A DNA stretch of 64,000 nt from an uncultured Gammaproteobacteria bacterium (GTDB taxonomy: Bacteria; Patescibacteriota; Patescibacteriia; Magasanikbacterales; JBBTQS01): positions 694,359 through 758,358 of the forward strand of contig OZ246400.1 in assembly GCA_965230935.1 (NCBI GenBank). Reading direction: 5' to 3'. Shown here one piece after another: positions 1-64,000 of this stretch. The translations under genes were made by a program, and so were the position numbers. How positions within the stretch are numbered: the stretch's first letter is position 1; each line of letters opens with the position of its first letter. The notes under the pieces were generated by a model. The model did not search any database. It worked only from the letters and a program-made list of their open reading frames with translations, and was not told the DNA's origin.

Positions 1-1549
1 CTTTACTGTTGTCAGATAGATTTTGTGCAGCTTCAACTATCCCATATTCTTCCTCAGCGCGGGCTGCAAAATATGAGGAGAAGGTGACCGCCCGCCAGTC
101 ATCACGGTGAATTGCTTTGTCTTGCCAGCGGAATTTGAATAAGTCAATCAGATCAAGCATCACTAGGTGTTTTTCTTCGGTAAGCTCACCTGCTCGCGCA
201 AATAGTGTTGGTACCGAATCATTACTGAGACGAACCAGATAATCAGTATCAAGCGCTGCGTTTACTTTTCCTTGAACAAGATAACGATCGATATTCGTGT
301 TTACAATATGTCGTTCGACATTCACACTAGTAAATGCCATAAGTGCTGCCAGGACAATGATGGATTGAACCACAAATGCTCGTGCTAAGGACAGGCGCAT
401 CGCAATAAAGATTACCCCAAGCGTATACATGGCAACCAGGGTAAGAATGGTCCAGGCAACATACACACGCAAGAGCGTAAGACCAAACTCAGCTTGGTAC
501 AACCCCATGCGTTTGAGTGCAGAAAAACACACGACTATGGTGAATACACACAGGAGTGCTGCAAGTGCGCGCATCATCACGCTTTTGGTTCGGGTTATGG
601 TGCGGTAGAGAAATGCCAGGATTGCCGCTACCAAAAATACCGCAACAAGCAGTTGGAAAAATCCTTCCCGTGCGTATTCCGCATACGTGATGTCGCGGAG
701 TTCAAAAATATCACCACCAATAAAGAGGTAGCGAACCTGGATATAGATAAAGAGCAAGAAGATACCATTGAGGCTCCACAGCACTGTGTTTACGATCGTG
801 CTGCTATAGGTTTTGATCTCGTGCACTTTGCGCAGCACCTCATGTTTGCTACTGGAGAAAAAGTACAGCACGCTTGCGAGCAGAATGGTCCAGAACAATA
901 CTTTGATTACACGCCAGAAAGTAATGAGATCAATGTCGAGTTTGCGCCAAAAATCGATCACTGCTTGTTTAAAGATCGGATCAGCAGAACTAAAGATCCA
1001 GATGAAGAGTAGTACTAGTGGAATACCAATAGCGAGCCCAAAGATAATGTGGTTTAAGCGTCGTTTTTGTTTTGGACCGTCTCCAATCAAACTGTCTCGT
1101 TTGAGGTCTTTAATCACAAATTTGGTCGCCGAGAATGGTAAAAACAGATCCTTGACCATGCGCACGTTAAAGAGGTGAAATGGCGCGCCAGATTTGTTAC
1201 GCAAAGTTAGCCAAGAGCAGTAGATAATAATGAGTGCAATAACAATAAGTGGGACAATGTAGTTTACGAAGTTGGTTTCAAATCGCGCAACATTTAGTGA
1301 GAGGATACCAATCGGAATGAGTAACCACAATGCAGCAGTTTGCATTAGGTGGCCATAGCGCCACATGGTGAGGGTGAAGATCGTGATAAAAATCACCACA
1401 TATGCAAAAAAGGCGAGTCCAGAATCAACTCCCCAGAAAAACAAATTTGCCAGCGCAGCAAGAATAAGCGCCACAGCAGTGAGTGTTAGTCGTTTGGGTC
1501 GATGTTTGGTGAGGACATCATGGATGTCGGAGTGTTGTTCGTTGTGCAT
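1..1549 (-). CDS. multi-pass membrane protein, partial: start codon at 1549, C-terminus beyond window start
   Basis: Manual reverse-complement translation from ATG 1549 gives an uninterrupted ORF to position 1 with many hydrophobic segments. The plus-strand ORFs listed here are short, in mixed frames, typical of antisense. Confidence 0.5.
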   Translation of the reverse strand, partial: MHNEQHSDIHDVLTKHRPKRLTLTAVALILAALANLFFWGVDSGLAFFAYVVIFITIFTLTMWRYGHLMQTAALWLLIPIGILSLNVARFETNFVNYIVPLIVIALIIIYCSWLTLRNKSGAPFHLFNVRMVKDLFLPFSATKFVIKDLKRDSLIGDGPKQKRRLNHIIFGLAIGIPLVLLFIWIFSSADPIFKQAVIDFWRKLDIDLITFWRVIKVLFWTILLASVLYFFSSSKHEVLRKVHEIKTYSSTIVNTVLWSLNGIFLLFIYIQVRYLFIGGDIFELRDITYAEYAREGFFQLLVAVFLVAAILAFLYRTITRTKSVMMRALAALLCVFTIVVCFSALKRMGLYQAEFGLTLLRVYVAWTILTLVAMYTLGVIFIAMRLSLARAFVVQSIIVLAALMAFTSVNVERHIVNTNIDRYLVQGKVNAALDTDYLVRLSNDSVPTLFARAGELTEEKHLVMLDLIDLFKFRWQDKAIHRDDWRAVTFSSYFAARAEEEYGIVEAAQNLSDNSK

Positions 1550-1553
1550 AGTG

Positions 1554-2390
1554 TTATGATTCACGAATATGTTTAAGGATCTTGAAATCTTTCTTTACCT
1601 TATCATGTTGGGTTTCTAAGTAAAAGTTTATGTTTTGCAGACGTTTTTCTTTGAGGATCGCTTTAAATCCTTCAAGACCAATGTGGCCATCGCCAATATG
1701 CTCGTGGCGATCGCGTTGCGCCCCAAGTTCCACCTTTGAGTCGTTGCAATGACTCATTTTGAGATTTTTGAGGCCGATGATATTGTCGAACTCATCAAAT
1801 GTTTTTTTCACTGCAGCTTTGGTGCGCAGATCATAGCCAGACCCAAAGGCATGCTGGGTGTCAAAGCATACCCCGATCTTGTATGGTTTGAGTTTTTTGT
1901 GCTTAATGATTTCTGCAATTTCCTCAAAACGGTCACCAATTACTTGTCCAGCCCCTGCGGCCATTTCAATAAGGAATTGTGTTTTTCCACTGTAGCCATC
2001 AAGCATTTTGTCGAGGCCTTCAATTACTTTTTTCATTCCTTCTTTCTCACCCAGATCTTTAAATGAACCTAAGTGGGTCATGACATACTTTGCGCCAATT
2101 GTGCTCCCGCGCTCAAGCTCATCACGGACTACATTGATTGATCCATATCGGATGCGGTTATTTGCTGAGGCAAAGTTAATATAATAGGGCGTATGAATAA
2201 CCCACTCTTTGAGATTGTATTTTTTACATTCTGCTTTAAACTGCTTAGCGATCTCAGGAGTGATCTCTTTGGCTTTGCCGCCTTGTGGAGAGCGGCTAAA
2301 TATTTGAAAAACCTCGCACCCTAAATCTGCTGCACGTTTTGGTGCATTTTCTATCCCTCCTGCGATTGATACGTGGCAGCCGAATAACAT
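1554..2390 (-). CDS. nfo: endonuclease IV (AP endonuclease family 2)
   Basis: Motifs HVSIAGG, HTPYYINFAS, IEMAAGAG, CFDTQHAFGSGYD and DRHEHIGDGHIG are typical of Nfo/xylose-isomerase-like TIM barrel. Confidence 0.9.
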   Translation of the reverse strand: MLFGCHVSIAGGIENAPKRAADLGCEVFQIFSRSPQGGKAKEITPEIAKQFKAECKKYNLKEWVIHTPYYINFASANNRIRYGSINVVRDELERGSTIGAKYVMTHLGSFKDLGEKEGMKKVIEGLDKMLDGYSGKTQFLIEMAAGAGQVIGDRFEEIAEIIKHKKLKPYKIGVCFDTQHAFGSGYDLRTKAAVKKTFDEFDNIIGLKNLKMSHCNDSKVELGAQRDRHEHIGDGHIGLEGFKAILKEKRLQNINFYLETQHDKVKKDFKILKHIRES

Positions 2391-2395
2391 AATGT

Positions 2396-3037
2396 TTATG
2401 GCATACTCACTTTTTCAATCCCACCAGTGATCGTATTCACTTCATACCAGCCAAATGTCACAATTCTCTCTGGCAAATTTTCATATACATGAACAGTATA
2501 AAGACCGCTACCACCACTATCAATTGCAAATCCGGTTGTACCACCAGTAATTGGTGAAGTTCCGTTAGGTTCTGAGAAAAGCTTCATCCATTCTTGAACT
2601 TCTGGGAGCTCTTGCACCAGATCAATTGCATACTCTTCTTCGGTTTTGTCTGTCTCACCAAGCTTTTCCTTTGTAGAATTTTTTTCTTGGATCGTAAGGG
2701 TTTTCGCTCGGATCAATGGAAAACATTCTGAATCCGCCATAGGTCCACAGATTTCATCAAGCAAGCCACTGACAAAAATATATTGGCCAAGATATTGTGC
2801 AATGTCGCTGTCCTCTATATATACACGCTCACTTGAGGGAGAATCAACGTAGTATCCTTGGGGCGGAGTAAGCGAGGCAGTCATGTCTGGCTCAGGTGAG
2901 TAGAGTACCGTACCAAAAACACCAACCGGTTTTTTAGTTCCGTAGTACAGCGCTGATGAAATGATGATTACACTCACAACAATGAGTATTCCAGAAAAAA
3001 TAGCAAGTCCTGAAATGCGACGACGAGGTGTTTTCAT
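2396..3037 (-). CDS. membrane-anchored/secreted hypothetical protein
   Basis: N-terminal transmembrane/signal segment (LAIFSGILIVVSVIIISSALYY). No recognizable catalytic motif. Confidence 0.5.
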   Translation of the reverse strand: MKTPRRRISGLAIFSGILIVVSVIIISSALYYGTKKPVGVFGTVLYSPEPDMTASLTPPQGYYVDSPSSERVYIEDSDIAQYLGQYIFVSGLLDEICGPMADSECFPLIRAKTLTIQEKNSTKEKLGETDKTEEEYAIDLVQELPEVQEWMKLFSEPNGTSPITGGTTGFAIDSGGSGLYTVHVYENLPERIVTFGWYEVNTITGGIEKVSMP

Positions 3038-3043
3038 AGATGA

Positions 3044-3382
3044 TTATGCTAATTTATCTCCATTATGACATGGTTTGTCAGGTACTGCCAAAATTACTTT
3101 TCCATCAGGTTGCACAAAACCAGTGACCAAACATTCTGACACAAACGGGCCAACTTGTTTTGGAGGGAAATTAACAACTCCAATAATTTGTTTGCCAACA
3201 AGCTCTTCTTTTGAATACAGATCAGTAATTTGCGCACTTGATTTTTTAATACCAATTTCATCACCAAAATTGATGGTTAGTTGATATGCTGGCTTGCGCG
3301 CTTCTGGGAAATCTTGTGCATCGATAATAGTGCCTACGCTAAGTTTCACCTTTTCAAAATCGTCCCAAGAAATATGCCCCAT
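3044..3382 (-). CDS. tRNA-binding protein (CsaA/YgjH, EMAP-like domain)
   Basis: 112 aa, with KLSVGTIIDAQDFPEARKPAYQL...IGVVNFPPKQVGPFVSE characteristic of the tRNA-binding domain. Confidence 0.75.
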   Translation of the reverse strand: MGHISWDDFEKVKLSVGTIIDAQDFPEARKPAYQLTINFGDEIGIKKSSAQITDLYSKEELVGKQIIGVVNFPPKQVGPFVSECLVTGFVQPDGKVILAVPDKPCHNGDKLA

Positions 3383-3489
3383 ATGATTTTAGAGTTTAAT
3401 TTAGCTAAATTTAGAATATTCTAAGTATACGTTGTTTTATCTTAAATTAAAAACTTTGCTTATTTTAAATAAAAAATAGCTAAAAAAGC

Positions 3490-3518
3490 TTGACAAAATC
3501 GCTTTTTTGTGCTATAGT
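3490..3518 (+). promoter_or_regulatory. consensus sigma70 promoter (TTGACA-17 nt-TATAGT) for cassette A
   Basis: TTGACA at 3490-3495, 17 nt spacer, TATAGT at 3513-3518. GC-rich sequence begins immediately downstream. Confidence 0.55.
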
Positions 3519-3580
3519 ACGTGGTCGTTGGGTTGATCTCAGCGGCAGAGCCTCCCTTTGATAGGGAAAGGAGAACGTTT

Positions 3581-4046
3581 CGTGAAGACTTTCGAGTTCA
3601 ATTTCAGCGAGTCCGTGGCCTTCCGTCGGTTCATGCAGGAGCTCACCTGGCGCCGGGATTCCCTGCCCCTGAGTGACCTGTTCGAGCGTACCGAAGGGAA
3701 CGGTAAGCGTCGTGAGTGGTTCAACCTCTCCAAGGTGGAGACGGGCGACATCATCACCTGCACCGTGAGGGAGTACTTCGTCGGCTTCGGGTTCAGCTAC
3801 CCCGATGGTGGCAGCGACTTCATCAACCTGACCGGCACGGACGTGATGGATCAGGACGACACCTGCCGGTACCGTGAGGTGCGGTTCTACGTCCAGGACA
3901 TGCCCCGCGGCGAGGACGAGCTCATGGCTACCGTCGTGGTGGCCAAACGAGAGCGCTCCTACGAGGACGGGGACACGACCCGCTACAACACCATCTGGGC
4001 CGTGGACCTCGTGTGCTGGGAGGGCGACTGGGCTCTGGACGGCTAA
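3581..4046 (+). CDS. hypothetical protein, GC-rich cassette A (155 aa from GTG; listed ORF starts at TTG 3558)
   Basis: About 60% GC ORF in a roughly 45% GC backbone. AGGAGA RBS 7 nt upstream of GTG 3581. High GC3 codon usage. No recognizable domain. Confidence 0.55.
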
Positions 4047-4103
4047 GCGCCGCTCCACGACTTCGCTCACGGCGCCGCTCAAGCATTCCATTTACCAAAC
4101 AAC

Positions 4104-4148
4104 ACGACGGCCGCCCCCATTTTACCCGGGAGCGGCCTTCGTTTTTTG
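4104..4148 (+). terminator. rho-independent terminator of cassette A
   Basis: Stem ACGACGGCCGC / GCGGCCTTCGT followed by T5. Preceded by CA-rich AACAACACGAC. Confidence 0.5.
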
Positions 4149-4168
4149 AACAGAATTGCGAGCGCGAA

Positions 4169-5449
4169 TTATTTGATAATCAACTCACGAAGTTGATCAA
4201 CTGCTTTGCGATTCGCCAACATAGGCTTGAGCGACTCGCGGGTATCTTGCGTATCAATTTGCTCAAGTGCCTCAGCGTTGTCCTTGTACATTCCTTTCAT
4301 GGTCTGGATTTCTTTCTCAATCTCTTCGTCTGTGGCAGCAATACTTTCTTGCTCGCAATAGGTACGTAACACCAAAGTGGTTTTGACTCGTTTTTCCGCT
4401 TGCTGCGCATATCCTTCCATGACTTCGTCCTGGGATTTTTTAATTGATTCCAAATATTGTTCCACTGTCATGCCTTGCTGTTCAATACGAGATTTGAGCT
4501 CCATAAAGATACGACGTTTTTCAGTATCGATCAGCAACTGTGGAATTTCATCGAATTTTGCTTTGGTAATGATTCCTTCAAGCATCTCAATCTCTTGTCG
4601 CTCATGCTCTTTTTTGTCCGCCTCAGCCTGCATATTCTTTTGCAGAAGTTCAGTAAGTTTGGCCAAACTTTCCTGACCTAACCCTTTGGCAAACTCATCA
4701 TCGAGTTTTGGAAATTGGCGCTCAAACACATCTTTTACTTTGACTTTGAACTGCACCTCTTTGCCAGCCAAATGTTTTTGATAATGCTCTTTTGGAAACG
4801 GGAGAGTAAATGATTTTTCATCTCCTTTTTTAGAACCAATCAACTGTTCTGGTAATCCGGGTACATAATAGTCTTCACCAAGATATACTCCATGGTCTTT
4901 GGTGGTGCCACCTTCTACCACAACATTATCGAGGAGTAATTCCATATCAACCACCACCTTATCTTCTTTTGTGGCTGCGCCATTTTTAATCACCTCAGAT
5001 CCACGCATCTTGCGTAGGTTCTCAAGCGCATCTTTGGTTTCTTGTTCTGAGACGGTCTTTGATTTTTTCTCAACAGTAATCTTTTCAAGATTTGGTAGGG
5101 TTACTGAGGGGAGTACTGCCGCAGTGGCAGTAAATTCTAAATCATTGCCTGGTGCCATTTTTTTGATTGCCACCTCTGGCATACCAATGGTTTTGACTTT
5201 CTTTTCTTTAGTCGCAGCATAATATCCGGCTTGTACGATTTTCTCGAGTGCTGCTTCATAGATTGCCATTGCACCAAATTCTTGCTCCACCTTTTCATAG
5301 GGAGCTTTCCCACGTCGAAATCCCTTAATGTCACGATTTTCAGAAAGTTGATTTGCTGCCCGGGTAAGGTGTGGCTGCATATCATCGGTGCTCATGGTGA
5401 TGGTAAGTTCGACACGTGATTGGGGGAGTGTTTTGAGTTCTACATTCAT
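4169..5449 (-). CDS. tig: trigger factor
   Basis: 426 aa. N-terminal ribosome-binding region GFRRGKAP and overall trigger-factor architecture. Confidence 0.9.
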   Translation of the reverse strand: MNVELKTLPQSRVELTITMSTDDMQPHLTRAANQLSENRDIKGFRRGKAPYEKVEQEFGAMAIYEAALEKIVQAGYYAATKEKKVKTIGMPEVAIKKMAPGNDLEFTATAAVLPSVTLPNLEKITVEKKSKTVSEQETKDALENLRKMRGSEVIKNGAATKEDKVVVDMELLLDNVVVEGGTTKDHGVYLGEDYYVPGLPEQLIGSKKGDEKSFTLPFPKEHYQKHLAGKEVQFKVKVKDVFERQFPKLDDEFAKGLGQESLAKLTELLQKNMQAEADKKEHERQEIEMLEGIITKAKFDEIPQLLIDTEKRRIFMELKSRIEQQGMTVEQYLESIKKSQDEVMEGYAQQAEKRVKTTLVLRTYCEQESIAATDEEIEKEIQTMKGMYKDNAEALEQIDTQDTRESLKPMLANRKAVDQLRELIIK

Positions 5450-5555
5450 ATTGGTTAGCTAAAAGTGTGGGGCAAGTGTAGCAAAGTCGAAGTATTTGTC
5501 AATGTGGTCTGTATTTGCGACAATGGATTTGTTAGTTATTATCTTTATTGTAATG

Positions 5556-6160
5556 GTATGAAAACAATGATCACCGCAATGAGTGTTGTCGTGCTACTGG
5601 GTCTTATTGGCGCAGGGTGTGGTAACACGACTGAGTATTCAGATGAAGTAAGTACTAAAACACACACCATCGGGACAAAAACCCCTCACCCCGATGATAT
5701 TGATTTGATTACGCACACGGTTCCTGGAGAGTTCACGGTTGAGTACCCATCAAATTGGGAGACTGTTCCGTTTAATGGGGGCGAAGGCATTAACGTATTT
5801 TGGGCGCGTCACTTTGACCCAATGGCCAAGACTGGTATTGATGGGCTGCTTGAGAATTATCGTAGCGTGAACATTAGTCTTATTGATAAGCAAGGATTGG
5901 ATTTTAAAACACTTGCAGATAGTGTTTTAGAAAATGAAGAAGTGGATACTGCTGACTTTTTTGAAATCAATGGTCAGCCGGCGGTACGGTTTCCACGCCC
6001 ACTTCTTGAAGATGGCTCGAATGGCAGCTGGGTTTCGGTATTAGTGGATTACAAGGATGGAAAGTACGCATGGATTGATGGACAGTATGGTGTTGGTGAC
6101 GAGCAGGATGAAGTCGTCGCGCAGATTCATGCAGTACAAGAATCGTTTGTGATTCAGTAA
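5556..6160 (+). CDS. lipoprotein, hypothetical
   Basis: Signal peptide with lipobox LIGAGCGN. Start placed at internal ATG 5556 of the listed ORF. Confidence 0.5.
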
Positions 6161-6162
6161 GT

Positions 6163-6603
6163 ATGAGCGGAGAGCGGAATCAGAATGTTCCTTCAACCTA
6201 TATTGTTCCGATTCGAAATAACAAGGTGCTGTTACATCGTCGGTACAACACAGGATTCCAAGATGGAAAATATGGATTTGTTGCTGGACATGTCGAATCT
6301 GGAGAGACGTTTATCGATGGTATTATTCGCGAGACAAAGGAAGAGGCTGGGATTGTACTTTCGGCAGACAATCTTGAGATGGTGCACGTTATGCATCGGA
6401 GAACTCGAGATGATGAGCGCGTAGACGTATTTTTTAAAGTTACAGAATGGGAAGGGGAACCACAAAATATGGAGCCACATAAATGTGATGATATGCGTTG
6501 GTTCCCTATTAATGCTCTTCCTAATAATATGGTGAATTACATGACAGCGGCATTTGAGAGTATTCAAAAAGGAGTAATCTATAGCGAGTATGGATGGGAA
6601 TAA
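6163..6603 (+). CDS. NUDIX hydrolase
   Basis: Nudix box GHVESGETFIDGIIRETKEEAGI. Confidence 0.8.
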   Translation: MSGERNQNVPSTYIVPIRNNKVLLHRRYNTGFQDGKYGFVAGHVESGETFIDGIIRETKEEAGIVLSADNLEMVHVMHRRTRDDERVDVFFKVTEWEGEPQNMEPHKCDDMRWFPINALPNNMVNYMTAAFESIQKGVIYSEYGWE

Positions 6604-6696
6604 TATTCAGCGACTCAGACCACTGCATATGTTTTTTGAGGTGGTCGACACTTCTGATGGTGTTGTGACGCGGTTTGCAAAGTTAGATTAAATGAT

Positions 6697-6730
6697 TAAA
6701 AAAGAGCTCCTGGCTGGAGCTCTTTTTTAA
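6697..6730. terminator. bidirectional hairpin terminator between the Nudix gene and hppA
   Basis: AAGAGCTCC/GGAGCTCTT stem flanked by A and T runs. Confidence 0.5.
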
Positions 6731-6740
6731 TGTGATTGAA

Positions 6741-8738
6741 TTAGATCAACAGCCCAACGATGAGAAGCGCAACAATGTTTAAGATTTTAATCATGGGGTT
6801 AATCGCTGGACCGGCAGTATCTTTATATGGATCACCAACCGTGTCACCAGTTACTGCTGCTGCATGAGCAACAGATCCCTTGCCACCGTGGTTTCCGTCT
6901 TCAATAAATTTCTTGGCATTGTCCCACGCACCACCACCTGAGGTCATAGAGATTGCTACAAAGATTCCGGTGATAATACTTCCAACCAATACTCCACCAA
7001 GGGCAACAGGTCCTAATAAGAATCCTACAACAAGTGGTGCAAGCACTGGGATAAGTGCGGGAATGATCATTTGTTTGATCGCACCTTTGGTTACAATGTC
7101 AACAGTTCGACCATAGTCTGGTTTTGCTTTTCCTTCCATAATTCCAGCGATAGTTTTGAACTGGTGACGAACCTCTTTCACCACATCTCCTGCAACTTTT
7201 CCAACTGCTTCCATGGCATAGGCGCCAAAGAGGTATGGCAAAAGTCCACCGATAAAGAGTCCTACGATTACGTATGGATCACCAAGTTCAAACACCAACT
7301 CTTTGCCGCGTAGCACAAATTCTTCGGTGTAGGTTGCAAAAAGTACAAGTGCTGCTAAACCAGCTGAAGCAATCGCATATCCTTTGGTAACCGCTTTGGT
7401 AGTATTTCCGACTGCATCAAGTGGATCGGTAATGTTGCGTACCTTTTCATCCATCTCCGCCATTTCCGCAATTCCACCAGCATTATCAGTGATCGGGCCA
7501 TAGGCATCAATTGCCACAATGATGCCAGCCATAGAAAGCATGCTCATTGCTGCAATCGCCACTCCGTAGAGTCCGGCAAGTGTAAACGCACCAAGCATTC
7601 CAGCGGCAATCACAATTACTGGTAGAGCCGTTGATTTCATAGAAATTGCCAAGCCAGTAATAACATTGGTTCCATGGCCAGTTTCACTTGCTTTGGCAAT
7701 ATTGCGCACAGGTTTGTACTTGGTTGAAGTGTAGTATTCAGTGATTACTACCATAAGACCGGTCACTGCCAATCCAATTACTGCAGACCAGAAGATATCC
7801 ATGGTTACCTCAGGGAAGTAGTATTGTGCTGCAGGATAGAACATGATGAGCGCCAACACGCCGGCAACACCAAGTCCTTTATATAGCGCGTTCATGATGT
7901 TCTTTTTGCGACCAAGTTTGAAGAAGAAGGTTCCAATGATTGACGCAACAATTGAGATTCCGCCAAGCATCAGTGGGAACAAGATCGCATTGTCTCCGGC
8001 ACTCTTAAATACAATTGAACCTAACAACATCGCAGCAACAGAAGTTACCGCATAGGTTTCGAACAAGTCTGCTGCCATTCCGGCACAGTCACCGACATTA
8101 TCTCCAACATTATCAGCGATCACCGCTGGGTTGCGAGGGTCGTCTTCTGGAATACCTTTTTCAACTTTTCCAACAAGGTCTGCTCCTACATCCGCAGCTT
8201 TAGTGTAAATTCCACCACCAAGACGCGCAAATACTGAGATCAGCGACCCACCAAAGCCCAGACCAACGAGCACTTGCAAATCTTTTGTGATCCAATACAT
8301 AACCGTCACACCAAGGAGTGCTAACCCAACGACAAGAAGTCCGGTAACCGTTCCTCCTTTGATAGCAACATTAAGCCCGGGTGCCAATCCTTTTTCAGCG
8401 GCTTGTGCGGTGCGGACGTTTGCCCGGACTGAAACCATCATCCCGATGATTCCCGCCAGTGCAGAGAGTACTGCCCCTACCAAAAATCCGATTGCCACGC
8501 CCCAGCCAAGTGGACTAAATCCAAGAATTAAGAAAATAATAAGACCAATCCAAGCGACGGTCTTATACTGGCGCGTCAAATACGCGCGAGCACCCTCTTG
8601 GATTGCACGAGCAATGGCCATCATTTTGTCATTTCCTGATGGCTGCTTCATGATCCAAGCAGAAAGGTAAATGCCATATACAATTGCAATTACTGCGGCA
8701 ATTGTGGCACTAAGTAAAAGTGTCGTTACAGTACTCAT
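6741..8738 (-). CDS. hppA: membrane-bound H+-translocating pyrophosphatase (V-type H+-PPase)
   Basis: 665 aa polytopic protein with GDNVGDCAG and [11 protein letters not shown] signatures. Confidence 0.9.
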
Positions 8739-8838
8739 ATAATATAGATAGCGTTAGATAGGTGTTGTAAAACTAGGGCTATAATAGGTGAGTGTCACGT
8801 AAAAGTCAATAATTGGGATGGAATTTTGCCTAAATTAC

Positions 8839-8876
8839 AAAGACCCTACTGCGTGTTGAAGCGCGAGAGGGTCTTT
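8839..8876 (-). terminator. hairpin terminator downstream of cassette gene B
   Basis: On the minus strand, stop codon, then CAACAACACACAACCACAA, then AAAGACCCT..AGGGTCTTT stem. Confidence 0.45.
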
Positions 8877-8893
8877 GTGGTTGTGTGTTGTTG

Positions 8894-10096
8894 TCAGGGC
8901 TCGTCGGTCTCCAGAGGTCCTGGGTAGAAGTTGATCCTCAGGGGGAACCACGTGCACTCGGCAGGGTCGCTGATAGGATCATCGGCCGTGGGGCAGATCT
9001 CTTCCAGCGTATTGCCGGATCGGAGCATCTCCGCGAGGTAGGCACGGTGCTCCTCGATACTTGGCGGTCCTTCGACCTTCACGACGATGTCTTGAGGAAG
9101 AGCGCCCTTGTGCTTGAGCTGTGAGACCACCTGCTCCAGTTGCTCAGGATCACCGGCTGCTGCCACGAGGGCTCGCGTGTCAGCATCTGAGAACTTGTCA
9201 GGATCCAGGGCGACGCACGCTTGCGGTTCCTGGGTCTCACCAGCTTCTTCAGTACCCTCTTGGGTGTCGCACCCGCTGAGGAACATGGATTGCATCTCCT
9301 CGTCAAGCTGGTGACGGCAGCCGGGGTTGAGTGCGGTGAAGAAGGTGAACGCCACGCTGAAGTGGTCTTTCAGGTACAGCTGGAGTTGGTACGACGTGTG
9401 CTTGAGAATATTGCACGCCTCATCACGCTCCCGAGCGGCTTGCGCATTGGAACCGGAGGCCGCATCCAGAGACTGCTCGATGAGGTCGTAGACCACCAGC
9501 CAGCCGCCTTCCATCTGGTTGGCGATGATTGCGCGAGTCAGGTCGCTCATCTGCGTCGGATCGCCCACTTCCTTTTGCTCGTCGATCGCCATGAGCATGC
9601 ATTGCTCAAGGCTCTCCAGTGGCGTCTCCTCAAAGGAACACGTGCACAGCGGGTGCGACGTGCCAAAGAGGGACAGGAGCATAACAGCAATGATCTCTTC
9701 TTTCGTCTCAGGCTTGGGCTCGACGGTCATGGCGCCGGAGACCACGCGCAGCAGTGCGGTGCTGCACAGCGCTTCCAGGTTGTCTTCCTGGTTACCTGCC
9801 GAGCGCATGATGTCCAGCAGCGCGTACCACGTGGCGTAGTCGTTTGCCAGTAGGAGCTGGGCGACCACGTGTGGCGTCTGCGGGTTCATCTTGTCCTCGA
9901 CCGGGGCGAGCAGCATCTTACGCACAGCTTGCATGCGCTCGAGCTTGTTCAGCTGCATGAGCTGCTCGTACGGGGTCGTGATGGTCGGCGCCTCGTCAGA
10001 CGAATCTCGTGGCTCCCAATCAGTGAGCCACAAGATTGTTCCTGCGAGGCCGATCAGGAAACCCAACGCCAAGGCGTTGAGTTGGAGTTTGGACAT
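8894..10096 (-). CDS. hypothetical membrane-anchored protein, GC-rich, paralog of the following ORF (cassette B)
   Basis: 400 aa, N-terminal TM. Shares motifs KLERMQxVR, DYATWYAL, SHPLC, GGW, FPGC and a C-terminal ICP..DPI..C with 10316..11494. About 60% GC. Own promoter TTGACA-17-TATGCT (10217-10245, minus strand) and GGAGGGG RBS. Confidence 0.6.
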   Translation of the reverse strand: MSKLQLNALALGFLIGLAGTILWLTDWEPRDSSDEAPTITTPYEQLMQLNKLERMQAVRKMLLAPVEDKMNPQTPHVVAQLLLANDYATWYALLDIMRSAGNQEDNLEALCSTALLRVVSGAMTVEPKPETKEEIIAVMLLSLFGTSHPLCTCSFEETPLESLEQCMLMAIDEQKEVGDPTQMSDLTRAIIANQMEGGWLVVYDLIEQSLDAASGSNAQAARERDEACNILKHTSYQLQLYLKDHFSVAFTFFTALNPGCRHQLDEEMQSMFLSGCDTQEGTEEAGETQEPQACVALDPDKFSDADTRALVAAAGDPEQLEQVVSQLKHKGALPQDIVVKVEGPPSIEEHRAYLAEMLRSGNTLEEICPTADDPISDPAECTWFPLRINFYPGPLETDEP

Positions 10097-10315
10097 ATGC
10101 CCCTCCAGAGGTAAAAGGTTGTGGTCTGTAGGTCAGCGCAATACACAATGCATCGCAGACCAATCAGTGTTGAGCAGTACTCAGCACGGTTGATGCACGA
10201 TTACAGACAACGATTCAGCATACACGATTTTTAGACGGTTGTCAAGATTGCGTAGTAATTAAAAAACGCCCGTAGCACGGAACGTTTTTCGTTGTTGGTT
10301 TGTTTGGAACGTGAC

Positions 10316-11494
10316 TTACTCCTTGCCCCTCACTGAGTAGGTGGTCATTTTTTGGGGCGGGCACTTCTCCGGCGTGCGGATCGGATCTTTCACCCCAGGG
10401 CAGATCTGCTCGATCGGTGCGCCTTGGCGTTTGAGCTGGATGAGCATACTGCGAAGTTCCTCAGGAGTAGTATCCTGCTCGGTCTTGATGAGCTGGCTTC
10501 GGTCCTTGGCACCAAGTTGGCGTGCCATTTCCTCGTCGCGCTGTGCATCGTTGTCGAGCTCCGCCAGCTTGTACAACATTGCCTCTTGCTCTTCGCGACA
10601 CGCTTGCTCTTGCGCTGCCTCACTCAGCTCACCCTCTTGAGCTTGCTCATCGGTCTCCTCAACCGGATCGCAAGTGAGGTCCTCGCTGAGCGTATCGGGA
10701 AGACCTTCTTTGCAGCCAGGAAAGAAGAGGGCGAACATGGCAAAACGCAAGCTGTACTCGTCAGCAGAGAGCGTGTTCAGTCTGCCAGCGACACGCCACA
10801 AAAACTCGCAGGTCTCTTTTTGCTGGGCATCTTCCCGCTTTCCGGAGGTGCCATTCTTCATGGCCGAGTAGACAGCTGACCAGCCGCCGACCATCTTGCT
10901 CGCCAGGATGTTGCGTGCGACCTCATCAATTACCGGGTCGAACTCGAGCGGGTTCTCTTTGTGCAATCGTTGCACCTCATCCTGGGTTTCTTTGCCGATT
11001 TGATGCGCCCAATCCGGGTAGTCCGGCAGCATGCACAGTGGGTGTGACCAGAGGTGAGTCACGATGCGCAAGTCATCCGGGACTCCTTGCGGATCGGTAC
11101 CTATGACCACGCGCATCAGTGCGATACACATGGGGTGGTCCAGGTCGATGCCGGTAGCTCCTGCCTGCTCCATGATTTCGTACAGGGCATACCAGGTGGC
11201 GTAGTCCTCGTTACGCAGCAGGTCGATAACCTCATGCGCAGCGCCGGGATCGTCCGGATCCCACTCCTTGGTGAGCGCCTCGCGCACGTGTTGCATGCGC
11301 TCGAGTTTGCTCATCATGGAAAGCGGCTTAGTTAGGTTCGAGCCGGCGTACACCACCAGCTGACTCTGGTAATAGGAGCGCACCGCGCTTCCCACACCGA
11401 GAGCAACCAGTAGTGCGATGATGACGATGGGCACTCTGCGCACCCACCGATGACGTTGCAAGAACGTCAAGTTTTTGGGTTTGCGAACGCTCAT
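10316..11494 (-). CDS. hypothetical membrane-anchored protein, GC-rich, paralog of previous (cassette C)
   Basis: 392 aa, N-terminal TM, same motif set as B. AGGAG RBS. Minus-strand 3' flank CCAAACAAACCAACAACG plus hairpin 10262-10289. Confidence 0.6.
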   Translation of the reverse strand: MSVRKPKNLTFLQRHRWVRRVPIVIIALLVALGVGSAVRSYYQSQLVVYAGSNLTKPLSMMSKLERMQHVREALTKEWDPDDPGAAHEVIDLLRNEDYATWYALYEIMEQAGATGIDLDHPMCIALMRVVIGTDPQGVPDDLRIVTHLWSHPLCMLPDYPDWAHQIGKETQDEVQRLHKENPLEFDPVIDEVARNILASKMVGGWSAVYSAMKNGTSGKREDAQQKETCEFLWRVAGRLNTLSADEYSLRFAMFALFFPGCKEGLPDTLSEDLTCDPVEETDEQAQEGELSEAAQEQACREEQEAMLYKLAELDNDAQRDEEMARQLGAKDRSQLIKTEQDTTPEELRSMLIQLKRQGAPIEQICPGVKDPIRTPEKCPPQKMTTYSVRGKE

Positions 11495-11652
11495 GTCACT
11501 CCTTCTCTCTCACGCGGTCGGGGTAATCGGGTGGTCGTAGCGGGGTATCAACAATAATATCCCAGACCAGATAGTATTTGGCGCGCCAAACAGTACCGAT
11601 CTGTAATATGACGTAACGTACGACCATACCCAGTTTAAACACACTTGTCAAG

Positions 11653-13068
11653 TTGACATCACTAGTCTTGAGTCTCTTGATCATTTATAGTATACCTACT
11701 ACGCAAACAGCGCAGCACATGAAACGATTTACGTATAAAGCAATTTTAGAGTTTTTAAAGCTTCTGGTTCAGATTAAGCGATTTTTTGTAGTGATTGGGC
11801 GATATTTAGGTCAATGGCTTTCTCGATTTTTTGGTAAAAGCGCGCGGATTTTACTCTTTGGAGGATATAAGCGCTACGTTGGGGTTCGTCGAAAAATGTC
11901 GAGTTATTTAGGAAACACAGAGGATAAAGTATATGCGATTTCGTCCCATACGGTGTTTAGTAGCATATTGATTGGTGTATTGGTACTCACCTTAATTATG
12001 CCGCACACACGGTTTTGGGTGCCGTCTGCCTATGGTGCTGGGAATAATAGTGTGTTGCTCCAGGTCTTGGCACCTGGTGAAGAAGAAGCATCGTTTGCCC
12101 AAGATGTCATTATTACAGAAACTGCTCAAGCGGCCCCTACCGCTTCAGCGCAAGCAGACCCATTTGCGTTTGCTGTAAAGACGCAACCAGAGGCAGTAGG
12201 GACTGATAATGATCAAGACATTGATCAATTAGTTGGTGTTTGGGGAGACGGTGCAAACATTGCCGCACCTATGATTTTGCCAGGAGCTGAGGTAACACCA
12301 TCACGCCGCGCGATCACTACATACGTGGTTCAGCAAGGAGATAGTGTTGGTACTATTGCTGAGAAGTTTGGTGTGAGTGTGAATACTTTACTGTGGGAAA
12401 ACAATTTAAATGCACGATCTTATATTCGTCCCGGTGATGTGTTGGCGATTTTGCCGGTAAGTGGTGTTTCACATGTGGTCAAGCGTGGCGAGACACTCAG
12501 TAAGATTGCCAAGAAGTATTCAATTGATGCTACCAGTGAGCTGGTCGAGTTTAATCGTTTGGCAAATGCCAACGATATTGTGATTGGAGAAAAGATTGTG
12601 ATTCCAGGCGGGAAGAAGATTAAGACCGTACCGCGTGTGACCAGTCCAGTATATGCACCAAAGTCATATAGTAATATTGCTGCGCCACCACCAAGTCGTT
12701 ATGCAGCAGGTGAAGGAATGGTGTGGCCAACCAGTGGTCATGTAGTGACGCAATATTATCATGCACGCCATCAGGCACTGGATATTGATGGGCATTATGA
12801 TTCTCCACTCTACGCATCAGATTCAGGAGTGGTGACGATTTCTGGTTGGCGTAAAGGATATGGACTTGGTATTGATATTGATCATGGTAATGGAATTAAA
12901 ACTCGGTATGGTCATGCGAGTAAGTTGTTTGTTTCAGTGGGTGATCGCGTTACCAAGGGTGAAGTGATTGCGATGATGGGAACCACTGGGTATTCAACTG
13001 GTACACATTTGCATTTTGAGATTCATGTGAATGGGGTGAAGGTAAACCCATTCCGTTACGTGCGGTAA
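11653..13068 (+). CDS. LysM-domain M23 family metallopeptidase
   Basis: Two LysM repeats (GDSVGTIAEKFGVS, GETLSKIAKKYSI). C-terminal M23 signature HxxxD...HLHFE (HQALDIDG, GTHLHFEIHVNG). True start may be internal (M at 11721). Confidence 0.85.
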   Translation: MTSLVLSLLIIYSIPTTQTAQHMKRFTYKAILEFLKLLVQIKRFFVVIGRYLGQWLSRFFGKSARILLFGGYKRYVGVRRKMSSYLGNTEDKVYAISSHTVFSSILIGVLVLTLIMPHTRFWVPSAYGAGNNSVLLQVLAPGEEEASFAQDVIITETAQAAPTASAQADPFAFAVKTQPEAVGTDNDQDIDQLVGVWGDGANIAAPMILPGAEVTPSRRAITTYVVQQGDSVGTIAEKFGVSVNTLLWENNLNARSYIRPGDVLAILPVSGVSHVVKRGETLSKIAKKYSIDATSELVEFNRLANANDIVIGEKIVIPGGKKIKTVPRVTSPVYAPKSYSNIAAPPPSRYAAGEGMVWPTSGHVVTQYYHARHQALDIDGHYDSPLYASDSGVVTISGWRKGYGLGIDIDHGNGIKTRYGHASKLFVSVGDRVTKGEVIAMMGTTGYSTGTHLHFEIHVNGVKVNPFRYVR

Positions 13069-13069
13069 G

Positions 13070-14605
13070 TTATTTTGCGTTTCGATAATGAAGCGCTTCA
13101 AGGATATGTTCTTGAGTAATATTTGGTGATTGGACAAGATCAGCAATTGTCCGCGCCATTTTTTTGATTCGAAAATAACTGCGCGTTGAGAGGTGGAATT
13201 TTTTAGCGGCAGTAATGAGGATTCTTTCACTTGACGCGTTAAGTGCGCAATAATACTTGGTCATCGTTGAGTTCATCTCACTGTTGGTACTAATAGATTC
13301 GTGGGCAAATCGATCATGCTGAAGCGTACGTGCCATTTGAATACGGGTGCGAATTTGTGCGCTTGGTTCTTCCGGTTTGGTATTGCGTAGCGTGGTGATC
13401 GGCACCCGTGGCACCCACACGTGCATATCAATGCGATCAGCAAGTGGTCCGGATAATTTTTTTTGGTAACGAGTGATTTGTTGTGGAGAACAACTGCATG
13501 TAATGTCCGGGTCGTTGGCAAAACCACAAGGACATGGATTTTGGCTGGCTATTAACATGAACGATGCCGGAAATGTGGCTTGTGTTTGTGCGCGAGAAAT
13601 GGTGATCGCGCCATGTTCAAGTGGTAGACGAAGCGCCTCAAGGACATCACGTCTAAATTCAGGAAGTTCGTCCAAAAATAAAATGCCGTGGTGCGCTAAA
13701 CTAATTTCTCCTGGTGTAAGTTCACGACCACCACCAATACATGCACTCATTGAGCTGCTGTGGTGTGGCGCACGAAATGGCCGTCGGGTAATGTGTGGTG
13801 TTTGCTCATTGAGCAAACCAGCCAGTGCATAAATCCGTGTTACCGCTTTCATTTGCATGGAGGTAAGTTCAGGGAGGATAGTTGCACAAGCGCGTGCAAG
13901 CATGGTTTTGCCAGATCCAGGTGGGCCACTGAGTAAAACATTGTGCGCACCGGCAGCAGCAATCTCAAGCGCGCGTTTGCTGTTGTGCTGTCCAATGATT
14001 TGGGCAAAATCAGGTGAAGGTTTCGCGTATATTGTTTTGTTTCGAAAGAGTTTGATCGATTGTGCCGATATTGGGGTAAGTGTTTTTTTGCCAATGCAGT
14101 GGTCATAGAGTTGGGCGATATTAGTGACCGGATAGGTGGCACATTCTGGAATCAGGTGCGCATCAGCATGATTTGCCTTTGGAATATAGACATTTGTGAT
14201 ACCGAGCTTTTGAGCATCAAGTAGTATCGGGGTGAGGTTATTGCAATAGCGTACTGTTCCATCAAGTGCGAGCTCACCCAAAAACAAGTCGTGCCCAGTG
14301 ACGGTGAACGATTTTTTGTTGGTGGCGAGCAGTATCCCGATAGCAATGGCCAGATCATAGATTGACCCGATTTTTTTAATTCGCGCTGGGGCTAGATTTA
14401 CAGTAATGCGATAGGTGTACGGGAATTGGAGGCCCACATTATAAATTGCGGATTTAATCCGTTCTCGTGCTTCTTGCACAGCGGTATCAGGAAGGCCGAC
14501 AATAGTGAATCCAGGAAACCCTTTTCGCAGGTCAACTTCGACAGTAACTAAGTGGGTGCGCATGCCAATAACAGTGGCGCAAGTGGTGGTGGTAATCATA
14601 AGCAA
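13070..14605 (-). CDS. comM: YifB/ComM family Mg-chelatase-like AAA+ ATPase
   Basis: 511 aa. N-terminal Lon-like domain, Walker A GPPGSGKT, C-terminal ChlI-like region. Confidence 0.85.
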   Translation of the reverse strand: MLMITTTTCATVIGMRTHLVTVEVDLRKGFPGFTIVGLPDTAVQEARERIKSAIYNVGLQFPYTYRITVNLAPARIKKIGSIYDLAIAIGILLATNKKSFTVTGHDLFLGELALDGTVRYCNNLTPILLDAQKLGITNVYIPKANHADAHLIPECATYPVTNIAQLYDHCIGKKTLTPISAQSIKLFRNKTIYAKPSPDFAQIIGQHNSKRALEIAAAGAHNVLLSGPPGSGKTMLARACATILPELTSMQMKAVTRIYALAGLLNEQTPHITRRPFRAPHHSSSMSACIGGGRELTPGEISLAHHGILFLDELPEFRRDVLEALRLPLEHGAITISRAQTQATFPASFMLIASQNPCPCGFANDPDITCSCSPQQITRYQKKLSGPLADRIDMHVWVPRVPITTLRNTKPEEPSAQIRTRIQMARTLQHDRFAHESISTNSEMNSTMTKYYCALNASSERILITAAKKFHLSTRSYFRIKKMARTIADLVQSPNITQEHILEALHYRNAK

Positions 14606-14759
14606 GAGATAGCCTCGCCAGTGCTTGACAGCATATTGACAAGGAGATATATTACGTTAATATCTAGGTGAAACTGCGCAGGTTAGGCGCAGGGGTGTAT
14701 CTCTTGCTGATAAGCAGATATTATGCTATGATACGCCAACATAAGATATTTGTATACCT

Positions 14760-15221
14760 ATGGCAGATTACGAAATGCTTACGATTCTTCCCGGAACAAT
14801 GACCGAGGAAGAAGTAAGTCAAAAACAAAACACGATTACGACCATGCTTACTGAGCATGCGGCTCAAGAGGTGAATCCCAAAACTGTTGGGAAGCACCGC
14901 TTAGCATATCCAATTAAGCACGCGCGGTTTGGGTGGTTTAGTGAGATTCGATTTTCCGCAGATACAGATAAATTGGGTGAGTTAGAGAGCGCTATGAATC
15001 GTGACACTACCGTAATGCGTTTTGTTATCCGTAAGCGCACCTCTGATGCAGATCACCTGTACACCATGGGCGAGAAGCCACGGGCACACAAAGAAAAGAG
15101 CGCTGCCACAAGTGCAACGCACACTCCAAAGACAGTACAAAAGAGCGGACCGGTTAACATTGAAGATCTTGATAAAAAGTTGGACGACATTGTTAAAGGA
15201 GATCTTACTCAAAAATTGTAA
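14760..15221 (+). CDS. rpsF: 30S ribosomal protein S6
   Basis: N-terminal S6 fold sequence (YEMLTILPG...RLAYPIKH) with basic/acidic C-terminal extension. Operon context with ssb and rpsR. Confidence 0.8.
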
Positions 15222-15232
15222 ACAAAACGATT

Positions 15233-15697
15233 ATGGATTTAAACAAAGCAACAATCATTGGTCGTTTGACGCGTGATCCAGAAGTTCGCAGCACTCCGAG
15301 TGGCCAGTCAGTGGCCAACTTTGCGGTAGCGACTAATTATGTATGGAAAGACAGTTCAGGTCAAAAGCAAGATCGACCAGAATATCATGATGTGGTCGCC
15401 TGGGGAAAGTTGGCAGAAATTGTCAGTCAATATCTCACAAAAGGACGTCGAGTATATATTGAAGGACGATTGCAAACTCGCGATTGGACTGGGAATGATG
15501 GGGTACGTCGGTATAAAACAGAAATCATTGCAGAGAATATGATTATGTTGGATGGGCCACGAGGGTCAGGGCAAGCTCCTGCGGCGGGTGCTCCTACAAT
15601 GGGTACTTCAGGACCGGACTTCGGCGCGCCTCCAGCTGGACCAGCAGAGCCTGCCGTGACTGATGATGAGATCAAAGTAGAAGATATTCCATTCTAA
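15233..15697 (+). CDS. ssb: single-stranded DNA-binding protein
   Basis: OB-fold motifs ([24 protein letters not shown]), Gly/Pro-rich linker and C-terminal DIPF. Confidence 0.9.
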
Positions 15698-15700
15698 AAT

Positions 15701-15931
15701 ATGGTAAAGAAACCAAAAGGCAAGAAACAGAAGAAAATGTGTTTTTACTGCGTAAATCAGCATGAAGTTGACTATACTGCAGTACACACCTTACGTCGCT
15801 TCCTTTCTTCGTATATGAAGATCGCACAACGACGACGTTCTGGGTTGTGCGCATTGCACCAGCGCAAAGTTGCTCGTGCAATCAAGCAAGCACGGCAGAT
15901 GTCTTTGCTTCCGTACGTGCCAAATCAGTAA
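15701..15931 (+). CDS. rpsR: 30S ribosomal protein S18
   Basis: 76 aa with CFYC...RRSGLCA..QR S18 signature. Confidence 0.9.
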   Translation: MVKKPKGKKQKKMCFYCVNQHEVDYTAVHTLRRFLSSYMKIAQRRRSGLCALHQRKVARAIKQARQMSLLPYVPNQ

Positions 15932-15946
15932 TTCTCTTGAGAACCT

Positions 15947-16516
15947 ATGGCTACTATTGAGTGTTTATACAAAAACGCGGTTGTTAAGTTTAGAGGTGAT
16001 CTATATGTTGTGGTTGAGTACCAGCATGTCAAACCAGGTAAAGGCGGTGCATTTGTAAAGACGAAGCTCAAGAGCATTAAGACTGGTGCTACAGTGGATC
16101 AGACGTTTCATGATGGAAATGATGTCGAAGCCGCAACAGTTGAGCGACGCAACCTTACATTTTTGTATGGGGATGATGATTTTGCCCACATGATGGATGC
16201 TGAGTCTTATGAGCAAATTCCAGTTGCCAAAGCCATGGTGGGCGACACGCTCAAGTTTATGACTGATGGGCAAAAGGTGATTGGAGTATTTCATGATGGA
16301 TCGGTGATCTCGATTGAACTTCCCAAACGCATGAAGCTCAAAGTAACCTCTGCACCTCCAGGAGCTAAAGGGGATACTGCGAGTGGTACAGCCACTAAAG
16401 AAGTGACGCTTGAGACAGGTGCAACAATACAAGCACCAGTGTTTATCAAAGAAGGAGAAACCATTGTCGTGAACACTGAAGATGGGACATACGCTGAACG
16501 GGCGAGTAAGGAGTAG
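15947..16516 (+). CDS. efp: elongation factor P
   Basis: KPGKGGAF signature loop. 189 aa. Confidence 0.9.
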   Translation: MATIECLYKNAVVKFRGDLYVVVEYQHVKPGKGGAFVKTKLKSIKTGATVDQTFHDGNDVEAATVERRNLTFLYGDDDFAHMMDAESYEQIPVAKAMVGDTLKFMTDGQKVIGVFHDGSVISIELPKRMKLKVTSAPPGAKGDTASGTATKEVTLETGATIQAPVFIKEGETIVVNTEDGTYAERASKE

Positions 16517-16530
16517 ATAGATTTATGTGA

Positions 16531-16567
16531 TAGCGTGAGCTTATGGCTCACGCTATTTTGTTTTTTA
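16531..16567 (+). terminator. rho-independent terminator of efp
   Basis: TAGCGTGAGC/GCTCACGCTA stem then T-run. Confidence 0.6.
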
Positions 16568-16585
16568 ATTTTTCCAAAAAGAAAA

Positions 16586-16745
16586 CGGCCCGACTGGTTA
16601 GCAGCAGTCTGGGCCGTCGTGTTGAGGTCACCCTGGGCGCGTCCTGGTAGGACAGGAACGTTCGAAGCGGGCGTCGAAACCGAGGGCCAAGAACAGGGAC
16701 TCGATCTGAGTTCCACCCCTCGTCCAGGGCAACCAGTCTGAACGG
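16586..16745 (+). ncRNA. candidate structured non-coding RNA (GC-rich multi-stem element, unknown class)
   Basis: Roughly 160 nt at about 62% GC inside AT-rich intergenic DNA, bounded by two terminators. Nested helices: GGCCCGACTG/CAGTC-T-GGGCC hairpin, long-range CCCTGGGCG(16631-39)/CGTCCAGGG(16721-29) with a G.U pair valid only on the plus strand, and internal hairpins TCCTG..CAGGA, GTTCGA..TCGAAAC, CGAGGG..CCCTCG. No convincing ORF. Confidence 0.35.
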
Positions 16746-16771
16746 TAGCATGATTGGCATGTATTGTCAAT

Positions 16772-16806
16772 ACAAAAAACGAGTGAGAAAGCTCGCTCGT
16801 TTTTTG
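16772..16806. terminator. bidirectional hairpin terminator (recA side)
   Basis: ACGAGTGAG..CTCGCTCGT stem flanked by A7 and T5. Confidence 0.5.
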
Positions 16807-16827
16807 TAAATCTAGTGTGACCCAGTA

Positions 16828-17907
16828 TTACGCAGTGGCCACTTCGTCCAACACGTCTGCAGTCTTCTTTTTACTTTTAGTGGGCTTAGTCTCGGTTTCT
16901 TCTTGCGCACCTTTTACCGCTTTAAGAATATCTTTGCGAATCATATCCATAAGTTTTGGATTCTCACGCAAGTACGTTTTTGCTTTTTCTCGTCCTACGC
17001 CAAGTTTTTCTTCTCCGTAACTGTAACTATTGCCCGCTTTGCTGATCACTTTATGGACGATGCCAGTATCGATCAAATCGCCAGCGATCGAGATTCCTTC
17101 ATTGTACATGATGTCAAACTCAGTGGTTCGAAATGGTGCCGCAACTTTGTTTTTCACTACTTTTACTTTTACGCGGTTTCCAATGATGCGCTCACCTTGC
17201 TTGATTTGTGCTCGGCGACGAATCTCGACTCGAACTGATGAATAAAACTTGAGTGCAGTCCCGCCAGTGGTTGTTTCTGGATTTCCGTAAAACACACCAA
17301 TCTTTATACGCGTTTGGTTGATGAAAACAACCACGGTTTTGGTCTTGTTTACAATTCCGGCCAGTTTGCGCAGTGCCTGACTCATAAGCCGTGCTTGCAG
17401 CCCAACATGACGATCTCCCATATCTCCTTCAATTTCAGCTTTTGGTACCAGCGCGGCTACTGAGTCGATCACCACCACATCAACAGCATTTGAACGAACC
17501 AGTGTTTCAAGAATCTCTAGCGCTTGTTCCCCGGTGTCAGGTTGTGAGATTAGCATTTCATCAACATTCACTCCAATCTTTCGTGCATAATCAGGATCGA
17601 GCGCATGTTCTGCGTCGACAAACGCTGCGGTTCCACCTGTCTTTTGTACTTCAGCAACAATATGTTGTGCTAAGGTTGTTTTCCCCGATGCCTCAGGGCC
17701 AAATATTTCAATAATTCTCCCGCGCGGAACTCCGCCAACGCCAAGTGCTAGGTCAAGAGACAAGCAGCCAGTGGATACGGCATCTACTTGTGCTGATTTT
17801 GATTCACCAAAGCGCATGATTGCCCCGTCACCAAAGCGCTCTTTGATCTGTGCAATTGCCACCTCGGCAGCCTTTTGTTTATCGCTCGTTTCAGTTGTTT
17901 TTGCCAT
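16828..17907 (-). CDS. recA: recombinase RecA
   Basis: GPEASGKTT Walker A, canonical RecA core, Lys-rich C-terminal tail. Confidence 0.95.
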
Positions 17908-18059
17908 AGTTTTGTTTCGTTATTTTTGAATGAAAAAAGAGGTGCAACCCCTCCCTTGGTTTTTGTATTGTACCGTGGGCACTAGCGCTATGCAAGTCTT
18001 GCGTATACTGACTACACGCGTTAGGATATTTGTAGAGGAAGTAAAATTAGGGGTGAAGA

Positions 18060-18581
18060 ATGGGCAAGCATAACCGGCCAAAAGGTAAGAAAAAAGTGGG
18101 GGGAAAGAAGCAGTGCAAAAAGCCGCCCAAAAAACGCTCCAGTCCAAAGCGAAAACCCTATCGGTTTGCCGTGCCAACTCCAAAAGAGGGTGTTCGGGAG
18201 ATCGTGATTCAGCTTTGGCATGGGGACGAGTTGCTTGATCAAGAACCTCTTGATCTTTCAAGTTTTTTAATGTTGTCACTGCAACTTTCAAGCATTTTCT
18301 ATCGGTTGGCGGGGGAACATGTCCCCGTTATCTTGCAAGATGCCGTGGTCTCCCAAGGGATTGCGGTGTTCCAGACAACCTTAGACGCATACGAAAAACA
18401 GCGATTTCCGGATGAGAAAACGCGTCCTGCGATGCCGCAGATGAAGCTTCCGGTGATCACTCCAAAGGGGTCGTGCGTCGTAGAGTATGATGGTACGGAT
18501 CGGGAACCGACGTGTCACATGTCCGATGGAACCTTCACCTTGGAAGAACTCAAGGCGCTGAAAAAAAAGAAGCGCAACTAA
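18060..18581 (+). CDS. hypothetical protein with highly basic N-terminus (cassette L)
   Basis: 173 aa, about 52% GC. Own promoter-like TTGCGT-17-TAGGAT. 3' flank CTCACACAACCACTCGACGAACACACC plus hairpin and T-run, same layout as the other GC-rich cassettes. Confidence 0.5.
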   Translation: MGKHNRPKGKKKVGGKKQCKKPPKKRSSPKRKPYRFAVPTPKEGVREIVIQLWHGDELLDQEPLDLSSFLMLSLQLSSIFYRLAGEHVPVILQDAVVSQGIAVFQTTLDAYEKQRFPDEKTRPAMPQMKLPVITPKGSCVVEYDGTDREPTCHMSDGTFTLEELKALKKKKRN

Positions 18582-18631
18582 CCATAACTCACACAACCAC
18601 TCGACGAACACACCAGTGCTCGTTGTTTGTT

Positions 18632-19330
18632 TTATGGTGATTTGATTAGTGACACTTTGTCACTTGCCGGCACGTCAATCGGCTCAAAGGTAATTGATCG
18701 GTCAATCTCGTTTTTTGGTCCAAATTTCTTTTTGGCGACCACTGCTACGTCGTTGTTCCCCACACGCAATGGTAATGCCTGTTCAAACATTCCAGTGTTA
18801 TTTGGCATGACTTCAATACCATTAATGTGTATGGTCGCGCCAACACTGGTTCTTCCACGAATGACGATCTGTGGTGCAGAGACTACTTGTCCTTCTTGTG
18901 GACTCATGATTGTTAGTTCTGGTGCGCGCATGAGCCCATAGATATGGGTGCCAAGGTATGTACCAATGACCGCGATGATAATCGCGAACACACTCACCCG
19001 TGCAAGTAGTGCCATGTTTATTTTTTTACTTACTCGCTCTTTCCATTGAGGTACCGGAGTGCGAGTTGGGCTTTGTTCTGGCATGTCATCAATCAAATCT
19101 CGTGGATCGACATGAAGCGCTGCGAGAATTTTTTTCAAAATCGCTTTGCGATATACTCCTTCAGGGAGTTTGTGATATTCGCACTGCTCCAATGCGCGCA
19201 AATGTCGCATGGGAATGTGTGTTTTTTCAGAGAGCGCAGTCATGGTCATTCCTGATTTTTTGCGTAAACTTTTTACCCGAACGCACAGTTCAGGTTCATG
19301 ACGCATGGTTTTTTTGCGCAATCGGGTCAT
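18632..19330 (-). CDS. HTH (XRE-like) domain membrane protein, RodZ-like
   Basis: N-terminal HTH (MTALSEKTHIPMRHLRALEQ), single TM segment, C-terminal extracytoplasmic domain. Immediately downstream of ftsK. Confidence 0.55.
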   Translation of the reverse strand: MTRLRKKTMRHEPELCVRVKSLRKKSGMTMTALSEKTHIPMRHLRALEQCEYHKLPEGVYRKAILKKILAALHVDPRDLIDDMPEQSPTRTPVPQWKERVSKKINMALLARVSVFAIIIAVIGTYLGTHIYGLMRAPELTIMSPQEGQVVSAPQIVIRGRTSVGATIHINGIEVMPNNTGMFEQALPLRVGNNDVAVVAKKKFGPKNEIDRSITFEPIDVPASDKVSLIKSP

Positions 19331-19339
19331 GCTGTATGG

Positions 19340-21703
19340 CTATTGATTTACTTTTGGGGAATCTTCCTCTTCTTCCTCATCCTCTTCGTACTCTTCTTCG
19401 TCTTCATATTCTTCATCATCGCCATCCTCGTCCTCTTGTTCTTCCTCATCACTTATTTGCTCTTCGTCCTCAAGAGATTCGTCGTCTTCGTCATATTCCT
19501 CATCTATCTCCATACTATCAATTTCCGTTTCAGTGATCAAAATTTCACGAGGCTTAGAACCACGTGCAGGACCGACAATTCCCGCTTCTTCAAGTTCGTC
19601 CAAAATTCGTGCGGCACGTGCATAGCCGACACGTAAACGACGTTGTAAAAATGACGCCGAAGCCTTCCCTTCACTTATAATTAACTCCTTTGCTTCTTCA
19701 AATAAATCGTCATGATCGCTCTCTGAACCAAACACACTCGGGCCCGCACCACTCTTACCACCCTTTTCAGTAATACTGTGGTCATATTGTGGCGGCTCAT
19801 CTTCTTTTAAGAATCGTACCACCGCCTTGAGCTCATCCTCACTAATAAATGCGCCTTGTAATCGTTTTGGTTTTGACAGTTGTGGGTTTAAGAATAGCAT
19901 GTCTCCACGGCCAAGAAGTTTTTCTGCACCTGAAGAATCTAAAATGGTACGTGAGTCAATCAACGACGCCACTGAAAAGGCAACACGTGCCGGGATGTTT
20001 GCTTTGATTGTTCCGGTAATAATATCAACACTTGGGCGTTGGGTGGCCAAGAGTAAATGAATACCAACAGCTCGAGCCATTTGTGCTAAGCGTACAATCC
20101 CCGCCTCGATTTCTTTGGGCGATGTAGTCATGAGATCAGCAAGTTCATCAACCACAAAAACCAAATACGGAAGTTTTTCTTTCGCGCTTTTGTTGTATGA
20201 ACTAATATCACGTTTGCGTGATTTGGAAAGGAGATCAAAACGACGCTCCATTTCACTGATTGTCCAACGCAGTGCATTGATAGTCTTTTTTACATCAGTA
20301 ATAACCGGAGTGAGTAAGTGAGGGATGCCATCATACAGAGTAAGCTCTACCCGTTTTGGATCCACAAAAATGAAGCGTAGTGTCTCCGGGGTGTTTTGGA
20401 ATAGCAAACTTAAAATAATCGTATTTAAACACACTGTCTTTCCAGAACCGGTTGCTCCAGCCACGAGCATATGTGGCATCTTTGGTAAATCAGCAAACCA
20501 TACATGACCGGCAACATCTTTCCCTAGTGCACACATCATACTATTGGTGCGACTCTTGTATGCTTTTGACTGCAACAACTCTTTGAGTGTTACCATGGCA
20601 ATGCGTTGATTGGGAACTTCAATACCAACGAGTGATTTTCCAGGAATTGGTGCTTCAATCCGAATCGGATGTGCTGCCAGCTCTAATGCCAAGTCGTTGT
20701 TGAGCGCAGTGATGCGTGAAAGCTTGGTTCCCCGCATTGGCTTAACCGTATATTGCGTGACTGTTGGTCCGATGCGTACCTCGCCCATTGATACCTCAAT
20801 ACCAAAGTGCGCCAGTGTCTCTTTAATGATTTGTGCGTTACCTTTAATGTCTCCAGCGGTTGGTTTGCCACTATTACTTGTGAGAAGTGAAATTTTTGGT
20901 AGGTCTTTTGTGCCAGTGTATATAAATGGGTTGTTTGCTGGCGCATCATCTTTGGTCTCTTCGTCATCTTCCTCGTCTTCATCCTCAGGTTCTTCTTCGT
21001 CATACTCTTCTTCACTTTCTTCATCTTCATCAAACACTTCTTCCATGTCGTCATCGTCATCTTCACCAATGCGTCGGCGAGCAAACCCGCTATCCTCGTC
21101 ATAGACACCCATGGTTTGTAACCGCTCAATGTGCAGTACTTTGCCGATGAAGCGCAAGATCGCATACCCAATATTGGAGAAGAATCCCATGAATCCAAAA
21201 ATATTGGATAGTGATGTGTTGAACAAAAAGAGCAAGGAGATGAAAAACAAACAAATTAAGATAATGGTTGAAACCCATAGTCCAAATGCTTGCAGAAGTG
21301 GCACACTAAAGATTACTCCCAGTAGACCGCCGCCATCACCAGCTAGCGCTGTAGCAACTTTATCTTGTCCGCCGAGAAACAAGTGTAATACACCAGTTGC
21401 TGAGAGTGAGAGTAGTGCCACACCAATAACATGGGTTGGCTTGTGTTCGTATTCGTCTTCACGCTCAATTAGCACCGCCCAGATAATCAGAACAATCGGC
21501 ATGAGGTATTTAGTAACCCCAAAAAACATGGCAAAGAATGAATCGATAAAGCGTCCAATGACTCCAGCAACATCAAAGAAGCTCAGCGCTGCTAAAATTG
21601 CCAAGATAAACAAAAAAACCGCGATCACACCCCGCTTGATCTCGGGATTTAGTGGTGCAGAAAACCAGGAGTCTTTATTACGACGCTTTCTTTTTCGTGC
21701 CAT
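19340..21703 (-). CDS. ftsK: DNA translocase FtsK/SpoIIIE
   Basis: N-terminal TMs, Walker A GATGSGKT, Walker B FVVDELADL, gamma winged-helix domain (ASASFLQRRLRVGYARAARILDEL). Acidic low-complexity linker and tail. Confidence 0.9.
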   Translation of the reverse strand: MARKRKRRNKDSWFSAPLNPEIKRGVIAVFLFILAILAALSFFDVAGVIGRFIDSFFAMFFGVTKYLMPIVLIIWAVLIEREDEYEHKPTHVIGVALLSLSATGVLHLFLGGQDKVATALAGDGGGLLGVIFSVPLLQAFGLWVSTIILICLFFISLLFLFNTSLSNIFGFMGFFSNIGYAILRFIGKVLHIERLQTMGVYDEDSGFARRRIGEDDDDDMEEVFDEDEESEEEYDEEEPEDEDEEDDEETKDDAPANNPFIYTGTKDLPKISLLTSNSGKPTAGDIKGNAQIIKETLAHFGIEVSMGEVRIGPTVTQYTVKPMRGTKLSRITALNNDLALELAAHPIRIEAPIPGKSLVGIEVPNQRIAMVTLKELLQSKAYKSRTNSMMCALGKDVAGHVWFADLPKMPHMLVAGATGSGKTVCLNTIILSLLFQNTPETLRFIFVDPKRVELTLYDGIPHLLTPVITDVKKTINALRWTISEMERRFDLLSKSRKRDISSYNKSAKEKLPYLVFVVDELADLMTTSPKEIEAGIVRLAQMARAVGIHLLLATQRPSVDIITGTIKANIPARVAFSVASLIDSRTILDSSGAEKLLGRGDMLFLNPQLSKPKRLQGAFISEDELKAVVRFLKEDEPPQYDHSITEKGGKSGAGPSVFGSESDHDDLFEEAKELIISEGKASASFLQRRLRVGYARAARILDELEEAGIVGPARGSKPREILITETEIDSMEIDEEYDEDDESLEDEEQISDEEEQEDEDGDDEEYEDEEEYEEDEEEEEDSPKVNQ

Positions 21704-21744
21704 ATTGTCTACAGAAACAGTATAGCAAAAGGTAAATAAAAAAT

Positions 21745-22100
21745 CTCCTACTCAGGGCTGCGAATACGACACTACACACGATGTGTCAGACATGAGGAGA
21801 AGAGTTCAGGCAAAAGCCTGAAAGAGGAGAGAGTTTTCTTCTCAACTCGTGTTTGACGGGTGCATGTGCATTCGCAGCCCGGAAAAGGAGAAATTATGGA
21901 GAACTAAAAAAACGTCATGGCCCCTCCAAGGTAAGTATAGTATAGGGCTCACTGACGTTTTGTCAAGATTAGGTCCCACTTGTCAGAACAAGAGGAGCCG
22001 ACCGAATATATAAAGATCTATTTTTTGGCCGGTGTCTTGTTCTGGCAAGTGGGGAGAAGCGTCGCTTCCCCCGTTCGCGGGTTGAGATATCAATGCTTCA
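21745..22100 (+). other. structured intergenic region upstream of rpoB (candidate ncRNA or long leader)
   Basis: 11-bp long-range helix GGGCTGCGAAT(21755-65)/ATTCGCAGCCC(21870-80) enclosing hairpins. 19-bp inverted repeat CCCACTTGTCAGAACAAGA(21975-93)/TCTTGTTCTGGCAAGTGGG(22035-53) with one U.G wobble that works only on the plus strand. No ORF of 60 aa or more. Confidence 0.3.
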
Positions 22101-22748
22101 TTGTGTCGAGAAAGCGGCCCATAAGCCATTGCGCGTAACGATTATGTTCCCCCGTGTACGAGTATTTGGATTGCGCAGTGGCAGGGTTCGCGTCTCTTGC
22201 AACTGAAACACCTGTGGAGGGAGAAAAGATGGTGGCGATCATAGATCACCCCTTTCTCAAGCGGAGCACGCATAGGAGTAGCGAGAGCCAAGGCCCTCGT
22301 CAACCCTATTGTGGTTCCAAAATTGTGCCTTTTTATATGTATTGGGCACAACCTCTCTCCTCCACAGCTATCTCAGTAGATGAAATGTACGACCGAGCAC
22401 TATAGCATATCTGGTTAAATTTGTCAAGAGCATTACCCAAAGTAACTTAATTTTGTCAAAATCTGTGGATAATATGTGGTAATTTATACCTATTATATTT
22501 TCGTAGATTGATTTTTTCTCTAAAATTAAACAAATTTGTAATTTTCTTGACAACCTTCCCGAGATTTGACATGGGATAACAATTTAGCTATACTTACGCA
22601 CGACTCGCGGTTTTCCTCCCATTTAAGGAGTGGCTACTGCGTGCACGGGTGATCAAAACGCATGCAAACCCTGCAAATTCGTCCAAATTTAATGATTCGA
22701 TCTAAGTAAAAATGAAACCCCAAACCTTTCGGGGTATCTTTTTGTTTT

Positions 22749-25700
22749 GTGCCTATGTTTAAGCGAAACCACGCGATTCCAGCGGAACGTACCTATTTTA
22801 CGCAGTTAAAACCTGCAATGGATCTACCAGATTTGGTAGCGGTTCAACAATACTCATATCAATGGTTTTTTGATAAGGGTATTCGAGAATTGTTTCAAGA
22901 GCTCTCACCAATCCACGATTTTACTGGTCGTGATTTGGAGCTGTATTTTGAAGATTACTATTTAGACGAGCCTAAGTTTGACGAAGTGACGTGTCGCAAA
23001 AAAAATATTACCTATGAAGCACCGCTTCGGGTAAAAGCGCGATTGGTTAACAACCGTACCAAAGAAGAAAAAACCCAAGAGGTGTATTTGGGAGACATCC
23101 CGCTCATGACTGATCGCGGGACATTCATGATTAATGGAATTGAGCGTGTTATTGTATCGCAATTGATTCGTTCTCCTGGTGCATTCTTTACTTCTGAGAA
23201 CATTCGTGGTCGTCGCCATTATGGCGCTAAGATTATTCCAAACCGCGGTGCATGGATTGAGATCGAAACAGACAGTAATAACATCGTATGGATCAAAGTT
23301 GATCGTAAGCGAAAAGTCGCTGCCACAACGGTGTTACGCGCATTTGGGTATTCAGAGACACAAGAGATTCGCGATTTGTTACGTGAAGTAAACACCCATC
23401 CGCAAATTGATTATGTAGAGGCAACCCTTGGTAAGGATGCGGCTTCAAACGAGGAGGAGGGATTGCAAGAAGTATACAAGCGTATTCGTCCAGGTGATTT
23501 GGCAACCGTTGATAATGCGCGATCTCTCATTCATGCCATGTTTTTTAACTTTGATCGGTATGACCTTGGGCGTGTTGGTCGTTATAAAATGAATGAGCGT
23601 TTTAGTATTGAAACTAAGGAGGGTGATTTGGAAGGAAAGAACGCGCCGCAGAATCGTATTTTGAAAAAGGAAGATTTGCTTACCGTGATTCGCGAGGTGA
23701 TTCGGTTGAATGTGCATCAAGAAGAGGCAGATGATATTGATCACTTAGGCAACCGTCGTATTCGTGCAATTGGTGAGTTGGTACAAAATCGTTTTCGTGT
23801 AGGATTGACTCGCATGGAGCGTATTGTGAAAGACCGCATGAGTACGTATGAGCTCGAGTCATTAAATCCCGGAAAACTCATTAATGCGCGTCCGGTGATT
23901 GGTGCGGTTCGTGAATTCTTTATGAGTTCACAACTCTCACAGTTCATGGATCAAACTAACCCATTGGCTGAGCTTGAGCACAAGCGTCGCTTAAGTGCAC
24001 TGGGGCCTGGCGGGCTCTCCCGTGATCGCGCAGGGTTTGAAGTTCGTGACGTGCATCCAACCCACTATGGCCGTATTTGTCCGATTGCTACTCCGGAAGG
24101 ACCAAACATTGGTTTGGTTGGTCACTTAGCATCATATGCTGTGATCAATGACTTTGGATTTTTGGAAACGCCGTATCGAAAGGTGACTAAAGATGCAAAG
24201 GGTAAACCACAAGTGACCAACGAGATTGAATATCTCAATGCGTTTCAAGAAGAAAAGATCATCAGTGTGAGTGCAACTGCGCCAATTGATGAAAATGAAA
24301 ATTTTATTACCAATCGTGTGCCGGTGCGAAAGCATGGTGAGCCGGGAATCGCTGATGTGAGTGAGATTGAGTATATGGACGTGGCGTCAAATCAGATCAT
24401 TAGTATCGCGACATCTATGATTCCATTTTTGGAACATGATGATGCAACGCGTGCGCTGATGGGAACAAACATGCAACGCCAAGCCGTGCCATGTATTACC
24501 CCTGATGCGCCGATTATCGGAACCGGTGTTGAAAAAGACGCCGCAAAAAATTCAGGTCACGTAATTGTTGCTGAGGATGATGGTGAAGTTGCTGCAGTGG
24601 CAAGCAAATCCATCACCATGAAATACAAAAAAGTTGGGGAGAAGACCTATACGTTGAATAAATTTGTGCGCTCAAACCATAGTACTGCTATTAACCAGCG
24701 TCCGATTGTGACTCTTGGGCAAAAGGTAAAACGTGGTGATGTGCTGGCAGATGGACCATCAACCCAAAATGGTGAGTTGGCGCTTGGCCAAAATGTGTTG
24801 GTTGCCTATATGGTATGGGATGGATTCAACTATGAAGATGCCATTATTATCTCGGAGCGCTTAGTGCGTAATGACCGTTACAACTCCGTGCATATTGAAG
24901 ATTATGTGGTGGATGTTCGCGAGACTAAACTTGGTCCAGAGCAGATTACCAGTGATATTCCAAACGTGAGCGAGGAAAAATTGAAGAACTTGGATTCCGA
25001 AGGGATCATTCGTATTGGTGCTGAAGTGCGATCAGGAGACATTTTGGTTGGTAAGATTACACCAAAGGGTGAGACCGAGTTATCAGCTGAAGAAAAGTTG
25101 TTGCGCGCAATCTTTGGTGAGAAGGCGCGCGATGTTCGTGATTCATCAAAGTACTTGGAACATGGTGATCACGGAAAAGTGATTGATGTAAAAATCTTTA
25201 GCGCTGAAGATGGTGACAAGTTACAACCAGGAGTAATTAAGCAAATTCAAGTGACAGTTGCCGACATGCGAAAGATTCAAGTGGGAGATAAGATGGCTGG
25301 TCGTCATGGAAACAAGGGTGTTATCTCTCGTGTGGTTCCAGCAGAAGACATGCCGTTTTTGGAAGATGGTACGCCGGTCGATATTATTCTATCTCCTTTG
25401 GGTGTTATTTCTCGTATGAACCTCGGGCAAGTATTGGAGACACACCTCGGTCTTGCAGCCAATGCCCTGGGGTATCGAGTAGCAACACCACCACTCAATG
25501 GAATTACCGAAGCACAAATCAAGGATGAGCTCGACAAGGCTGGATTTGCACAAGATGGACAGTTGCAATTGTTTGATGGTCGAACCGGTGAGCCGTTTGA
25601 TCATAAAACCACAGTCGGCTATTCCTACATGTTGAAACTTAACCACATGATCGAAGACAAGTTGCACCAACGATCAATTGGTCCGTACAGCTTGATCTCA

Positions 25701-26024
25701 CAGCAGCCGCTCGGTGGTAAAGCACAACATGGTGGTCAGCGATTTGGAGAAATGGAAGTTTGGGCACTCGAAGCCTATGGTGCTGCGCACACGTTGCAAG
25801 AGATTTTGACGATCAAATCAGACGACGTGCCAGGACGGAGTAAAGCATATGAGTCAATTATTAAAGGTGAGCCGATCACACGAGTGAACATCCCAGAGTC
25901 ATTCCATGTGCTCACACGAGAGTTAAAAGGTCTTGGGCTAGAAGTCGAGTTGCTCAAAGAGCATGAAGGAAAGCTCCTCACCCAAGAGGAGATTCCTCAA
26001 GAGCCAACTGAGCGCGACGAATAA
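22749..26024 (+). CDS. rpoB: DNA-directed RNA polymerase subunit beta
   Basis: 1091 aa. Conserved RpoB regions incl. [13 protein letters not shown] and NADFDGD-partner motifs. Confidence 0.97.
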
Positions 26025-26047
26025 GTTCATCCATCACATACAAGCAT

Positions 26048-29000
26048 ATGTCTACACAAATCAACGACAAACTGCACACCATGGACTTTGATGCCATCCG
26101 ATTGCGTATCGCATCTCCTGATGTCATCCGTTCATGGAGTAGTGGTGAGGTGTTAAAACCAGAAACCATTAACTATCGTACCCAAAAACCGGAGAAGACC
26201 GGGTTGTTTGCTGAAGAAATCTTTGGACCGACCAAAGATTGGGAGTGTTATTGTGGAAAGTATAAAAAGGTTCGCTACAAAGGAATCATTTGTGACAAGT
26301 GTGGCGTGGAAGTAACCCATTCTTTGGTGCGTCGTGAGCGTATGGGGCATATTGAGCTCTCCGCACCAGTAACGCACATTTGGTTTTTCCGTTCGATTCC
26401 ATCGAAAATTGGTACAATTTTGGATTTGTCGGTACAAGCCATGGAGAAGGTGGTGTACTTTGCCAACTTTATCATCACTGATGTTGATCAAGATGCAAAA
26501 AAGGAGACTGTGCAGATGCTCAAGGATGAGTTTAAGAGTAAAAAGAAACAGTTGACCAATGAGATTAAACGCAATATTGCTGCAGCAAAAGAAAAAGGCG
26601 TTGATACCAAAAAAGTAGAGGATGAAGGCGAGGAAAAAATGACCGCACTTGAAGAAGATTTTTCCATTGCTGAGCGCGAACTTAAAGAGATTGAGGTACT
26701 GCACATGCTGAGTGAGAATGCGTTTCAGGAGTTGTCGTATCGCTATGGCCATATCTTTGATGCGCAGATTGGTGCAGACGCCATTCGCTATTTGCTTAAA
26801 CGTTTGGACATGACCAAAACTGCGGCAGCGCTTGATAAAGAAATTGAAACCTGTACCACGGCCAAGCGTGACAAAATGATTCGCCGCGTGAAACTGCTCA
26901 AGAGCTTAATTCAAAATAGTATCAAACCGGAATGGATGATCCTTGATGTGATTCCAGTGATTCCACCAGATTTGCGTCCAATGGTGGCGCTTGATGGTGG
27001 ACGTTTTGCAACTTCAGACCTCAATGATTTGTATCGCCGCGTGATTAACCGGAACAATCGTTTGAAACGCTTGCTCGATCTGAAAGCACCAGAGGTGATT
27101 GTGCGAAATGAAAAGCGCATGTTACAAGAAGCAGTAGATGCGCTGATTGACAATGACGCGCGACGAGGAAAGACGGTTACTGCTTCAACTGGACAACGCC
27201 GTAAGCTACGCAGTATTGCCGATGTCCTTAAAGGAAAGCAAGGGCGATTCCGTCAGAACTTACTTGGAAAACGTGTGGACTATTCTGGTCGATCCGTAAT
27301 TGTGGTAGGACCAAACATGCAGATGAGCGAATGTGGTTTGCCAAAGCGCATGGCACTTGAGTTGTTCAAACCATTTGTGATGAGCAAGATTATTGAGCGT
27401 GGTTTTGCGCACAACGTGCGTAGTGCTTCACGATACATTGATGCTGATCATGATGAAGTATGGGACATCTTGGAAGAAGTAATTGTTGATACACGGGTGC
27501 TGCTCAACCGTGCGCCAACCTTGCACCGATTGGGTATTCAAGCATTTACTCCACGTCTGATTGAGGGGAAAGCAATTCGTATTCATCCAATGGTGTGTAC
27601 GGCATTTAACGCAGACTTTGATGGAGATCAAATGGCGGTGCATGTGCCGTTGACTGAGCAGGCAAAGTGGGAAGCTGAAAATTTGATGGCCGCAGAGCGA
27701 AATATTTTGAAACCATCAACCGGTAATCCGATTGCAACACCAAAGCAAGACATTACGCTTGGGTGCTTTTACATGACGACCATGCGTCCGGCGCTTGAGG
27801 ACGTGCCAAAAGAAAAGATCAAACGGTTTGCTTCAGAACGAGATGCGCGATTGGCATACAAGTTGCGTCGCATTGGTTTGCAAGAACCAATCGAGGTTGC
27901 ATTTGAAGACCGCAGCCGTTTTGAAAAAGATGCTCCAGCACGTATGGTGACCACCGTTGGTCGTATTGCATTTAATGATGTGTTGCCAAAGGAGCTCCCA
28001 TGGTACAACGAAGCAGTTACTGGTAAGACACTCTCTAAGATTGTGCGTCTGGCACTTGAGAAAGTGAGTGTTGAGTCAGCAGCGCAGACATTGGATAAAA
28101 TGAAAACTCTTGGGTTTAAGTATGTGACGAAGTCTGGATACTCACTTGGCATGGACGACTTCCCACATGTGCCACAAAAAGAGACTATCTTGCAAGATGG
28201 TGATAAACGCGTGCAAGAAGTTGAGGATCAGTATCAAGACGGTTTGTTGACCCAAAATGAGCGGTACACCAAGATTATTGAGATTTGGACTGATGTAAAA
28301 GATCAAGTGCTCAAACACAACCGAGATTCGTTGAATAATTTTGGTCCGGTGTATGCCATGATCGAGTCTGGTGCGCGTGGGTCTTGGGGGCAGCTTGGAC
28401 AGGTGATTGGAATGAAAGGGCTGGTGAGCAACCCGGCAGGTGAGATTATTGAGTTGCCGGTTAAAGGAAACTTCAAAGAAGGGTTTACCGTACTTGAGTT
28501 CTTTATTAGTAGTCACGGAGTACGTAAAGGATTGACTGATACTGCGTTGCGAACGGCAAATGCTGGTTACCTCACTCGTCGTCTGGTGGATGTGGCGCAA
28601 GATGTGGTGATTTTGGAGGAAGACTGTGGTACTCCAGAAGGTATTTTGGTGACGCGAGAAGAGAGTGAGCGTGTGATGGGTGAGAAAATCTCAGAGCGTA
28701 TTCGTGGGCGTTTCTTGGTAGAAGATATTGTTAAACCCGGCGGACGCAAAGTATTGGTGAAAGCGGGTGAGATGATTACTGAGAAACAAGCGCGTGAGTT
28801 AGAAGACTCAGCAGTAGAAGAAGTGACTGTGCGATCAGTGCTCAAGTGTGAATTGCCAAAAGGGTTGTGCGTAAAATGTTATGGTGTGGATTTGGCAAAG
28901 AACCGACCAGTTGAAAAAGGAACCGCGGTTGGTATCATTGCGGCACAATCCATTGGTGAACCAGGAACGCAGCTGACCATGCGTACGTTCCATACCGGTG

Positions 29001-30082
29001 GTGTTGCCGGAGTGAGCGACATTACCCAAGGTTTGCCGCGTGTTGAGGAGTTGTTCGAAGTGCGTAATCCAAAACACAAAGCACATGTAAGTGATGTGTC
29101 CGGTGTTGTCAGTATAGAATCAGCAGAAGGTCGGGTAATTGAATCACCAACCGGACGTCGGATTTTTGAAGGGCGACGAGGACAAAAGATTGTAAAGGTG
29201 AGTTATGAAGGAGTAAACGAAGAAACCCTCAAAGTATTAAGCAAAGATGACGTAAAAGTAGAAGATGGTGCGAGTGTTGAGAAAGGTCAACTATTGATTG
29301 AACGTAAAGATGGCGAGGAAGTTACGGCTACTCATCCCGGCACGGTACGTATGGCACCGCGCAAGATGATTGTGGCATATCAAGGTCATCATGAGAAAGA
29401 ATTTATCATTCCACTTGGTTTGAAGTTGGCAGTGAAAGATGGTGATTTGGTAAATTCCGGGGATCCACTGACCGAAGGGTACATGGATCTCAAGCAGCTC
29501 TTTGAGCTTAAGGATCGCGCTGCCGTGCAAACGTATATCTTGCGGGAGATTCAGGAGATTTATGCATCACAAGGACAAAAGCTCAATGACAAGCATATCG
29601 AGATCATTATTCGTCAGTTATTCTCCCGTGTGATGGTGGTTGATCCGGGTGATACGGATTTGCTTCCTGGGGAAACAGTAGAAAAGGCGCAGTTGTATTA
29701 TGCAAACACTGATTTGCAAAAGGGCCAAAAGCCGGCTGAAGTCGAAGAGCTACTCTTAGGAATCTCTCGTGTTGCGCTTTCAACACAAAGCTTCCTTTCA
29801 TCTGCATCATTCCAAGAGACTGCTAAGGTATTGATCAATGCAGCGGTGACCGGAAAGATTGATTATCTTGAGGGGCTTAAGGAAAATGTGATTATTGGCC
29901 GCAAGGTTCCTGCAGGTACCGGGTTTGCTGGTTCACCAATTGTGATCCCAGAGCCAGAGATTGTTGAGCCAGAAGAGCTGACGGATGAAGAAGGGGAACA
30001 AGAAGAAGTAGAAGTGTCGGGGGAGGAATCTACAACACAAGAGGCACCAGAAGAAAAAAAAGAAGAGGCGCCAGCCAAATAG
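26048..30082 (+). CDS. rpoC: DNA-directed RNA polymerase subunit beta'
   Basis: 1344 aa. Zinc finger CxxC..CxxC at N-terminus, NADFDGDQM catalytic motif. Confidence 0.97.
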   Translation: MSTQINDKLHTMDFDAIRLRIASPDVIRSWSSGEVLKPETINYRTQKPEKTGLFAEEIFGPTKDWECYCGKYKKVRYKGIICDKCGVEVTHSLVRRERMGHIELSAPVTHIWFFRSIPSKIGTILDLSVQAMEKVVYFANFIITDVDQDAKKETVQMLKDEFKSKKKQLTNEIKRNIAAAKEKGVDTKKVEDEGEEKMTALEEDFSIAERELKEIEVLHMLSENAFQELSYRYGHIFDAQIGADAIRYLLKRLDMTKTAAALDKEIETCTTAKRDKMIRRVKLLKSLIQNSIKPEWMILDVIPVIPPDLRPMVALDGGRFATSDLNDLYRRVINRNNRLKRLLDLKAPEVIVRNEKRMLQEAVDALIDNDARRGKTVTASTGQRRKLRSIADVLKGKQGRFRQNLLGKRVDYSGRSVIVVGPNMQMSECGLPKRMALELFKPFVMSKIIERGFAHNVRSASRYIDADHDEVWDILEEVIVDTRVLLNRAPTLHRLGIQAFTPRLIEGKAIRIHPMVCTAFNADFDGDQMAVHVPLTEQAKWEAENLMAAERNILKPSTGNPIATPKQDITLGCFYMTTMRPALEDVPKEKIKRFASERDARLAYKLRRIGLQEPIEVAFEDRSRFEKDAPARMVTTVGRIAFNDVLPKELPWYNEAVTGKTLSKIVRLALEKVSVESAAQTLDKMKTLGFKYVTKSGYSLGMDDFPHVPQKETILQDGDKRVQEVEDQYQDGLLTQNERYTKIIEIWTDVKDQVLKHNRDSLNNFGPVYAMIESGARGSWGQLGQVIGMKGLVSNPAGEIIELPVKGNFKEGFTVLEFFISSHGVRKGLTDTALRTANAGYLTRRLVDVAQDVVILEEDCGTPEGILVTREESERVMGEKISERIRGRFLVEDIVKPGGRKVLVKAGEMITEKQARELEDSAVEEVTVRSVLKCELPKGLCVKCYGVDLAKNRPVEKGTAVGIIAAQSIGEPGTQLTMRTFHTGGVAGVSDITQGLPRVEELFEVRNPKHKAHVSDVSGVVSIESAEGRVIESPTGRRIFEGRRGQKIVKVSYEGVNEETLKVLSKDDVKVEDGASVEKGQLLIERKDGEEVTATHPGTVRMAPRKMIVAYQGHHEKEFIIPLGLKLAVKDGDLVNSGDPLTEGYMDLKQLFELKDRAAVQTYILREIQEIYASQGQKLNDKHIEIIIRQLFSRVMVVDPGDTDLLPGETVEKAQLYYANTDLQKGQKPAEVEELLLGISRVALSTQSFLSSASFQETAKVLINAAVTGKIDYLEGLKENVIIGRKVPAGTGFAGSPIVIPEPEIVEPEELTDEEGEQEEVEVSGEESTTQEAPEEKKEEAPAK

Positions 30083-30095
30083 AATAGATCGAAAA

Positions 30096-30122
30096 AGGAC
30101 AAGGTATAACTTGTCCTTTTTG
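30096..30122 (+). terminator. rho-independent terminator of rpoBC
   Basis: AGGACAAG/CTTGTCCT stem plus T5. Confidence 0.6.
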
Positions 30123-30162
30123 GTTTGGCGTATTAAGCTGTGACTACACGTAATGATCATCT

Positions 30163-30891
30163 ATGTCAGGACATTCAAAATGGAGTTCAATTAAACATAA
30201 AAAAGGAGCAGCTGATGCCAAGCGTGCCGCCGCCTTTACCCGTGTGACTCGCGAGATTATTGTGGCTGCTCGCGCTGGTGGCGATCCGGATATGAATTTT
30301 CAACTTCGTGTTGCAATTGATAAAGCCAAGGCAGTAAACATGCCAAAGGATAATATTACGCGTGCGATCAAAAAAGGGACAGGTGAGGACAAAGAGGGTG
30401 CGGTGTTTGAGTCGTTTCAATATGAAGGGTTTGGTCCAGCGCAGGTTGCCGTGATTGTTGAGGTGATGACTGATAATCGTAATCGGAGCTCTGCAGAAAT
30501 TAAACATTTATTTTCAAAACACGGAGGAAACATGGCAGGTCCTGGGTCGGTAGCGTGGCAGTTTGATCACGTAAGTGCAGTGCATGTAAGTAGTGAGGAG
30601 ATGGCAAAAATTACATCACGTGATGAGTTTGAGCTTGCGGTTATTGATGCTGGTGCAACTGACATTATTGATGAGGATGGTGGTTTGGTAGTACTCGGCG
30701 CACCAACTGATTATCAAAAGATTGTTGAGGTGGTAGAAGGACAAGGATTACATGTGGAAGATTCAGGGCTTGAGTGGCGAGCAAAAGAGAAAGTCGTTGT
30801 TGATGAGGCAAGCAAAGCTAAGGTCGAAGGATTTTTTGAAGCGCTTGATGATTGTGCTGATGTGCAATCATGGTATACCAATGCAGCATAG
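30163..30891 (+). CDS. yebC: YebC/PmpR family DNA-binding transcriptional regulator
   Basis: MSGHSKWSSIKHKKG start. Conserved three-domain YebC architecture. Followed by ruvC. Confidence 0.85.
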   Translation: MSGHSKWSSIKHKKGAADAKRAAAFTRVTREIIVAARAGGDPDMNFQLRVAIDKAKAVNMPKDNITRAIKKGTGEDKEGAVFESFQYEGFGPAQVAVIVEVMTDNRNRSSAEIKHLFSKHGGNMAGPGSVAWQFDHVSAVHVSSEEMAKITSRDEFELAVIDAGATDIIDEDGGLVVLGAPTDYQKIVEVVEGQGLHVEDSGLEWRAKEKVVVDEASKAKVEGFFEALDDCADVQSWYTNAA

Positions 30892-30893
30892 GT

Positions 30894-31373
30894 ATGGCGC
30901 GCCGTATTTTAGGAATTGATCCGGGGTTTGGACGAATGGGATATGGTGTGGTCGAGCAGGTGGGGCGTGATCAGTACCGTGCGTTGACACATGGGTGTGT
31001 GCAAACTGATGCTGGTGCTTCGTTTGGGAAGCGGTTGCTCGAGATTGAACAAGCTTGCACAGAGTTGTTGAGTGAGTTTTCTCCTGAATTGATGGCAATT
31101 GAGCAGTTGTATTTTTCAAAAAATGTTACCACTGGAATGCGGGTTTCTCATGCTCGAGGGATCATTGTGGCCAGCGCTGCGCGCGCTGATGTACCAAGTA
31201 TTGATCTTAATCCCATGCAGATTAAACAAATTATTACTGGTCATGGGACAGCTGATAAGGCGCAGATGCAACGCATGATTCAGATGATGTTGTCTCTTAA
31301 AGAGATCCCCAAGCCTGATGATGCAGCAGATGCGCTGGCCATTGCGCTGTGCGGATTTTTGCATCGTCCATAA
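30894..31373 (+). CDS. ruvC: crossover junction endodeoxyribonuclease RuvC
   Basis: ILGIDPGFGRMGYGV N-terminus with catalytic Asp. C-terminal DAADALAIAL. Start taken at ATG 30894 within the listed ORF. Confidence 0.85.
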   Translation: MARRILGIDPGFGRMGYGVVEQVGRDQYRALTHGCVQTDAGASFGKRLLEIEQACTELLSEFSPELMAIEQLYFSKNVTTGMRVSHARGIIVASAARADVPSIDLNPMQIKQIITGHGTADKAQMQRMIQMMLSLKEIPKPDDAADALAIALCGFLHRP

Positions 31374-31439
31374 TGTAGATTTTTCTCTAAAATCAACAAC
31401 ACCGCCACGTGGTGGGGTGTTGGTGGTTGTGTTGAGTTT

Positions 31440-32087
31440 TCAGTCGCTCTTGCTGGTGTAGTAGAGCTTACCTAGCAGGGCTTTTTGTTGTGCCTCGTCA
31501 AGTCCTCTGAAGAAGCGCATGGCTCCAGGGATCACATCACTCACGTGATGAGCGACCGTATTCTCCGGGAGCTCACCCACCGGCCACCAGCGAGCAGTCT
31601 TGCCTTTTTGGGGATGGCCAGCCAAGGTCACCAGGAATACGTGTGGATGTCCCCAGCCGCGGTCGTCGTCGATGAAGTGATCACTCGCAAGGGTGAAGTC
31701 CGAGATCTCGACCCCAAACTCACTCCGGCTCAGGCGGCTGACTACCGCCCGGTGATCCTCCCTGAATCGGTAGATCGACCCAGGGCAGTGCCACATGCCC
31801 CCGTAATGCGGGTCGTTGTCCGGTCGCAGGGCCATGAAGACCTCAATACGCGTCGCACGAGATCGCCCTCCAGCGTAGTAGCAACGGCGCAACGCCACTG
31901 CCTCGAACGCGCTGTACGGACGTACTCGCAAGAGCGCCTCGAACAACTCGTGCGAATGCTGTGCTGCCGGGTCAACTCGACCGAGCATCTCCATCAGCAA
32001 CGCTTCTTGATCAGCAGGTATGAGTTGCTGAACCAGATGCGCCACCCTGGATAGGCTTTCAACCAAAGCCAAATCCCTCCTTCTTGT
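31440..32087 (-). CDS. hypothetical protein, GC-rich (cassette D). Start uncertain (TTG/ATG near 32050-32093)
   Basis: About 60% GC ORF. Upstream minus-strand promoter TTGACA(32141-46)-17-TATGCT(32118-23) and AAGGAGGG RBS. 3' flank CAACACAACCACCAACACC plus palindrome CCACCACGTGGTGG. Weak Nudix-like PxxGGMWHCPGS segment, but no Nudix box. Confidence 0.5.
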   Translation of the reverse strand, partial: TRRRDLALVESLSRVAHLVQQLIPADQEALLMEMLGRVDPAAQHSHELFEALLRVRPYSAFEAVALRRCYYAGGRSRATRIEVFMALRPDNDPHYGGMWHCPGSIYRFREDHRAVVSRLSRSEFGVEISDFTLASDHFIDDDRGWGHPHVFLVTLAGHPQKGKTARWWPVGELPENTVAHHVSDVIPGAMRFFRGLDEAQQKALLGKLYYTSKSD

Positions 32088-32222
32088 ATTCAACCGGAAC
32101 TGCCGGCACAGGCAAGGAGCATACCATGGCGGTACGCTCCTGTCAATATAAAAGCAAAACCCGAGCCATAGCTGGCACGGGATGCGTTGTGTGTTTGTTT
32201 TGACTTGGAGATGGGCGCGTGG

Positions 32223-32954
32223 TTAAGCTCTTGCCTTAGTGATCGCCGGCATGACCTCGTCCTGCACGAACTGCTCTGGTGTCGGCACTTGGCTCCAGTC
32301 CGGATCCTCACCGATCGTCTCGGCCGTGAAGTTGGCTCGCGCGAGCGGCGTGTCGATCAGGCCAGGCTCCAGTAGTACCAGCTTGACCTTCCCACCATAA
32401 TACGCGATTGAGTGCGTGAGCAGTCCCTTGTGCCATTTACTGACTTGGCGCATGGAGAAGACGTATCCATGCTCGTTTTCCATGCGCGGGTCATCGTCAG
32501 CGAAGTTCGCCGCCTGGGAGCTGACGTTCACTATCACGCCACCACCACCTGTGTTGTACAACGCCAGCGAGAACATGTGACACATCATCACCTTGCTGAT
32601 GAAGTTCACCAGCTCGAGTCGAGCGATCACAGCCTCCTTGCCATCCCCATTGGGATTGTTGTCCCACATGAACATCCCGGCGGCGTTCACCAGAATGTCG
32701 AGACGTTTGGTTCGCGCATGCACTTGCGCGCCCAACCTCTGGATCGAGCACGGGTCAGTGACGTCTGTGATCATGATCGCGCCGTGCTGCTCTCCGCCTA
32801 CCGCCTCCAGCGTCTCTTGGAGTCGCGCCTCGTTGCGCGCCACCAGAAAGACAAAGTACCCGTCTTGGGCAAGCGCCACCGCAATGGCGCGACCGATGCC
32901 GCTTGAGGCGCCGGTGACCAGTGCGTATCGCATGGTTGGTGTTCCCTCACTCAT
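32223..32954 (-). CDS. short-chain dehydrogenase/reductase (SDR) family oxidoreductase, GC-rich (cassette E)
   Basis: TGASSGIGRAIA Rossmann motif, NAAG, downstream Tyr/Lys region. About 62% GC. 3' flank AAACAAACACACAACG plus hairpin plus U-run (32155-32215, minus strand). Confidence 0.8.
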   Translation of the reverse strand: MSEGTPTMRYALVTGASSGIGRAIAVALAQDGYFVFLVARNEARLQETLEAVGGEQHGAIMITDVTDPCSIQRLGAQVHARTKRLDILVNAAGMFMWDNNPNGDGKEAVIARLELVNFISKVMMCHMFSLALYNTGGGGVIVNVSSQAANFADDDPRMENEHGYVFSMRQVSKWHKGLLTHSIAYYGGKVKLVLLEPGLIDTPLARANFTAETIGEDPDWSQVPTPEQFVQDEVMPAITKARA

Positions 32955-33045
32955 ATGGTATTATGGGCGTGTCGAAAAGATTAAGCGATCACTTAACTAT
33001 CCACGCAGTACTTTTAGCCTACCTGGCGTGGTACTGTCTGTCAAT

Positions 33046-33973
33046 AACTAATATGTTAGACCTTGTCATTGTTGGTGGCTCTGCCGCTGGAACTGCAGCG
33101 GCCGTATACTGCGCGCGACGCAAACTTAATTTTAAAGTTGTGGCTAAGGACCTCGGCGGTGAAGTTGCCACCTCTGGTGAGATTGAAAATTACCCTGGAA
33201 TCAGCCATACCACCGGAATAGAACTTTCCAAACAGTTTAATGAACAACTCAAATATCAAAATGTTGATGTTGAAACCGGGGTTATTGTAGAGAAGATCGA
33301 GCAGATCGAAGGCGGATTTCGTGTGACTGGAAAATTAGGTTCAGAAGAAAAGATTTATGAAGCAAAGTCAATCATTGTCGCAACCGGCTCAGAACCGCGC
33401 CATCTTGGGGTTGAAGGAGAAGAAGAATTTGCACACAAGGGAATCACCTATTGTACTGTCTGTGATGGACCGTTGTTTAAAGGTAAGACAACCGTGACTA
33501 TTGGAACTGGAAATTCAGCGTTGGAATCAGCATTGATGATGGGAGAGATTGCCCAAAAGCATTATGTATTGGCAAAATACCCAGAGTTTAAAGGTGAGCA
33601 AGTGTTGATCGACAAGGTAACCGCGCACAAAAATATTGAAGTGATTTATCAAGGGATGACCACCAAGGTTACCGGCGATGGTCTGGTGAGTGCAGTACAC
33701 TACACTGACAAAGATGGTAAAGAGCACAAGTTGGATGTGCAAGGAGTTATGGTGCACATTGGATTGCTCCCACAAAGTGAATTTATTGATTGTGTTGAAA
33801 AAACCAAGCGCGGGAACATCATTGTTGATCGTCTTGGTAAGACGAATTGCCCAGGAATTTTTGCCGCAGGAGATGTCACTGACATTCCATATTTACAAAT
33901 TGGTGTGGCAACAGGAATGGGTATTGCGGCAGCGTTATCGGTGATTACGTATTTGAATACGTTGGCAGAGTAA
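33046..33973 (+). CDS. trxB: thioredoxin-disulfide reductase-like flavoprotein
   Basis: FAD motif LVIVGGSAAGTAAAVY, redox-active CTVCDG, NAD(P) motif. Backbone-like GC. Start at ATG 33046. Confidence 0.8.
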
Positions 33974-33995
33974 AGTAGAGCAAAAAAGAAAGGTA

Positions 33996-34025
33996 AACAC
34001 CTGGTGATGAGCCAGGTGTTTTTTT
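33996..34025 (+). terminator. rho-independent terminator of trxB
   Basis: AACACCTGG/CCAGGTGTT stem plus T7. Confidence 0.6.
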
Positions 34026-34110
34026 ATATTGACAATTGAGAGAAATTGATATAGTGTCGCATCAGACAGGAGTCACTGAACCAATACAGGACGTTATCGA
34101 GGAGGGAATC

Positions 34111-34779
34111 ATGCCACAGGATCTCACGTGGCAGGAGTGGTTGGCAGCGTACCGAGCTAACCATGCAATGGAGGTACGTCGATGTACGTTGGGTGCTCTG
34201 GCACAGGGCATCCCGCAGGACAAATCCCACACGGTGTGGCGCATGCAGCCCAGTGAGGTGTTTGGTCGCGAGGATGGCGCGTTCTTTCATTTGACCGGAG
34301 CGCGCATCAGCTTGCGAGGAGGCGAGCGTGAGGTTGCTGCTTGGTCCCAGCCCATGCTGGTCGAGAGCGGTGAGGGGCGCGTGGTTTTGCTGCGTCGCGG
34401 GATAAGGTATTTGCTGCAGGCCAAGCTCGAGCCAGGCAACCCCGTGTCCGGCAATCGCGTACTGATTGCACCGACGATCCAAGCATCAGAGTCGAATCTC
34501 GCACAGAAGCACGGCGGTCGTCGCCCGCGTCACGCCGAACGACTCGACACTGCGGATGGTCCGCGTTGGTACAAGGCTCCTCAAGATGGTGGTCGGTTTG
34601 ACCAGAAGGTCAACCAGTATGCGGTTATCCCGGCAGGTTCTCGTCCGATTCAGATCGATCCAGATTCAGAGCGCTGGTTCGACGTCAACGAGCTGGCCGA
34701 AGTGATCGTCTCTGGTGAGGCCAACCAGCATCTGCGTGAGGCTTTCGGTTTTATTTGGGCCGCTGAGTACATGGAGTAA
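34111..34779 (+). CDS. hypothetical protein, GC-rich (cassette F). Possibly NDP-hexose 2,3-dehydratase-like single repeat.
   Basis: AGGAGG RBS 6 nt before ATG 34111. Promoter hexamers TTGACA(34029)/TATAGT(34050) with a 15 nt spacer. Segments LLQAKLEPGNP and APTIQASESNL recalled as resembling the hexose-dehydratase family (from memory, not verified). Followed by (CACAA)n 34779-34803. Confidence 0.55.
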   Translation: MPQDLTWQEWLAAYRANHAMEVRRCTLGALAQGIPQDKSHTVWRMQPSEVFGREDGAFFHLTGARISLRGGEREVAAWSQPMLVESGEGRVVLLRRGIRYLLQAKLEPGNPVSGNRVLIAPTIQASESNLAQKHGGRRPRHAERLDTADGPRWYKAPQDGGRFDQKVNQYAVIPAGSRPIQIDPDSERWFDVNELAEVIVSGEANQHLREAFGFIWAAEYME

Positions 34780-34832
34780 CACAACACAACACAACAACAC
34801 GACCCGAGCATAACTGCCGGGCCTTGTTTATA

Positions 34833-34861
34833 TTGACAATTTTTGCGCGAGAGCATATACT
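34833..34861 (+). promoter_or_regulatory. consensus-like promoter TTGACA-17-TATACT for cassette G
   Basis: Shares the 14-mer TTATATTGACAATT with the promoter of cassette F (34024-34037 vs 34828-34841). Confidence 0.5.
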
Positions 34862-34902
34862 GCCGCTTCCAGCTATGATGGCTGTGAGAAGGGAGGAGAT
34901 AA

Positions 34903-35739
34903 ATGGCTGACGAGATAAACTCCGAACAGGAACGGATAAAACAGCAGGCGCTTACGCGCGTACGAAGTACCTCGATTGCGCAGTTGCGCAATACTCCACC
35001 ACTAGTCGTAGCGGTTGTGCTTTTGGAGACTCGGCTCGGTGGGCTGGAGGGGTGGGATATCCCCGAGGAAGTCCGAGAAGACCTGACACAAAAGCGTCGA
35101 GCGCTCGCACAGGCAATGCAGCGCCCGGGCCACCACAGTTATGTGGGGATGTATCTGCCATATCGTGATCCAGAAGGACGCGAGCGATGGGTGCATTTTG
35201 GGACGCAGTACATGCGTGATGTCAAGAAGACACGCTCCGGACTCGCTGCACTGATCAATCATGGCCGTCCGTGTACCGACGCATTGCGAGACTTGTTGGC
35301 TGAGTTTGTAGACTCCTGTCCCAACGAGGAAGGAGACATTTACTTGGTTGACACCCGTCTTCGTGCCATATCCTCAGATCACCTACCGTATCATTGGGAA
35401 TTCGGTTTGCACATCGCGTTACTGGTAGCGCGCGAACAGGCCGGAAGAATTATGTCGCGGTGGGTAAGTCTGAGTAAGCGCTGCCCCCTGATTCCGTTGG
35501 CAGATGCTGCACCGGACATCTGGCTCGTATTTCGTGAACGAGAAGAGGAGGGATTTGTCCAGGAGGCGTTGGCGGGTGAGAATCTCCAGGAGATCGCGGT
35601 TGAGGATGGCGTAGATGAGATACTCGCGCTTCGCCCTCAATGCCGGCACGTCGTGGTCATGGTGGACACTCCGGCGCAGGCCGCGGCAGTAGTCATTGAG
35701 ATCGGGAGACGGGTGCTCAACGCGCGTCTTACTCCATGA
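34903..35739 (+). CDS. hypothetical protein, GC-rich (cassette G)
   Basis: 278 aa. GGGAGGAG RBS. About 62% GC. Followed by CACACAACACAACAACC (35745-35763) and hairpin plus T6 (35766-35798). No recognizable domain. Confidence 0.55.
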   Translation: MADEINSEQERIKQQALTRVRSTSIAQLRNTPPLVVAVVLLETRLGGLEGWDIPEEVREDLTQKRRALAQAMQRPGHHSYVGMYLPYRDPEGRERWVHFGTQYMRDVKKTRSGLAALINHGRPCTDALRDLLAEFVDSCPNEEGDIYLVDTRLRAISSDHLPYHWEFGLHIALLVAREQAGRIMSRWVSLSKRCPLIPLADAAPDIWLVFREREEEGFVQEALAGENLQEIAVEDGVDEILALRPQCRHVVVMVDTPAQAAAVVIEIGRRVLNARLTP

Positions 35740-35840
35740 CTCCGCACACAACACAACAACCAAAATCCGCTCATTCGAGGACTCGATCAGGCGGTTTTTT
35801 GATCTTAAAATTTACTCAAATTATGCTATACTATTAATAT

Positions 35841-36152
35841 ATGACAATCTCAGAACTCTTGTTTGCAACCACGACACCCAGTCTCTCACAAATCATCTTG
35901 GTGGTACTTGGTTTTCTTGGTGCCATCCTCATGGTATATGGGATTTTTTTGGAGAAAGAGCGATTGCAAGATGCTGTATTTGCTCTTGGTTCGTTGATGT
36001 TGGGAGTCTATTCACTCTCAGTTCATAATGCGATTTTTACTATTGTATTTGGGTTATTTTTCCTGGGAAGTGCTTGGGAGTATATTCAAATCGTAACCGG
36101 CAAGCACAAACATATCTGCTACCCCTGTGTGAGCGGTAAGAAAAAATCATAG
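35841..36152 (+). CDS. small membrane protein, hypothetical
   Basis: 103 aa with two or three hydrophobic helices. -10 TATACT upstream. Confidence 0.4.
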   Translation: MTISELLFATTTPSLSQIILVVLGFLGAILMVYGIFLEKERLQDAVFALGSLMLGVYSLSVHNAIFTIVFGLFFLGSAWEYIQIVTGKHKHICYPCVSGKKKS

Positions 36153-36153
36153 T

Positions 36154-37014
36154 ATGCCGATTCACGATAAAAAACTTAAGCAACTTGAAGAGCAAGCTCA
36201 TAAGATCCGTAAGGATCTTATCAGTATGTTGACTGTGGCTGGATCAGGGCATAGTGCTGGTCCACTTGGTATGACTGACGTATTTACGGCACTCTATTTT
36301 CATGTACTTAATCATAAACCTAAACGGCCATGGTGGGAGGATCGTGATCGGGTGATTTTGAGTAATGGTCATATTTGTCCGGTGCAGTATGCCACCCTGG
36401 CACATGCCGGCTATTTTCCTAAAAAAGAATTAAAGACCTTACGACAGCTCGGCACACGATTACAAGGGCATCCACATCGTCGGGGTTTACCGGGAGTCGA
36501 GAATGCAGCAGGTCCGCTTGGTCAGGGGACCTCGGTTGGGGTTGGGGTAGCACTTGCCGGGCAGATGGCAGGTAAACGATACGAAACGTATGTTCTCACT
36601 GGAGATGGAGAACTTAATGAAGGGCAGGTTTGGGAAGCATTTATGTTTGCTGGAAATTATCCATTGCATAATTTAACCGTGATCGTTGATCGCAATAATA
36701 TTCAGATTGACGGCATGACTGAGCAGACACAACCACTGGAGCCGCTGCGTCAGAAATTTGAAGCATTTAATTTTCATGTGATTGATGTTGATGGACATAA
36801 CATTCGCGCAATTGTTGATGCGTGTGACGAAGCAAAGGCGATTTATGAAAAGCCGGTCGCTATTTTGGCACACACGATTCCAGGAAAAGGAGTTGAGTTT
36901 ATGGAGTGGGATCATACGTGGCATGGGAAACCACCTGCAAAAGGTGAAGAGTCACAGCATGCACTTGCTCAGTTGCGCACCTTAGGTGGAAAAATCATGA
37001 GTGAACATGAATAG
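36154..37014 (+). CDS. transketolase, N-terminal (TPP-binding) subunit
   Basis: GHSAGPLGMTD, GHPHRRG..PGVE, GDGELNEGQVWEA motifs of the transketolase N-terminal section. Split-gene form. Confidence 0.85.
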   Translation: MPIHDKKLKQLEEQAHKIRKDLISMLTVAGSGHSAGPLGMTDVFTALYFHVLNHKPKRPWWEDRDRVILSNGHICPVQYATLAHAGYFPKKELKTLRQLGTRLQGHPHRRGLPGVENAAGPLGQGTSVGVGVALAGQMAGKRYETYVLTGDGELNEGQVWEAFMFAGNYPLHNLTVIVDRNNIQIDGMTEQTQPLEPLRQKFEAFNFHVIDVDGHNIRAIVDACDEAKAIYEKPVAILAHTIPGKGVEFMEWDHTWHGKPPAKGEESQHALAQLRTLGGKIMSEHE

Positions 37015-38008
37015 CATGAATAGTATGTTAAACCCCCGCGCACATTTGAAACGAAATATTTTCACTACACCTGAAATGGTCCCAACACGTGATGGGTATG
37101 GCCATGGTGTGGTTGAAGCAGCAGAACTTGATGCCGGTGTCTTGGTGCTGTGTTGTGATCTGACCGAATCAACTCGATCGCATTGGTTTAAAGAACAATT
37201 TCCTGAACGATTTATTGAAGTAGGTATTGCCGAGCAAAATATGGCCGGTATTGCTGCTGGTATGGCACAAGAAGGATATGTGCCATTTATCTCAAGTTAC
37301 GCAGTGTTTTCCCCTGGGCGTAATTGGGATCAGGTGCGTGTTTCGATTTGCTATGCGCAAAATAATGTCAAAATTATTGGAGCACATGCTGGAATCTCGG
37401 TCGGTCCGGATGGAGCAACACACCAAGCACTTGAGGATATTGCGATTACTCGTGTGCTTCCTCATATGACGGTATTGGTTCCGTGTGATGAACAGGAGGC
37501 GCGCAAGGCGGTGTTGGCGGCTGCAGAACATGAAGGCCCGGTGTATATACGTTTGGCGCGAGAAAAGACACCGGTTATGACCACTGAAAAAACACCATTT
37601 GCTATTGGTAAAGCACACGTGTTTGTGAAAGGAAAAGATGTAACGCTTGTTGCATGTGGTCCACTGGTATATGAAGCAGTGCTTGCCGCTAAGATGCTCA
37701 AAGACAAGTATGGAATCAACGCTGAGGTGATTAATACTCCATCAATCAAACCGTTTGATCATAAGACATTGGTGAGTTCGGTAAAAAAGACCGGCTGTGT
37801 AGTCACGGTAGAGGAGCACCAGACTAGTGGTGGATTGTACGGGGTGGTTAGTGAGGTTCTGGCAAGCCGACACCCTGCGCCAGCTATCGCGGTTGGTATG
37901 CCAGATTCGTTTGGTGAATCAGGAGCTCCAGACGAACTGTTAGCTAAATATGGTATGAAGGCAAAGGATATTGTTCGGGCTGCGCGATCAGTTCTTAAGA
38001 ATAAGTAA
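37001..38008 (+). CDS. transketolase, C-terminal (pyrimidine-binding) subunit
   Basis: Pyr-binding and C-terminal domains (AEQNMAGIAAGMA, GAHAGISVGPDGATHQALEDIA). Confidence 0.85.
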   Translation: MNMNSMNSMLNPRAHLKRNIFTTPEMVPTRDGYGHGVVEAAELDAGVLVLCCDLTESTRSHWFKEQFPERFIEVGIAEQNMAGIAAGMAQEGYVPFISSYAVFSPGRNWDQVRVSICYAQNNVKIIGAHAGISVGPDGATHQALEDIAITRVLPHMTVLVPCDEQEARKAVLAAAEHEGPVYIRLAREKTPVMTTEKTPFAIGKAHVFVKGKDVTLVACGPLVYEAVLAAKMLKDKYGINAEVINTPSIKPFDHKTLVSSVKKTGCVVTVEEHQTSGGLYGVVSEVLASRHPAPAIAVGMPDSFGESGAPDELLAKYGMKAKDIVRAARSVLKNK

Positions 38009-38016
38009 CATGTACT

Positions 38017-38988
38017 ATGTTTGATATTATTTCTATTGGTGATGCGACAATTGATACCCTTGTTGGTATTAGTGATGCAAATGTTGCATGTTCGATTGAT
38101 AAAAGTGGTTGCATGTTGCAATTACGATTTGCAGACAAACTCCCGGTTGAAACTATCGCACAAAAAGTGGCTGGCAATGCTGCAAATAATGCGATCGGAT
38201 GCGCACGCATGGGGTATCGTGTCGCCATGCATACCATGTTGGGTGCAGACCCAAGTGGTCATCATATCGAGCGAGAATTAGTGGCTAATGGTGTAAGCTC
38301 AAAGTTTATTGAGAAAAACAAGAAGGACGATAGCAATGCGTCGACCGTGATTAATTTTAAAGGAGAACGAACCATTTTGGTGTATCACGCGCCACGTAAA
38401 TATCGGTTGCCAAAGTTGCCAAAAGCAAAATGGGCGTACTATACCAGCGTTGGCGAGAATCATAAAAAGTATAACGCGCAAGTGATTACCTATGTTAAGA
38501 AGCATGGCGTGAAGTTGGGATACAACCCCGGGACATATCAGTTTTTAGAAGGAAAAGAGCAAGTGAGAAAGGTGTGTGCAGTTGCAGAGGTGTTGTTTGT
38601 TAATGTTGAAGAGGCCGCTCGTATTGTCGGCAAGAAAAAAGACATCAAAGCATACCATCGCGCACTTCATCGGTTGGGAACGAAGATTGTGGTGATCACC
38701 GATGGACGTAATGGTTCGTATGTATTTGATGGAAAGACGCACTATCAGATGGGTATTTATACCCATGCGCCGGTAATCGAGCGTACGGGAGCTGGAGATT
38801 CGTATGCTGTAGGTTTTATCAGTGCACGTATGGATGGAAAGGATATTTCCGAGGCAATGCGTCGGGGGAATGTAAACAGTACCAGTGTTATTTCAAAGAT
38901 CGGTCCTCAAGATGGATTACTGAAAAAAACTCAGCTCAAGCGTTTTGAGCGTAAGTTGGGCGGGCCACTTACGGTAAAGCAAATATAG
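38017..38988 (+). CDS. PfkB family carbohydrate kinase
   Basis: N-terminal GG-like motif region and C-terminal TGAGDSYAVGF anion-hole motif. Confidence 0.8.
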   Translation: MFDIISIGDATIDTLVGISDANVACSIDKSGCMLQLRFADKLPVETIAQKVAGNAANNAIGCARMGYRVAMHTMLGADPSGHHIERELVANGVSSKFIEKNKKDDSNASTVINFKGERTILVYHAPRKYRLPKLPKAKWAYYTSVGENHKKYNAQVITYVKKHGVKLGYNPGTYQFLEGKEQVRKVCAVAEVLFVNVEEAARIVGKKKDIKAYHRALHRLGTKIVVITDGRNGSYVFDGKTHYQMGIYTHAPVIERTGAGDSYAVGFISARMDGKDISEAMRRGNVNSTSVISKIGPQDGLLKKTQLKRFERKLGGPLTVKQI

Positions 38989-38989
38989 T

Positions 38990-39934
38990 ATGGCTAATGT
39001 ATTTACCACACTATTACGTAAGGCGCGTCGCGGAAAATATGCCGTGGGTGCATTCAACATTAATAATCTTGAAATTACCCAAGCGATTATTAATGCCGCA
39101 AATGAAATGCGCTCTCCAGTAATTTTGTCCACCAGTGAGGGTGCAATTAACTACGCTGGTATGGAGTACTTGGCCGCAATGGTGCGTGTGGCAAAAGATC
39201 AATCACAAGTGCCGGTAGTTTTTCATCTTGATCATGGAAAGAATGTTGAATTGGTAAAGGCAGCGATTAGGTCCGGGTGGTATGATTCAGTGATGATCGA
39301 TGCGTCGTCATTGCCATTTAAGAAGAATGTACACGTTACCAGATCAATTGTGAAAATGGCGCACAAGAAAGGTATTGCAGTAGAAGCAGAATTGGGCGCT
39401 ATTCCTGGGAAAGAGGATTTGGTTGATGTGAAGAATAAAGACGCATTCTTTACTGATGTTGATCAGGCAGCAGAGTTTGTGCGCATGACCGGTTGTGATG
39501 CGCTAGCTGTTTCAGTCGGCACTGCACACGGAGCGTTTAAGGCCACTGGTATTGCAGGAAGTCTGGATCTCAAGCGGTTGCGCGCGATCGCTGATACTGT
39601 TGAGGTTCCATTGGTGCTCCATGGCGCAAGCAGAGTATGCAAAAAGTTGTTAAATCGTTTGCATGGCAAATGTAGTGTACTTAAGGATTGCGACTGGATG
39701 CGTGATGCCCATGGGATTGCCACACCACAGAAAAAGCGCGCAATTGCACTTGGTGTGGCAAAGATTAATATTGATACTGATTTGCGTTTGGCGTTTACTG
39801 TTGGTTTGCGTGAGACGCTTCTGAAAGATAATCGTTCTATTGACCCGCGTAAATTGTTAGTAAAATCAAAGACCATGATTACTGATGAAGTAAAAAAGCA
39901 TATTCGTATTCATGGGAGTGAGGGTAAAGCATAA
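38990..39934 (+). CDS. fba: class II fructose-bisphosphate aldolase
   Basis: VGAFN, HLDHG, GTAHGAFK zinc/aldolase class II motifs. Confidence 0.85.
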   Translation: MANVFTTLLRKARRGKYAVGAFNINNLEITQAIINAANEMRSPVILSTSEGAINYAGMEYLAAMVRVAKDQSQVPVVFHLDHGKNVELVKAAIRSGWYDSVMIDASSLPFKKNVHVTRSIVKMAHKKGIAVEAELGAIPGKEDLVDVKNKDAFFTDVDQAAEFVRMTGCDALAVSVGTAHGAFKATGIAGSLDLKRLRAIADTVEVPLVLHGASRVCKKLLNRLHGKCSVLKDCDWMRDAHGIATPQKKRAIALGVAKINIDTDLRLAFTVGLRETLLKDNRSIDPRKLLVKSKTMITDEVKKHIRIHGSEGKA

Positions 39935-39978
39935 ATGGTATGGGTGTACTTGGATAACGAGATTTTACACAAGGAGAG

Positions 39979-40641
39979 TTGCAAAAGATTGCTGCGTCTG
40001 AGCAAGAGCGTCAACAGGAAATGGCCGGAATAACTGCTGTGCAAGAAAAACTAGCCGAACGCGAAGGGAGGGTAAATCGGCTTGATGTTGCCGATTTACG
40101 TTTGATGAGCAGATTTGCCGGCGATTTCGGAGTGAGTAACGGAGAAATAGCCTATCAGTTGTTAGAAAAGGGAGATGTTGAGTTTGTGTTGCAAGACGAC
40201 ACATTATTTTCTGCAGCAGACAAGAAAAAAGTGCTTAAGGCAGTTACTGAGACTGGTATATGGAATCTTGTCGCCCCTCGAATTGATAGTTTACCAATCA
40301 CAGAGCAGAAGAGTCGTATTGCGGAGCAATTGATCGAGTCAGGATATGCTCAAGTGGTACAAGAGAACATGGGGAGATTCTTGACGAACAACAAAGATCA
40401 TAAGAGAATCGTGAAGGCGTTACTTGAAAATGGAGATCAGCAATATGTGGTCGAGAATATTCATCGGTTTCGGAACATCGACGTTAAACAGTTTGTTGGA
40501 CAACTTTTAGAGCAGGGACTTTTGCAATTAGTGGTCGACAACATTAATAAATTGGTTACTGGTTTTGAAAGTGATAAGGCGATTTTAGATATGATCAAGG
40601 CGCACAAACAATCAGGTGTTCGCATAAGGAAAACAGAGTGA
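39979..40641 (+). CDS. hypothetical repeat protein (TTG start)
   Basis: Internal approximately 35-aa repeats (LLExG..QxVV.N...F). AAGGAG RBS. Confidence 0.4.
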   Translation: MQKIAASEQERQQEMAGITAVQEKLAEREGRVNRLDVADLRLMSRFAGDFGVSNGEIAYQLLEKGDVEFVLQDDTLFSAADKKKVLKAVTETGIWNLVAPRIDSLPITEQKSRIAEQLIESGYAQVVQENMGRFLTNNKDHKRIVKALLENGDQQYVVENIHRFRNIDVKQFVGQLLEQGLLQLVVDNINKLVTGFESDKAILDMIKAHKQSGVRIRKTE

Positions 40642-40642
40642 T

Positions 40643-41116
40643 ATGGCACGAGGTTGGGGGAGTGCTGCTAATTATCGAAAGAGCAACCGCCATGAATCGG
40701 TTGCTTTTGTGGTTGATGGGCATGTCATGCAACTCACCATGCGGGTAATGAAGACAAAAACTGTACAGCATCGCCAGCGTGCAAGTGAGAAACTGGTTGA
40801 TGCGCTGTGTGACTTGGCATGTATTGATATTTGTACGGTAAAAATTAGTGATACAAAACAATATCACAAAAAGCGCGCAGGACGAACCGTTATGAAGCAA
40901 TACGGATACTATCGGGTAGCGTCCCAATATATTTACATCCAAAATCGCACTGCAGTCCGTGGGCAGATTTTGGCAGCAAAGACGTTTTTGAACACATTGT
41001 TGCATGAGTGGATGCATCATTATGATCATTGTGCACTGGGTCTTAATTCAATTCATACTGCAGGGTTTTATAAACGATTAGGTAATCTGCAAAAGCAGCT
41101 GCTTGGGGAATTGTAG
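40643..41116 (+). CDS. SprT-like zinc metallopeptidase domain protein
   Basis: HExxH motif LLHEWMHHYDH in a roughly 150 aa protein. Confidence 0.45.
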   Translation: MARGWGSAANYRKSNRHESVAFVVDGHVMQLTMRVMKTKTVQHRQRASEKLVDALCDLACIDICTVKISDTKQYHKKRAGRTVMKQYGYYRVASQYIYIQNRTAVRGQILAAKTFLNTLLHEWMHHYDHCALGLNSIHTAGFYKRLGNLQKQLLGEL

Positions 41117-41194
41117 TGGGAAAGGTGTGCGTATGGTGAGGATCTGTCAATCTTGGCAGATTTTTTGTATCGCGCTATAGTGCTCTAATGTCTT

Positions 41195-42586
41195 TTGGAG
41201 GAAATAATGGGCCGTAAGTTCTTGATGAACGTCGCGTGCACACTTCTGATGGGTGCATGTCAGTCTGTGGTGCCGGATGCTTTTTCTGGTGGTGTGGTTG
41301 TTTCGGACGCTGATGTGGGGTTGGTTCCGGCGGGTTCAAGTGGCGTTATATCAACGGGTGTTGCAGATGGTGTAGGTGTGGTGTTGGATGAGTCCCAGGA
41401 TACGCAGCGTGGCGACGAGGCGGAGATGGACTCTCAACAGGATGGCGAGCCGACGATTGAGCACCAAGACGAAGTGATCGCTGTTGAGGAGCGCCTTGCT
41501 GGAACCTGTTGGTACATCGATCCAGCCAAGCACTGGCTGGACGAGACCAACGCAGTGCTTGCCATGAGCAACGACGATGTGGTGGTGATCGGGAACACCC
41601 ACGTGGCAGTGAGTGAGTACGCTGTACAAAAAGATGCCGTGATCACGCTACTCAATCGCTCAGGAGATCTGCTTTGGCAAGAGCAGCTCGGGTGGACAGA
41701 CCATGACGACCTTACCGCTGCTGTGGTGAGGGATGATACCCGATTTTTAGCCGTTGGGAACACACGTTCTTCTGGATCAGGTGGATCGGACGCGTGGATC
41801 ATAGAGATGGATGTGAGTGGTGAGCTGATTTGGGAGGAAGATTATGGCGGCGTGAACAATGATGTTGCTCGTTCGATCGCTCGTGATCTTGAGGGCGGGT
41901 ACATTGTTGTTGGCAATACTGGAAATGTGGTTGATGGTGTTGCCACGTCACCCTGGATATTTCGCATTAGCGAAATGGGACTTATGCAGTGGGGGAAGAT
42001 TTTAGGGCTCAAGCAGGGCGGCGTGCTTTCTGATGTGATTCGCATTAGCGAGAACGAATTTGTTGCGGTTGGCTCGACCGTGATGGATAGTGATGGAGAA
42101 ATCAAAACTATTCTGGTGCGGTTTGCACAAAATGGTGGTGTGATTTGGCAGGTGCTGCATAGCGCGATCCCGTATCAGGTTGGTCAATCAGTGGTGCAGA
42201 CCGCAAGTGGTGACTTTGTCATCACCGGCTATGCCGACATCGGTGAGCAATACCTGCATGACGGTTTTGTCCTACGCGTTACCGCTGAGGGTGGGTTTGT
42301 TTGGCAAAAGACATTGGGTGGTGATTACTATGACACCTTTACTGCAGCGGCCTGGACACTTGGTGATCATGTCTTGTTGGCAGGACTGACTCGTTCGTAT
42401 GGGTACGGCGGGGCTGATATGTGGTTGGTCAAGATGAAAGCTGGCGGTCAAGTGCTCTGGGAACAGGCCCATGGCACTCCTGATTTTGAAAAGGCTAACG
42501 CGGTGTTACCGCTTGAAGATGGGATGATTCTAGCGGGTCGCGGTGGGGTGTACCGACTCAATACGCATGGGCAGCTGTGTCCATAA
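41195..42586 (+). CDS. beta-propeller repeat lipoprotein (SBBP-like repeats), GC-enriched (cassette H)
   Basis: Lipobox LLMGAC. Seven approximately 50-aa repeats of the pattern VGNT..G..DAWI..D.SG...W. Promoter TTGGCA-17-TATAGT, GGAGG RBS. 3' flank TAACAACATAACAACGCACC plus hairpin. Confidence 0.6.
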   Translation: MEEIMGRKFLMNVACTLLMGACQSVVPDAFSGGVVVSDADVGLVPAGSSGVISTGVADGVGVVLDESQDTQRGDEAEMDSQQDGEPTIEHQDEVIAVEERLAGTCWYIDPAKHWLDETNAVLAMSNDDVVVIGNTHVAVSEYAVQKDAVITLLNRSGDLLWQEQLGWTDHDDLTAAVVRDDTRFLAVGNTRSSGSGGSDAWIIEMDVSGELIWEEDYGGVNNDVARSIARDLEGGYIVVGNTGNVVDGVATSPWIFRISEMGLMQWGKILGLKQGGVLSDVIRISENEFVAVGSTVMDSDGEIKTILVRFAQNGGVIWQVLHSAIPYQVGQSVVQTASGDFVITGYADIGEQYLHDGFVLRVTAEGGFVWQKTLGGDYYDTFTAAAWTLGDHVLLAGLTRSYGYGGADMWLVKMKAGGQVLWEQAHGTPDFEKANAVLPLEDGMILAGRGGVYRLNTHGQLCP

Positions 42587-42707
42587 CAACATAACAACGC
42601 ACCTCGTTATCCTTGAGCTTGGATGGCGAGGTTTGCATTGCCAAAAGTGCTTTTTCAGGCCAATATAGAGATATGGTAAGAAAATAGAGACCATTGCGTC
42701 AGATATC

Positions 42708-43235
42708 ATGAAGAGTTATTCCATGGTTTCAGAAAAAGCATTTCTCAAAGCCTATCGAAAGCATGCAGATGCTATTTTTCGTCATTGCTTTTTTCGAGTA
42801 TTTTCACGCGAACGTGCACAAGAGTTGCTCCAGGAGACATTTATGCGTACGTGGAAATATCTTGTGGCAGGTAATGAGATACAAAATCTTCGTGCTTTTT
42901 TATACCGCGTGGCAAACAATCTTATTGTGAGTGAGTCGCGTAAAAAGAAAGAGGAATCGTTGGATGCACTTGCTGAACAAGGGTTTGATTTGCCGGATGC
43001 TGATGCTGTGCTTGCCATTTATACTGAGATTGAACGCAACTGCTTACATGAGTTGATCCAAGAACTTGATCCGCAGTATCGACAAGTTATTGTGATGCGA
43101 TACATTGATGGATTACCCCCGCGTGAAATTGCTGTTGTGCTTGGAGAAAGTGCAAATGTGGTTTCGGTACGGATTAATCGAGGGGTACAAAAACTTCGAC
43201 TATTATCACAACGATATGTTTCAGAACCGATTTAA
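42708..43235 (+). CDS. ECF-type RNA polymerase sigma factor
   Basis: Sigma-70 region 2 (FMRTWKYL..YRVANN) and region 4 (LPPREIAVVLGESANVVSVRINRG). Confidence 0.8.
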   Translation: MKSYSMVSEKAFLKAYRKHADAIFRHCFFRVFSRERAQELLQETFMRTWKYLVAGNEIQNLRAFLYRVANNLIVSESRKKKEESLDALAEQGFDLPDADAVLAIYTEIERNCLHELIQELDPQYRQVIVMRYIDGLPPREIAVVLGESANVVSVRINRGVQKLRLLSQRYVSEPI

Positions 43236-44106
43236 AATATTTACTCGACGAGCGAAGAAGATTCGTTTGAGCAAGACAGAGCGCGATGCAACAGAACGTG
43301 AATTGTTAGCATACATGCGGGCGAATCCTATGCAGCAGGTAAGAAATAGTGGGGTCATGCGTCAACTATTACAGAAGGGCCCCAATCATTCATTAACGCA
43401 AAAACCTATGTTACTTAAACCAACCGCAATCGCACTTATGGCTGTGTTACTGTTAGGTGTTGGTACGAGCTATGCTGCAGAGCAAGCATTGCCTGGAGAT
43501 ACGCTATATCCGGTAAAGACTGAAGTTAACGAGCGAGTCCGTGGCGCATTTACCTTTTCTGAGGAAGGAAAAGCACGTTGGGAGTCAAATAAAGCAGGAC
43601 GACGCTTGGGAGAATTTGCGCAGTTGCGCACACGTGATGGACGCGTTTCAGAAGAAATGCTTTCACACTTGCAAGAAAAATTTGATCAGCATGCACAACG
43701 GGTGCAAGAGCGAATTGTGATTGTGCGTGAAAAGTATGGCGATGAAAAAGCCAATGCGCTTGCAGATCATTTTGCTCACGCAGTGCAATATCATGAAGAG
43801 GTGATTGAGCGATTGAGTGATGGCACCGTAGACCAAGAGGATATCGATGCATTTAGAGCGCATGTGCAAGAGCGCCAAATACAAATGAAAGAGCATCATG
43901 ATCAGATGCGCACCTTTCATCAAGAGGTTAGAGCGCAAGTAGAATCAGGAGAGATCTCAAAAGACGAGGCACGCACCAAGTGGCAAGAATGGAAGATGCA
44001 GAACCCCATGCCATTTATAAAGCATCATCGAGGATTGAAGAAAGGAAAAGTTCGTGGTGAGCGACCAGTACCAAACACCGAACCGAGTGCTGCACCGACG
44101 ATCTAG
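43219..44106 (+). CDS. membrane-anchored anti-sigma factor-like protein
   Basis: Overlaps the sigma gene by 17 nt. Single TM (AIALMAVLLLGVG). Extracytoplasmic coiled-coil domain. Confidence 0.55.
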   Translation, partial: FQNRFKIFTRRAKKIRLSKTERDATERELLAYMRANPMQQVRNSGVMRQLLQKGPNHSLTQKPMLLKPTAIALMAVLLLGVGTSYAAEQALPGDTLYPVKTEVNERVRGAFTFSEEGKARWESNKAGRRLGEFAQLRTRDGRVSEEMLSHLQEKFDQHAQRVQERIVIVREKYGDEKANALADHFAHAVQYHEEVIERLSDGTVDQEDIDAFRAHVQERQIQMKEHHDQMRTFHQEVRAQVESGEISKDEARTKWQEWKMQNPMPFIKHHRGLKKGKVRGERPVPNTEPSAAPTI

Positions 44107-44125
44107 CCACCATATAGCAATGAAC

Positions 44126-44152
44126 CTAAACCGCTGCGATGAGCAGCGGTTT
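44126..44152. terminator. bidirectional hairpin terminator
   Basis: AAACCGCTGC/GCAGCGGTTT stem. Confidence 0.5.
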
Positions 44153-44891
44153 AGCGTTTGCGGATTTTCATCAACTCTTTCTTTTGTTCTTTAGAAAGTT
44201 TTTCAGTTGCCGCATGCCATCCGGCAGAGGGGATTTTTGCAGCGAACTTTTGAAGATATTTCCACGTGGCTCCAGGATAGGCCCACCCTATTTCGCGAAG
44301 CGTCCAACCGACTGCTTTTTGCACGTAGAAATGGTCGTCATCCATTAGGTTGGTGATCAGTGGAAATATTTTTGTTTTGGGTAGTACAAGACGATGAGGC
44401 CGAAAGTATAGAAACAACGAAACGAGTGATTGCCGACGTTCCCAAGGATTCTTTGATCGGTTCCATGATTTAAGTTGCGGGTAAATTTTTTTAGGAAACC
44501 GATTAAGAAGTTCGTTATATACTTCAGAGAGTCTGTCCGAATGTTCCCAGTTATCAAGTGTCTTTGCCCACTCTTTGAGAATGTGCCAATCTCTCAGCGT
44601 GAGTTTCTTCTTTTCGCGTTGCAAATAGATTGCCGTAACACTCCGCACTTCATATACTTTGGTAGCGTGCCAAATCTGATCCCAGATGGTAACGACGTCA
44701 TGAATCGGCTGATTGTAAAAGCTAAATTTCTTTTTTTCCACCGCTCGGATCTTTGGTACTCGCAGTCCAAGCATCGTCAAGGTGAGTCCGGGAAAAAAAT
44801 TATATGTTTGCGTACAAAGTTTGGTATGTGCTGGGTTGGCAAATGGTTTAAGAGCAAGCAATACCTCGGATTCGAATTTATTGCTGGGCAT
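44151..44891 (-). CDS. DNA alkylation repair protein (AlkC/AlkD-like HEAT-repeat glycosylase family)
   Basis: NWEHSDRL and YVQKAVGWTLRE motifs. Start moved to MPSNKF to avoid overlap with spoU. Confidence 0.7.
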   Translation of the reverse strand: MPSNKFESEVLLALKPFANPAHTKLCTQTYNFFPGLTLTMLGLRVPKIRAVEKKKFSFYNQPIHDVVTIWDQIWHATKVYEVRSVTAIYLQREKKKLTLRDWHILKEWAKTLDNWEHSDRLSEVYNELLNRFPKKIYPQLKSWNRSKNPWERRQSLVSLFLYFRPHRLVLPKTKIFPLITNLMDDDHFYVQKAVGWTLREIGWAYPGATWKYLQKFAAKIPSAGWHAATEKLSKEQKKELMKIRKR

Positions 44892-45357
44892 AGGGAAGGA
44901 TGTAATAGGCAATCGCACCAAAGGCAACCGAAACATTAAGTGATTTTTTCATGCCAAGCATGGGGAGGTGAACGGTGGTGTCACAATATTTGAGCTGGGC
45001 CGGCTTGAGTCCGTCGACTTCATTTCCCACAACAAGTACCATGGGGAATTTTGGTTTCCATGTCCGGTAGTCGATGCTTTTTGGCGACTCTTCGAGTGCA
45101 ACGATATGGTAGCCATTCTTTTTAAATTTCTTCAGAAGCGGCCCTAAGGTTTTGCGCCGTTCCCAAGGAATTACCTGTTCAGCACCAAGAGAAACTTTAT
45201 CAAGTCCTTTATGTCCTGGTTCTGGAGTCCAGCCCACAAGATAGATTTTGGAAACACCGATTGCATCGGCAGTTCTAAAAAATGCGCCAACGTTGTGCGC
45301 TGAGCGAATATTGGGTAAGACTACAATGATGTCATTTTTTTTAGAACTAGTTTCCAT
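44878..45357 (-). CDS. SpoU/TrmH family RNA 2'-O-methyltransferase
   Basis: SAHNVGAFFRTADAIGV, LVVGNE, SLNVSVAFGIA SPOUT motifs. Confidence 0.75.
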   Translation of the reverse strand: METSSKKNDIIVVLPNIRSAHNVGAFFRTADAIGVSKIYLVGWTPEPGHKGLDKVSLGAEQVIPWERRKTLGPLLKKFKKNGYHIVALEESPKSIDYRTWKPKFPMVLVVGNEVDGLKPAQLKYCDTTVHLPMLGMKKSLNVSVAFGAIAYYILPYAQQ

Positions 45358-46777
45358 AGTGAGGCATGTCAGACGCAAGTCGATCTTTGAGCCAGTTTTT
45401 TAAAAATACCGTGGCGCGTACATCATCTTCATTATATCGAATGATGTCGTTAAGCACCTCCCGATCGTTGGTCGCCAGCCACTTTTCATACCAAAAAATA
45501 CTTTGTGCGCCACCAGCTTTTTTGTGTCGCCAAGAAAATCCTAAGTGCTTGCAGATATCTTTGATAGAGTAAAAATAAAGCGGAAAGATAAGGCATTGCT
45601 TAACCGTGGTAAACAGGTCAAACAAGTTGGACGTAAATGTCTCAAGTTCATTTGAGCCGCCGTATTTTTCCTCGAGCATGGTGAGACGACTTTTCTCATA
45701 TGGCGCGTAATGGAAGACTGTATATTCTTCAGGTAATGTTTTGAGCCACCGCAAAAATTGTTTCCACATGTGCTCTTCCTGTTCTGGTTGTTCTGCTAAA
45801 AACATCAGGTACTCATTAGTGTCTTCGCGTAAAAATCCAAACAGATATTCCACTCCAAGGAGTGGATCGCCTTCAATATCAAAATGAATAAGTAGTCCGG
45901 TATTTGGTATTTTTGGAGTTTTGATAACGCGGATTTCCTTGTGGGCGAGTGACTCAGCTTGTAACTTCATCCGATCAAGCGCCGCGCTATTCATATAGGG
46001 GATTTTGGGAAGTGTCGCCGGGTTCATCAGCGCCGCATCGTCGACGGTATTGATACCTACTTTACGAAGGGCTGAAATTGAATGGCGATTGACATTGTAG
46101 AGTAGGGAGATGTCATTTGCTTCTTCTGCCTGCGCAACACATTGTGTGTTCCATGGACCTTGTAAGCAGGTGCGAGTAAGCACCAATTCTGGCTTTTCGC
46201 CATCAAGTACCGCTTCGATTTGATTTTTGCGACGGCTGAACCGTTTGAGAAATGGTTTTGGTTTAAAATCAATGTGTTCGTGGTTAATATTGATGATGCT
46301 GCAGTGTTTAGGAAAGGTGCCTTGGATGTGTTCGAGTAGTAGCGCATAAAATGTAAGTTGCATTTTCTGTACGGTTTTAAGCGAGCGACTACTTTTAATA
46401 TCTACTGCCTCATAGTAATAATCACCAAAGGTAGATCTTCCGGATTTACGCACGAGTAGGTCTGGGCGACCGGACCACGTGCGTTCATCAATCTTCGCAA
46501 CAAGTGCTCCTTGGTAAATTGTTTCCACTCCTTGCTCCATGAGTGTCATGGTGGCACGAGCAGCATCTTCCGTTTTGCCGACAGGGACTTCAACAAAGCT
46601 TTTGTCTTCAATGTATTCTTGCTCATGTGCAACCCCTTGCTCAATGAGTTTTTCCATCAACTCTCCCATTTGTCCCTTCTTCCGCTTGTCAGCAAACAAA
46701 TCAAACCAGATCCAGTGCGGACAAAAGTCGTACTGGTAGAACATGGAGGCAGTAAGTTTTGATTTTGCCTTAGGCAT
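45347..46777 (-). CDS. RecB-family (PD-(D/E)xK, Cas4-like) nuclease fused to RNase H-like domain (TM0106-like)
   Basis: N-terminal FCPHWIWFD Cys motif, EAVDIKS D-x-K motif, C-terminal IHFDIEGDP DEDD-like exonuclease motif. Confidence 0.55.
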   Translation of the reverse strand: MPKAKSKLTASMFYQYDFCPHWIWFDLFADKRKKGQMGELMEKLIEQGVAHEQEYIEDKSFVEVPVGKTEDAARATMTLMEQGVETIYQGALVAKIDERTWSGRPDLLVRKSGRSTFGDYYYEAVDIKSSRSLKTVQKMQLTFYALLLEHIQGTFPKHCSIININHEHIDFKPKPFLKRFSRRKNQIEAVLDGEKPELVLTRTCLQGPWNTQCVAQAEEANDISLLYNVNRHSISALRKVGINTVDDAALMNPATLPKIPYMNSAALDRMKLQAESLAHKEIRVIKTPKIPNTGLLIHFDIEGDPLLGVEYLFGFLREDTNEYLMFLAEQPEQEEHMWKQFLRWLKTLPEEYTVFHYAPYEKSRLTMLEEKYGGSNELETFTSNLFDLFTTVKQCLIFPLYFYSIKDICKHLGFSWRHKKAGGAQSIFWYEKWLATNDREVLNDIIRYNEDDVRATVFLKNWLKDRLASDMPHYGN

Positions 46778-47022
46778 TATGCATGTTTGGCTTCGAGTTT
46801 GCGAAATCGCTCATCGCTTTGTCGCAAGTGTTGGTGAAGAAGTTGGTTGGTACCGTTTCCGGTTTTCTCAACGCGATCAATACGATCATTAAGCATACCA
46901 AAACCATGCTTGATGATTTCTACAAGTTCATCAAACCGGCGATCGATCCGTTCAAAATGCGCGTCAACCACATTGCAGCGGTCATTAAATTGTTTAAAGG
47001 TGACATATTGTTGCATAGCCAA
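46777..47022 (-). CDS. small coiled-coil hypothetical protein
   Basis: 81 aa, charged/helical. Confidence 0.3.
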   Translation of the reverse strand: MAMQQYVTFKQFNDRCNVVDAHFERIDRRFDELVEIIKHGFGMLNDRIDRVEKTGNGTNQLLHQHLRQSDERFRKLEAKHA

Positions 47023-47074
47023 ATGAAGTTAAGGATATTATGACATAATATCCCGTTTTCCGGCACGTGTCAAT

Positions 47075-47746
47075 CTAGTGCTTAAGTAACTCGTCCCATT
47101 TTTTGTATAACGCTCCGGTAGCAACTACATCACGCCAACAGTATTGCGCGATCTCAAGATATTTCCCGTCAGCGTATGCTTGGCCTACTTTGTCTCCACT
47201 CATGCCATCTTTTTTCGGACTGGTAATCCCAAATGCTTGGGTAAAGGTATCAAGATTGTAGCGACGCGACGCACCGTAGAAGGTGAGTTGGTCGAGTAAG
47301 TCACAGTGTGTTTTGTAATCATAGCGGTAGGGCACAAGGTTTTGTGTGGTTTTGATTCCTAAAAAAGCACTACGTAACATGAGCATTGGTCCGTCAAAGG
47401 TTCGTCCATTAAAGGTGATGAAATGATTAAACTTCGTCATGGCTTCCCAAAACATCGTAAGGATTTCTTTTTCTGTTCCGGTGATAAACTGGGCGCCGTC
47501 TTCTTCAAATGAATCAATTTGTTTATCTCCTGATGAGAAAAATACTTTGCCTTTGCCGCTATGTGGGTTCATCATAGCGATGGTCACAATTTGCGCTGTT
47601 GGTACCCACAACGCAGTTTGGGTTTTAATTTGATCAGCATCATCTTCTGATTTTGCGTACTTCAAATAATAATCCTGTTGCGCTTGATCAAGTTCGTCAA
47701 AAGGGATGCCAATGGTTTCGATATCAAATACTACTGAAGCCATAGA
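47075..47746 (-). CDS. predicted 3'-5' exonuclease (PolB-exonuclease-like, RNase H fold)
   Basis: VVFDIETIG (Exo I) and YCWRDVVAT (Exo III-like). Start at MASVVFD. Confidence 0.6.
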   Translation of the reverse strand, partial: SMASVVFDIETIGIPFDELDQAQQDYYLKYAKSEDDADQIKTQTALWVPTAQIVTIAMMNPHSGKGKVFFSSGDKQIDSFEEDGAQFITGTEKEILTMFWEAMTKFNHFITFNGRTFDGPMLMLRSAFLGIKTTQNLVPYRYDYKTHCDLLDQLTFYGASRRYNLDTFTQAFGITSPKKDGMSGDKVGQAYADGKYLEIAQYCWRDVVATGALYKKWDELLKH

Positions 47747-47819
47747 ATAGAGGTTATGAATGAGTATGTATAACTTACCGCTTTTCAGATGGGCTCGCAA
47801 GCGGTAGTATGGAAGGCAT

Positions 47820-48464
47820 ATGACGATCAAAGCCCGTGCAAAAGAGATTTTGAAGCGACTGAAAAAAAGTTATCAAACAAGACCAGAGGAGTTTGTCCAT
47901 TGGTCTACACCTTTGGAGTTGGTGGTGGGTACTGTGCTTTCCGCGCAATGTACTGATGAGCGCGTGAATAAGGTTACCGTAAAGTTGTTTCAAAAGTATC
48001 GGACTGCGCAGGATTATGCGAACGCGTCGCTCGTTGAGCTAGAAAAAGATATTCATTCAACAGGATTTTATAAAAGTAAGGTTCGGTATTTGAAAGGGTT
48101 GGGACAGATTCTGGTTGAGAAGTACGATGGTAACGTGCCAGATTCAGTTGAAGGATTGGTCGAGTTGCCCGGGGTGGCAAAAAAGACTGCGTATCTGGTT
48201 ATGGCAAAGGCATATGGGAAAATGGAGGGCGTGGCCGTGGATACGCACGTTAAGCGTGTGGCGCCGCGATTGGGGTTGACGAAACAGACAAATCCCGATA
48301 AAATATCGACCGATCTACAAGATGTAGTTGAACAAGAGCAGTGGCTGAATATCAATGAGTATTTGATCTTGCACGGACGTGCGATTTGCAGTCCGCGTAA
48401 GCCTAAGTGTGGTGAGTGTCCACTCAACGATATTTGTCCAAGTGCGTTCACATTTGAAGATTGA
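47820..48464 (+). CDS. nth: endonuclease III
   Basis: HhH-GPD (LPGVAKKTA), catalytic Lys/Asp, 4Fe-4S CxxxxxxCxxCxxxxxC at C-terminus. Confidence 0.9.
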   Translation: MTIKARAKEILKRLKKSYQTRPEEFVHWSTPLELVVGTVLSAQCTDERVNKVTVKLFQKYRTAQDYANASLVELEKDIHSTGFYKSKVRYLKGLGQILVEKYDGNVPDSVEGLVELPGVAKKTAYLVMAKAYGKMEGVAVDTHVKRVAPRLGLTKQTNPDKISTDLQDVVEQEQWLNINEYLILHGRAICSPRKPKCGECPLNDICPSAFTFED

Positions 48465-48506
48465 TTCGGAGGTAAAAAGTTGTTATAGTGATATAACATC
48501 TTTTTT

Positions 48507-48890
48507 ATGAAAACCAATCTTCGTAAGCGTGCTATCCGTCTACGCAAAAATGGATGGTCGTACAACATAATCAGAGATCGGTTAGGTGTATCAAAAAGCA
48601 CGCTCAGTTTGTGGTTACGGGATATACCGTATGTGCCAAATGAGGCTGTACGAAAACGAATTCGTAATGGTCCGGCAAAAGCCGCCGAAGTGTTTAATAG
48701 AAGACAGCGCAAAAGAACTGCAATTATTAAGCAAGAAGCTGCCGAGGAAATTGGTGTATTGAGTAAGCGGGATTTATTTATCTTGGGCGTTGGCCTTTAT
48801 ATTGGTGAAGGTGGAAAGAGTAAGAGTCAGGGCTTGTGGGAATTCCACTTATGGTGTAGAATTGCATCGCAGAATTATGGGTTGGATTGA
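48507..48890 (+). pseudogene. truncated HTH plus LAGLIDADG-like homing endonuclease gene fragment
   Basis: Resolvase-type HTH (GWSYNIIRDRLGVSKSTLSLW) followed by LFILGVGLYIGEGGKS (LAGLIDADG-like dodecapeptide), then premature end 27 nt before tRNA-Gly. Confidence 0.35.
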
Positions 48891-48916
48891 AGCGATTTAC
48901 AGTCAAAGTCCATAAC

Positions 48917-48987
48917 GCGGGTATGGTGTAATGGTAACACGAAAGGTTTCCAACCTTTTGATGCGGGTTCGATTCCCGCTACCCGCT
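48917..48987 (+). tRNA. tRNA-Gly (anticodon UCC)
   Basis: Cloverleaf: acceptor GCGGGTA/TACCCGC, D-arm GTGT-AATGGTAA-CAC, anticodon stem AAAGG/CCTTT with loop TTTCCAA, T-arm GCGGG-TTCGATT-CCCGC. CCA not encoded. Confidence 0.85.
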
Positions 48988-49200
48988 CATCAAAACAAAA
49001 CGTCTTAGTTGTTGCTAAAAAGATTCAGGCTGGAGATTTGGCAGGTATTGGTGTGACACGGCTTAAGGGGAGACGAGATGTATTGCGTGCAAGGGTAGGA
49101 AAAGTTAGGATCCTTTTCGTAGAGTTTACGGGTGAGTATCGAATTATTTCTATCGAGTGGCGATCAGAGAATACATATAAACAGACGAAGTCATAACCAT

Positions 49201-49974
49201 ATGCGTTTTTTAGAAAATTGCAAACTCATCATCAATCGACAGACCATTATTGTTACAATTCTTGCCCTTGTCTCGACATATCTTGCAAGAAAGTTTCAGG
49301 TAACCGCCAACTTCCCCCTTACGCTTATTGGTATTGCGATTGTTTTTCCTGTGGTGTTTTCAATTGGTGAGGCGTATAAGAGAAGGGAAAAGGCCCTTGA
49401 TCAGTATGGGATTCTCAAAGCGCATGGCAGAGCAATGTATTTTGCGTCGAAAGATTGGATACGTGATAACAGTTCAGATTCAGAGAAAAAGCTCAAGAAA
49501 ATTTTGAAGGATCTATTTAAAGACACTACAATTTTTTTTCATACTAGCGATAAGAAAGAAGCGCTCAAAAGAGAAAAAAAGCTGTATCAAAATTTTGCCC
49601 AACTTTCATCATTCATTGAAGAAATGAGAGAAAGAGGCCTCTCAGGAAGTGAAGTTTCGCGAGTGAATCAATACTTAAGTAAGATGTTGAGCTCTTTTGA
49701 ACTTCTCAAACACATCTATCAGTATAGGACGCCGCGGACGCTACGGCTCTATAGCAAGTTGTTTATTTTTCTATTACCGATACTCTACAGTCCATATTTT
49801 GCGCATATCTCTTTAGAATATTCCCGGGGGCTCGAGTATGCTATGCCGATATTGTTTAGTCTTGTGTTGGTAAGTTTGGATAACATTCAAGACCATTTGG
49901 AAAATCCGTATGATCAACATGGGCAAGATGATGTTACGTTTAATGCAGAAAAGTTTACAGAGAATTTAGAGTAG
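49201..49974 (+). CDS. bestrophin-like/UPF0187 family membrane protein (tentative)
   Basis: Four hydrophobic helices and conserved RTPRTLRLY-type segment. Start at ATG 49201. Confidence 0.4.
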   Translation: MRFLENCKLIINRQTIIVTILALVSTYLARKFQVTANFPLTLIGIAIVFPVVFSIGEAYKRREKALDQYGILKAHGRAMYFASKDWIRDNSSDSEKKLKKILKDLFKDTTIFFHTSDKKEALKREKKLYQNFAQLSSFIEEMRERGLSGSEVSRVNQYLSKMLSSFELLKHIYQYRTPRTLRLYSKLFIFLLPILYSPYFAHISLEYSRGLEYAMPILFSLVLVSLDNIQDHLENPYDQHGQDDVTFNAEKFTENLE

Positions 49975-49996
49975 GTAAATAGATTCACTAGTACAT

Positions 49997-50446
49997 ATGC
50001 CACTCAATGAAAAAGACACGTATTTTGTCGCAGTAAAAGTATTCCTTCTCAATCAAGAGGGGGAGCTATTTATTTTTAAGGATAATTTTGGTGATTGGGA
50101 TTTGCCTGGTGGTCGGATTAAACCGGATGAGTTTGATACTCCGCTTGAGCAGATCATTGCTCGTAAGATGAAAGAAGAGTTAGGTGAAAATGTCCAATAT
50201 ACATTGGGTAAGCCGGTGGTACATATGCGTCATGAACGAGTAGAACAAAGTGAAGGGAATCCAGCGGTGCGTATTTTCGCAGTTGGATATGAGGCACAGC
50301 TTGATTCAGAGGAGGTACAACTTTCTTCACGACACACCGAAAGTGAGTGGGTCGATCCAAAAACATTTGATCCAACACAGTACTTTACCGGTGGTTGGCT
50401 TAAGGGTATTCAAGAATATCAGCAACTCAGGCAAAATGTCGAGTAG
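49997..50446 (+). CDS. NUDIX hydrolase
   Basis: Nudix box GGRIKPDEFDTPLEQIIARKMKEELGE. Confidence 0.75.
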   Translation: MPLNEKDTYFVAVKVFLLNQEGELFIFKDNFGDWDLPGGRIKPDEFDTPLEQIIARKMKEELGENVQYTLGKPVVHMRHERVEQSEGNPAVRIFAVGYEAQLDSEEVQLSSRHTESEWVDPKTFDPTQYFTGGWLKGIQEYQQLRQNVE

Positions 50447-50496
50447 CGTCGTAATGTATGCATCATCTCACCCCACACCTCAACGGAAACGAAAAA

Positions 50497-51627
50497 ATGT
50501 ATCTTTGGCACGAGTTGCTCCGACACCTGGGTATGTTTGTGTTTTACTCCTTTGGTGCGCTATTTTTTTATGAGATGACACAGTCTATTGCTGCGGCGTT
50601 ATTTCTTGGATTTTTGTATTTTGCCGTAGGGATTATTTCACGCAGCGTCACCGTACCTCTCTTTTTACAGATCAAAAACAAGATCAAGGTAGTTCCTTTT
50701 ATGGGAATTGGATTAACTATTGTAGCCCTGATGAACCTCGCCTTGTTCATTATTGGCAGCCTTACTCCGGTTTCCGCTGCTGCACTCGCGATTGCATTGG
50801 TTGTGTCTAGTTTTGGCTCGGGAATGTATTGGTTATTTTCGAACATCATTAAACTTACCAATATCGGACATGCAAAAGCACCAGCCGCCTATAGTTCACT
50901 GCTCATTATCGTGCGTATGCTTGCTGCGATCGTGGCGACACTATTGGGTATTATGTTGAGTTTCAATGATCATTTTATTGTGCTGTTATTCTTTTCAGCA
51001 GTGTTGTTGTTCTTCTCGTTGATTCCCCTCGCACGCATGAAAGGAATTAATCATCATGGTTCATTTCATTTGCGTAAGTTATTTAGGCATCAATCACGAC
51101 TTGCGCTCCTCGCAAACACCAAAATTGCTCCAGAGATTTTTAATTACGGGTTCCCTATATTTTTTGTAAGTACGTTTCATTCAGTGCCTAAGTCTGTTTT
51201 GATTACTGGATTTTCATATGTCATTGCGATCGTGTTGGCGTATTTGATTGGGAAGTTCAAAGACCACCACGATAATCGATTGATTATGGCATGTTCAATT
51301 TTACTTGTACTCGGGTTTATCATATTTACACAAGTGCATAGTATTATTGGATTTATTATAGTGATTTCTCTTATGGGAGTGTGTCACAATGCCATTGCGG
51401 TTGGGGCCGATATGCGAATTGGAAAAGAGATCGTTGCTTCGCGAAACACTGTAGAATTTATGGCCGGGATTGAAGTGGTTCGTAACTTTGGGAGTGCAAT
51501 CAGTATCCTTATATTTCTTTCCATCTTTCTCTTAGCCGGGTATTTCCCCCAATGGATTTTTGCATTCGGGGCACTCTTTATTATCCCAGAGGTGCTGTAT
51601 GCGGTTGGGGAGCGACGTACAAAATAA
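50497..51627 (+). CDS. polytopic membrane transporter (MFS-like)
   Basis: About 10-12 predicted TM helices. No soluble domains. Confidence 0.45.
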   Translation: MYLWHELLRHLGMFVFYSFGALFFYEMTQSIAAALFLGFLYFAVGIISRSVTVPLFLQIKNKIKVVPFMGIGLTIVALMNLALFIIGSLTPVSAAALAIALVVSSFGSGMYWLFSNIIKLTNIGHAKAPAAYSSLLIIVRMLAAIVATLLGIMLSFNDHFIVLLFFSAVLLFFSLIPLARMKGINHHGSFHLRKLFRHQSRLALLANTKIAPEIFNYGFPIFFVSTFHSVPKSVLITGFSYVIAIVLAYLIGKFKDHHDNRLIMACSILLVLGFIIFTQVHSIIGFIIVISLMGVCHNAIAVGADMRIGKEIVASRNTVEFMAGIEVVRNFGSAISILIFLSIFLLAGYFPQWIFAFGALFIIPEVLYAVGERRTK

Positions 51628-51640
51628 TAACAAAACATAA

Positions 51641-53534
51641 TATGACACAAGAAACTTCCCTAACTGATAAAGGATTTTGTAAGGATGGTAATAATCCAGC
51701 AACTTGCCCAATATGTGCTGAGAAGCGTGACACAGAATTGACCCAGGAACAACGTGAGTTCGGGTTGACAGTAGATGAGTATCTTGAGTCATTACCAAAG
51801 TATGACGATGCAGTAGATTGTACCCAATGTGAACTTATTGGTAGTGGGGGGAGTCATGATGTGTATTTTGATTCTGATAGTCCGTCTCATGTTTACAAAG
51901 TAAAACACGTATATATAGCCCGAGCGATTTCAACAGAAATCACCCCTGAGATTCGACAAGTGGCTCAAGGTATTGTCGACCGAGAGAATGCGCGATATGC
52001 AAAGCTGTATGAGTATTTTCCTGCTGAGAATTGTTTACGTGAGGAATCACGTATCCAATCTACAAGAATTGAACAAGAGGCAGGTGAGTATTATTCGATT
52101 GAAGCGTTAGTCAATGTCCAAGAAAAAAGTGACGCATTTGATAATCCGACAAAGCTTGATTGTACTGGAATGTACATTGAGACGAGTTCCGCACTTCATG
52201 AGGATATGGATTGGCCGCCATTTGAGCGACTCAATCAGGCATTATTTGGTGATGCAGAGTTTGACTTAGAAGATTACCTCAATTTTGATCATGAAGACCA
52301 AACAATGCGTAGCACGTTTGAAAGAGTGCAGCGTGATCCGGAGCTGGCAGGCGTGATAAAAGATTTTCTTGGGCGTTTTAAGAAGTTTTATGAAGAAGTT
52401 GGAGATATTTTAGATTTGGTTGGTGATGAAAATATGATTGCATTTCAAGAAGATGGTCAGTGGAATTATCAATTAGGGAGTATGCTCAAAGGAAGTACAC
52501 GGGAGAGGTTTGAGCAAGGACTTACACTTCTTGAACGAAATCCTATGGCACTTGCCCATCATGAAGAGTTGAAGTCTAATGTGCTAAACGGTTTGGCGGT
52601 TGGTCGATACGTTAATGCATTGGCAGCAATACTTGGTATGGAGAGAGTAATTGACATTACATTAACTGATCAGCAGATTCGCAATCTTAAAGATGTGTGG
52701 GCAGCAGATCATCAGCCTGAAGGTGATCATAATGAACAAGAGCAGCGACCGGAGCAAGAGATGTATGCTGATGTTGCTTCTGGAAAAGAAGCAATTATCA
52801 GTCGTGTAACAGAGTCACTCGCGCAATCAGGTATGCGTCCACAAATGGTCTTGATCAGTGGGTATGCTGGTGCTGGTAAAACCTATACTTCAGAGCAACT
52901 TCAGAGAGATTTTGAAGCGCAGGGGTTACGAGCAATTTTTATTGAAACTGATTTGTATGGAGAACCAGGGGCAGATGTCATGTTTAGTCAAGATGATTTA
53001 GAACAGCAGCAGGCTGCTTGGGAGTTGGGTGAGGATTTCGAATATTTTAATACCATGAGCGGTCAAAGAGAGACTATAACTGGAAATGTTGATGTGGTGA
53101 TTGTTGGAGGAATTAATTCTCGCAAAAACACTATGGTTGACTTGCCGGCTCGTGATACTTCAGTCTTTGTTGATAGTCCATTTCTTGATCGACTGGCAAC
53201 AAAAGGATTACGAGATCACATCATTCACGCTGATAATCCTGAGCAAGCCATTGAGGTCTTTATGGATGAAGTCAGTGGAGCTAGTGATAATGATTTGCTT
53301 TCCCATCTACTAAATCAGGAGAAACGACTGAAACGTTTTAAAGATTCAGCGCAAATGGTCATTATAAATCAGCCTGACGGTTTGGAAGCTACAATCACTT
53401 TTGAAAATGATAAAGTAATATTTACTGCACAACACGAGGGTAAATCTTATCGTTCACAGCGGGAGTTGCCAGCTAAAAGAAGACAACTCATTGATCAAAT
53501 AATTGAGATCAATTTAGTAGAGGATTCGAAATGA
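51641..53534 (+). CDS. multidomain protein: Cys4 zinc finger + protein-kinase-like module + P-loop NTPase (uridine-kinase-like)
   Basis: CPIC..CTQC. Gly-rich loop LIGSGGSHDVY with following Lys (VYKVKHV). Walker A ISGYAGAGKTYT and Walker B-like VVIVGG. Backbone GC (42%). Confidence 0.5.
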
Positions 53535-53606
53535 ATTATTACAAATGGTTAAGCGCTACATCAAAACCAGGAACCTTTCGGCTCCTGGTTTTTGGTTGTA
53601 GCGACG

Positions 53607-55340
53607 TTACCCTCCCTCGGTTTGGAGTTGTACCAGACGGTGGTACAGTCCATTTTGTCGCATGAGTTGATCGTGCGTTCCCACCTCGGCCACGCGACCA
53701 TCTTCCACGATGATGATCTTGTCCGCGTGCATGATGGTGGAGAGTCGGTGCGCAATGAGGATCAGCGTCTTTTTCCCTTCCAGAGTCGACAGCGCATCTT
53801 GAATGGCACGCTCAGACTCTGCATCCAGGTTGCTGGTTGCCTCATCAAACACCACCACGGTCGGATCGTTGAGCAGTGCTCGCGCAATACCCACTCGCTG
53901 CCGTTGTCCACCGGAGAGTTTCATACCACGCTCACCTACGATGGTGTTGTACCCGTCCGGGAGTGTAGAAGCAAACTCATGCACCCGTGCTAGCTTAGCC
54001 ACTCGTTTGACCGCTTGCTCGGTTGCTTTCGGGTTCCCATACGCAATGTTCTCCCAGATCGTTCCACTCATGATCTCGACCTCTTGCGGAACATATCCGG
54101 TCATGCGACGGTAGGCTTGCAGGCTGAGACCTCGCAAGTCATTCCCGTCGATGCGGATGGTTCCTGAGTTAGGGTCATAGTAGCGGAACAGTAGCTTCAC
54201 GATGGTCGACTTCCCACCCCCTGATGGTCCGGCAAATGCCACCGTCTCCCCAGGGTTGATGGAGAAGTTCACGTTGGAGAGTGCGTTTTGTTCTGGGGTG
54301 TACCCAAACGTCACGTCATCGAATGTGATTGCTCCGGTCCAGCGTTTTGGCGCGATCGCACCAGGTGCACTTACCACACGTGGTTTGGTGTGAATGATGT
54401 TGAACAGTCGTTGCATCGGCTCTGTTGCCTCAACCATGCGGTCGAGAATTTGGTTCAGGTTGAACATTGAAATGTACACCTTCTCCGAGAGCGTCAGAAA
54501 CAACACGACCGAACCAATGGTAAGTTCTCCAGTGATGGCTTTGTATCCAGCAAGTGAGATGATCCCAAGTCGTCCGAAGTTGATGATCATCATGCGCCAG
54601 AAGTTCATGCGCGTGCCGAACATCCAACGTAATCGTCCCAGGTCATAGATCCGTCCGCGCATTGCACCGTAGCGCTTCTTCTCGCGCTGCTCTTGGGCAA
54701 ACGCTTGCACTGTTTTGATGTTGATCACCGACTCGCACAGCCGACCGGCTGAGTTCTCGTACAGATCTTCTTGCTCTTTGCGCCACGGGTATGTGGTGTG
54801 ATGCAAATGCCAGGTCATGATCGCAAAGATCGGGATGACGATAGCAAAGAGAATGGCAAGCTGCCAATCTAGTGCGATCATCAAGATCGATGTCCAGGTG
54901 ATTTGCATGAGTAGGGGAATGAGCATCCACAACAGCTGTCCACCGAACTCGACCAGCTTCATGGTTCCGCGTTCAAGACGTGCGATTTGTTCACCGGTTT
55001 GTTCTTGCTCATGGAACCCGAGCGAGAGTGCCAAAAGTTTTTTCTGTGCGAGCTTCGGCAGCTCGTTTTCCATCCAGTACAATGCATCAAGGATGTAGCG
55101 ATCCACGATTACGTCGACCGCCGCAATCAGTGTTTGCGCCACAAAGATTCCCAGTGCCAACCAGAGGATGGTACTGAGTAGATCATCGGTGCGTAGTGTC
55201 AATGTGTCGAGCACTTCCTTAAAGAGGTATGTCGGCACAATCATCAGTGCTTCAAGCACCACGATGAACGCGATTGCCTTTTGGAAGACCTTCCGATGCG
55301 GTCTGATCAACCGTAGGAACTGTGATATGAATTCTTGCAT
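53607..55340 (-). CDS. ABC transporter permease/ATP-binding protein (MsbA-like exporter), GC-enriched (cassette I)
   Basis: Six N-terminal TMs. Walker A GPSGGGKST, signature LSGGQRQR, Walker B VVVFDEATS. Start at ATG (MQEF) with AAGGAG RBS. About 55% GC. Confidence 0.85.
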   Translation of the reverse strand: MQEFISQFLRLIRPHRKVFQKAIAFIVVLEALMIVPTYLFKEVLDTLTLRTDDLLSTILWLALGIFVAQTLIAAVDVIVDRYILDALYWMENELPKLAQKKLLALSLGFHEQEQTGEQIARLERGTMKLVEFGGQLLWMLIPLLMQITWTSILMIALDWQLAILFAIVIPIFAIMTWHLHHTTYPWRKEQEDLYENSAGRLCESVINIKTVQAFAQEQREKKRYGAMRGRIYDLGRLRWMFGTRMNFWRMMIINFGRLGIISLAGYKAITGELTIGSVVLFLTLSEKVYISMFNLNQILDRMVEATEPMQRLFNIIHTKPRVVSAPGAIAPKRWTGAITFDDVTFGYTPEQNALSNVNFSINPGETVAFAGPSGGGKSTIVKLLFRYYDPNSGTIRIDGNDLRGLSLQAYRRMTGYVPQEVEIMSGTIWENIAYGNPKATEQAVKRVAKLARVHEFASTLPDGYNTIVGERGMKLSGGQRQRVGIARALLNDPTVVVFDEATSNLDAESERAIQDALSTLEGKKTLILIAHRLSTIMHADKIIIVEDGRVAEVGTHDQLMRQNGLYHRLVQLQTEGG

Positions 55341-55840
55341 GTGTTTGTTGGTTACTCCTTCTTTCTCCTTCAAGTCCCTTCTTTCCCGCCTCGTGTTCGT
55401 GTACACGAAAATACTCTGCTTCTTAGAAGCAGAGTATTTATTCGAAAATTGCTAATTTAAGCTAAATTCATGATTTCGAAGAAACACACTGCTCCCAAGA
55501 GTTGGTATCGACATATGCAATACCGCGTGCCTGTGGGGTAACAGTTGGCATGCCAAAAGCAAGCCCTACCATGAGCTGGAAGGATGCAAACTTCTGGTTT
55601 TGCCAGTGTTTCTCCATAGAGATTAAAAATAATTGTCGTTATTGTAGACGTTTCCAGAGTGGAAACGTTACACTATAGCGCGCGCAATATGAGATGTCAA
55701 GAATCATATTTTAGGGTCACTTATTGACAAACGTACATCTTTATGCTACACTATCCGCGTATAAATGCAGTCTCATTACTGGGAATAGTGTCGATATTTC
55801 TCAAGAGTCAAGCATATACATGTAAGAAAATATCTACGTT

Positions 55841-56041
55841 ATGACCGGTAAAATCAAACGGCTCATGGGAGATAAGGGATACGGCTTCATTGAAGCTGAT
55901 GGTATGGACCAAGATCTCTTTTTCCACGCAAAAGAGCTTATTGACGTAGTGTTCGAAGAGCTCAAGGAAGGTGACGCAGTGACTTTTGAAACTGCAGAGT
56001 CTCCAAAGGGTATGAACGCTATTCAAGTACGACGCGCGTAA
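55841..56041 (+). CDS. cspA: cold-shock protein (CspA family)
   Basis: 66 aa with RNP1 KGYGFI and RNP2 FFH motifs. Promoter TTGACA-17-TACACT upstream. Confidence 0.9.
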   Translation: MTGKIKRLMGDKGYGFIEADGMDQDLFFHAKELIDVVFEELKEGDAVTFETAESPKGMNAIQVRRA

Positions 56042-56126
56042 GCGTGTTTGCAAACCCGCCACCGAAAGGTGGCGGGTTTTGTTTTGGAAAGGTATACTGC
56101 GGGTATCACACTTATCACAACATTAT

Positions 56127-56673
56127 GCAAGGAAAAAACATTATCATTGGTTTGTTAGTCATCATCGTCTTGTTGTTGGGGTACATGGCATTTTTCGACA
56201 ATGATGATGTCACAGAAGAAACATTTGTTGACCGGGTTATTCTCACGTTTAACGAAGATTATGAAACTAATTTTGCAAAAGCAGGCCGCGCTGCAGTTGC
56301 ACGTATACACGAGGAGAACTTACGTTTTGCATGGAGTAAGAATTTTCCAATGCTTGAGAAGCGGTTTAGCGATCGGTACATGATTTTAGAATCAGATGAA
56401 AGTGTTGATTTTGTAGCACTATTACGCAAAGAACAGAATTCAGCTATTTTTGATACGCCAGTTGATCAGTCATTTGATTTCTCAACCATTACTACCTATT
56501 CATACCGAGATATGGTGAAGAATGGGATGGCGAAGGCGTTTGGTGCTTCGGTGCAGCCAGGGGATTACTTGGCAACTGTTGAACCACTACCAACAGCTGA
56601 TGGACTTGAAGCGTTTATTGCGCTCTATCGAAGCATTAGCGGGGAATGGGTTGCGATTGGGGGGAATCAATAG
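56127..56673 (+). CDS. membrane-anchored hypothetical protein
   Basis: N-terminal TM IIIGLLVIIVLLLGYMAF. Start at internal ATG. Confidence 0.4.
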
Positions 56674-56743
56674 GGGATATTGTCATAATTAAAACAACCT
56701 CGTCCTGGTGAGGAAGAGGTTGTTTTGTTGTGCTGTTGTGTTA

Positions 56744-57407
56744 TCACTTCATGAAGAAGCGTTGTGCGTTCTCGCCGACCACTCGTCGAATCTGCCACTC
56801 CTCCAGTCCGTGCGCGAGCAGGGAGCGGATCAAGGTCTTGAAGCAGTCTGCGACCGTGTGGCAGCCGGGTAGACGCCACTCGTCCAGAATGCCGCCGTAG
56901 TCGGTACCGATCCCTACCTGGAGCCACTCGCTGGCTTCTCCGAGCTCCACCAGATGCTCGATGAAGGGGCCATCCAGTCGCTCGTAGAATGGCTTTGCAG
57001 GAGAGAGGCACACGATGCCGCCGAGCTGGATGATCTCACGTGCCAGATGCATACTCAGGCACCGATCGTAGTTGCCATTTCGCAGTAGCGGGTTGACCAC
57101 TTCACTGTGCTGTACACCACCGTGGGTGTAACACAGTGGCGGCGCGCCTCCCCAGTGCCAGTATCCAGCATCTTTTAGGGTGTAACTCAGTGCGGATGAC
57201 CTCCACCTCGGCTTTGTGGGCGGGCGTGGTCTTGGGATAGGTTCCATCCCGTTCGCAGAACAGGACGCGCAAGGCGCCACCGAGCTGGTCCATGTTGGCG
57301 AGCTGTTCGGCAGACCCCCATCCGCCGCTCTGCTCACCATACTGATCCAGATGTGCGTCAAAGCACATAAACGGACGGTCATACCCGTCAATGGTGATTC
57401 CAGGCAC
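56744..57407 (-). pseudogene. amidohydrolase-2 (PF04909-like metal-dependent hydrolase), frameshifted and shortened, GC-rich (cassette J)
   Basis: GTG start with AAAGGAGG RBS. N-terminal metal-binding FDAHLD in one frame. H.GG (LCYTHGG) and GIGTDYGG (metal-binding Asp) plus C-terminal ENAQRFF in the +1 frame. Frames switch near 57190. 3' flank TAACACAACAGCACAACAAAACAACC plus hairpin 56690-56735. Confidence 0.5.
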
Positions 57408-57563
57408 TGGCGGTCCTCCTTTCAGTGCGTGATAGTCAGTGGGTTTGGGATAATCTCCCTCTCATGCCGACAATTCGCACAAGAGGAAGATTATCAGTAA
57501 TTGAGCAGGTGATCTGGAGTGACCAGACATCTCCTGTCAGGAAGACAGGCACATTTCAATATG

Positions 57564-58481
57564 CTACACCTGCAGTTCTTTGAGCCAGGAAAATGGCTCT
57601 CCCATCAAATCATTAGCCGTGATGGTGATCGGCTGCTTATCCTGTTGTGGGACGTAGCTATCATAAATATCAATTAGTGCGGGCAACAAGATATCGCTTA
57701 ATTTTGTTTGGTGTAAGTGTTCAAGATACGCGGTACTAAACCCACCACGCGCCATGACATCTAGTGCGTATAGGTTTTCATAGCCCCGCTTTGGGTCATA
57801 ACCAAAGGAAGTACTTGGACCACCAATAAATCCATTTACTGGTATGGTATTGACGCGGTCCGCCTCTTCTTGATCGTGCTGTTTAAGCAATTGCAACCAC
57901 GCATTTTTCATTGCTGTGTGGTAAGTCATTGATCCGTATCCAACGAGCGGACGAACTCCGCAGTAAAAACTTGAGATCCCATACACCATAAACATGGTTG
58001 GGTACATCTGCCCGTTGTTAAGCGCTTCCAAGATCGATTCTTTGTTAAGTTGCACAGTGAATGGCCGTTTTGGATCAGTGCTTACCAGCTGATCATCCTC
58101 CACACGCAATTGAATTTTGGTGTGGTCGTTTTGGTCAATCCCCCAAAAGAGCATACTCCCGCGTGTGTCATCACTGTCCCAACATCCAGTGACGCCGGTA
58201 AACGTGTTGATGGTATCTTCGCGCATGGTTGGGTCAAACAAGATTTTTGAGAAAAGGTTGTCCGTGTCTTGTAGCAATTTATTCAACATGCCAATAGCAA
58301 CTTCTTCATTGGTGATATAGAACAAATCAGGAATGCGCTCACGAAGCTCTGATGAGAATAATTTTTTCCACCAAGAATAGTTAATCCGATTCACTTGATT
58401 TTTATTAAGAGGTACATTTTGGATGTGTGGCGCTCTGCTCAAGCTCGTCTTGTATGGTTTGCAAAAACGTAAGTTCTTCAT
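57564..58481 (-). CDS. hypothetical protein (C-terminal part; may be fused to 58405..59097 by frameshift)
   Basis: 305 aa ORF overlapping the upstream ORF by 77 nt in another frame. No recognizable motif. Confidence 0.4.
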   Translation of the reverse strand: MKNLRFCKPYKTSLSRAPHIQNVPLNKNQVNRINYSWWKKLFSSELRERIPDLFYITNEEVAIGMLNKLLQDTDNLFSKILFDPTMREDTINTFTGVTGCWDSDDTRGSMLFWGIDQNDHTKIQLRVEDDQLVSTDPKRPFTVQLNKESILEALNNGQMYPTMFMVYGISSFYCGVRPLVGYGSMTYHTAMKNAWLQLLKQHDQEEADRVNTIPVNGFIGGPSTSFGYDPKRGYENLYALDVMARGGFSTAYLEHLHQTKLSDILLPALIDIYDSYVPQQDKQPITITANDLMGEPFSWLKELQV

Positions 58482-59097
58482 CAGAAAAGTCGAACTGTTT
58501 TGCAGATTTCATGAGACCAAACTCTGTATAGGTTGGGGCCGCATAGGCAATGATATGTCGGTCTCGAGTAGGGAAGATGTTCAGCTGCTGATTGGCAAAC
58601 TTCAGACCACGTTTATGAAAAAAGTTATTCAGTGGCACACCAGAATCAGTGAGGACGACAATGCCATTTGGATTGGTGCCAGGAATACGGAATTTGTTTG
58701 CGATCAGATTGGTCGAGATGAGGAGTGGATGATTCAAAAAACCTTGGTGATCAATAATGTTGATTACCAAATCGTCATCCCAATTAAGGTTCGCACGAGC
58801 GATCTCTTCTTCTGTAAATGAGCGCGCGAGCACCTCTTGCATTACCACCTTGATATTCTTTTGGCGCTCCTGGTGGACAGGATGTGCTTGATGATCGTAG
58901 AGTGTTTTTGAATATTCCCCAAGGGGGCGATGAACTTGCAAAAAATCAGCAACAAGTGGCACGACTTTTGTAATGCCGCTTTTTAAAATATCAAGTTGTG
59001 TTTGTGTCTGTGGTGTCATGTGATTGATGGTGTTGAGCACCAGCCCATGCCAGATTAAAAATGGCTCGCTGGTCGTCAACAATTTCTTTGCTTTCAA
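58405..59097 (-). CDS. hypothetical protein (N-terminal part of possible split gene)
   Basis: 230 aa ORF. Overlaps neighbours at both ends. Confidence 0.4.
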   Translation of the reverse strand: MKAKKLLTTSEPFLIWHGLVLNTINHMTPQTQTQLDILKSGITKVVPLVADFLQVHRPLGEYSKTLYDHQAHPVHQERQKNIKVVMQEVLARSFTEEEIARANLNWDDDLVINIIDHQGFLNHPLLISTNLIANKFRIPGTNPNGIVVLTDSGVPLNNFFHKRGLKFANQQLNIFPTRDRHIIAYAAPTYTEFGLMKSAKQFDFSDEELTFLQTIQDELEQSATHPKCTS

Positions 59098-59815
59098 TAA
59101 TCACGCCTACCAATTCGTTCCCAAGCGCTTGAATTGCCATCTTATTTGCGTAGATCGTGATGTCGTTTTTAAACGGAAATTGTTTTTCCGAGAGAATAGC
59201 TACCTCACACAATAATCGTTTTGCATTACGCGCAATTTCTTGTGTGGCTTCGCAATCACGAGCAATGACTTTATTACGAATTCCATTCTTAACGCGTTCA
59301 TCTACATATCCTCCTGATCCGCGGATGTAATCTTCAAATCGCTCATCAATGATTGCAGGATTGCTGTATGAGTAGGTGATCCGCTGCGCAGGCTTGCACG
59401 ATGCAAGGGTTGCAATGATATCTGCGTTGATTTGCTCCAGTCCTTGCGCACCCTCAAAGAATTGTACGCGTGGATGCATCCCCACCTGTGTGTGCATGGC
59501 CTTGAGCTGGGGGAGTACTGACTCAAATCGCTCTTGGAGTCGTCGTGCCCGCCGTCGTTCATTGCGTAGAATAGCCTCAATTGATTGCGGATGCTTAGCC
59601 ACAATTCTCCGGTTGTGGTGTGATCCAGACTGGCTCAAGAGTCCCCGTTTAGCCAGACTCTCAATAAGTGGATACACCGCAACACGATGAATATGTGCTC
59701 GTTTTGCAAGCATGGTAGGCGTCACTTCTCCGGTTTCAAGTGCCGCTATATACACTTTGATCTCGTTCTTGGAAAGACCTAGACGTTCTAGGAACGTTTT
59801 TATAGCGTAGTCCAT
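58991..59815 (-). CDS. TrmB family transcriptional regulator
   Basis: N-terminal winged HTH (LGLSKNEIKVYIAALETGEVTPTMLAKRAHIHRVAVYPLIESLAKRGLL) plus C-terminal sugar-binding-like domain. Confidence 0.7.
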   Translation of the reverse strand: MDYAIKTFLERLGLSKNEIKVYIAALETGEVTPTMLAKRAHIHRVAVYPLIESLAKRGLLSQSGSHHNRRIVAKHPQSIEAILRNERRRARRLQERFESVLPQLKAMHTQVGMHPRVQFFEGAQGLEQINADIIATLASCKPAQRITYSYSNPAIIDERFEDYIRGSGGYVDERVKNGIRNKVIARDCEATQEIARNAKRLLCEVAILSEKQFPFKNDITIYANKMAIQALGNELVGVIIESKEIVDDQRAIFNLAWAGAQHHQSHDTTDTNTT

Positions 59816-59954
59816 AGTAACATATTTGATGAATCAATCAATATTCGTACCCTAGTAGGGGTTTATTGAGTGTATTTTCTTTTAATTTTAGGCAAGTATT
59901 TAGATATACTCATTTGTAATACTTGTTTATTACAAATATATCATTTTACTCCCT

Positions 59955-60695
59955 ATGATACAATATTTCGGTATGATTAAACCAATACTCATTGCACTCA
60001 TAGTGATTATTGTCATTCGTCTCGGTATGAGTTTGTATTGGTACCGAATTGCTGTGGCGCACATGCGTGCACACACTGCTAATTATGAGCAAATTGGTGA
60101 TAGTAATGGGCCAAAAGCGCTTTTCATTGGGGATTCGACTGCTGCTGGGTTAGGTGCTGTGCCAATCGAACGATCAGTGGCAGGATATTTTGGCGCTTCT
60201 TTCCCAAAGGCACACATTACTAATCTCGGGATCAGTGGCATGCGTGTTGCCGGCTTACGAGCAAGGCTTGAAGCCATGCCGCCCGATGACTATGATGTAG
60301 TTGTTGTGCATATTAGTGGCAATGATGTTGTTCGATTTACTTCATGGGACGAGTTTGCACGTGATGTAGAGGCAATTCATAATGAAGCTAAAAAACTTGG
60401 CAAGGCAGTGATCCATATCCCAACTGGGCTCGTGGGGGATTCACGCTTGTTCCCATTACCACTTTCTTGGCTCTACAATTATCGGACTCTTAAGGCGCGC
60501 AAGATTATGATCGAGATTGCCCAAAGAACCAATACACCTTTTGCAGATATTCTTGGATTAGATAAAGAAGGAGTTATTGATTATCACGGACAAAAAGTTT
60601 TTTCTTTTGATCGTTTCCATCCAGGAAACTACGGATATTCACAGTGGAATAAGGCGATTATCGAAACTATGAGTCGGAATAATATAGTACTCTAA
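59955..60695 (+). CDS. SGNH/GDSL hydrolase family protein
   Basis: Block I ALFIGDSTAAG, block III HISGNDV, N-terminal TM anchor. Confidence 0.75.
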   Translation: MIQYFGMIKPILIALIVIIVIRLGMSLYWYRIAVAHMRAHTANYEQIGDSNGPKALFIGDSTAAGLGAVPIERSVAGYFGASFPKAHITNLGISGMRVAGLRARLEAMPPDDYDVVVVHISGNDVVRFTSWDEFARDVEAIHNEAKKLGKAVIHIPTGLVGDSRLFPLPLSWLYNYRTLKARKIMIEIAQRTNTPFADILGLDKEGVIDYHGQKVFSFDRFHPGNYGYSQWNKAIIETMSRNNIVL

Positions 60696-60699
60696 ACAT

Positions 60700-61248
60700 A
60701 TGCAAAGGAAACTCCATGTCGTGTACTTACTTCCGCAACCAGTGACCAAGCGGTGCATTGATATTAGTGAAAAACTTACTCAACGATACGACGCGTTTTA
60801 TACGTTGAACCATACAAGCGCTAACCCGCACATCACACAAGTCCAGGTGGTTTGTGATGAAGAGGTAATTGAATCTGCACGGGAGAGGGCGTTGGAGTTA
60901 TGCGCGAATGTAAAGAAGGTTGCGACGCATTTTAATCATACCCGTTGGATTATGGGGTGGATTCAATTGATGAATCCAACAGAAGGACTCCAGGAACTTC
61001 ATAACACACTGCGTGATGAGCTCAGTACGTTTGGTGAGGTAGAGACGTTACAGCCATATGCACCGCACGCCACACTTACCCGTCTGAAAGATTTTGAAAA
61101 TCCTTCAGTACAACAGGACGCCATGGCGCTTTGTGAGCAGCTTTGGGCGCAAGACACCAGTTCATTTACACTCACACAGATGGCCATTGGATTTGCAGGA
61201 CCTGAAGGAACGTTTCCAGAACCATATACCATTGTTAACTTGGAATAG
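60700..61248 (+). CDS. 2H phosphoesterase (LigT-like 2'-5' RNA ligase family)
   Basis: Two HxT/SxT motifs: PHITQVQ and PHATLTR. Confidence 0.7.
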   Translation: MQRKLHVVYLLPQPVTKRCIDISEKLTQRYDAFYTLNHTSANPHITQVQVVCDEEVIESARERALELCANVKKVATHFNHTRWIMGWIQLMNPTEGLQELHNTLRDELSTFGEVETLQPYAPHATLTRLKDFENPSVQQDAMALCEQLWAQDTSSFTLTQMAIGFAGPEGTFPEPYTIVNLE

Positions 61249-61315
61249 GTTGTGTTGTGCACAAATAGATCAAGTTTTTGGTATACTTATCCTATAATTC
61301 TTCATGCATATTCTT

Positions 61316-61693
61316 ATGAAGGCTAAACATATAGAGTGGATTCTCCGCGTCGCTGTTGCCGGAGAGTTTCTCGGCCATGGTGTTTTTGCACTGCAGCAAA
61401 AAGCAGGATGGCTAAAATATTTTGAAGCGGTCGGCATTGCCGAGCCGCAGGCACTCACACTCATGACCTTGATCGGTATCATGGATGTTGTGGTGGCACT
61501 CATTGTCTTGTTTAAGCCAATACGTATTGTTGTCCTGTGGGCAGCATTTTGGGCATTTGTCACTGCGCTTATAAGGCCAATTGGTGGCGATCCAATTTGG
61601 GACTTTGTTGAACGATTCGCAAACATCGGTGCACCATTGGCATTGCTGTACTTGCTTGGTTTGCCAAAAAAGCCAAAAGATTGGTGGCCTTAA
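61316..61693 (+). CDS. small membrane protein (DoxX-like, tentative)
   Basis: Four hydrophobic helices, about 125 aa. Confidence 0.35.
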   Translation: MKAKHIEWILRVAVAGEFLGHGVFALQQKAGWLKYFEAVGIAEPQALTLMTLIGIMDVVVALIVLFKPIRIVVLWAAFWAFVTALIRPIGGDPIWDFVERFANIGAPLALLYLLGLPKKPKDWWP

Positions 61694-61708
61694 ATTAAGG
61701 GTAATATT

Positions 61709-62290
61709 ATGAAAATAAAAACAACTGTTTTTTTGATTGCCGCTGTAGTGCTTATTGGAGGTGGGTGCAGTTCTGATACGCCGACGCCCGAAGCATCGGT
61801 GGAGAAGCCATTAGTAGAGCAAGTGCCGGTTTCAAGTGATACGCCGGTTAGTGATTTGCAAGATCAAGACGCAGAAGAAGTAGTAGAAGAAGGACAGGAT
61901 AACACAACAGAAGATACAACAAAGAAGGATACACAAACGCTTGACATTGATTCTCAAGTAAAAGAGACATCAGAAAAAGACACGCCATCACCTGAACCGG
62001 TTGTTGAATCACCACCAGTCGTGATTGTTCCAGTAATTGCAAAACAATGGGAGTTTGAACCAGCAACCATTACGGTCAGCCAAGGTGATCGTGTGCGTAT
62101 GGAAGTGCAGAGTGTAGATGTAACGCACGGCATCAATATTCCCGATTTTGGGGTGAATGAAAATCTCAAGGCAGGGGAGCGTGTGGTCATTGAATTTGAT
62201 GCTGACAAAAAAGGAACGTTTCCATTTACGTGCTCGGTATTTTGCGGCGCGTTTCATGGGGACATGAGTGGGAAGATTGTAGTGCAGTAG
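61709..62290 (+). CDS. cupredoxin-domain lipoprotein with CuA-type motif (COX2-like)
   Basis: Lipobox LIGGGCSS. Acidic low-complexity linker. C-terminal H...C-x3-C-G-x2-H-x2-M (HGINIP ... CSVFCGAFHGDM). Confidence 0.7.
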   Translation: MKIKTTVFLIAAVVLIGGGCSSDTPTPEASVEKPLVEQVPVSSDTPVSDLQDQDAEEVVEEGQDNTTEDTTKKDTQTLDIDSQVKETSEKDTPSPEPVVESPPVVIVPVIAKQWEFEPATITVSQGDRVRMEVQSVDVTHGINIPDFGVNENLKAGERVVIEFDADKKGTFPFTCSVFCGAFHGDMSGKIVVQ

Positions 62291-62333
62291 TTGATCTGCA
62301 GTTTTGGATAGTTGGGGTTTCAAAAATACAAAA

Positions 62334-62359
62334 GCGGCCGGCAGTTAACTGCCGGCCGC
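62334..62359. terminator. perfect 11-bp hairpin terminator (GCGGCCGGCAG-TTAA-CTGCCGGCCGC)
   Basis: Flanked by A-run on plus and T-run on minus. Ends the minus-strand K operon. Confidence 0.55.
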
Positions 62360-62458
62360 TCTACTATCTAAAACAATTTGCGGAAAGTTGACCGCACGCT
62401 CTCGTTTCCGATGCGGGCGGTCGGGTGTAGGGTTGCGGCTCATGGCCGCGTGCGAGTT

Positions 62459-62719
62459 TCATGGCTGTTGCTCCTTGACGGTACTCCAGGCCACGGTGTT
62501 GAAAAGGATACTGGGCGGGGCATCGGTCGCCGGTGCCAGCGGCGTGTCGGGTCGCGGATCAGTGGTACTCTTGGCTTCGCGTCGTGGGATCGGGTCGGGG
62601 TGATCGAGCGCATCAGCGATGCAGGCCTCGACGGTGGTGAGATCCAGACAGCGAGAGTCAAGGGTATCAGCGATCATGGGCCAGTACGCGAGCGCGTAAC
62701 AGGCTGGCACGACCAACAT
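62459..62719 (-). CDS. small membrane protein with Pro-rich C-terminus, GC-rich (cassette K, second gene). Start uncertain.
   Basis: Hydrophobic segment FFWVSMLVVPACYALAYWPMIA. 65% GC. Directly downstream of the zinc-ribbon gene. Confidence 0.35.
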   Translation of the reverse strand: MLVVPACYALAYWPMIADTLDSRCLDLTTVEACIADALDHPDPIPRREAKSTTDPRPDTPLAPATDAPPSILFNTVAWSTVKEQQP

Positions 62720-62783
62720 GCTTACCCAGAAAAACCAGTCTTGAAAAAAGCGTAGCAGGTCTTTGAGAACCTCCGTGACGGCC

Positions 62784-63014
62784 CTTACGCCGCCTGATTG
62801 GCCGCTCGGCGTTCGGCATAGAACGCCTGGCGAGCCTGCCATTGGTCGAAACGGCGGCGAACGCGCCGGCACCCTGCGCAATGCTCTCGACCGTTGCGGT
62901 CGAAGAACATGTTGTTGCAGCGCGTCGAAGCGCAAATCCGCTTGGCCATTCCACGCATCTGGATACGGACGAGCTTGCCGTCCGGTCCCCGTTTGAGGTC
63001 GAGCTTAATGCCCA
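62784..63014 (-). CDS. small zinc-ribbon protein (CxxxC...CxxC), GC-rich (cassette K, first gene)
   Basis: 76 aa (MGIKLDLKRGPDGKLVRIQMRGMAKRICASTRCNNMFFDRNGREHCAGCRRVRRRF...). AAGGAG RBS 4 nt before ATG 63014. Arg-rich. Confidence 0.5.
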
Positions 63015-63096
63015 TGGAACTCCTTGAGATGACGTTGCATCTGAAATTACTATAGCATAGGTTTGTAACTTTTCTAAAATAAGATACAAATCTCAC

Positions 63097-63125
63097 TTGA
63101 CTTTTTGCTAAAATCATGGTATAGT
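63097..63125 (+). promoter_or_regulatory. consensus-like promoter TTGACT-17-TATAGT driving the rightward secreted-protein gene. Divergent from the K operon promoter region.
   Basis: Hexamers at 63097-63102 and 63120-63125. Followed by a 165 nt CA/A-rich leader with a hairpin plus T-run (63150-63187). Confidence 0.45.
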
Positions 63126-63295
63126 ATGTACGTGACTTAAGGAGGAAAGTTCGGTCGGAAAGTAATTTTCGCCCGAATTTTTTGTTTCTTAACGCAAACA
63201 AAAACAAAAATACAAACAAATTTTTCTCAAAATTAAGAAAAGTTTGTGCAAAATAAATCATCGAGAGTCGGATACGACTTGTAAATCAAAAACAT

Positions 63296-64000
63296 ATGAG
63301 TATCGCCACCCGAATGTATAAAATGAGTGTCTCATCACTCATTATCGCAACCATTGCTTGGAGCATTGGTCTTTCTGCATTTTTGCCGCAAATGATTCAG
63401 TCGGCGAACGCAGCGACGTTTGGAATCGTATCTGATGCCGGTGGCACTCTGGACTTTGGTGATATTGTAACGGCGCATACTATTACCTTTGGTGCGAGTG
63501 AAGCAAGTCAGACATTGACGAGTATTACTTTGAACTTCACTAGTCTTACCAATGCCACCTTTACCAATACTGCAGTAACATCAAATGTTTTGGAAGATCT
63601 AGCTGCAGATGGTGATGGTGGTATTATTTTGGTTAAAGATCAAGATGCCAATGGAGTATTTACTATGGGGGGAGACGCTGCTGGAGTGGTCACCCTTTCT
63701 GCCGGCGGCGTATATGGAGTCAACACCTACAGCATTACACCTGACACACCACCAACTTTAGCTGATGGCGATGTCTATTTTGTTCTATTAAGTACTAAGA
63801 CCGTACCATTTGCGCAGGTTCGTAGCTTTAGTGTTGAGATTCCTGATAGTGGTATTGTGACTTCAGGAACCGACCCCACGGTTTCATCCACCACTGCTGG
63901 TGGCTTTACTATTGGTGATAATGTTGCCCCAACCGCAACATCTGTTGGTGGTCCAGGAGACGGCGATACTGGTGTTCCGGTATTTGCACCAGTCAATCGA
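63296..64000 (+). CDS. secreted protein with signal peptide (partial, continues beyond window end)
   Basis: Uninterrupted frame from ATG 63296 to 64000. Signal peptide ...SAFLPQMIQSANAATFG. Thr/Gly-rich beta-rich sequence. Confidence 0.55.
   Translation, partial: MSIATRMYKMSVSSLIIATIAWSIGLSAFLPQMIQSANAATFGIVSDAGGTLDFGDIVTAHTITFGASEASQTLTSITLNFTSLTNATFTNTAVTSNVLEDLAADGDGGIILVKDQDANGVFTMGGDAAGVVTLSAGGVYGVNTYSITPDTPPTLADGDVYFVLLSTKTVPFAQVRSFSVEIPDSGIVTSGTDPTVSSTTAGGFTIGDNVAPTATSVGGPGDGDTGVPVFAPVNR

Follow-up and report, generated by a model that had tools for sequence, protein, structure and literature searches.

The 64-kb stretch of DNA analyzed here (the window) raises the question of how GC-rich genes equipped with their own expression signals came to lie between the core genes of a bacterial chromosome. 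The backbone carries tig, hppA, recA, rpoBC, ruvC, trxB, and tkt, with dnaA and dnaN located just beyond the window. TrxB matches named Patescibacteria or Magasanikbacteria, and synteny is common to the window and Uhrbacteria/Patescibacteria metagenome-assembled genomes (MAGs). The backbone is a Patescibacteria (CPR) chromosome near the origin.

A preliminary description of the window had placed GC-rich loci in a backbone of about 45% GC. Recomputation showed a profile that is not uniform and recovered all of these loci in place, with L (GC 0.50), H (0.53), and I (0.53) as weak islands. Twelve segments above 52% GC, amounting to 8.0 kb or 12.5% of the window, have a mean GC of 59.0% versus 44.3% for the remainder. 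The excess resides chiefly at third codon positions, where GC3 ranges from 0.53 to 0.88 in the units versus 0.40 in the backbone, and the untranslated regions of the units are slightly raised (0.45 versus 0.39 in native intergenic DNA). The GC steps are sharp at the unit boundaries, and trxB, which is located between E and F, keeps a GC3 of 0.41.

The GC-rich genes have in common a TTGACA-17-TAnnnT promoter, a Shine-Dalgarno (SD) site, a GC3-rich open reading frame (ORF), an unpaired CA spacer, and a hairpin terminator (Table 1). This layout, which had been attributed to every locus, exceeds chance but is not complete in all of them: L and J lack a good promoter, D and E lack an SD site, and K lacks the CA (ACAAC) spacer and therefore stands outside the common layout. 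TTGACA-N17-TAnnnT occurs 14 times in the window versus 0.6 expected. Eight of the 14 sites serve cassette units (A to G and the site upstream of I), and strong native genes, rpoB and rpsF among them, have promoters of the same type. SD sites precede 9 of 12 cassette genes versus 4 of 38 backbone/core genes (p = 5e-5). At A, the public annotation gives a 203-aa ORF on the minus strand; the coding strand of cassette A is the plus strand (GC3 of 0.88). For F, the start is ATG 34108; TTG 34036 overlaps the promoter. The leader of C contains AscI and PmeI sites.

The CA-rich tract that follows the stop codon is specific to the GC-rich genes (Mann-Whitney p = 4e-6). ACAAC is present in 11 of 11 spacers tested versus 7 of 47 backbone genes, and the enrichment holds (∼5e-6) even given the tracts' own composition. 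The position of the pentamer is constant, after the stop codon and before the hairpin, and 10 of the 16 ACACAAC copies of the window fall in unit spacers, every one on the sense strand of the gene. In all 11 3′ regions, the predicted fold is an unpaired spacer plus a hairpin whose tail is U-rich. The density of the composite 3′ module in the window exceeds that in 1.56 Mb of other loci by a factor of 9, and two clear modules follow slot genes in the closest relative, L099.

Table 1. Features of the GC-rich units. Promoters, SD sites, and terminators are predictions from sequence.
Feature	Position	Strand	Description
Unit A	3490..4150	+	promoter 3490-3518 TTGACA-17-TATAGT, TG-extended; SD AAGGAG
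A ORF	3582-4046	+	154-aa orphan, GC3 0.88
A 3′ end	~4096-4148	+	terminator hairpin; ACAAC at 4099
Unit B	8830..10245	-	promoter 10217-10245 TTGACA-17-TATGCT; 120-nt leader; SD GGAGG
B ORF	8894-10096	-	400-aa orphan, Cys-rich, N-terminal TM helix
B 3′ end	8837-8878	-	terminator; CA spacer 8869-8895, two ACAAC
Unit C	10255..11651	-	promoter 11623-11651 TTGACA-17-TATGGT; 128-nt leader; SD AAGGAG
C ORF	10316-11494	-	392 aa, B paralog, 31% identity
C 3′ end	10261-10290	-	terminator; CA spacer 10284-10308 with ACAAC
Unit D	31385..32146	-	promoter 32118-32146 TTGACA-17-TATGCT, adjoins E terminator; no SD
D ORF	31440-32093	-	~208-217 aa; sub-threshold MutT/Nudix match only
D 3′ end	31394-31425	-	terminator; CA spacer 31408-31440 with ACAAC
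Unit E	32150..33044	-	promoter 33016-33044 TTGACA-17-TAGGCT; no SD
E ORF	32223-32954	-	short-chain dehydrogenase (SDR), GC3 0.74
E 3′ end	32154-32185	-	terminator; CA spacer 32183-32203 with ACAAC
Unit F	34029..34832	+	promoter 34029-34057 TTGACA-17-TAGTGT, adjoins trxB terminator; SD GAGGAGG
F ORF	34108-34779	+	NDP-hexose 2,3-dehydratase-like, single-domain
F 3′ end	34796-34828	+	weak hairpin; (ACAAC)n spacer 34777-34805
Unit G	34833..35805	+	promoter 34833-34861 TTGACA-17-TATACT; SD GGGAGGAG
G ORF	34903-35739	+	278 aa, no recognized domain
G 3′ end	35761-35801	+	terminator; CA spacer 35742-35768, three ACAAC
Unit H	41153..42640	+	promoter ~41153-41181 TTGGCA-17-TATAGT; SD GGAGG; weak island
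H ORF	41207-42586	+	lipoprotein signal, beta-propeller repeats
H 3′ end	42601-42632	+	terminator; ACAAC at 42594
Unit I	53550..55700	-	candidate promoter 55672-55700 TTGACA-17-TATAGT, 270-330 nt upstream; SD AAGGAG
I ORF	53607-55340	-	ABC exporter: ABC_membrane and ABC_tran
I 3′ end	53553-53605	-	strong terminator; ACAAC ~53599
Unit J	56685..57430	-	decayed gene; SD AAAGGAGG, GTG at 57407; no good promoter
J 3′ end	56691-56726	-	terminator; CA spacer 56716-56742, three ACAAC
Island K	62326..63080	-	promoter ~63049-63078 TTTAGA-18-TATAGT, TG-extended; SD AAGGAG
K ORFs	62785-63015; ending 62459	-	three small ORFs: 76 aa; ~87-158 aa; ~30 aa with ATGA overlap
K 3′ end	62326-62367	-	perfect palindromic terminator; no ACAAC spacer
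Unit L	18060..18635	+	no convincing promoter; weak SD
L ORF	18060-18581	+	173-aa orphan, basic N terminus
L 3′ end	~18602-18625	+	terminator, shared with convergent gene 18632-19330; ACAAC at 18593

The cargo of the units is mutually unrelated and, in agreement with the preliminary description, non-housekeeping: orphan proteins stand beside an SDR, an ABC exporter, a propeller lipoprotein, a protein resembling hexose dehydratases, and a decayed peptidase. Family searches also bore out the absence of a recognizable domain from most products (A, B, C, L, G, and K). The A protein gave no match in these searches, and its AF2 model has a pLDDT of 40. B matched only itself among 5.8 billion proteins, and a B/C profile search of 1.84 billion representatives returned B and C with no other homolog. 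The reading frame of J stays open for ∼85 codons from its GTG, and a peptidase-M19-like C terminus (ending at 56744) lies in a different frame, the total falling short of a normal M19 by ∼110 aa. J is a frameshifted, truncated peptidase-M19 remnant.

The window was compared with five short related loci. The related MAGs keep the core gene order and have variable slots at the same places. Flanking genes align with their relatives over the full length; as had been proposed, no backbone gene is interrupted. Several slots are empty in relatives. The hppA|lysM-M23 gap, occupied here by B and C, measures only 96 bp in L006; the recA-HTH gene slot of L measures 156 bp in L009; L085 and L099 have no D at their ruvC|SDR junction; and ruvC directly adjoins trxB in L101. 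An empty slot of E was also seen among the relatives. The same slots are filled by different genes across the relatives. These comparisons support the description of the units as compositionally atypical, self-contained expression units in the gaps of a conserved backbone, but they do not support a recent insertion of every unit. Same-slot homologs of E are found in L085 (57% identity), L103 (∼45%), and L099 (∼37 to 38%); those of F adjoin trxB in L099 (39 to 42%) and L103 (41%); and those of H, with near-native GC, are found in L101 (∼45%) and L085 (39 to 43%). G probably has same-slot homologs as well, given its weak collinear similarity to ORFs of L099 (E = 4e-4) and L101 (E = 3e-3). The homologs of E, F, H, and probably G occur in genomes with RpoC just 76 to 80% identical.

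In L085, L099, L101, and L103, the slot genes have a higher GC than the backbone of the same genome, over backbone GC3 values from 0.20 to 0.6 and even in L103 with its 55% GC. In L085 and L101, they are also more often SD-led than core genes; the numbers for L099 are small. The L085 ortholog of E has near-native composition and lacks the CA spacer and ACAAC, which for this unit counts in part against the preliminary description. The genome closest to that of the window is L099 by both RpoC (80%) and YebC (72%), while TrxB is nondiscriminating (77 to 78% to L099 and L085 alike). Against this order, the SDR encoded by E is nearer to that of L085 (57% identity) than to that of L099 (38%); the slot SDR and the core genes give conflicting trees.

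We consider it probable that the units are natural CPR accessory genes, organized as autonomous, mostly single-gene, moron-like units that are exchanged at permissive slots. Of the options raised at the outset, the closest to this is that of acquired genes that were domesticated and have a 3′ element in common. Judging from the sequence signals, each unit would be transcribed from its own canonical sigma-70-type promoter and translated via an SD site of a kind largely missing from the core genes of the clade, and the transcript would end at an intrinsic terminator after an unpaired, C/A-only ACAAC spacer. A limited number of permissive gaps between conserved core operons would hold the units and, clade-wide, would carry differing, fast-evolving genes. 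The high GC3, the SD use, and the sharp boundaries suggest as source a horizontally exchanged, higher-GC gene pool, probably shared mostly among Patescibacteria, from which units would be added, replaced, and lost at the slots, followed by slow amelioration or decay. The orphan status of B and C among the 1.84 billion representatives indicates fast turnover and, like the decay of J, counts for exchange over vertical descent. The analysis revealed neither a vehicle for transfer nor a mechanism of recombination.

The spacer is most likely part of a termination/3′-UTR module, its unstructured sequence keeping the hairpin free of the GC-rich ORF; a role as a binding or processing site is possible and is the least certain element. 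ACAAC, missing from the L085 ortholog of E, may reflect a habit of the lineage and not belong to a transferred unit.

E, F, H, and probably G have been in the same slots since before the divergence of the compared genomes, and a GC3 of still 0.74 in E is not predicted by simple acquisition and amelioration unless E was replaced recently. GC-richer slot genes in L103 likewise need a rather GC-rich pool or an in situ process. It is conceivable, although unlikely, that the slot genes have long been inherited vertically within the clade, to which they are specific, and evolve very fast, with a high GC3 driven or held locally, possibly by GC-biased gene conversion (gBGC) at recombination hot spots or by codon/mRNA selection in a special expression class, of which SD, promoter, and ACAAC would be a native “grammar” rather than imports. 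The same-slot homologs, the GC-richer slot genes of every relative whatever its backbone GC, the SD use by slot genes across the clade, and unit promoters of the host's own consensus type agree with such a history, as does the donor search, which found none for any unit (best non-clade matches of E at ≤40% identity, zero for B/C). Gene conversion should, however, give gradients, whereas the GC steps are sharp and neighboring core genes such as trxB are unaffected; the GC3 shift of +0.3 to +0.5 is, to our knowledge, far above the gBGC effects on record for bacteria. The conflict between the SDR and core trees, the slots that are empty or hold unrelated genes, and the decay of J also argue for exchange.

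A new mobilization system is improbable. Recombination or recognition would then take place at the ACAAC tract and hairpin, perhaps in single-stranded form as for attC or the ends of IS200/IS605, and promoter-gene-terminator units would be moved from one permissive site to another by an enzyme whose gene lies elsewhere. The invariable presence, strand, and place of ACAAC, the stereotyped layout around unrelated cargo, the modules after L099 slot genes, and the precise insertions that leave flanking genes undamaged are as expected of such a system. The hairpins, however, all differ in sequence, length, and loop, leaving the pentamer as the sole conserved box, and have an A-run/U-run closure, as bidirectional intrinsic terminators typically do. 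Mobile-element hallmarks are absent: the units are not arrayed, no 5′ partner site, direct repeats, or target duplications were found, and the 64 kb plus an extra 8 kb contain no integrase, transposase, HUH enzyme, or other recombinase near the units. The units are not copies of one element: they have short regulatory motifs but no other repeat in common, and the proposal of a mobile or selfish cassette family with one common element is not supported.

The sequence of the window is natural and matches a 102-kb metagenome contig, ENA ERZ930061 k127_73386, and the independent assemblies of ERR2281800 and ERR2281801 agree by 99.97 to 100% over A to G and their junctions. The same junctions are present in the MEGAHIT and Logan assemblies of both runs, unit A having been found in the latter, and in a 931-kb NCBI contig that carries B, RecA, and TrxB. 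Engineered cassettes, or the chimeric misassembly of a GC-rich organism's DNA into a CPR contig, are suggested by the design-like layout (consensus promoter, strong ribosome-binding site, unstructured spacer, terminator), the AscI and PmeI sites, and the sharp GC steps, but this origin, also considered in the preliminary description, has a negligible probability and is already effectively refuted by these identical junctions, by the lack of similarity of the window to plasmid, vector, or phage DNA, by the related environmental MAGs, whose corresponding slots hold homologs that are GC-elevated and SD-led, and by the excess of GGCGCGCC, which spans the whole window without specific concentration in the cassettes; moreover, we know of no culture or engineering of CPR bacteria of this type.

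SD-poor bacterial lineages exist, for example, Bacteroidota. The core genes of this clade likewise start on AU-rich leaders without SD, but here a minority gene class of the same genome has strong SDs. A literature search on SD usage in Patescibacteria gave no description of such a contrast. Integron cassettes are similarly small single-gene units with unrelated cargo and an imperfect hairpin directly at the 3′ end; unlike these typically promoterless cassettes, the units have their own promoter, their hairpins look like intrinsic terminators, and they lack attC boxes (R″/R′ GTTRRRY), intI, attI, and an array.

Variable content between conserved core genes is also typical of HGT hot spots and genomic islets, although here each slot holds one or two genes and no mobility genes. 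In Patescibacteria, HGT is reported to account for up to 13% of genome length and to be mostly Patescibacteria to Patescibacteria (PMC12455944). The units resemble this in their fraction (12.5% of the window), in their ABC transporter and surface/sugar-modifying cargo, and in an exchange that would occur mostly within the phylum; that study describes neither the stereotyped promoter/SD/ACAAC/terminator grammar nor core genes without SD beside accessory genes that have one.

The phage morons of Hendrix and Juhala are defined as single genes that bring along a promoter and a terminator, have an atypical composition, are inserted between adjacent genes, and have an unknown acquisition mechanism (as quoted in PMC4378225). 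Like them, the units mostly comprise one ORF with accessory cargo, a promoter, and a factor-independent terminator, separate genes that related genomes have side by side, differ in composition from their neighbors, and lack a recognizable recombinase target. Unlike morons, they reside not in a phage or prophage but in a cellular core chromosome near dnaA, among rpoBC, recA, tig, and trxB; they are GC-richer than the host and not merely different in composition; they differ from host genes by SD use and have a conserved ACAAC spacer; and several occupy the same slot across species.

The GC profile of the window was recomputed at 500 nt and combined with a 200-nt segmentation, which returned 12 segments above 52% GC. 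These sum to 8.0 kb, or 12.5% of the window, and average 59.0% GC versus 44.3% for the remaining sequence. The GC-rich islands were found again on this profile at the loci listed in the preliminary description; units L, H, and I are weak (GC, 0.50 to 0.53). The excess resides chiefly at third codon positions: GC3 ranges from 0.53 to 0.88 in the units versus 0.40 in the backbone genes (n = 38), with GC1 slightly raised and GC2 almost unchanged. A GC-richness strictly confined to the open reading frames (ORFs) was rejected, given that the untranslated regions of the units, too, exceed native intergenic DNA in GC by some 7 points.

Coordinates of the accessory units (A to L) and of other features discussed in the text (window positions unless another locus is named)
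Feature	Position	Strand	Content
A	3490-4150	+	
A, coding sequence	3582-4046	+	154 aa, GC3 0.88
A, public gene call	3480-4091	-	203-aa ORF, GC3 0.57
B	8830-10245	-	membrane-anchored, Cys-rich paralog of C
C	10255-11651	-	membrane-anchored, Cys-rich paralog of B
L	18060-18635	+	
FtsK gene	19340-21703	-	two clusters of degenerate TCTTC/GTC repeats within 19359-21070
D	31385-32146	-	Nudix match, subthreshold
D, promoter box	32141-32150		TTTATATTGACA
E	32150-33044	-	short-chain dehydrogenase (SDR), 32223-32954
F	34029-34832	+	single-domain NDP-hexose 2,3-dehydratase-like; start ATG 34108
F, promoter box	34025-34034		TTTATATTGACA
G	34833-35805	+	
G, promoter box	34829-34838		TTTATATTGACA
H	41153-42640	+	lipoprotein with beta-propeller repeats
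Backbone gene	45347-46777	-	RNase_H_2/PD-(D/E)XK (Cas4-like) protein
tRNA	48917-48988		
Backbone gene	51552-53534	+	660-aa P-loop protein, weak Zeta-toxin/STAND matches
I	53550-55700	-	ABC exporter
Promoter upstream of I	55672-55700	-	TTGACA-17-TAnnnT
Divergent promoter	55724-55752	+	TTGACA-17-TAnnnT
J	56685-57430	-	peptidase-M19 remnant
K	62326-63080	-	three small ORFs
Palindrome GGCGCGCC	1182, 11580, 15623, 30896, 57141		
dnaA, dnaN	14671-17463 of L105		about 4 to 7 kb left of window position 1
F homolog	5171-5809 of L103		annotated on the opposite strand

The expression signals of the units were then compared with those of the backbone. Fourteen copies of the promoter pattern TTGACA-N17-TAnnnT are present in the window versus 0.6 expected; eight of them drive units A to G and probably I, and the remainder sit before native genes, rpsF and rpoB among them. 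Promoters are clear for A to H, distant for I, and poor for L and J. At the other end of the genes, the 18-nt span richest in C/A downstream of the stop codon reaches a content of 0.91 in GC-rich genes versus 0.71 in the backbone (p = 4 × 10−6). All 11 of the 3′ regions fold as an unpaired spacer of about 17 to 28 nt followed by a hairpin closed by an A-run and a U-run (z-scores, −0.8 to −7.5; weak for C, F, and L). These predicted structures are consistent with intrinsic (Rho-independent) terminators, which comprise a GC-containing hairpin and then a U-rich tail just downstream of the gene. The single layout initially ascribed to every cassette stands as far as the promoter, C/A-rich spacer, and hairpin statistics are concerned. 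It fails for L and J, which lack a convincing promoter, and for K, which has no such spacer and carries three small ORFs; J is also frameshifted and shortened.

The promoters of D, F, and G have a common extended box that abuts the T-run of the preceding terminator, and those of F and G have 15 nt in common (TTTATATTGACAATT). This sharing could reflect an UP-like element or promoter copying between adjacent units. Upstream of the exporter unit I, a 400-nt gap contains two perfect promoters placed back to back, 24 nt apart; used with the minus-strand member, the leader of I would span about 270 to 330 nt, with the hairpin aaatactctgcttctaagaagcagagtattt just ahead of the start.

The pentamer ACAAC was found between stop and hairpin in 11/11 units versus 7/47 backbone genes, an outcome with a chance of about 5 × 10−6 when each tract is shuffled. 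The longer ACACAAC is present in 7 of 11 units versus 1 of 47 backbone genes. It has no overall enrichment in the window (16 copies versus 12 expected); 10 of the 16 copies lie in unit spacers, all on the sense strand of the gene. The composite module (ACAAC in a C/A-rich tract, hairpin, T-run) has a density of 1.9 per 10 kb in the window versus 0.2 per 10 kb across other loci totaling 1.56 Mb, and 10 of its 12 matches in the window are at unit 3′ ends. These figures establish the position, strand specificity, and enrichment of the spacer, as well as its unpaired state in predicted folds. ACAAC-hairpin modules also follow two slot genes of L099, the closest relative of the window by RpoC and YebC, and the L085 ortholog of E has no C/A-rich spacer and an only mildly raised GC content. 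The ACAAC spacer would work at the RNA level as part of a 3′ module. Lacking structure itself, it may insulate the terminator, allowing it to fold behind an ORF that is GC-rich and highly structured (interiors of −17 kcal/mol per 60 nt in the units versus −11 in the backbone), and it may also be a recognition site for a protein or an RNase. No Rfam family matched it in a scan of the whole window, and we know of no described family that does.

Units and backbone differ in translation signals too. A Shine-Dalgarno (SD) sequence of at least 4 nt (GGAGG or AAGGAG types) precedes 9/12 unit genes versus 4/38 backbone genes (Fisher p = 5 × 10−5), a score that hinges on start-codon choice, for which public gene calls were taken where on record. 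Genes such as rpoB, rpoC, rpsF, tig, hppA, recA, and trxB have AU-rich leaders without an SD. The same division was observed between slot genes (those in the variable gaps between core genes) and core genes of related loci, with SD-led fractions of 5/5 versus 2/9 in L085, 2/3 versus 1/11 in L101, and 2/4 versus 0/5 in L099. Core genes in this Patescibacteria clade are essentially SD-less, with AU-rich leaders. The idea that the SD compensates for structured start regions was set aside, the difference being marginal (−9.2 versus −7.3 kcal/mol, p = 0.045).

Four related loci (L085, L099, L101, and L103) were recovered through the nearest homologs of TrxB and of the SDR. In all, the analysis covered one genome over 64 kb with an 8-kb extension, together with five short loci from relatives. 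The four recovered loci have in common the core order rpoB-rpoC-yebC-ruvC-[slot]-trxB-[slot]-p35841-tkt-pfkB-fba-...-p40643-[slot], where p35841 and p40643 are window proteins; identity to the window is 76 to 80% for RpoC and 55 to 85% for core proteins. Insertion between backbone genes, as first proposed, was confirmed by gaps that are closed or small in relatives: the B/C gap measures 96 bp in L006, that of L 156 bp in L009, D is absent from L085 and L099, and ruvC adjoins trxB in L101. The ruvC-trxB slot holds D and E in the window, only the SDR in L085 and in L099, the SDR with three other genes in L103, and nothing in L101. The trxB-p35841 slot holds F and G in the window, two unrelated ORFs in L085, a 276-aa ORF and an F homolog in L099, an F homolog in L103, and two ORFs in L101. 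With the same flanking core genes and differing accessory content across the five loci, both slots fit the description of hot spots of horizontal gene transfer between conserved core genes. Homologs of H come after p40643 in L085 and L101. Slot homologs have low similarity: they are 57, 45, and about 37 to 38% identical for E (L085, L103, and L099, respectively), about 40% for F, and 39 to 46% for H, and G has weak collinear matches (E = 4 × 10−4 and 3 × 10−3). In all four relatives, GC is higher in the slot genes than in the backbone of the same locus, with GC3 of 0.31 to 0.36 versus 0.20 in L101, 0.42 to 0.50 versus 0.34 in L085, 0.56 to 0.71 versus 0.32 to 0.40 in L099, and 0.67 to 0.76 versus 0.60 in L103. 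By core genes the window is nearest to L099 (RpoC, 80%; YebC, 72%), whereas its slot SDR is 57% identical to that of L085 versus 38% to that of L099; judged from these identities, the slot SDR tree is in conflict with the core.

A horizontally exchanged gene pool fits these observations better than divergence in situ, given the sharp GC steps (trxB holds a GC3 of 0.41 between E and F), the slots that are empty or filled with unrelated genes, the incongruence of the SDR, the decaying J, and the several orphans. In Patescibacteria, up to 13% of genome length has been attributed to horizontal transfer, mostly within the phylum (PMC12455944); the islands here amount to 12.5%. A process acting on the units in place is nonetheless a serious rival, since none of the units could be traced to a donor, E has a GC3 of 0.74 although it is, like F and H, a long-term resident of its slot, and slot genes are richer in GC than the backbone even in L103, a relative with 55% GC. 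On balance we consider it unlikely.

The cargo is unrelated from unit to unit and, as originally described, non-housekeeping. The accompanying claim that most products have no recognizable domain was upheld for A, B, C, G, L, and the K ORFs, which family and HMM searches placed in no family (family libraries gave no significant matches for A, B, C, L, and G), and was not upheld for E, F, H, I, and J. The paralogs B and C are 31% identical; a search of 5.8 billion clustered proteins revealed no further homolog, and neither did a full HMMER profile scan of 1.84 billion representatives. AlphaFold models of A (pLDDT, 40) and of B and C (pLDDT, 55) are, at these values, not usable for fold searches. 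PADLOC returned nothing for any unit, so a role in defense is without evidence. Rfam found one tRNA only in the whole window; B and C have long leaders, but neither of these contains a known riboswitch or small RNA. E belongs to a clade-specific SDR subfamily with YxxxM replacing YxxxK; in E and three homologs the Tyr is invariant and Met stands at +4, where canonical SDRs have Lys, which points to a catalytically atypical subfamily. For A, promoter, SD, terminator, and GC3 agree on the plus strand, opposite to the public call, and the F homolog of L103 is likewise annotated on the opposite strand. In the AT-rich genomes of the candidate phyla radiation (CPR), inserts of high GC seem prone to such mis-stranded annotation, which also conceals them in exact-protein look-ups. 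Such look-ups found neither the plus-strand product of A nor p51552, another window protein, on record because public gene calls differ.

The backbone is the origin-proximal part of a small bacterial chromosome, with tig, H+-PPase, rpsF-ssb-rpsR, efp, recA, ftsK, rpoB, rpoC, yebC, ruvC, trxB, transketolase, pfkB, and fba; dnaA and dnaN are located some 4 to 6 kb outside its left edge. In L105, which extends the window leftwards, rnpA and yidD lie upstream of dnaA and dnaN on the opposite strand. Beyond about 12 kb, cumulative GC skew shows a steady rise. The closest named TrxB homologs are from Patescibacteria or Magasanikbacteria, and the hppA-tig-AP-endonuclease order is common to Uhrbacteria and Patescibacteria metagenome-assembled genomes (MAGs). 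A TrxB scan of JGI metagenomes gave relatives at 50 to 54% only, too distant to be informative. A genome scan with H+-PPase, a protein too conserved and transfer-prone to reveal a close relative, gave 70% as the best among the matches listed and synteny with L005, L006, L009, and L018, with no close relative among them. L006, L007, and L009, titled "uncultured Gammaproteobacteria bacterium," have hppA-tig and recA-ftsK synteny with the backbone and RecA identities up to 79%, and these labels may be wrong. The repeat clusters in the FtsK gene encode long acidic Glu/Asp-rich stretches. The genes for the Cas4-like and P-loop proteins have backbone composition and no placement hinting at a link with the units; from their matches, a defense or mobile-DNA flavor is possible.

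The preliminary option of a new kind of mobile or selfish cassette family is not supported, as there is no common repeat, the hairpins all differ in sequence, and no recombinase was found. Among the units no long or inverted repeats are shared, B and C as paralogs excepted; the recurring elements are limited to the promoter hexamers and the pentamer ACAAC, and no direct or inverted repeats flank the units. It is very improbable that the ACAAC-hairpin serves as a recombination site. A repeated element of the MITE, REP, or IS200-like type was rejected, there being no conserved terminal or hairpin sequence. A genomic island or integrative element was likewise rejected, with no integrase, transposase, or HUH enzyme annotated in the window or its 8-kb extension, no flanking repeats, and a sole tRNA that adjoins no unit. 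Integron cassettes fare no better: the 3′ hairpins, read by eye, have A-run/U-run closures and no GTTRRRY/RYYYAAC pair, and the Pfam annotations contain no integrase. Moreover, integron cassettes form arrays next to intI/attI and are mostly promoterless, whereas the units lie dispersed along 60 kb and have individual promoters. Nothing supports an origin on a phage or plasmid. Searches with PHROGs returned no match to structural or replication proteins of phages, no relatives were seen in viral contigs (scans with A, F, G, and D) or phage records, and whole units searched against 72,556 plasmids and 50,697 phage records matched nothing but a 76-nt generic SDR motif; the contig, plasmid, and phage searches detect close relatives only.

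The weakest readings, engineered DNA and an assembly chimera, were not borne out by the plasmid and phage searches or by the environmental assemblies, where the same junctions occur in several assemblies of two runs. A 102-kb metagenome contig in ENA (ERZ930061, from run ERR2281801) contains a stretch identical to the window, Logan assemblies of ERR2281801 and ERR2281800 include tig together with unit A, a separate ERR2281800 assembly spans positions 22223 to 38009 with D, E, F, and G (4 differences in 15.8 kb), B, RecA, and TrxB are found on a 931-kb NCBI contig, and homologous slot genes occur in related environmental MAGs. An AscI site was rejected as a cloning scar, the motif being overrepresented across the whole window. 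This palindrome, GGCGCGCC, occurs 5 times versus 0.5 expected (0/100 shuffles reach 5), in backbone and cassette DNA alike, and may be a restriction-modification or regulatory motif.

CPR bacteria, or Patescibacteria, represent a large and mostly uncultured bacterial diversity with tiny genomes, and how they acquire and express accessory functions, host interaction probably among them, is poorly understood. As we read it, the window is an extreme case of a clade-wide pattern, in which a conserved SD-less core is broken at a few permissive interoperon gaps by autonomous, fast-evolving, GC3-rich, SD-led genes. Such accessory genes sit in few reusable slots, and what sets them apart from core genes is, beyond composition, an entire suite of expression signals. 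The SD dichotomy and the ACAAC spacer appear to be undescribed features. Speculatively, and with only a modest chance of being right, two gene classes with distinct expression grammars would coexist in one genome of about 1 Mb, an SD-less AT-rich core and a GC3-rich, SD-led, individually promoted accessory set. The mRNAs of the latter would all be tagged by ACAAC before the terminator. The tag could define a posttranscriptional regulon, in which an RNA-binding protein or RNase controls host-interaction genes jointly, or could mark units for an exchange mechanism. If the pattern is genome-wide, it offers a sequence rule for the flexible gene pool, including orphans missed by homology and genes called mis-stranded, a test case of the way in which an AT-rich host without SD sequences comes to express foreign genes of high GC, and a candidate RNA motif to study.

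The known system closest to the units is the moron, defined as a single coding region with its own promoter and terminator, located between otherwise adjacent genes and differing from them in composition (PMC4378225). The units also have their own promoter and terminator, with K exceptional in its three small ORFs and L and J in their poor promoters. They are inserted between adjacent genes (the B/C, L, D, and ruvC-trxB gaps) and contrast in composition (59% versus 44% GC). Morons reside in phages and prophages, whereas the units are flanked by core cellular genes near dnaA. As read from the sequence, their architecture matches the moron definition in all respects but the cellular host. The more dramatic readings, engineered DNA or a new selfish family, are not supported, and the units are best described as natural moron-like accessory genes in a CPR chromosome, so that the moron concept, framed for phages, now covers a cellular chromosome as well. 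Should either role of the ACAAC tag prove true, the units would be the equivalent, in a cell, of the morons of phages and would have a recognition signal of their own.

Follow-up and report, generated by a model that had tools for sequence, protein, structure and literature searches.

What are the two GC-rich genes, here called B and C, that separate a LysM/M23 peptidase gene (M23) from an H+-pyrophosphatase gene (PPase) in a small-genome Patescibacteria (CPR) bacterium, how did they come to lie there, and what might their products do? The window analysed here (the whole stretch of DNA, 64 kb) holds them in a compact islet on the minus strand. Our best explanation, in which we place about even confidence, is that the islet consists of two real, independently transcribed genes that descend from an old duplication, were acquired as an insertion and encode exported or anchored surface proteins. 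The features to which we refer are as follows.

8837..11656, minus strand: GC-rich islet of ~2.8 kb, between the PPase promoter and the M23 gene
11623..11651, minus strand: promoter-like site of C, TTGACA-17-TATGGT, which aligns with the B promoter
11522..11578, minus strand: conserved segment of the C 5' leader, containing TGGTCTGGGAT..ATTGT, from alignment with the B leader
10316..11494, minus strand: gene C, 392 aa, with an AAGGAG Shine-Dalgarno sequence 4 nt upstream of the ATG
10259..10290, minus strand: intrinsic-terminator-like hairpin and T-run after C (stem 10281..10269, tail CGTTTTTTAA)
10217..10245, minus strand: promoter-like site of B, TTGACA-17-TATGCT
10110..10171, minus strand: conserved segment of the B 5' leader, containing TGGTCTGCGAT.CATTGT, from alignment with the C leader
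8894..10096, minus strand: gene B, 400 aa, with a GGAGG Shine-Dalgarno sequence 5 nt upstream of the ATG
8837..8878, minus strand: terminator-like hairpin after B, with 11-nt perfect arms and a 20-nt loop

B and C are genuine genes and diverged tandem paralogs

B and C had originally been described as adjacent, diverged paralogs on one strand, and BLASTP of one against the other bears this out, with 30% identity across 347 aa (E 2e-34). Pairwise alignment shows homology along the whole of both proteins, which have one common architecture, and marks them as true, diverged tandem paralogs. A third copy was not found within the 64-kb window by tblastn.

The two genes differ at codon positions 1/2/3 by 0.52/0.44/0.58, with the minimum at position 2, and their GC1/2/3 values are 0.64/0.40/0.75 for B and 0.64/0.39/0.70 for C. 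As changes are fewest at position 2 and the GC1/2/3 pattern is of the coding type, we conclude that both are genuine coding genes. That they are spurious, chance open frames in GC-rich non-coding DNA is practically excluded, although long antisense ORFs are also present (9221-9853 and 10352-10879, plus strand): the codon-position analysis refutes this reading, the proteins are conserved despite synonymous sites that are near saturation, and Shine-Dalgarno sequences, promoters and terminators stand in the right places. Different codons are used at 51 of the 113 residues that are identical in B and C, and at the four-fold sites of such residues the two genes agree in 46% of cases, where composition predicts 32%. 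Given that four-fold sites are nearly saturated, the duplication is old.

Each gene has its own promoter and a related leader

Separate promoters had been claimed for the two genes, and both promoter-like sites are present, that of B just downstream of the C terminator hairpin. The C terminator, read from the sequence, has an extended AAAAACG/CGTTTTT stem, and the hairpin after B lies directly upstream of the PPase promoter (8809..8781). A local alignment of the two leaders alone scored 37, compared with 20.7 +/- 3.9 for shuffled sequences, a score reached in 2 of 2000 shuffles; for the whole upstream region, the observed score was reached in 2 of 1000. Because the upstream regions align better than chance and the B and C units are spaced 1362-1406 nt apart, the duplication took in promoter and leader as well as coding sequence. 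This was an old tandem duplication of a ~1.4-kb unit, and B and C may be co-regulated through their nearly identical promoters and the leader element conserved in both. A hairpin is possible in the conserved leader segment of both genes; the leader folds are not significantly stable (z -1.7 and -0.6). Rfam gave no RNA family in 8600-11800, its sole match being a chance one (E 0.49), and the leader box was not found at other sites in the 64-kb window. Neither a duplication of promoter and leader nor a foreign insertion into a conserved junction, as considered below, had formed part of the original prediction.

The family is unusually isolated

No relative of B or C was detectable in 15 billion public proteins. 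An exhaustive HMMER profile search of 1.84 billion representatives recovered B and C themselves only, and two word-indexed searches of 5.8 billion clusters gave self matches only. Homologs were absent from 50,697 phage records and 72,556 plasmids by tblastn and were not found in IMG/VR or JGI contigs by degenerate-pattern scans. As had been stated, no family can be assigned: NCBIfam, PHROGs, PADLOC and the PDB sequence profile returned none, and Pfam searches with the full-length proteins and with separate domains, at E up to 10, returned noise only. A match of C alone to DUF7691 in Pfam (E 0.012) was rejected. A conserved system, with homologous pairs in other genomes, found no support, as not one homolog, let alone a pair, emerged from the proteins, phages, plasmids, IMG/VR and JGI genomes or metagenomes searched. 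The feature is of an ordinary kind, and it is the family that is unusually isolated. ORFans are usually short and AT-rich, whereas B and C are long (~400 aa) and GC-rich.

The islet is an insertion at a conserved junction

GC content is 0.57-0.61 in the islet and 0.41-0.46 outside it; the two genes have a GC of 0.58-0.60, their neighbours one of 0.42-0.46, and the GC3 of B and C (0.70-0.75) compares with 0.36-0.43 in core genes. Their codon-usage distance is 0.31-0.38 versus 0.07-0.14, and their dinucleotide delta* 122-173 versus 48-70. In composition, codon usage and oligonucleotide signature the islet is therefore atypical, as is expected of a genomic island. We compared synteny in five relatives (L004, L005, L007, L016 and L103), a set to which the closest relative (the L083 lineage) does not belong. 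In all five, M23 and PPase are direct divergent neighbours, ~80-175 bp apart, and the islet is absent from the syntenic position. Because the two genes are directly adjacent in these relatives, B and C together constitute a 2.8-kb insertion. Among the matches listed, no B or C homolog occurred in 160 related loci.

The islet has B and C as its only ORFs and contains no integrase or transposase, and no flanking direct repeats, tandem repeats or repeats common to other islets were found around it. No tRNA target was found near it, the only tRNA being at 48917-48988, and no search produced a donor or closer homologs outside the clade. The most likely origin would be the acquisition of an already-duplicated pair from an unsampled, GC-richer donor, with insertion at the otherwise conserved divergent junction of the LysM/M23 peptidase and H+-pyrophosphatase genes.

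The strongest competing explanation, which we regard as possible though clearly not favoured, is that B and C are native and were never transferred, being fast-evolving, lineage-specific genes of the clade. Their high GC3 would then possibly stem from a process that acts on accessory genes within this genome, GC-biased gene conversion or repair for example, and the missing donor might, with similar reserve, mean that the genes diverge fast and that the lineage is thinly sampled. Such a process is suggested by an SDR gene in another GC-rich islet, whose closest homolog is 57% identical: its GC3 is 0.74, and that of the homolog at the same syntenic slot in the closer relative L083 is only 0.42. 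Since an islet gene can have a low-GC3 homolog in the same slot, GC-richness is no proof of recent transfer here. The dinucleotide signature of B and C recurs in several further GC-rich islets of one or two genes, and the lack of mobility genes and repeats at the islet is also consistent with a native origin. The best sampled relatives among the matches listed are only ~70% identical in PPase and 84% in RpoB; a second metagenome scan gave relatives at <=71% identity, again among the matches listed.

Variation between samples points the same way. Two samples show only three differences in 12 kb, all of them in C (A>G, C>G and T>C); every one is toward G/C in the variant, and for two of them B serves as outgroup. 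A contig break lies inside B, at position 9484 of the window. Diversification of C by a diversity-generating retroelement was considered and rejected, as no repeat of the variable stretch was found, a reverse transcriptase was not found near the islet, and the variant sites are of the three kinds just given.

Against a native origin stand the tight M23-PPase junction, which retains no remnant in the five relatives, and the absence of any homolog even from the source assemblies of the closer relative, which the protein collections searched include. Moreover, the promoters and leaders of B and C are AT-rich (GC 0.46) and have not taken part in the rise of GC3; we know of no mechanism that restricts such a rise to single genes while sparing their promoters and leaders. 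We therefore retain acquisition as the preferred reading. GC-rich islets of one or two genes are numerous in the genome as a whole.

PMC12455944 describes horizontal transfer and genomic islands as common in Patescibacteria and adds that novel genes are generally enriched in such islands (Hsiao et al. 2005, cited therein). As portrayed there, the small ORFan islands of Patescibacteria resemble the B/C islet in their atypical composition, their absence from syntenic relatives, their genes without known homologs and their position between conserved housekeeping genes. The B/C islet differs in being only 2.8 kb long and in lacking an integrase, tRNA, repeats and an identifiable donor, and also in that at least one similar GC-rich islet of the same genome holds an ortholog rather than an acquisition.

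B and C share a predicted membrane-anchored architecture

Both proteins follow one plan, in which an N-terminal hydrophobic anchor leads into an all-helical domain of ~220 aa, after which come a disordered acidic linker and, last, a small C-terminal module. The parts, all on the minus strand, map as follows.

11381-11437, minus strand: C anchor, residues 20-38
10709-11332, minus strand: C helical domain, residues ~55-262
10547-10708, minus strand: C acidic linker, residues ~263-316
10331-10546, minus strand: C C-terminal Cys module, residues ~317-388
10025-10084, minus strand: B anchor, residues 5-24
9302-9976, minus strand: B helical domain, residues ~41-265
9197-9301, minus strand: B acidic linker, residues ~266-300
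8912-9196, minus strand: B C-terminal Cys module, residues ~301-395

The N-terminal anchor, acidic central region and Cys-containing C-terminal module originally proposed for each protein were all recovered. Kyte-Doolittle hydropathy (19-residue windows, cut-off >1.6) finds a single N-terminal hydrophobic segment in each, the windows of B starting at residues 4-8 and those of C at residues 16-24. Six K/R residues precede this segment within residues 1-20 of C, and in B it is followed by the acidic stretch DWEPRDSSDE. The ectodomains have a pI of 4.3-4.65 and the linkers a pLDDT < 50 in AlphaFold. A lone hydrophobic segment near the N terminus, preceded by positive charges, is the pattern of type II (N-in/C-out) or Sec-exported proteins. 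On hydropathy and charge, the N terminus most likely lies inside and the remainder outside, the segment acting as a signal anchor or a cleaved signal peptide. A lipoprotein reading was rejected, since there is no lipobox (L-[AS]-[GA]-C) and the first 110 residues of both proteins are free of Cys.

Pairwise alignment shows the motifs KLERMQxVR, DYATWYAL, SHPLC, GGW..VY, PGC and ICPxxxDPIxxPxxC to be invariant. The motif set first reported therefore stands except for FFPGC, which is exact in C only and reads LNPGC in B. Six cysteines (C151, C228, C260, C294, C368 and C381) are invariant between B and C, and they may stabilise parts of the proteins as up to three disulfides, which we assume here. 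H76 and H148 are invariant as well, with HxxC spacing within SHPLC. It is conceivable, if doubtful, that the His and Cys residues conserved between them (H76, SHPLC, ExC, PGC, ICP...C) are instead metal or redox ligands. On this reading B and C would be metal-binding or thiol-redox proteins tethered to the membrane, and not structural surface proteins stabilised by disulfides. The invariance of both histidines and all six cysteines fits such a role. Against it, Pfam, NCBIfam and PDB gave no match to a metal-binding, thioredoxin-like or redox family, a CxxC motif is absent from both proteins, and the AlphaFold models are too poor for judging whether these residues cluster.

Those models are of low confidence (pLDDT 54-55). 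Within that limit they share one secondary-structure plan, with an all-helical N-terminal domain of ~ten predicted helices. Fold searches with them returned nothing informative, all Foldseek matches having a probability <=0.2 and TM <=0.2. The top matches were helical-repeat proteins (ARM/HEAT/TPR/14-3-3-like), which are helical like the N-terminal domain of B and C; these matches, made with low-confidence models, are insignificant, and Pfam finds no repeat family by sequence. The C-terminal module is predicted to form strand, helix, short helix, loop and strand, similar to the beta-alpha-alpha-beta order of LysM, but bacterial LysM lacks the Cys-Cys loop of this module. We rejected a LysM identity, as no Pfam LysM match appeared even at E up to 10 and hhalign against the neighbouring LysM/M23 protein gave a probability of 0.1.

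A possible role at the cell surface

Our best reading is that the islet is accessory and would encode two acidic surface proteins, either exported or anchored. Each would expose its acidic helical domain at the cell surface, followed by the flexible acidic linker and the small C-terminal module, and the pair may act in a strain-specific surface or envelope interaction, for instance by making contact with a host or partner cell. The envelope-associated role in the original prediction is to this extent plausible, as judged from the predicted topology.

A small, lineage-specific and compositionally foreign insertion with its own promoters could also be the cargo of a decayed prophage or mobile element, for instance a superinfection-exclusion or surface-modification pair. 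We consider this improbable, given that B and C have no match in the phage and plasmid records, IMG/VR, PHROGs, PADLOC or BFVD, and that an integrase, att-like repeats and a tRNA were not found. Very improbable is the earlier idea of an antagonistic pair (toxin/immunity, receptor/anti-receptor or similar), in whose favour only adjacency and separate promoters speak. B and C share full-length homology and an identical architecture, and to our knowledge the partners of known toxin/immunity pairs are not homologous to each other. Pfam, PHROGs and PADLOC found no toxin, immunity or defence domain, and no pairing is conserved elsewhere, as the HMMER search of representatives found no homologs. Membership of toxin/immunity or polymorphic toxin systems, which calls for non-homologous partners and one toxin domain, was rejected.

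Work by Meheust et al. in 2019 reportedly describes lineage-specific families of membrane or secreted hypothetical proteins common to many CPR genomes. B and C resemble such proteins in having an N-terminal anchor or signal and no Pfam domain, and in belonging to a small-genome, probably partner-dependent organism; those families are spread over many genomes, whereas B and C were found in one only. It is a speculative and rather unlikely extension that B and C are the sole sampled members of a new family, possibly with a new fold, of disulfide-bonded partner-contact surface proteins, and that their GC-richness, like that of the SDR ortholog, arises from an undescribed GC-biased process acting on accessory genes and not on the whole genome.

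For genomes of this kind, composition-based calls of transfer need a synteny check, because the gene in at least one GC-rich islet here is an ortholog passed on by vertical descent. The interface between CPR bacteria and their partners is an area with almost no known molecules; if they are exported surface proteins, B and C would be a candidate strain-specific interface between this bacterium and its partner.

B and C are diverged tandem paralogs

Two neighbouring minus-strand genes, B and C, lie together in a 2.8-kb GC-rich islet, with long open frames running antisense within each:

8894-10096, minus strand: gene B, 400-aa ORF
10316-11494, minus strand: gene C, 392-aa ORF
9221-9853, plus strand: antisense ORF within B
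10352-10879, plus strand: antisense ORF within C

The original prediction of a diverged tandem pair was borne out by pairwise BLASTP alignment, in which B and C share 30% identity across 347 residues (E 2e-34). The motifs it had listed as common to both proteins fall in invariant alignment columns, except 'FFPGC', which is LNPGC in B. Searching all six frames of the window by tblastn, with B and C as queries, found no third copy. The genes are GC-rich (0.60 in B and 0.58 in C, against a window background of ~0.45), and their GC at codon positions 1/2/3 (0.64/0.40/0.75 in B, 0.64/0.39/0.70 in C) is the signature of coding sequence in a GC-rich regime. Across 366 aligned codons, differences between the two are lowest at position 2 (0.44), followed by position 1 (0.52), and highest at position 3 (0.58); 51 of the 113 residues identical between B and C are specified by different codons. 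A Shine-Dalgarno sequence stands ahead of each ATG (GGAGG in B, AAGGAG in C). B and C are real genes, and the antisense ORFs are by-products of GC content.

The start of C differs between annotations. The NCBI model (P0001) begins at an internal Met, giving 332 aa and losing the anchor; the 392-aa ENA model (P0002) fits the AAGGAG Shine-Dalgarno and a hydrophobic N terminus like that of B. A 62-aa ORF also called as a gene by ENA (11496-11684, minus strand) overlaps the promoter and leader of C as well as the beginning of the flanking LysM/M23 peptidase gene (M23), and is probably spurious.

Predicted architecture of the two proteins

Hydropathy, pI and alignment agree with the architecture first proposed, namely an N-terminal anchor, an acidic central region and a Cys-containing C-terminal module. 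Each protein has one N-terminal hydrophobic segment (residues ~5-24 in B, ~20-38 in C); six Lys/Arg precede it in C, and in B an acidic stretch comes after it. The positive-inside rule predicts that the N terminus of both lies inside and the bulk of the protein outside. Neither protein has a lipobox, the first Cys not occurring before residue 111, and the remainder of both is acidic (pI 4.3-4.65). AlphaFold2 was run twice independently, with B placed first in one run and C in the other. Both models are poor (pLDDT 54.9 and 53.7) but follow a single plan: some ten helices, then an acidic linker that is disordered (pLDDT below 50), and last a small C-terminal module (pLDDT 70-85) made up of a strand, a helix, a short helix, a Cys-loop and a strand. 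Six cysteines are invariant (C151, C228, C260, C294, C368 and C381 in B numbering); if the proteins are exported, these could pair into as many as three disulfides, but they may instead serve as metal ligands. From their sequences, B and C are most likely acidic membrane-anchored or secreted proteins on the cell surface.

B and C have no detectable relatives

As the first reading had it, no family could be assigned: Pfam, NCBIfam, PHROGs, PADLOC and the PDB sequence profile gave no credible match, nor did the single domains, scanned with a cut-off as loose as E 10. The query genes themselves were all that came back from two word-indexed searches of 5.8 billion protein clusters, and an exhaustive HMMER profile search recovered B and C only among 1.84 billion sequences representing ~15 billion proteins. 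Phage and plasmid records gave no tblastn match, and IMG/VR and the JGI metagenome contigs contained no match to degenerate patterns. Foldseek, run with both models against the PDB and with the B model against BFVD, found generic helical-repeat proteins only (probability ≤0.33). The C-terminal module looks beta-alpha-alpha-beta, as does LysM, but this likeness had no sequence support (hhalign probability 0.1 against the neighbouring LysM/M23 protein).

The proposal of an immunity or receptor/anti-receptor pair was not supported. B and C are full-length homologs of each other with no toxin or defence domain, and the pair is not conserved elsewhere because no homolog at all was found.

The pair is inserted between housekeeping genes

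B and C are present on a 931-kb contig, and also in two metagenome assemblies at ENA that belong to one project. Their neighbours are housekeeping genes, in the order trigger factor, NUDIX, H+-pyrophosphatase (PPase), B, C, LysM/M23 peptidase, ComM, S6-SSB-S18, EF-P, RecA and FtsK, and the best matches of the PPase are Patescibacteria (CPR) proteins at ~70%. In five related contigs (L004, L005, L007, L016 and L103) M23 adjoins PPase divergently across a gap of ~80-175 bp, with trigger factor seen on the far side in two of them (L004 and L016); therefore, the 2.8 kb carrying B and C was inserted here into the divergent promoter region. No B/C homolog occurs at any of the 160 related loci listed. 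The islet bears no integrase, tRNA, flanking repeats or repeats common with other islets.

Three of the related contigs (L004, L005 and L007) belong to GTDB records titled 'uncultured Gammaproteobacteria'. They have the M23|PPase synteny, ~70% PPase identity and GC of 0.39-0.43 in common with this CPR-like genome, and their taxonomic labels look doubtful.

Expression signals and a conserved leader

Scans, a repeat search and alignment of B with C gave the following features:

11651..11623, minus strand: C promoter-like site, TTGACA-17-TATGGT (consensus scan)
11522-11578, minus strand: conserved leader segment of C (B/C alignment)
10281..10269, minus strand: hairpin and T-run 3' of C (scan)
10245..10217, minus strand: B promoter-like site, TTGACA-17-TATGCT (consensus scan)
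10110-10171, minus strand: conserved leader segment of B (B/C alignment)
8837-8878, minus strand: perfect hairpin with 11-nt arms 3' of B (repeat search)
8809..8781, minus strand: H+-PPase promoter (scan)

The separate promoters expected for the two genes were recovered, with the hairpin and T-run following C. Matching segments of B and C are spaced 1362-1406 nt apart, and the promoters lie within this register. Between the -35 hexamer and the ATG, the observed alignment score was reached by 2 of 1000 dinucleotide shuffles; the leaders alone scored 37 locally, a value reached by 2 of 2000 shuffles (20.7 +/- 3.9). The leader segments have the core TGGTCTG[C/G]GAT..ATTGT, where a hairpin can form in either copy and the stem carries base changes on its two sides; leader stability showed no significant excess over shuffles, Rfam held no matching family, and the window contains no further copy of the box. 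Four-fold degenerate sites in identical residues are 46% identical compared with 32% expected (n = 59), which is near saturation, and the duplication is therefore old. That similarity is kept in non-coding leader DNA suggests constraint. The best-supported description is that B and C are independently transcribed, and they are probably co-regulated.

Composition and origin of the islet

GC3 is 0.70-0.75 in B and C compared with 0.36-0.43 in core genes, codon-usage distance is 0.31-0.38 compared with 0.07-0.14, and dinucleotide delta* is 122-173 compared with 48-70 in core genes that are about as long. In composition the insert is foreign. Since GC3 is high in both copies despite saturated synonymous sites, the simplest history would be that the pair duplicated inside a GC-rich donor and both copies then arrived together. 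Among Patescibacteria, islands and horizontal transfer are both frequent (PMC12455944).

The window holds further GC-rich islets of one or two genes:

3480-4091
31440-32954
34036-35739
41195-42586
53607-55406
56744-57391
62459-62935

These are set among housekeeping genes, with GC of 0.53-0.62 against ~0.45. In some, Pfam assigns a domain (SDR, NDP-hexose 2,3-dehydratase or ABC transporter); others are ORFans. Their delta* to B is 77-98 in four of the seven measured, a B/C-like signature, and 120-183 in the remaining ones.

One islet bears on a serious rival, that B and C are native to this genome and fast-evolving. Its SDR gene (32223-32954, minus strand; GC 0.59, GC3 0.74) has its nearest homolog, at 57% identity, in L083 (9148-9858), a contig of a closer relative (RpoB 84%, RpoC 77% identical); the next best matches reach 35-40%. 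The slot, RuvC|SDR|TrxR, is the same in L083, where GC3 is 0.42, near the L083 background. A gene in this genome can therefore be GC-rich and yet vertically inherited, which weakens the transfer argument for B and C. The SDR ortholog is strongly GC3-enriched in this genome only.

In L083 RuvC and SDR are separated by only 58 bp; here a GC-rich 217-aa ORFan (31440-32093, minus strand) sits between them. The genes found between TrxR and transketolase (34036-35739, plus strand, in this window) are unrelated in the two genomes, and this slot looks like a variable hot spot. Two sequences look like partial domains and may be fragments of genes lying in GC-rich islets: a lone NDP-hexose 2,3-dehydratase domain of 247 aa (34036-34779, plus strand), and 56744-57391 (minus strand), which matches an M19 dipeptidase profile over the final third of the profile only (positions 213-317 of 319, below the Pfam cut-off).

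Variation between the two source samples is confined to C. Compared with the second-sample contig L082, which terminates within B at 9484, the assemblies differ at three sites in 12,011 bp, all inside 28 nt:

10734, minus strand: C codon 254, D>G
10747, minus strand: C codon 250, R>G
10761, minus strand: C codon 245, F>S

All three are non-synonymous and toward G/C in the variant, and B as outgroup sides with the window at two of them. With n = 3 this is only a hint, and may be an assembly artefact.

Together, B and C are best described as a paralogous pair in an accessory islet of atypical composition. Small islands that carry ORFans are already familiar from CPR genomes; what is unusual is a 400-aa family that is fully isolated yet has two anciently diverged members, together with its GC-rich composition.

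Follow-up and report, generated by a model that had tools for sequence, protein, structure and literature searches.

The GC-rich element in the gap between efp and recA is read here, with roughly even confidence, as the gene of an orphan minus-strand RNA of about 160 nt, independently transcribed from its own promoter to its own terminator. RNA polymerase would initiate near 16737-16734 at a sigma-70-type promoter, made up of TTGACA (16770-16765), a 17-nt spacer and TGcTACCGT, would transcribe some 160 nt at 64% GC on the minus strand, and would stop at a strong hairpin and U-tract at 16618-16576. The predicted product has no credible coding capacity, and its 5′ end would pair just before the terminator, in an 11-bp helix enclosing a few GC-rich hairpins. 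As to its origin, the unit may be a cut-down member of a set of GC-rich cassettes, built of promoter, CA-rich tract and terminator, that are scattered through the genome. All coordinates are those of the window, that is, the whole 64-kb stretch of DNA that was analysed.

We infer transcription of a minus-strand unit since the promoter, the edges of the GC-rich block and the terminator agree with one another, and the plus strand carries no comparable promoter. This reading draws support from the enrichment of the promoter pattern in the window, from a terminator hairpin with its U-tract on the minus strand only, and from a closing helix that begins at the predicted 5′ end; the lack of a coding signal, the lack of a match to any known RNA family and the reproducible assembly support it further. 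It is weakened by a poor −10 hexamer, by a core fold that is unexceptional and slightly better defined on the plus strand, and by the lack of a homologue both in five relatives, at the syntenic position, and in some 0.9 Mb of related, efp-linked and recA-linked loci searched by blastn, nhmmer or a covariance model.

Locus, putative promoter and predicted terminator of the element

The convergent genes efp (15947-16516, plus strand) and recA (16828-17907, minus strand) are separated by 311 bp, and the rpsF-ssb-rpsR cluster lies upstream of efp. The original prediction had placed a GC-rich element of about 160 nt between the efp and recA terminators, and this description stands: GC content is 63.8% over 16586-16737, with 14% in one flank (16558-16585), 38.5% in the other (16738-16776) and 46.2% across the whole 64-kb window, and both terminators are found by the consensus terminator scan. 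The features of the gap are as follows.

16529-16568, plus strand: efp terminator, a 13-bp stem (hairpin 16529-16557) with a T-run, unidirectional in the consensus terminator scan
16576-16618, minus strand: predicted intrinsic terminator of the minus-strand unit, stem 16618-16584 with one bulge, −21.9 kcal/mol, and U-tract UUUUCUUUUU at 16585-16576
16619-16737, minus strand: GC-rich body of the predicted RNA, with an 11-bp closing helix around two or three hairpins and then the linker CUCAACAC, in both the MFE and the centroid structure
16631-16729, plus strand: plus-strand fold, with a 9-bp helix (16631-39/16721-29) closing hairpins 16641-54, 16660-94 and 16696-714
16742-16750, minus strand: putative extended −10 element TGcTACCGT (TG at 16750-16749, hexamer at 16747-16742), with a 17-nt spacer to the −35 hexamer
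16765-16770, minus strand: putative −35 hexamer, reading TTGACA, directly past the U-run of the recA terminator
16771-16806, listed on both strands: recA terminator (hairpin 16777-16800), with symmetric A-run and T-run and apparently bidirectional

Counted by a regular-expression scan of both strands of the 64-kb window, TTGACA-N16-18-TAnnnT occurs at 18 sites, compared with 2.46 ± 1.4 (maximum 6) in 100 dinucleotide shuffles, and a −10 element follows at the correct spacing after half of all 36 TTGACA hexamers. Nearly all of the sites lie upstream of genes, for example rpsF, rpoB and the GC-rich ORFs, which argues for a real promoter code in the source organism; we read it as an unusually clean sigma-70 code of the form TTGACA-N16-18-TAnnnT. 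The TGn extension is present at six of the 18 sites, the one at 16770 (minus strand) included (TGCTATAGT, TGCTACACT and similar). The −10 hexamer of the element, TACCGT, is itself weak. On the plus strand at the element the same regular-expression scan gave no match to the genome's promoter pattern.

The start predicted from this promoter, 16737-16734, falls at the very edge of the GC-rich block, where GC content steps from 38.5% to 63.8%, and at the other end it drops to 14% past the terminator stem. Only in the minus direction does UUUUCUUUUU follow the hairpin at 16586-16618; on the plus strand an A-run precedes this hairpin and no T-run comes after it. Because the T-run is confined to the minus side, the hairpin is best taken as a minus-strand intrinsic terminator. 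It is absent from the listing of the consensus terminator scan, probably owing to a bulged A. Of the signals that mark a small RNA gene, both a promoter directed into the element and an intrinsic terminator on the same strand 50-300 nt downstream were found.

The sequence is present on a 102-kb ENA contig and on a 931-kb NCBI contig, and the element is identical in two samples that were assembled independently, so that the assembly is reproducible. The source is a member of the Patescibacteria (CPR). The named relatives found through RecA are mostly Candidatus Magasanikbacteria; the best non-self RecA in a search of 5.8 billion proteins is 85% identical.

Two Logan contigs (L082 and L083, from runs ERR2281801 and ERR2281800) both stop exactly at 16660, inside the element, and have different ends on the other side. 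The shared stop could reflect a branch in the assembly graph or a drop in coverage. Logan contigs from the source genome are generally fragmented and also break within ordinary genes, for example at about 18260, and for that reason the ends at 16660 are weak evidence of a repeat.

GC-rich cassettes and the contents of the gap in relatives

The window holds at least seven GC-rich ORFs (57-60% GC) in a genome of 46% GC, most of them without Pfam domains. The regions concerned, with example ORFs, are listed below together with the one site that matches the element exactly.

3490-4150, plus strand: GC-rich gene region (ORF 3582-4046)
34029-34830, plus strand: GC-rich gene region
34833-35800, plus strand: GC-rich gene region (ORF 34903-35739)
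8850-10245, minus strand: GC-rich gene region (ORF 8894-10096)
10260-11651, minus strand: GC-rich gene region (ORF 10316-11494)
31380-32146, minus strand: GC-rich gene region (ORF 31440-32093)
32160-33044, minus strand: GC-rich gene region
56700-57391, minus strand: GC-rich gene region
16612-16624, minus strand: 13-mer CAACACGACGGCC of the element, running into the terminator stem and identical at 4100-4112, in the pre-terminator of cassette 3582-4046 (plus strand)

A perfect TTGACA-N17-TAnnnT promoter precedes most of these islands, and each cassette gene carries a tract of 16-25 nt, 94-100% C+A, between its stop codon and its intrinsic terminator (e.g., CACAACACAACACAACAACACGACC, CAACAACACACAACC). 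A pure CA tract is absent from native, AT-richer genes such as efp, recA and 32921-33973, and several others have weaker CA-rich stretches. Taken together the GC-rich genes look like a family of acquired expression cassettes with a common 3′-end design. For one of them, a 215-aa ORF at 56744-57391 (minus strand), similarity to the Peptidase_M19 model is confined to the final third (profile positions 213-317 of 319) and stays under the gathering score; this ORF may be a truncated acquired gene.

The element shares with the cassettes a perfect TTGACA promoter, often with TGn, a body of about 60% GC and a CA-containing tract before the terminator. Unlike the cassettes, which encode proteins of 154-400 aa, it has a body of only about 110 nt with no translatable gene, and its CA tract is much shorter: a brief CAACAC runs into the terminator, and the best 16-nt window reaches 75% C+A, compared with 94-100% in true cassettes. 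A single exact match such as that of the 13-mer is expected at roughly chance level in the window (BLAST E 0.46). The likeness of the element to a cassette in miniature is thus suggestive, not conclusive. Nevertheless, since the promoter type and the 13-mer are common to the element and the protein-coding cassettes, the unit may be a decayed gene and not an RNA gene, and the resemblance means that a cassette in decayed or truncated form has to be taken seriously as an alternative to a purpose-built RNA gene.

In its fullest form this alternative, the main rival, holds that the element is a non-functional remnant of foreign or GC-rich cargo at a variable hotspot, giving an RNA without selected structure or function. 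A cassette that had undergone an internal deletion would be left with a promoter, an ORF stub with its stop codon, a short CA tract and a terminator, and might still be transcribed. We consider this unlikely, yet it deserves real weight. The abundance of GC-rich ORFs in the window, most islands with the TTGACA promoter and each ORF with a CA-rich pre-terminator tract, fits such an origin, as do the shared promoter type and 13-mer. An open minus-strand frame through the element ends in a TGA (16630-16628) that lies 4 nt upstream of the 13-mer and 10 nt before the terminator stem, as the stop codon of a stub would, and the stability of the fold is typical of the genome's GC-rich coding sequence. 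Set against this, no frame of the element has a protein homologue, no start codon is accompanied by a Shine-Dalgarno sequence, GC content is not biased by codon position, the CA tract falls short of those of the cassettes, and the 13-mer match is about what chance would give.

The relatives add to the case for cargo. The sampled clade is small: the EF-P search of 5.8 billion proteins returned only four sequences at 68-74% identity, the next being at most 52% identical, and the RecA and EF-P searches of these proteins together point to only about five sampled members, with RecA at most 85% identical. The relatives brought up by EF-P in scans of genome and metagenome collections were all at 50% identity or less. 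We compared the loci of all five nearest relatives and of the nearest RecA relatives, which are distant from the source genome. The rpsF-ssb-rpsR-efp and ftsK-HTH-recA blocks are conserved among them, and the efp-recA gap, where it is retained, holds other sequences in the five sampled relatives, as follows.

L164: two hypothetical ORFs
L168 and L304: an antitoxin and ParE pair; in L168 additionally a complete diversity-generating retroelement (DGR)
L302 and L303: an 88-aa gene with its own TTGACA promoter
L168, 5201-7289 of contig CAZVIA010000004.1: the DGR, with an RT fragment (RVT_1 ORF, 170 aa) and bAvd, adjoined by the ParE-type toxin pair
L168, 6088-6217 and 6557-6686: TR and VR of the DGR, 130 nt and 90% identical, the VR at the 3′ end of a 246-aa target gene

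From these loci the efp-recA gap reads as a variable hotspot, and the unrelated cargo that it holds in relatives speaks for the remnant explanation. No homologue of the element was found by blastn or nhmmer in the window or in the relatives' loci, and the same held for a covariance model built from the single minus-strand core (R1) and run with filters off on the window and on some 0.9 Mb of related, efp-linked and recA-linked loci. Searches of phage and plasmid databases were empty, and two scans of viral contigs gave only chance matches of 15-18 nt. Homologues with compensatory base changes were likewise absent from the loci compared, those of the five nearest relatives included. Conservation in related genomes, on which the original prediction had staked its refutation, was thus not seen: the five relatives (EF-P 68-74%) differ at the locus, the relatives being distant. 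The minus-strand unit would most likely represent an orphan small RNA specific to the source lineage.

On the other side of recA, between it and the HTH_25 gene, lies a gene for a 173-aa protein without known domain (18060-18581, plus strand) whose N-terminus is strongly basic (MGKHNRPKGKKKVGGKKQCKKPPKKRSSPKRK...). In relatives L165, L168, L295 and L297 recA and the HTH_25 gene are direct neighbours. With this extra gene on one side and the element on the efp side, recA has lineage-specific insertions on both sides.

Folds on both strands and coding potential

Both strands can fold into a multi-helix junction. On the minus strand the closing helix has 11 bp, pairing GGUUGCCCUGG at 16734-16724 with CCAGGGUGACC at 16636-16626, and it starts at the predicted 5′ end. 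The plus-strand MFE structure equals the centroid (−50.6 kcal/mol), and the 9-bp helix closing three hairpins described in the original prediction is indeed found in both. The hairpin at 16586-16618 is not simply one more plus-strand helix, being read as the minus-strand terminator.

For the 122-nt core the z-score is −2.1 on the plus strand (2 of 200 shuffles are as stable) and −1.7 on the minus strand (10 of 200). GC-matched 122-nt windows drawn from the genome's GC-rich genes are at least as stable in 10% of cases when compared with the plus fold and in 13% when compared with the minus fold. The frequency of the MFE structure in the ensemble is 0.14 on plus and 0.04 on minus, so the plus fold is slightly better defined. 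Over 186 nt the z-scores are about −2.9 and −2.8, values that probably owe much to the terminator hairpin, itself −21.9 kcal/mol. The core fold is only marginally better than chance and is unexceptional.

These values bear on a second alternative, in which the functional molecule would be a structured plus-strand RNA with a 5′ hairpin at 16586-16618 and a four-way junction at 16631-16729, ending at the hairpin shared with recA and produced either by transcription past the efp terminator or from a weak promoter. The better defined plus fold (MFE equal to the centroid, ensemble frequency 0.14, z −2.1) is consistent with it, and the recA terminator does have a T-run on the plus side too. It is nevertheless improbable: the genome's promoter pattern is not matched here in the plus direction, the 13-bp terminator of efp is strong, and the proposed 5′ hairpin is the minus terminator, with an A-run before it and no T-run after it on plus. 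The original prediction had relied on a G.U pair to fix the plus strand, an argument that proves symmetric, as wobble pairs occur in the folds of both strands, two on plus (16637/16723 and 16698/16712) and seven on minus with its alternative 11-bp helix. Its further suggestion that a plus-strand RNA is processed from efp read-through gives way to a putative promoter and terminator belonging to the minus strand.

As proposed originally, the element has no credible ORF; the list of open reading frames shows only short or overlapping frames, GC content does not vary by codon position, and the protein searches agree. All six frames, concatenated, had no match at E ≤ 10 among 5.8 billion proteins. 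A full HMMER pass of the most gene-like frame, 47 aa on the minus strand, against 1.84 billion representatives gave three weak matches (E about 1e-4), which we dismissed as internally repetitive or spurious proteins with scores summed over repeats.

It would also be conceivable, with very low probability, that the minus-strand transcript encodes a very small protein, through a frame of 34 codons running from TTG at 16732 to the TGA at 16628 on a nearly leaderless mRNA. This frame is open right from where the RNA is predicted to begin, and its stop codon stands 10 nt ahead of the terminator stem. The start, however, would be UUG without a Shine-Dalgarno sequence, an open frame of such length is roughly expected at 62% GC (an estimate from stop-codon frequency, not a computed value), there are no homologues among the 5.8 billion proteins or the 1.84 billion representatives, and there is no codon-position bias.

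Equally improbable is a small repeated or mobile element of MITE type, for which CCCTGGGCG/CGTCCAGGG would be the inverted ends, or a DGR template repeat left as an orphan. A relative does carry a complete DGR at the same locus, and its template repeat (L168) resembles the element in being a GC-rich non-coding island of 100-150 nt within an AT-richer Patescibacteria genome and in lying in the recA-efp gap. The end of two Logan contigs from different runs at 16660 could also be cited, though as noted such a break carries little weight. Unlike the DGR of L168, the element has neither RT nor Avd nearby, no variable-repeat copy in the window, and no similarity to the TR or VR of that relative; a tblastn search of the window with the RT, Avd and target protein of that relative was negative. 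No second copy of the element, full or partial, was found within the 64 kb, and a target-site duplication is absent.

Comparison with known RNAs and other features of the window

The original prediction had matched the element to none of the RNA classes that could be judged by eye, and the searches bear this out. Against Rfam 15, which takes in SRP RNA, 6S RNA, tmRNA, RNase P, riboswitches, self-cleaving ribozymes, HEARO and other families, the gathering threshold is reached in the whole window only by a tRNA-Gly at 48917; with the cutoff relaxed to E ≤ 10, the region 16450-16900 gives only terminator hairpins or chance matches far below gathering scores. Inspection of both strands shows no SRP domain IV motif (a GNRA tetraloop with a conserved AGCA strand after it). 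A hint of a tRNA T-arm (TCGAGTCCCTG) was rejected, as ARAGORN and the Rfam tRNA model gave nothing and the matching acceptor strand is absent.

The element is similar in size to 6S and small SRP (4.5S) RNAs, is likewise GC-rich relative to its genome, and its 5′ end likewise pairs with a 3′-proximal segment; it differs in being a multi-helix junction and not a rod with a central bubble. We specifically rejected 6S RNA, as the folds are multi-branch junctions instead of a rod of about 180 nt with closing stem, large central bubble and terminal loop, and Rfam gave no 6S match. A parallel in gene organisation is provided by stand-alone bacterial small RNAs that run from a sigma-70 promoter to a Rho-independent terminator, e.g., trans-acting RNAs of the RsaE/RoxS type. 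Like these, the element has its own signals and lies between convergent genes, measures 100-200 nt, lacks an ORF, and ends in a hairpin with a U-tail. Unlike them, it has no family or homologues and no evident unstructured seed region, and it is a predicted unit only. To our knowledge, little has been done to characterise small RNAs in bacteria of the Candidate Phyla Radiation.

A scan for targets against translation-initiation regions in the window found none that was convincing, the single 13-nt complementarity being at chance level. A riboswitch-like alternative was also set aside, since making the 5′ end (CAGACUGGUU) pair with the terminator's 3′ arm carries a penalty of about 13 kcal/mol (−57.9 compared with −71.1), there is no downstream gene on the minus strand, and no terminator/anti-terminator pair of comparable energy was found.

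The original prediction had offered a novel small RNA, a ribozyme or a mobile element. A small non-coding transcript remains plausible, on the minus strand. Nothing supports a ribozyme, a riboswitch or a mobile element; the fold is unexceptional, and no further copy of the element was found in the window. If the minus-strand RNA is functional, a regulatory RNA acting in trans or a protein-binding RNA is in our view more likely than a ribozyme or riboswitch. That it should be a structured, lineage-specific regulatory RNA founding a new class, or the smallest, non-coding member of an undescribed family of GC-rich cassettes taken up and expressed by these reduced genomes, is a more ambitious view and one we would call quite unlikely.

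The main value of this work is a corrected annotation, in which strand and ends are revised and one "helix" is reassigned as a terminator. As a small-RNA candidate well delimited by a clear promoter and terminator, the element is a useful target for metatranscriptome mapping. It is an orphan of a single genome with an unremarkable fold, and it does not open long-standing questions. The promoter code and the GC-rich cassettes with their CA tracts may be of more interest than the element itself.

Two other regions of the window were noted. An island at 62326-62990 (660 nt, 68-70% GC) has overlapping ORFs on both strands with no Pfam, NCBIfam or PHROG match, and is bounded at 62326-62367 by a loopless, near-perfect palindrome of 21+21 nt (86% complementary); Rfam matches to the island are all sub-threshold. 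In the 1-kb gap between ftsK and rpoB (21704-22748), the ftsK promoter (21966) is preceded by another strong promoter on the minus strand (22427), and this second promoter probably drives a Cys-rich 69-aa ORF (22351-22142) preceded by GGAGGAGAGAGG.

Follow-up and report, generated by a model that had tools for sequence, protein, structure and literature searches.

Four GC-rich genes flank trxB

Within 4.4 kb of the 64-kb stretch of DNA analyzed here (referred to as the window), four GC-rich accessory genes, D, E, F, and G, flank the thioredoxin reductase gene of an uncultured, ultra-small Patescibacteria/CPR bacterium (Table 1). All four are real genes, with a GC content of 0.57 to 0.59 against 0.42 to 0.48 in backbone genes (backbone as a whole, 44 to 46% GC) and a GC3 of 0.58 to 0.75 against 0.33 to 0.44 (approximately 0.40), and the shifts in GC are sharp and coincide with the ORF ends. 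This composition bears out an earlier note on this DNA, made from the sequence alone, which had described D to G as foreign-looking ORFs around the host trxB. An assembly artifact was ruled out by identical junctions, which are shared by two sample assemblies, a Logan contig, and a 931-kb NCBI contig. Each gene has its own predicted σ70-type promoter and its own hairpin terminator, and the four lie in two orientations. The true start of F is the ATG after GAGGAGGG, while a TTG at 34036 was rejected; for D, a longer ORF reaches to 32093, and gene callers also give a start at 31994.

Table 1. Features of the D-to-G region in window coordinates; promoters and terminators are predictions
Feature	Position	Strand	Description
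D terminator	31394-31425	-	Hairpin, then UUGAUUUU; -18.2 kcal/mol, z -3.9
D C/A-only tract	31408-31440	-	Just past the stop codon; partly the 5' arm of the hairpin
D	31440-32066	-	208 aa; helical N terminus, predicted MutT-like Nudix fold (approximately residues 68-167)
D promoter	32118-32152	-	TTTATA and TTGACA (32141-32146), 17-nt spacer, TG-TATGCT (32118-32123)
E 3' region	32154-32203	-	C/A tract (32183-32203), then CCCG...CGGG hairpin and UUUUGCUUUU
E	32223-32933	-	236 aa; classical SDR; ORF extends to 32954
E promoter	33016-33044	-	TTGACA, 17-nt spacer, TAGGCT; divergent from trxB
trxB	33053-33973	+	Backbone thioredoxin reductase-like gene; redox motif CTVC
trxB terminator	33995-34021		
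Left copy of 18-nt repeat	34020-34037	+	TTTTTTATATTGACAATT; includes the F promoter -35, TTGACA (34029-34034)
F promoter -10	34052-34057 or 34047-34055	+	TAGTGT or TGaTATAGT, respectively
F	34111-34779	+	222 aa; single PF03559 domain (NDP-hexose 2,3-dehydratase, Nudix superfamily)
F 3' region	34777-34828	+	C/A tract (34777-34805), hairpin (34796-34828)
Right copy of 18-nt repeat and G promoter	34824-34861	+	TTGTTTATATTGACAATT (34824-34841); TTGACA (34833-34838), 17-nt spacer, TATACT (34856-34861); 11/12 consensus match
G	34903-35739	+	278 aa; helical N-terminal part (1-72), predicted Lon-protease-like (S5 domain 2-type) domain
G 3' region	35742-35801	+	C/A tract (35742-35768), hairpin and U-run (35761-35801)

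The four proteins resemble known folds with deviating catalytic motifs

Protein F matched PF03559 with 92.1 bits (E = 4e-26; Pfam gathering cutoff, 25), and it matched each half of EvaA (PDB 4j7g; 1.8e-18). The earlier note had likened F to the NDP-hexose 2,3-dehydratase fold on the basis of the peptides LLQAKLEPGNP and APTIQASESNL; both are present, and the profile search that it had proposed as a check linked F to this family. With EvaA-type enzymes (4j7g, TylX3, Gra-orf27, and SpnO), F has in common the motifs QAKxEPGN (containing E139 of EvaA), APT(I/V)QA(S/T)xSN, HGG, and GGRF. Mutation of either E139 or E190 abolishes the activity of EvaA (PMC8987622). The equivalent of E139 is retained in F (QAKLEPGNP, core LEPGN), whereas that of E190 is a glutamine with an adjacent aspartate (PQDGGRF, compared with AEQGSWF in EvaA). 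EvaA, of approximately 470 amino acids, carries two tandem Nudix-like domains (pockets A and B) in one chain, while F has a single domain; also in contrast to the EvaA type, F forms a monocistronic unit with no sugar cluster around it. Judged from its sequence, F is probably a half-size EvaA homolog that would need to dimerize in order to rebuild the two-lobed NDP-sugar site.

At most one relative of F, and at most one of D, was detectable among 5.8 billion proteins, and no relatives of either were found on viral contigs. The only relative of F obtained from a word-seeded search, P0002, is 33% identical and has the same half-size architecture with a single PF03559 domain. With a score of 185 bits, P0002 retains both glutamates (NEEGGRF) and is followed by GFO_IDH_MocA and DegT genes, two features that F lacks. 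It belongs to a true deoxysugar cluster, which also includes an NTP-transferase gene, in a bacterium with 32% GC.

Protein E matched adh_short (2e-30), in agreement with its previous designation as an SDR oxidoreductase, and also gave the only PHROG match among D to G, to a generic FabG-like family. Its best outside identity is 34%. The TGASSGIG cofactor motif (TGxxxGIG in classical SDRs such as FabG or glucose 1-dehydrogenase-like enzymes), NAAG, and the catalytic serine and tyrosine are all present. Unlike classical SDRs, however, E carries a methionine in place of the YxxxK lysine (YVFSM) and a 4-residue insertion between the serine and the tyrosine; its ortholog in the related CPR genome L007, 57% identical, shares both features (YVTSM). 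E probably binds NAD(P), with the catalytic lysine missing.

For protein D, which had been read as weakly Nudix-like without the catalytic box, a weak match to MutT (4v14; E = 1.2e-4) covers residues 68 to 167, including GG(M/F)WxxPG, whereas the Pfam NUDIX family (PF00293) gave no match. In the alignment to MutT, D retains counterparts of E44, R52, and E57 but not of E53 and E56, such that in the box GX5EX7REUXEEXGU the glutamate of REU is a leucine and the first glutamate of EE is a serine. D further differs from MutT/Nudix hydrolases by additional N- and C-terminal helices, and a single-sequence AF2 model of it reached a pLDDT of 40, too low to be of use. D would probably be a nucleotide-binding Nudix fold that lacks the metal-binding glutamates.

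G, in which no motif had been seen, has no match in Pfam, NCBIfam, PADLOC, or PHROG. A Lon-protease-like domain is predicted from its structure model (pLDDT 78, built from just eight sequences). To the Lon proteolytic domain and its nonproteolytic relatives (the RadA and BrxL C-terminal domains, the ComM N-terminal domain, and CalpL), however, G shows no sequence similarity, and it carries no ATPase module. The family alignments contain invariant residues (R152, G168, A172, R186, W187, and D205) but neither an invariant serine or lysine nor a conserved Ser-Lys dyad. According to this model, G would probably be a Lon-like pseudo-protease domain. An exhaustive HMMER search yielded seven distant relatives with 26 to 32% identity, all in GC-rich bacteria, which share another conserved neighborhood, an unrelated three-gene module that also encodes an HTH/TPR protein and a secreted protein of 265 aa.

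A generic promoter and one duplicated 18-mer

The undecamer TTATATTGACA occurs exactly at 32141-32151(-), 34024-34034(+), and 34828-34838(+), and the word common to the promoters of D, F, and G, which the earlier note had pointed out, is the 12-mer TTTATATTGACA, found three times against 0.02 expected. The 14-mer described for F and G (34024-34037 and 34828-34841) is real and belongs to an 18-nt direct repeat with 17 of 18 positions identical. The two copies lie on either side of the 804-bp F unit, and a scan of positions 31000 to 36500 showed no other unit with flanking direct repeats. In addition, an identical 13-mer, TTTTATATTGACA, begins both the D and the F units, and the D promoter begins immediately past the T-run of the E terminator.

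These similarities had been taken to imply duplication of a common promoter module. The F/G 18-mer indeed looks truly duplicated, but the shared motif is largely generic, because TTGACA-N17-TAnnnT is the genome-wide promoter of this organism: TTGACA-N16-18-TAnnnT occurs at 21 sites against 3.9 expected and also precedes rpoB and other core genes, while TTGACA alone is depleted (36 versus 57 expected). The spacers and -10 regions of the D, F, and G promoters, moreover, are unrelated.

Gene order in related genomes suggests a hot spot of gene insertion

In more distant CPR genomes, trxB adjoins mem103 and pfkB with no gene in between. The closer relatives L007 and L008, whose trxB products are 77% and 68% identical to the one studied here, show the orders ruvC, E homolog, trxB, an unrelated 247-aa ORF, truncated G, and mem103 (L007) and ruvC, trxB, a 108-aa ORF, a full-length G homolog (profile E = 1e-21), and mem103 (L008). 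Hence, G is syntenic in both relatives; E is found in L007 only, with locus and orientation unchanged; and homologs of D and F are absent from both. Between the trxB terminator and G, each of the three genomes carries a different ORF, unrelated to the other two.

Since each of D to G has its own promoter, terminator, and evolutionary history, the four genes look separately acquired. We favor the reading, to which we assign a probability of about 0.65, that the region is a chromosomal hot spot of gene insertion in a CPR genome and neither an operon nor a pathway. Accordingly read, the genes would have entered two gaps, ruvC|trxB and trxB|mem103, at different times: G first, before the split from L007 and L008; E second, common to L007 only; and D and F last, confined to this genome. 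Every unit would be autonomous, with a near-consensus σ70-type promoter immediately downstream of the preceding terminator's T-run, a leader of 40 to 90 nt that contains a strong ribosome-binding site of the AGGAGG type, the ORF, a C/A-only spacer of 18 to 30 nt, and an intrinsic terminator. The shared promoter word would mostly represent the general -35 consensus of the organism at terminator-promoter junctions, and the 18-nt repeat is most plausibly a duplication of the G -35 region that arose upon insertion of F downstream of the trxB terminator and upstream of G.

Such a locus resembles what has been described for Patescibacteria, in which islands and individually transferred genes make up as much as 13% of the genome length and detected transfers are mostly from Patescibacteria to Patescibacteria (PMC12455944). 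Like those islands and single genes, D to G are atypical in composition, accessory, mostly without assigned function, variable between relatives, and set in a streamlined genome; in contrast to them, the units here each consist of one gene that has a consensus promoter in front and a C/A-only 3' spacer plus terminator behind. A limited literature search retrieved no published description of this combination, and PADLOC gave no defense matches for D to G.

A single sugar pathway is unlikely

The earlier note had gone further and proposed one transplanted enzymatic pathway. In a small nucleotide-sugar or redox module, dehydration of an NDP-4-keto-6-deoxyhexose at C2/C3 would fall to F and reduction of the resulting keto product to E, while D would bind or hydrolyze the nucleotide, all under matched strong promoters. 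It is in favor of this idea that F truly belongs to PF03559 and conserves the EPGN glutamate, that its one homolog lies inside a real deoxysugar cluster, that E is an NAD(P)-binding SDR, that D and F are both Nudix-superfamily proteins, and that the four genes share similar promoters within 4.4 kb. However, separate promoters and terminators, two orientations, and the presence of trxB and a strong terminator between the pairs give no predicted cotranscription. Nor do the genes travel together: E occurs without F in L007 and G without D, E, and F in L008; the neighborhood of P0002 holds no relatives of D, E, or G; and the check for co-occurrence, suggested with the original proposal, showed the homologs of F and G apart from each other, those of G in a module unrelated to sugars or to D, E, and F. 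Enzymes of the GFO/IDH/MocA type are the usual 3-ketoreductase partners of PF03559 dehydratases, and the oxidoreductase next to P0002 is of this type, whereas E is a classical SDR lacking the catalytic lysine. Also against the module are the glutamine of F in place of E190 and the scanned ORFs of the 64-kb window, among which no NDP-sugar genes (RmlA/RmlB, nucleotidyltransferase, 4,6-dehydratase, aminotransferase, ketoreductase, or glycosyltransferase) were found; such genes may lie elsewhere in the genome of approximately 931 kb. The sequence-level calls of the earlier note thus all stand, but its one-pathway inference fails on separate units, ages, and contexts, and we consider a module of this kind quite unlikely. 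Given that the catalytic motifs deviate in all four, D to G are more likely to be four accessory proteins independent of one another, each a fast-evolving ligand binder or divergent enzyme, than successive steps in one route, as far as their sequences tell.

A common 3' architecture of the GC-rich genes

In all 10 GC-rich genes of the window, a C/A-only tract separates the stop codon from the terminator; backbone terminators have A-tracts instead. CAACACGAC immediately precedes three of the terminators (four matches in total versus 0.79 expected). In 145-nt folds, the C/A tract remains single stranded, with a structured ORF end on one side and an intact terminator on the other. The same spacer and terminator also recur at a GC-rich noncoding candidate (16575-16740, minus strand). 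At other CPR loci, the GC-rich genes do not show the tract. Its presence in every GC-rich gene of the window speaks for one shared process or source over independent events.

One way to account for this is that composition and tract are made and kept in situ, with the GC-rich genes forming an expression class of strongly promoted monocistronic units under their own codon regime. The G-free and U-free spacer may then be selected because it prevents mispairing of the terminator hairpin with the GC-rich, highly structured upstream RNA, or it may bind a posttranscriptional regulator. Consistent with this, the same accessory genes exceed the backbone GC3 in three genomes despite saturated divergence (0.42 to 0.50 versus 0.33 to 0.38 in L007 and 0.31 to 0.36 versus 0.18 to 0.23 in L008), and the single-stranded tract, the noncoding candidate, and the different backbone terminators would fit as well. 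Yet no known mechanism lifts GC3 by 0.2 to 0.35 in chosen genes of one bacterium, intergenic DNA and core genes are AT richer, and the restriction of the outside relatives of G to GC-rich bacteria fits import. We therefore regard an in situ origin as very unlikely.

Alternatively, the genes might stem from one pool of single-gene cassettes, with a T-run, ATA, and TTGACA at the 5' end and the C/A tract and hairpin at the 3' end, that related CPR bacteria swap by recombination. Terminator-promoter junctions would be the sites of exchange, natural transformation being one possible route, with a GC-rich donor lineage and with resident alleles, E among them, replaced in situ. The identical 3' architecture of the 10 genes, the enrichment of CAACACGAC, the 13-mer at the 5' ends of D and F, the direct repeat around F, and the three unrelated ORFs in the slot before G would all fit such a pool. 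The same is true for the GC3 of E, which is far from that of its syntenic ortholog (0.75 versus 0.42, while the backbones of both genomes are similar in GC3), for the presence of recA and comM in the window, and for the prevalence of transfers among Patescibacteria (PMC12455944). On the other hand, no recombinase or integrase was found among the scanned ORFs of the window, positions 31000 to 36500 contain no attC-like site, and the GC-rich cassettes lie on both strands and not in one orientation. Flanking repeats exist at one cassette only, promoter spacers and leaders are unrelated, the tract is missing from GC-rich genes of other CPR loci, the trxB and ruvC flanks show no GC-rich recombination patches, and the donor was not found. 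On balance, a shared pool is doubtful.

The insertion hot spot, which remains our preferred reading, does not account for everything either. The GC3 gap between E and its L007 ortholog at 57% amino acid identity is not what a simple ancient acquisition with later amelioration would lead one to expect, the C/A tract in all GC-rich genes suggests a common process or source, and the duplication model explains the F/G repeat but not why D shares TTTTATATTGACA with F. It is tempting to speculate, even if we deem it rather unlikely, that the GC-rich genes of this genome, including D to G, represent a distinct class of single-gene expression cassettes, built from a consensus promoter, a GC3-rich ORF, a C/A-only spacer, and a terminator, whose ends and composition are maintained or repeatedly renewed by a process undescribed in CPR bacteria. 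A candidate for such a process would be cassette replacement at junctions of terminator and promoter, fed by a pool of GC-rich donors that might be the host. If this were true, syntenic orthologs such as E may show a GC3 difference of 0.33 against a surrounding backbone without such a difference.

Probable individual acquisition of D to G

The four GC-rich genes around the thioredoxin-reductase-like backbone gene trxB (D, E, F, and G) probably mark a hot spot at which accessory genes were acquired one by one, and the region is largely ordinary. In Patescibacteria, both islands and single transferred genes, amounting to up to 13% of genome length, have been documented (PMC12455944), so the general phenomenon is already known. 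The real oddities that are left are modest, namely a C/A-rich spacer, a discrepancy in third-position GC content (GC3), and an 18-nt repeat around F.

The window is a natural contig of an uncultured Patescibacteria (CPR) bacterium: two samples assembled in ENA, a Logan assembly, and a 931,061-bp NCBI contig all contain the identical sequence. An assembly chimera was ruled out, because the same junctions recur in independent assemblies. The available contigs are identical over D to G and thus offer no population polymorphism for dN/dS. The backbone genes (rpoB/C, yebC, ruvC, trxB, a split transketolase, pfkB, fba, recA, comM, ftsK, and the H+-PPase) have a GC content of 42 to 48% and a GC3 of 0.33 to 0.44. 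About ten genes dispersed through the window, D to G among them, reach 53 to 61% GC, with the excess residing mainly at third codon positions (0.53 to 0.85). At D to G, GC content rises and falls exactly at the ORF boundaries, and the coordinates and sequence-level statements of the earlier note on these genes were borne out on re-examination.

Features in the window and in loci of other genomes. Positions refer to the sequence named in the second column.
Feature	Sequence	Position	Strand	Boundary support or remark
D	window	31440-32066	-	ribosome sites, gene callers' models, homologs
E	window	32223-32933	-	ribosome sites, gene callers' models, homologs
trxB	window	33053-33973	+	ribosome sites, gene callers' models, homologs
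F	window	34111-34779	+	ribosome sites, gene callers' models, homologs
G	window	34903-35739	+	ribosome sites, gene callers' models, homologs
C/A tract 3' end	window	4085-4150	+
C/A tract 3' end	window	8800-8896	-
C/A tract 3' end	window	10235-10318	-
C/A tract 3' end	window	42584-42660	+
C/A tract 3' end	window	53540-53609	-
C/A tract 3' end	window	56670-56746	-
Tandem paralog	window	8894-10096	-	400 aa
Tandem paralog	window	10316-11494	-	392 aa
comM	window	13070-14605	-
Promoter and folding segment	window	16575-16770	-	promoter at 16742-16770
recA	window	16828-17907	-
ABC transporter	window	53607-55406	-	ABC_membrane + ABC_tran
E ortholog	L007	7164-7874	-
ORF in F's slot	L007	9080-9823	+	247 aa
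Truncated G homolog	L007	9789-10169	+	126 aa, N-terminal part only
ORF in F's slot	L008	9038-9364	+	108 aa
G-homolog module	L016	3319-6825		three genes
G-homolog module	L026	2125-5936		three genes
G-homolog module	L028	3-1575		last two genes only
GC-rich gene	L009	920-2686		isolated
GC-rich gene	L019	4098-4424		isolated
GC-rich gene	L022	2308-3369		isolated

Gene order in related genomes

Syntenic loci were fetched with trxB as the anchor. In L007, the closest relative (trxB 77% identical, genome GC 44%), the order is ruvC, an E homolog, trxB, an unrelated ORF, a truncated G homolog, and the backbone gene mem103; the E homolog is 57% identical and on the same strand, and D is absent from the locus. 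In L008 (trxB 68% identical, genome GC 36%), ruvC directly adjoins trxB, which is followed by a short ORF, a full-length G homolog (family-profile E=1e-21), mem103, and a transketolase gene. More distant CPR genomes (trxB 50 to 56% identical, genome GC 38 to 48%) carry trxB, mem103, and pfkB with no genes between them. From these gene orders, we infer that G arrived first, then E, and then D and F. The truncation of the G homolog in L007, just before mem103, indicates that G is dispensable in that lineage.

The space that separates G from the trxB terminator/promoter (F's slot) is occupied by mutually unrelated ORFs in L007, in L008, and, as F, in the window. We considered the L007 ORF as a diverged F or D, but BLASTP and hhalign found nothing, and PDB and Pfam searches were empty. 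By eye, its segment DQPVIVESPG looks like a Nudix strand and AEALAEAGF like a degenerate box, a resemblance that no search supported.

Both backbones are alike in composition, yet E has a GC3 of 0.75 versus 0.42 in its syntenic L007 ortholog, a gap not expected of a gene acquired long ago and ameliorated since. Accessory genes in L007 and L008 also have GC3 values mildly above their backbones. The gap may reflect either in situ replacement of the allele by one out of a GC-rich pool or a compositional regime specific to this class of genes.

Promoters, terminators, and the repeat around F

Each of the four genes is a self-contained transcription unit. Promoters were found for D (TTGACA-17-TATGCT), E (TTGACA-17-TAGGCT), F (TTGACA-17-TAGTGT, or an extended -10), and G (TTGACA-17-TATACT), and hairpin terminators are predicted 3' of all four ORFs (-18.2, -17.4, -12.3, and -14.6 kcal/mol, respectively). 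trxB, which lies between both pairs, has a strong terminator of its own, and D and E are oriented opposite to F and G. Such an arrangement is not that of an operon.

The earlier note had proposed that the promoters descend from a duplicated module. The word reported for D, F, and G, TTATATTGACA, is indeed exact at all three places in their promoters, although the full stretch that they share is the 12-mer TTTATATTGACA (3 matches versus 0.02 expected). Most of the proposal nevertheless fails, as the word reflects a generic consensus, and the spacers, -10 regions, and leaders of D, F, and G are unrelated. TTGACA-N15-19-TAnnnT occurs at 21 sites in the window versus 3.9 expected, preceding rpoB, other core genes, and GC-rich genes alike. 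TTGACA itself is depleted (36 versus 57 expected), and about half of its copies have a -10 element at 16 to 18 nt, which identifies it as the organism's consensus -35 hexamer and suggests selection against spurious promoters. The TTT of the shared word arises because the D, F, and G promoters directly abut the T-run of the preceding terminator.

Duplication is a likely reading only for F and G, whose common 14-mer belongs to a longer direct repeat of 18 nt, TTTTTTATATTGACAATT (17/18 identical, copies 804 bp apart). Among the ten GC-rich units, only F's 804-bp unit is flanked in this way. Insertion of F upstream of G would have duplicated G's -35 region and generated the repeat; this leaves unexplained that D opens with a 13-mer identical to F's. 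Apart from the 12-mer and the C/A tract, the E-to-D and F-to-G junctions showed weak, unconvincing homology. An Rfam search of leaders and 3' regions gave no match even at E<=1.

Protein families of D to G

F is the PF03559-type protein that the earlier note had suggested (E=4e-26), and each half of the EvaA crystal-structure sequence is also a match. While EvaA has two PF03559 domains in 471 aa, F has a single one in 222 aa. Mutating either of two glutamates, E139 or E190, abolishes EvaA activity (PMC8987622). F keeps the first (QAKLEPGN) and has Gln in place of the second, whereas P0002, its half-size relative, has Glu there. F could still work as a homodimer with a neighboring Asp as a putative base. 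Among 5.8 billion proteins, F retrieved only its own gene from this genome's contigs and the 33%-identical P0002. F is a new, divergent, single-domain PF03559 member.

E is an SDR, as proposed (adh_short, 2e-30), and a divergent one: in both E and its L007 ortholog the Tyr is present, but the catalytic YxxxK motif reads YxxxM and four extra residues are inserted between the Tyr and the catalytic Ser, and the best match of E outside its own clade is 34% identical. D likewise agrees with its description as Nudix-like without a catalytic box, given weak MutT matches (NCBIfam, E=0.009; PDB 4v14, E=1.2e-4) and the replacement of two Nudix-box glutamates, and is probably a divergent member of that superfamily. 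No relative of D other than its own gene on this genome's contigs was found among the 5.8 billion proteins. Its single-sequence AF2 model was unusable (pLDDT 40), and hhalign detected no relationship to F.

G has no match in any family library, in line with the absence of motifs first noted. An exhaustive HMMER search retrieved seven relatives (26 to 32% identity), all from GC-rich bacteria, including one Myxococcota MAG; G is a member of a small uncharacterized family with a predicted, probably Lon-like fold. In GC-rich bacteria, the homologs follow a conserved HTH/TPR protein (about 600 aa) and a secreted 265-aa protein, neither of which resembles D, E, F, or anything in the window. The secreted protein has a repetitive, beta-strand-like sequence, and both L016 and L026 carry a histidine-kinase/response-regulator gene within a few kilobases of the module.

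The earlier note read D to G as a transplanted nucleotide-sugar or redox pathway. This reading is only partly supported: the sequence-level calls hold, including the link of F to PF03559, but the genes are separate units and the co-occurrence check that the note suggested came out negative. P0002 is part of a genuine deoxysugar cluster, alongside NTP-transferase, epimerase/dehydratase, GFO_IDH_MocA, and DegT genes, that holds no relatives of D, E, or G, and the neighbors of the G homologs in GC-rich bacteria show no similarity to D, E, or F. Moreover, none of the four sequences has the intact catalytic signature of its superfamily, which is more in keeping with rapidly evolving accessory or binding proteins than with a tuned pathway.

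A C/A spacer behind GC-rich genes

Each of the ten GC-rich genes in the window has an 18- to 30-nt tract of almost only C and A, with a consensus of about ACAAAACAACACAACAAC, between stop codon and terminator, where backbone terminators have A-tracts instead. The window holds 22 C/A tracts versus 5.5 in shuffles, seven of them exactly at the 3' ends of GC-rich genes, and CAACACGAC directly precedes three terminators. Longer folds leave the tract single-stranded, flanked by the structured end of the ORF and the hairpin. It is absent from the L007 and L008 orthologs and from the GC-rich genes of the other CPR loci examined. Our preferred guess is that it may serve as an insulating spacer for the terminators of GC-rich transcripts.

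The ABC transporter (GC3 0.63) has a C/A-rich tract plus terminator, so the GC-rich class extends beyond orphan genes. Two tandem GC-rich paralogs (30% identity across about 340 aa) are each equipped with a separate TTGACA promoter, a C/A tract, and a terminator, and match nothing in any family library. Isolated GC-rich genes of unknown function, without the tract, lie in lower-GC backbones of three other CPR loci (L009, L019, and L022). Downstream of recA, a consensus promoter (TTGACA-17-TACCGT) is followed by a GC-rich, strongly folding segment of about 166 nt (-71 kcal/mol, z -3.4) that ends with the CAACACGAC spacer plus terminator. It has no Rfam match and may correspond to a small RNA or to an ORF of 70 aa.

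Origin and significance

A phage or defense origin found no support from PADLOC, PHROG, or viral contigs. The presence of comM and recA in the window is compatible with natural transformation as a route of gene gain.

For annotation, the tempting "mini-pathway" should be corrected to four unrelated accessory genes, and F is better annotated as a divergent PF03559 protein of half size than as a proven dehydratase. For uncultured ultra-small bacteria, the C/A spacer and the GC3 gap of E pose small, testable puzzles about base composition and the layout of transcripts. For a streamlined, probably symbiotic CPR genome, the region illustrates gene gain that probably proceeds singly, at terminator-promoter junctions beside conserved genes, with each gained gene becoming a self-contained transcription unit.
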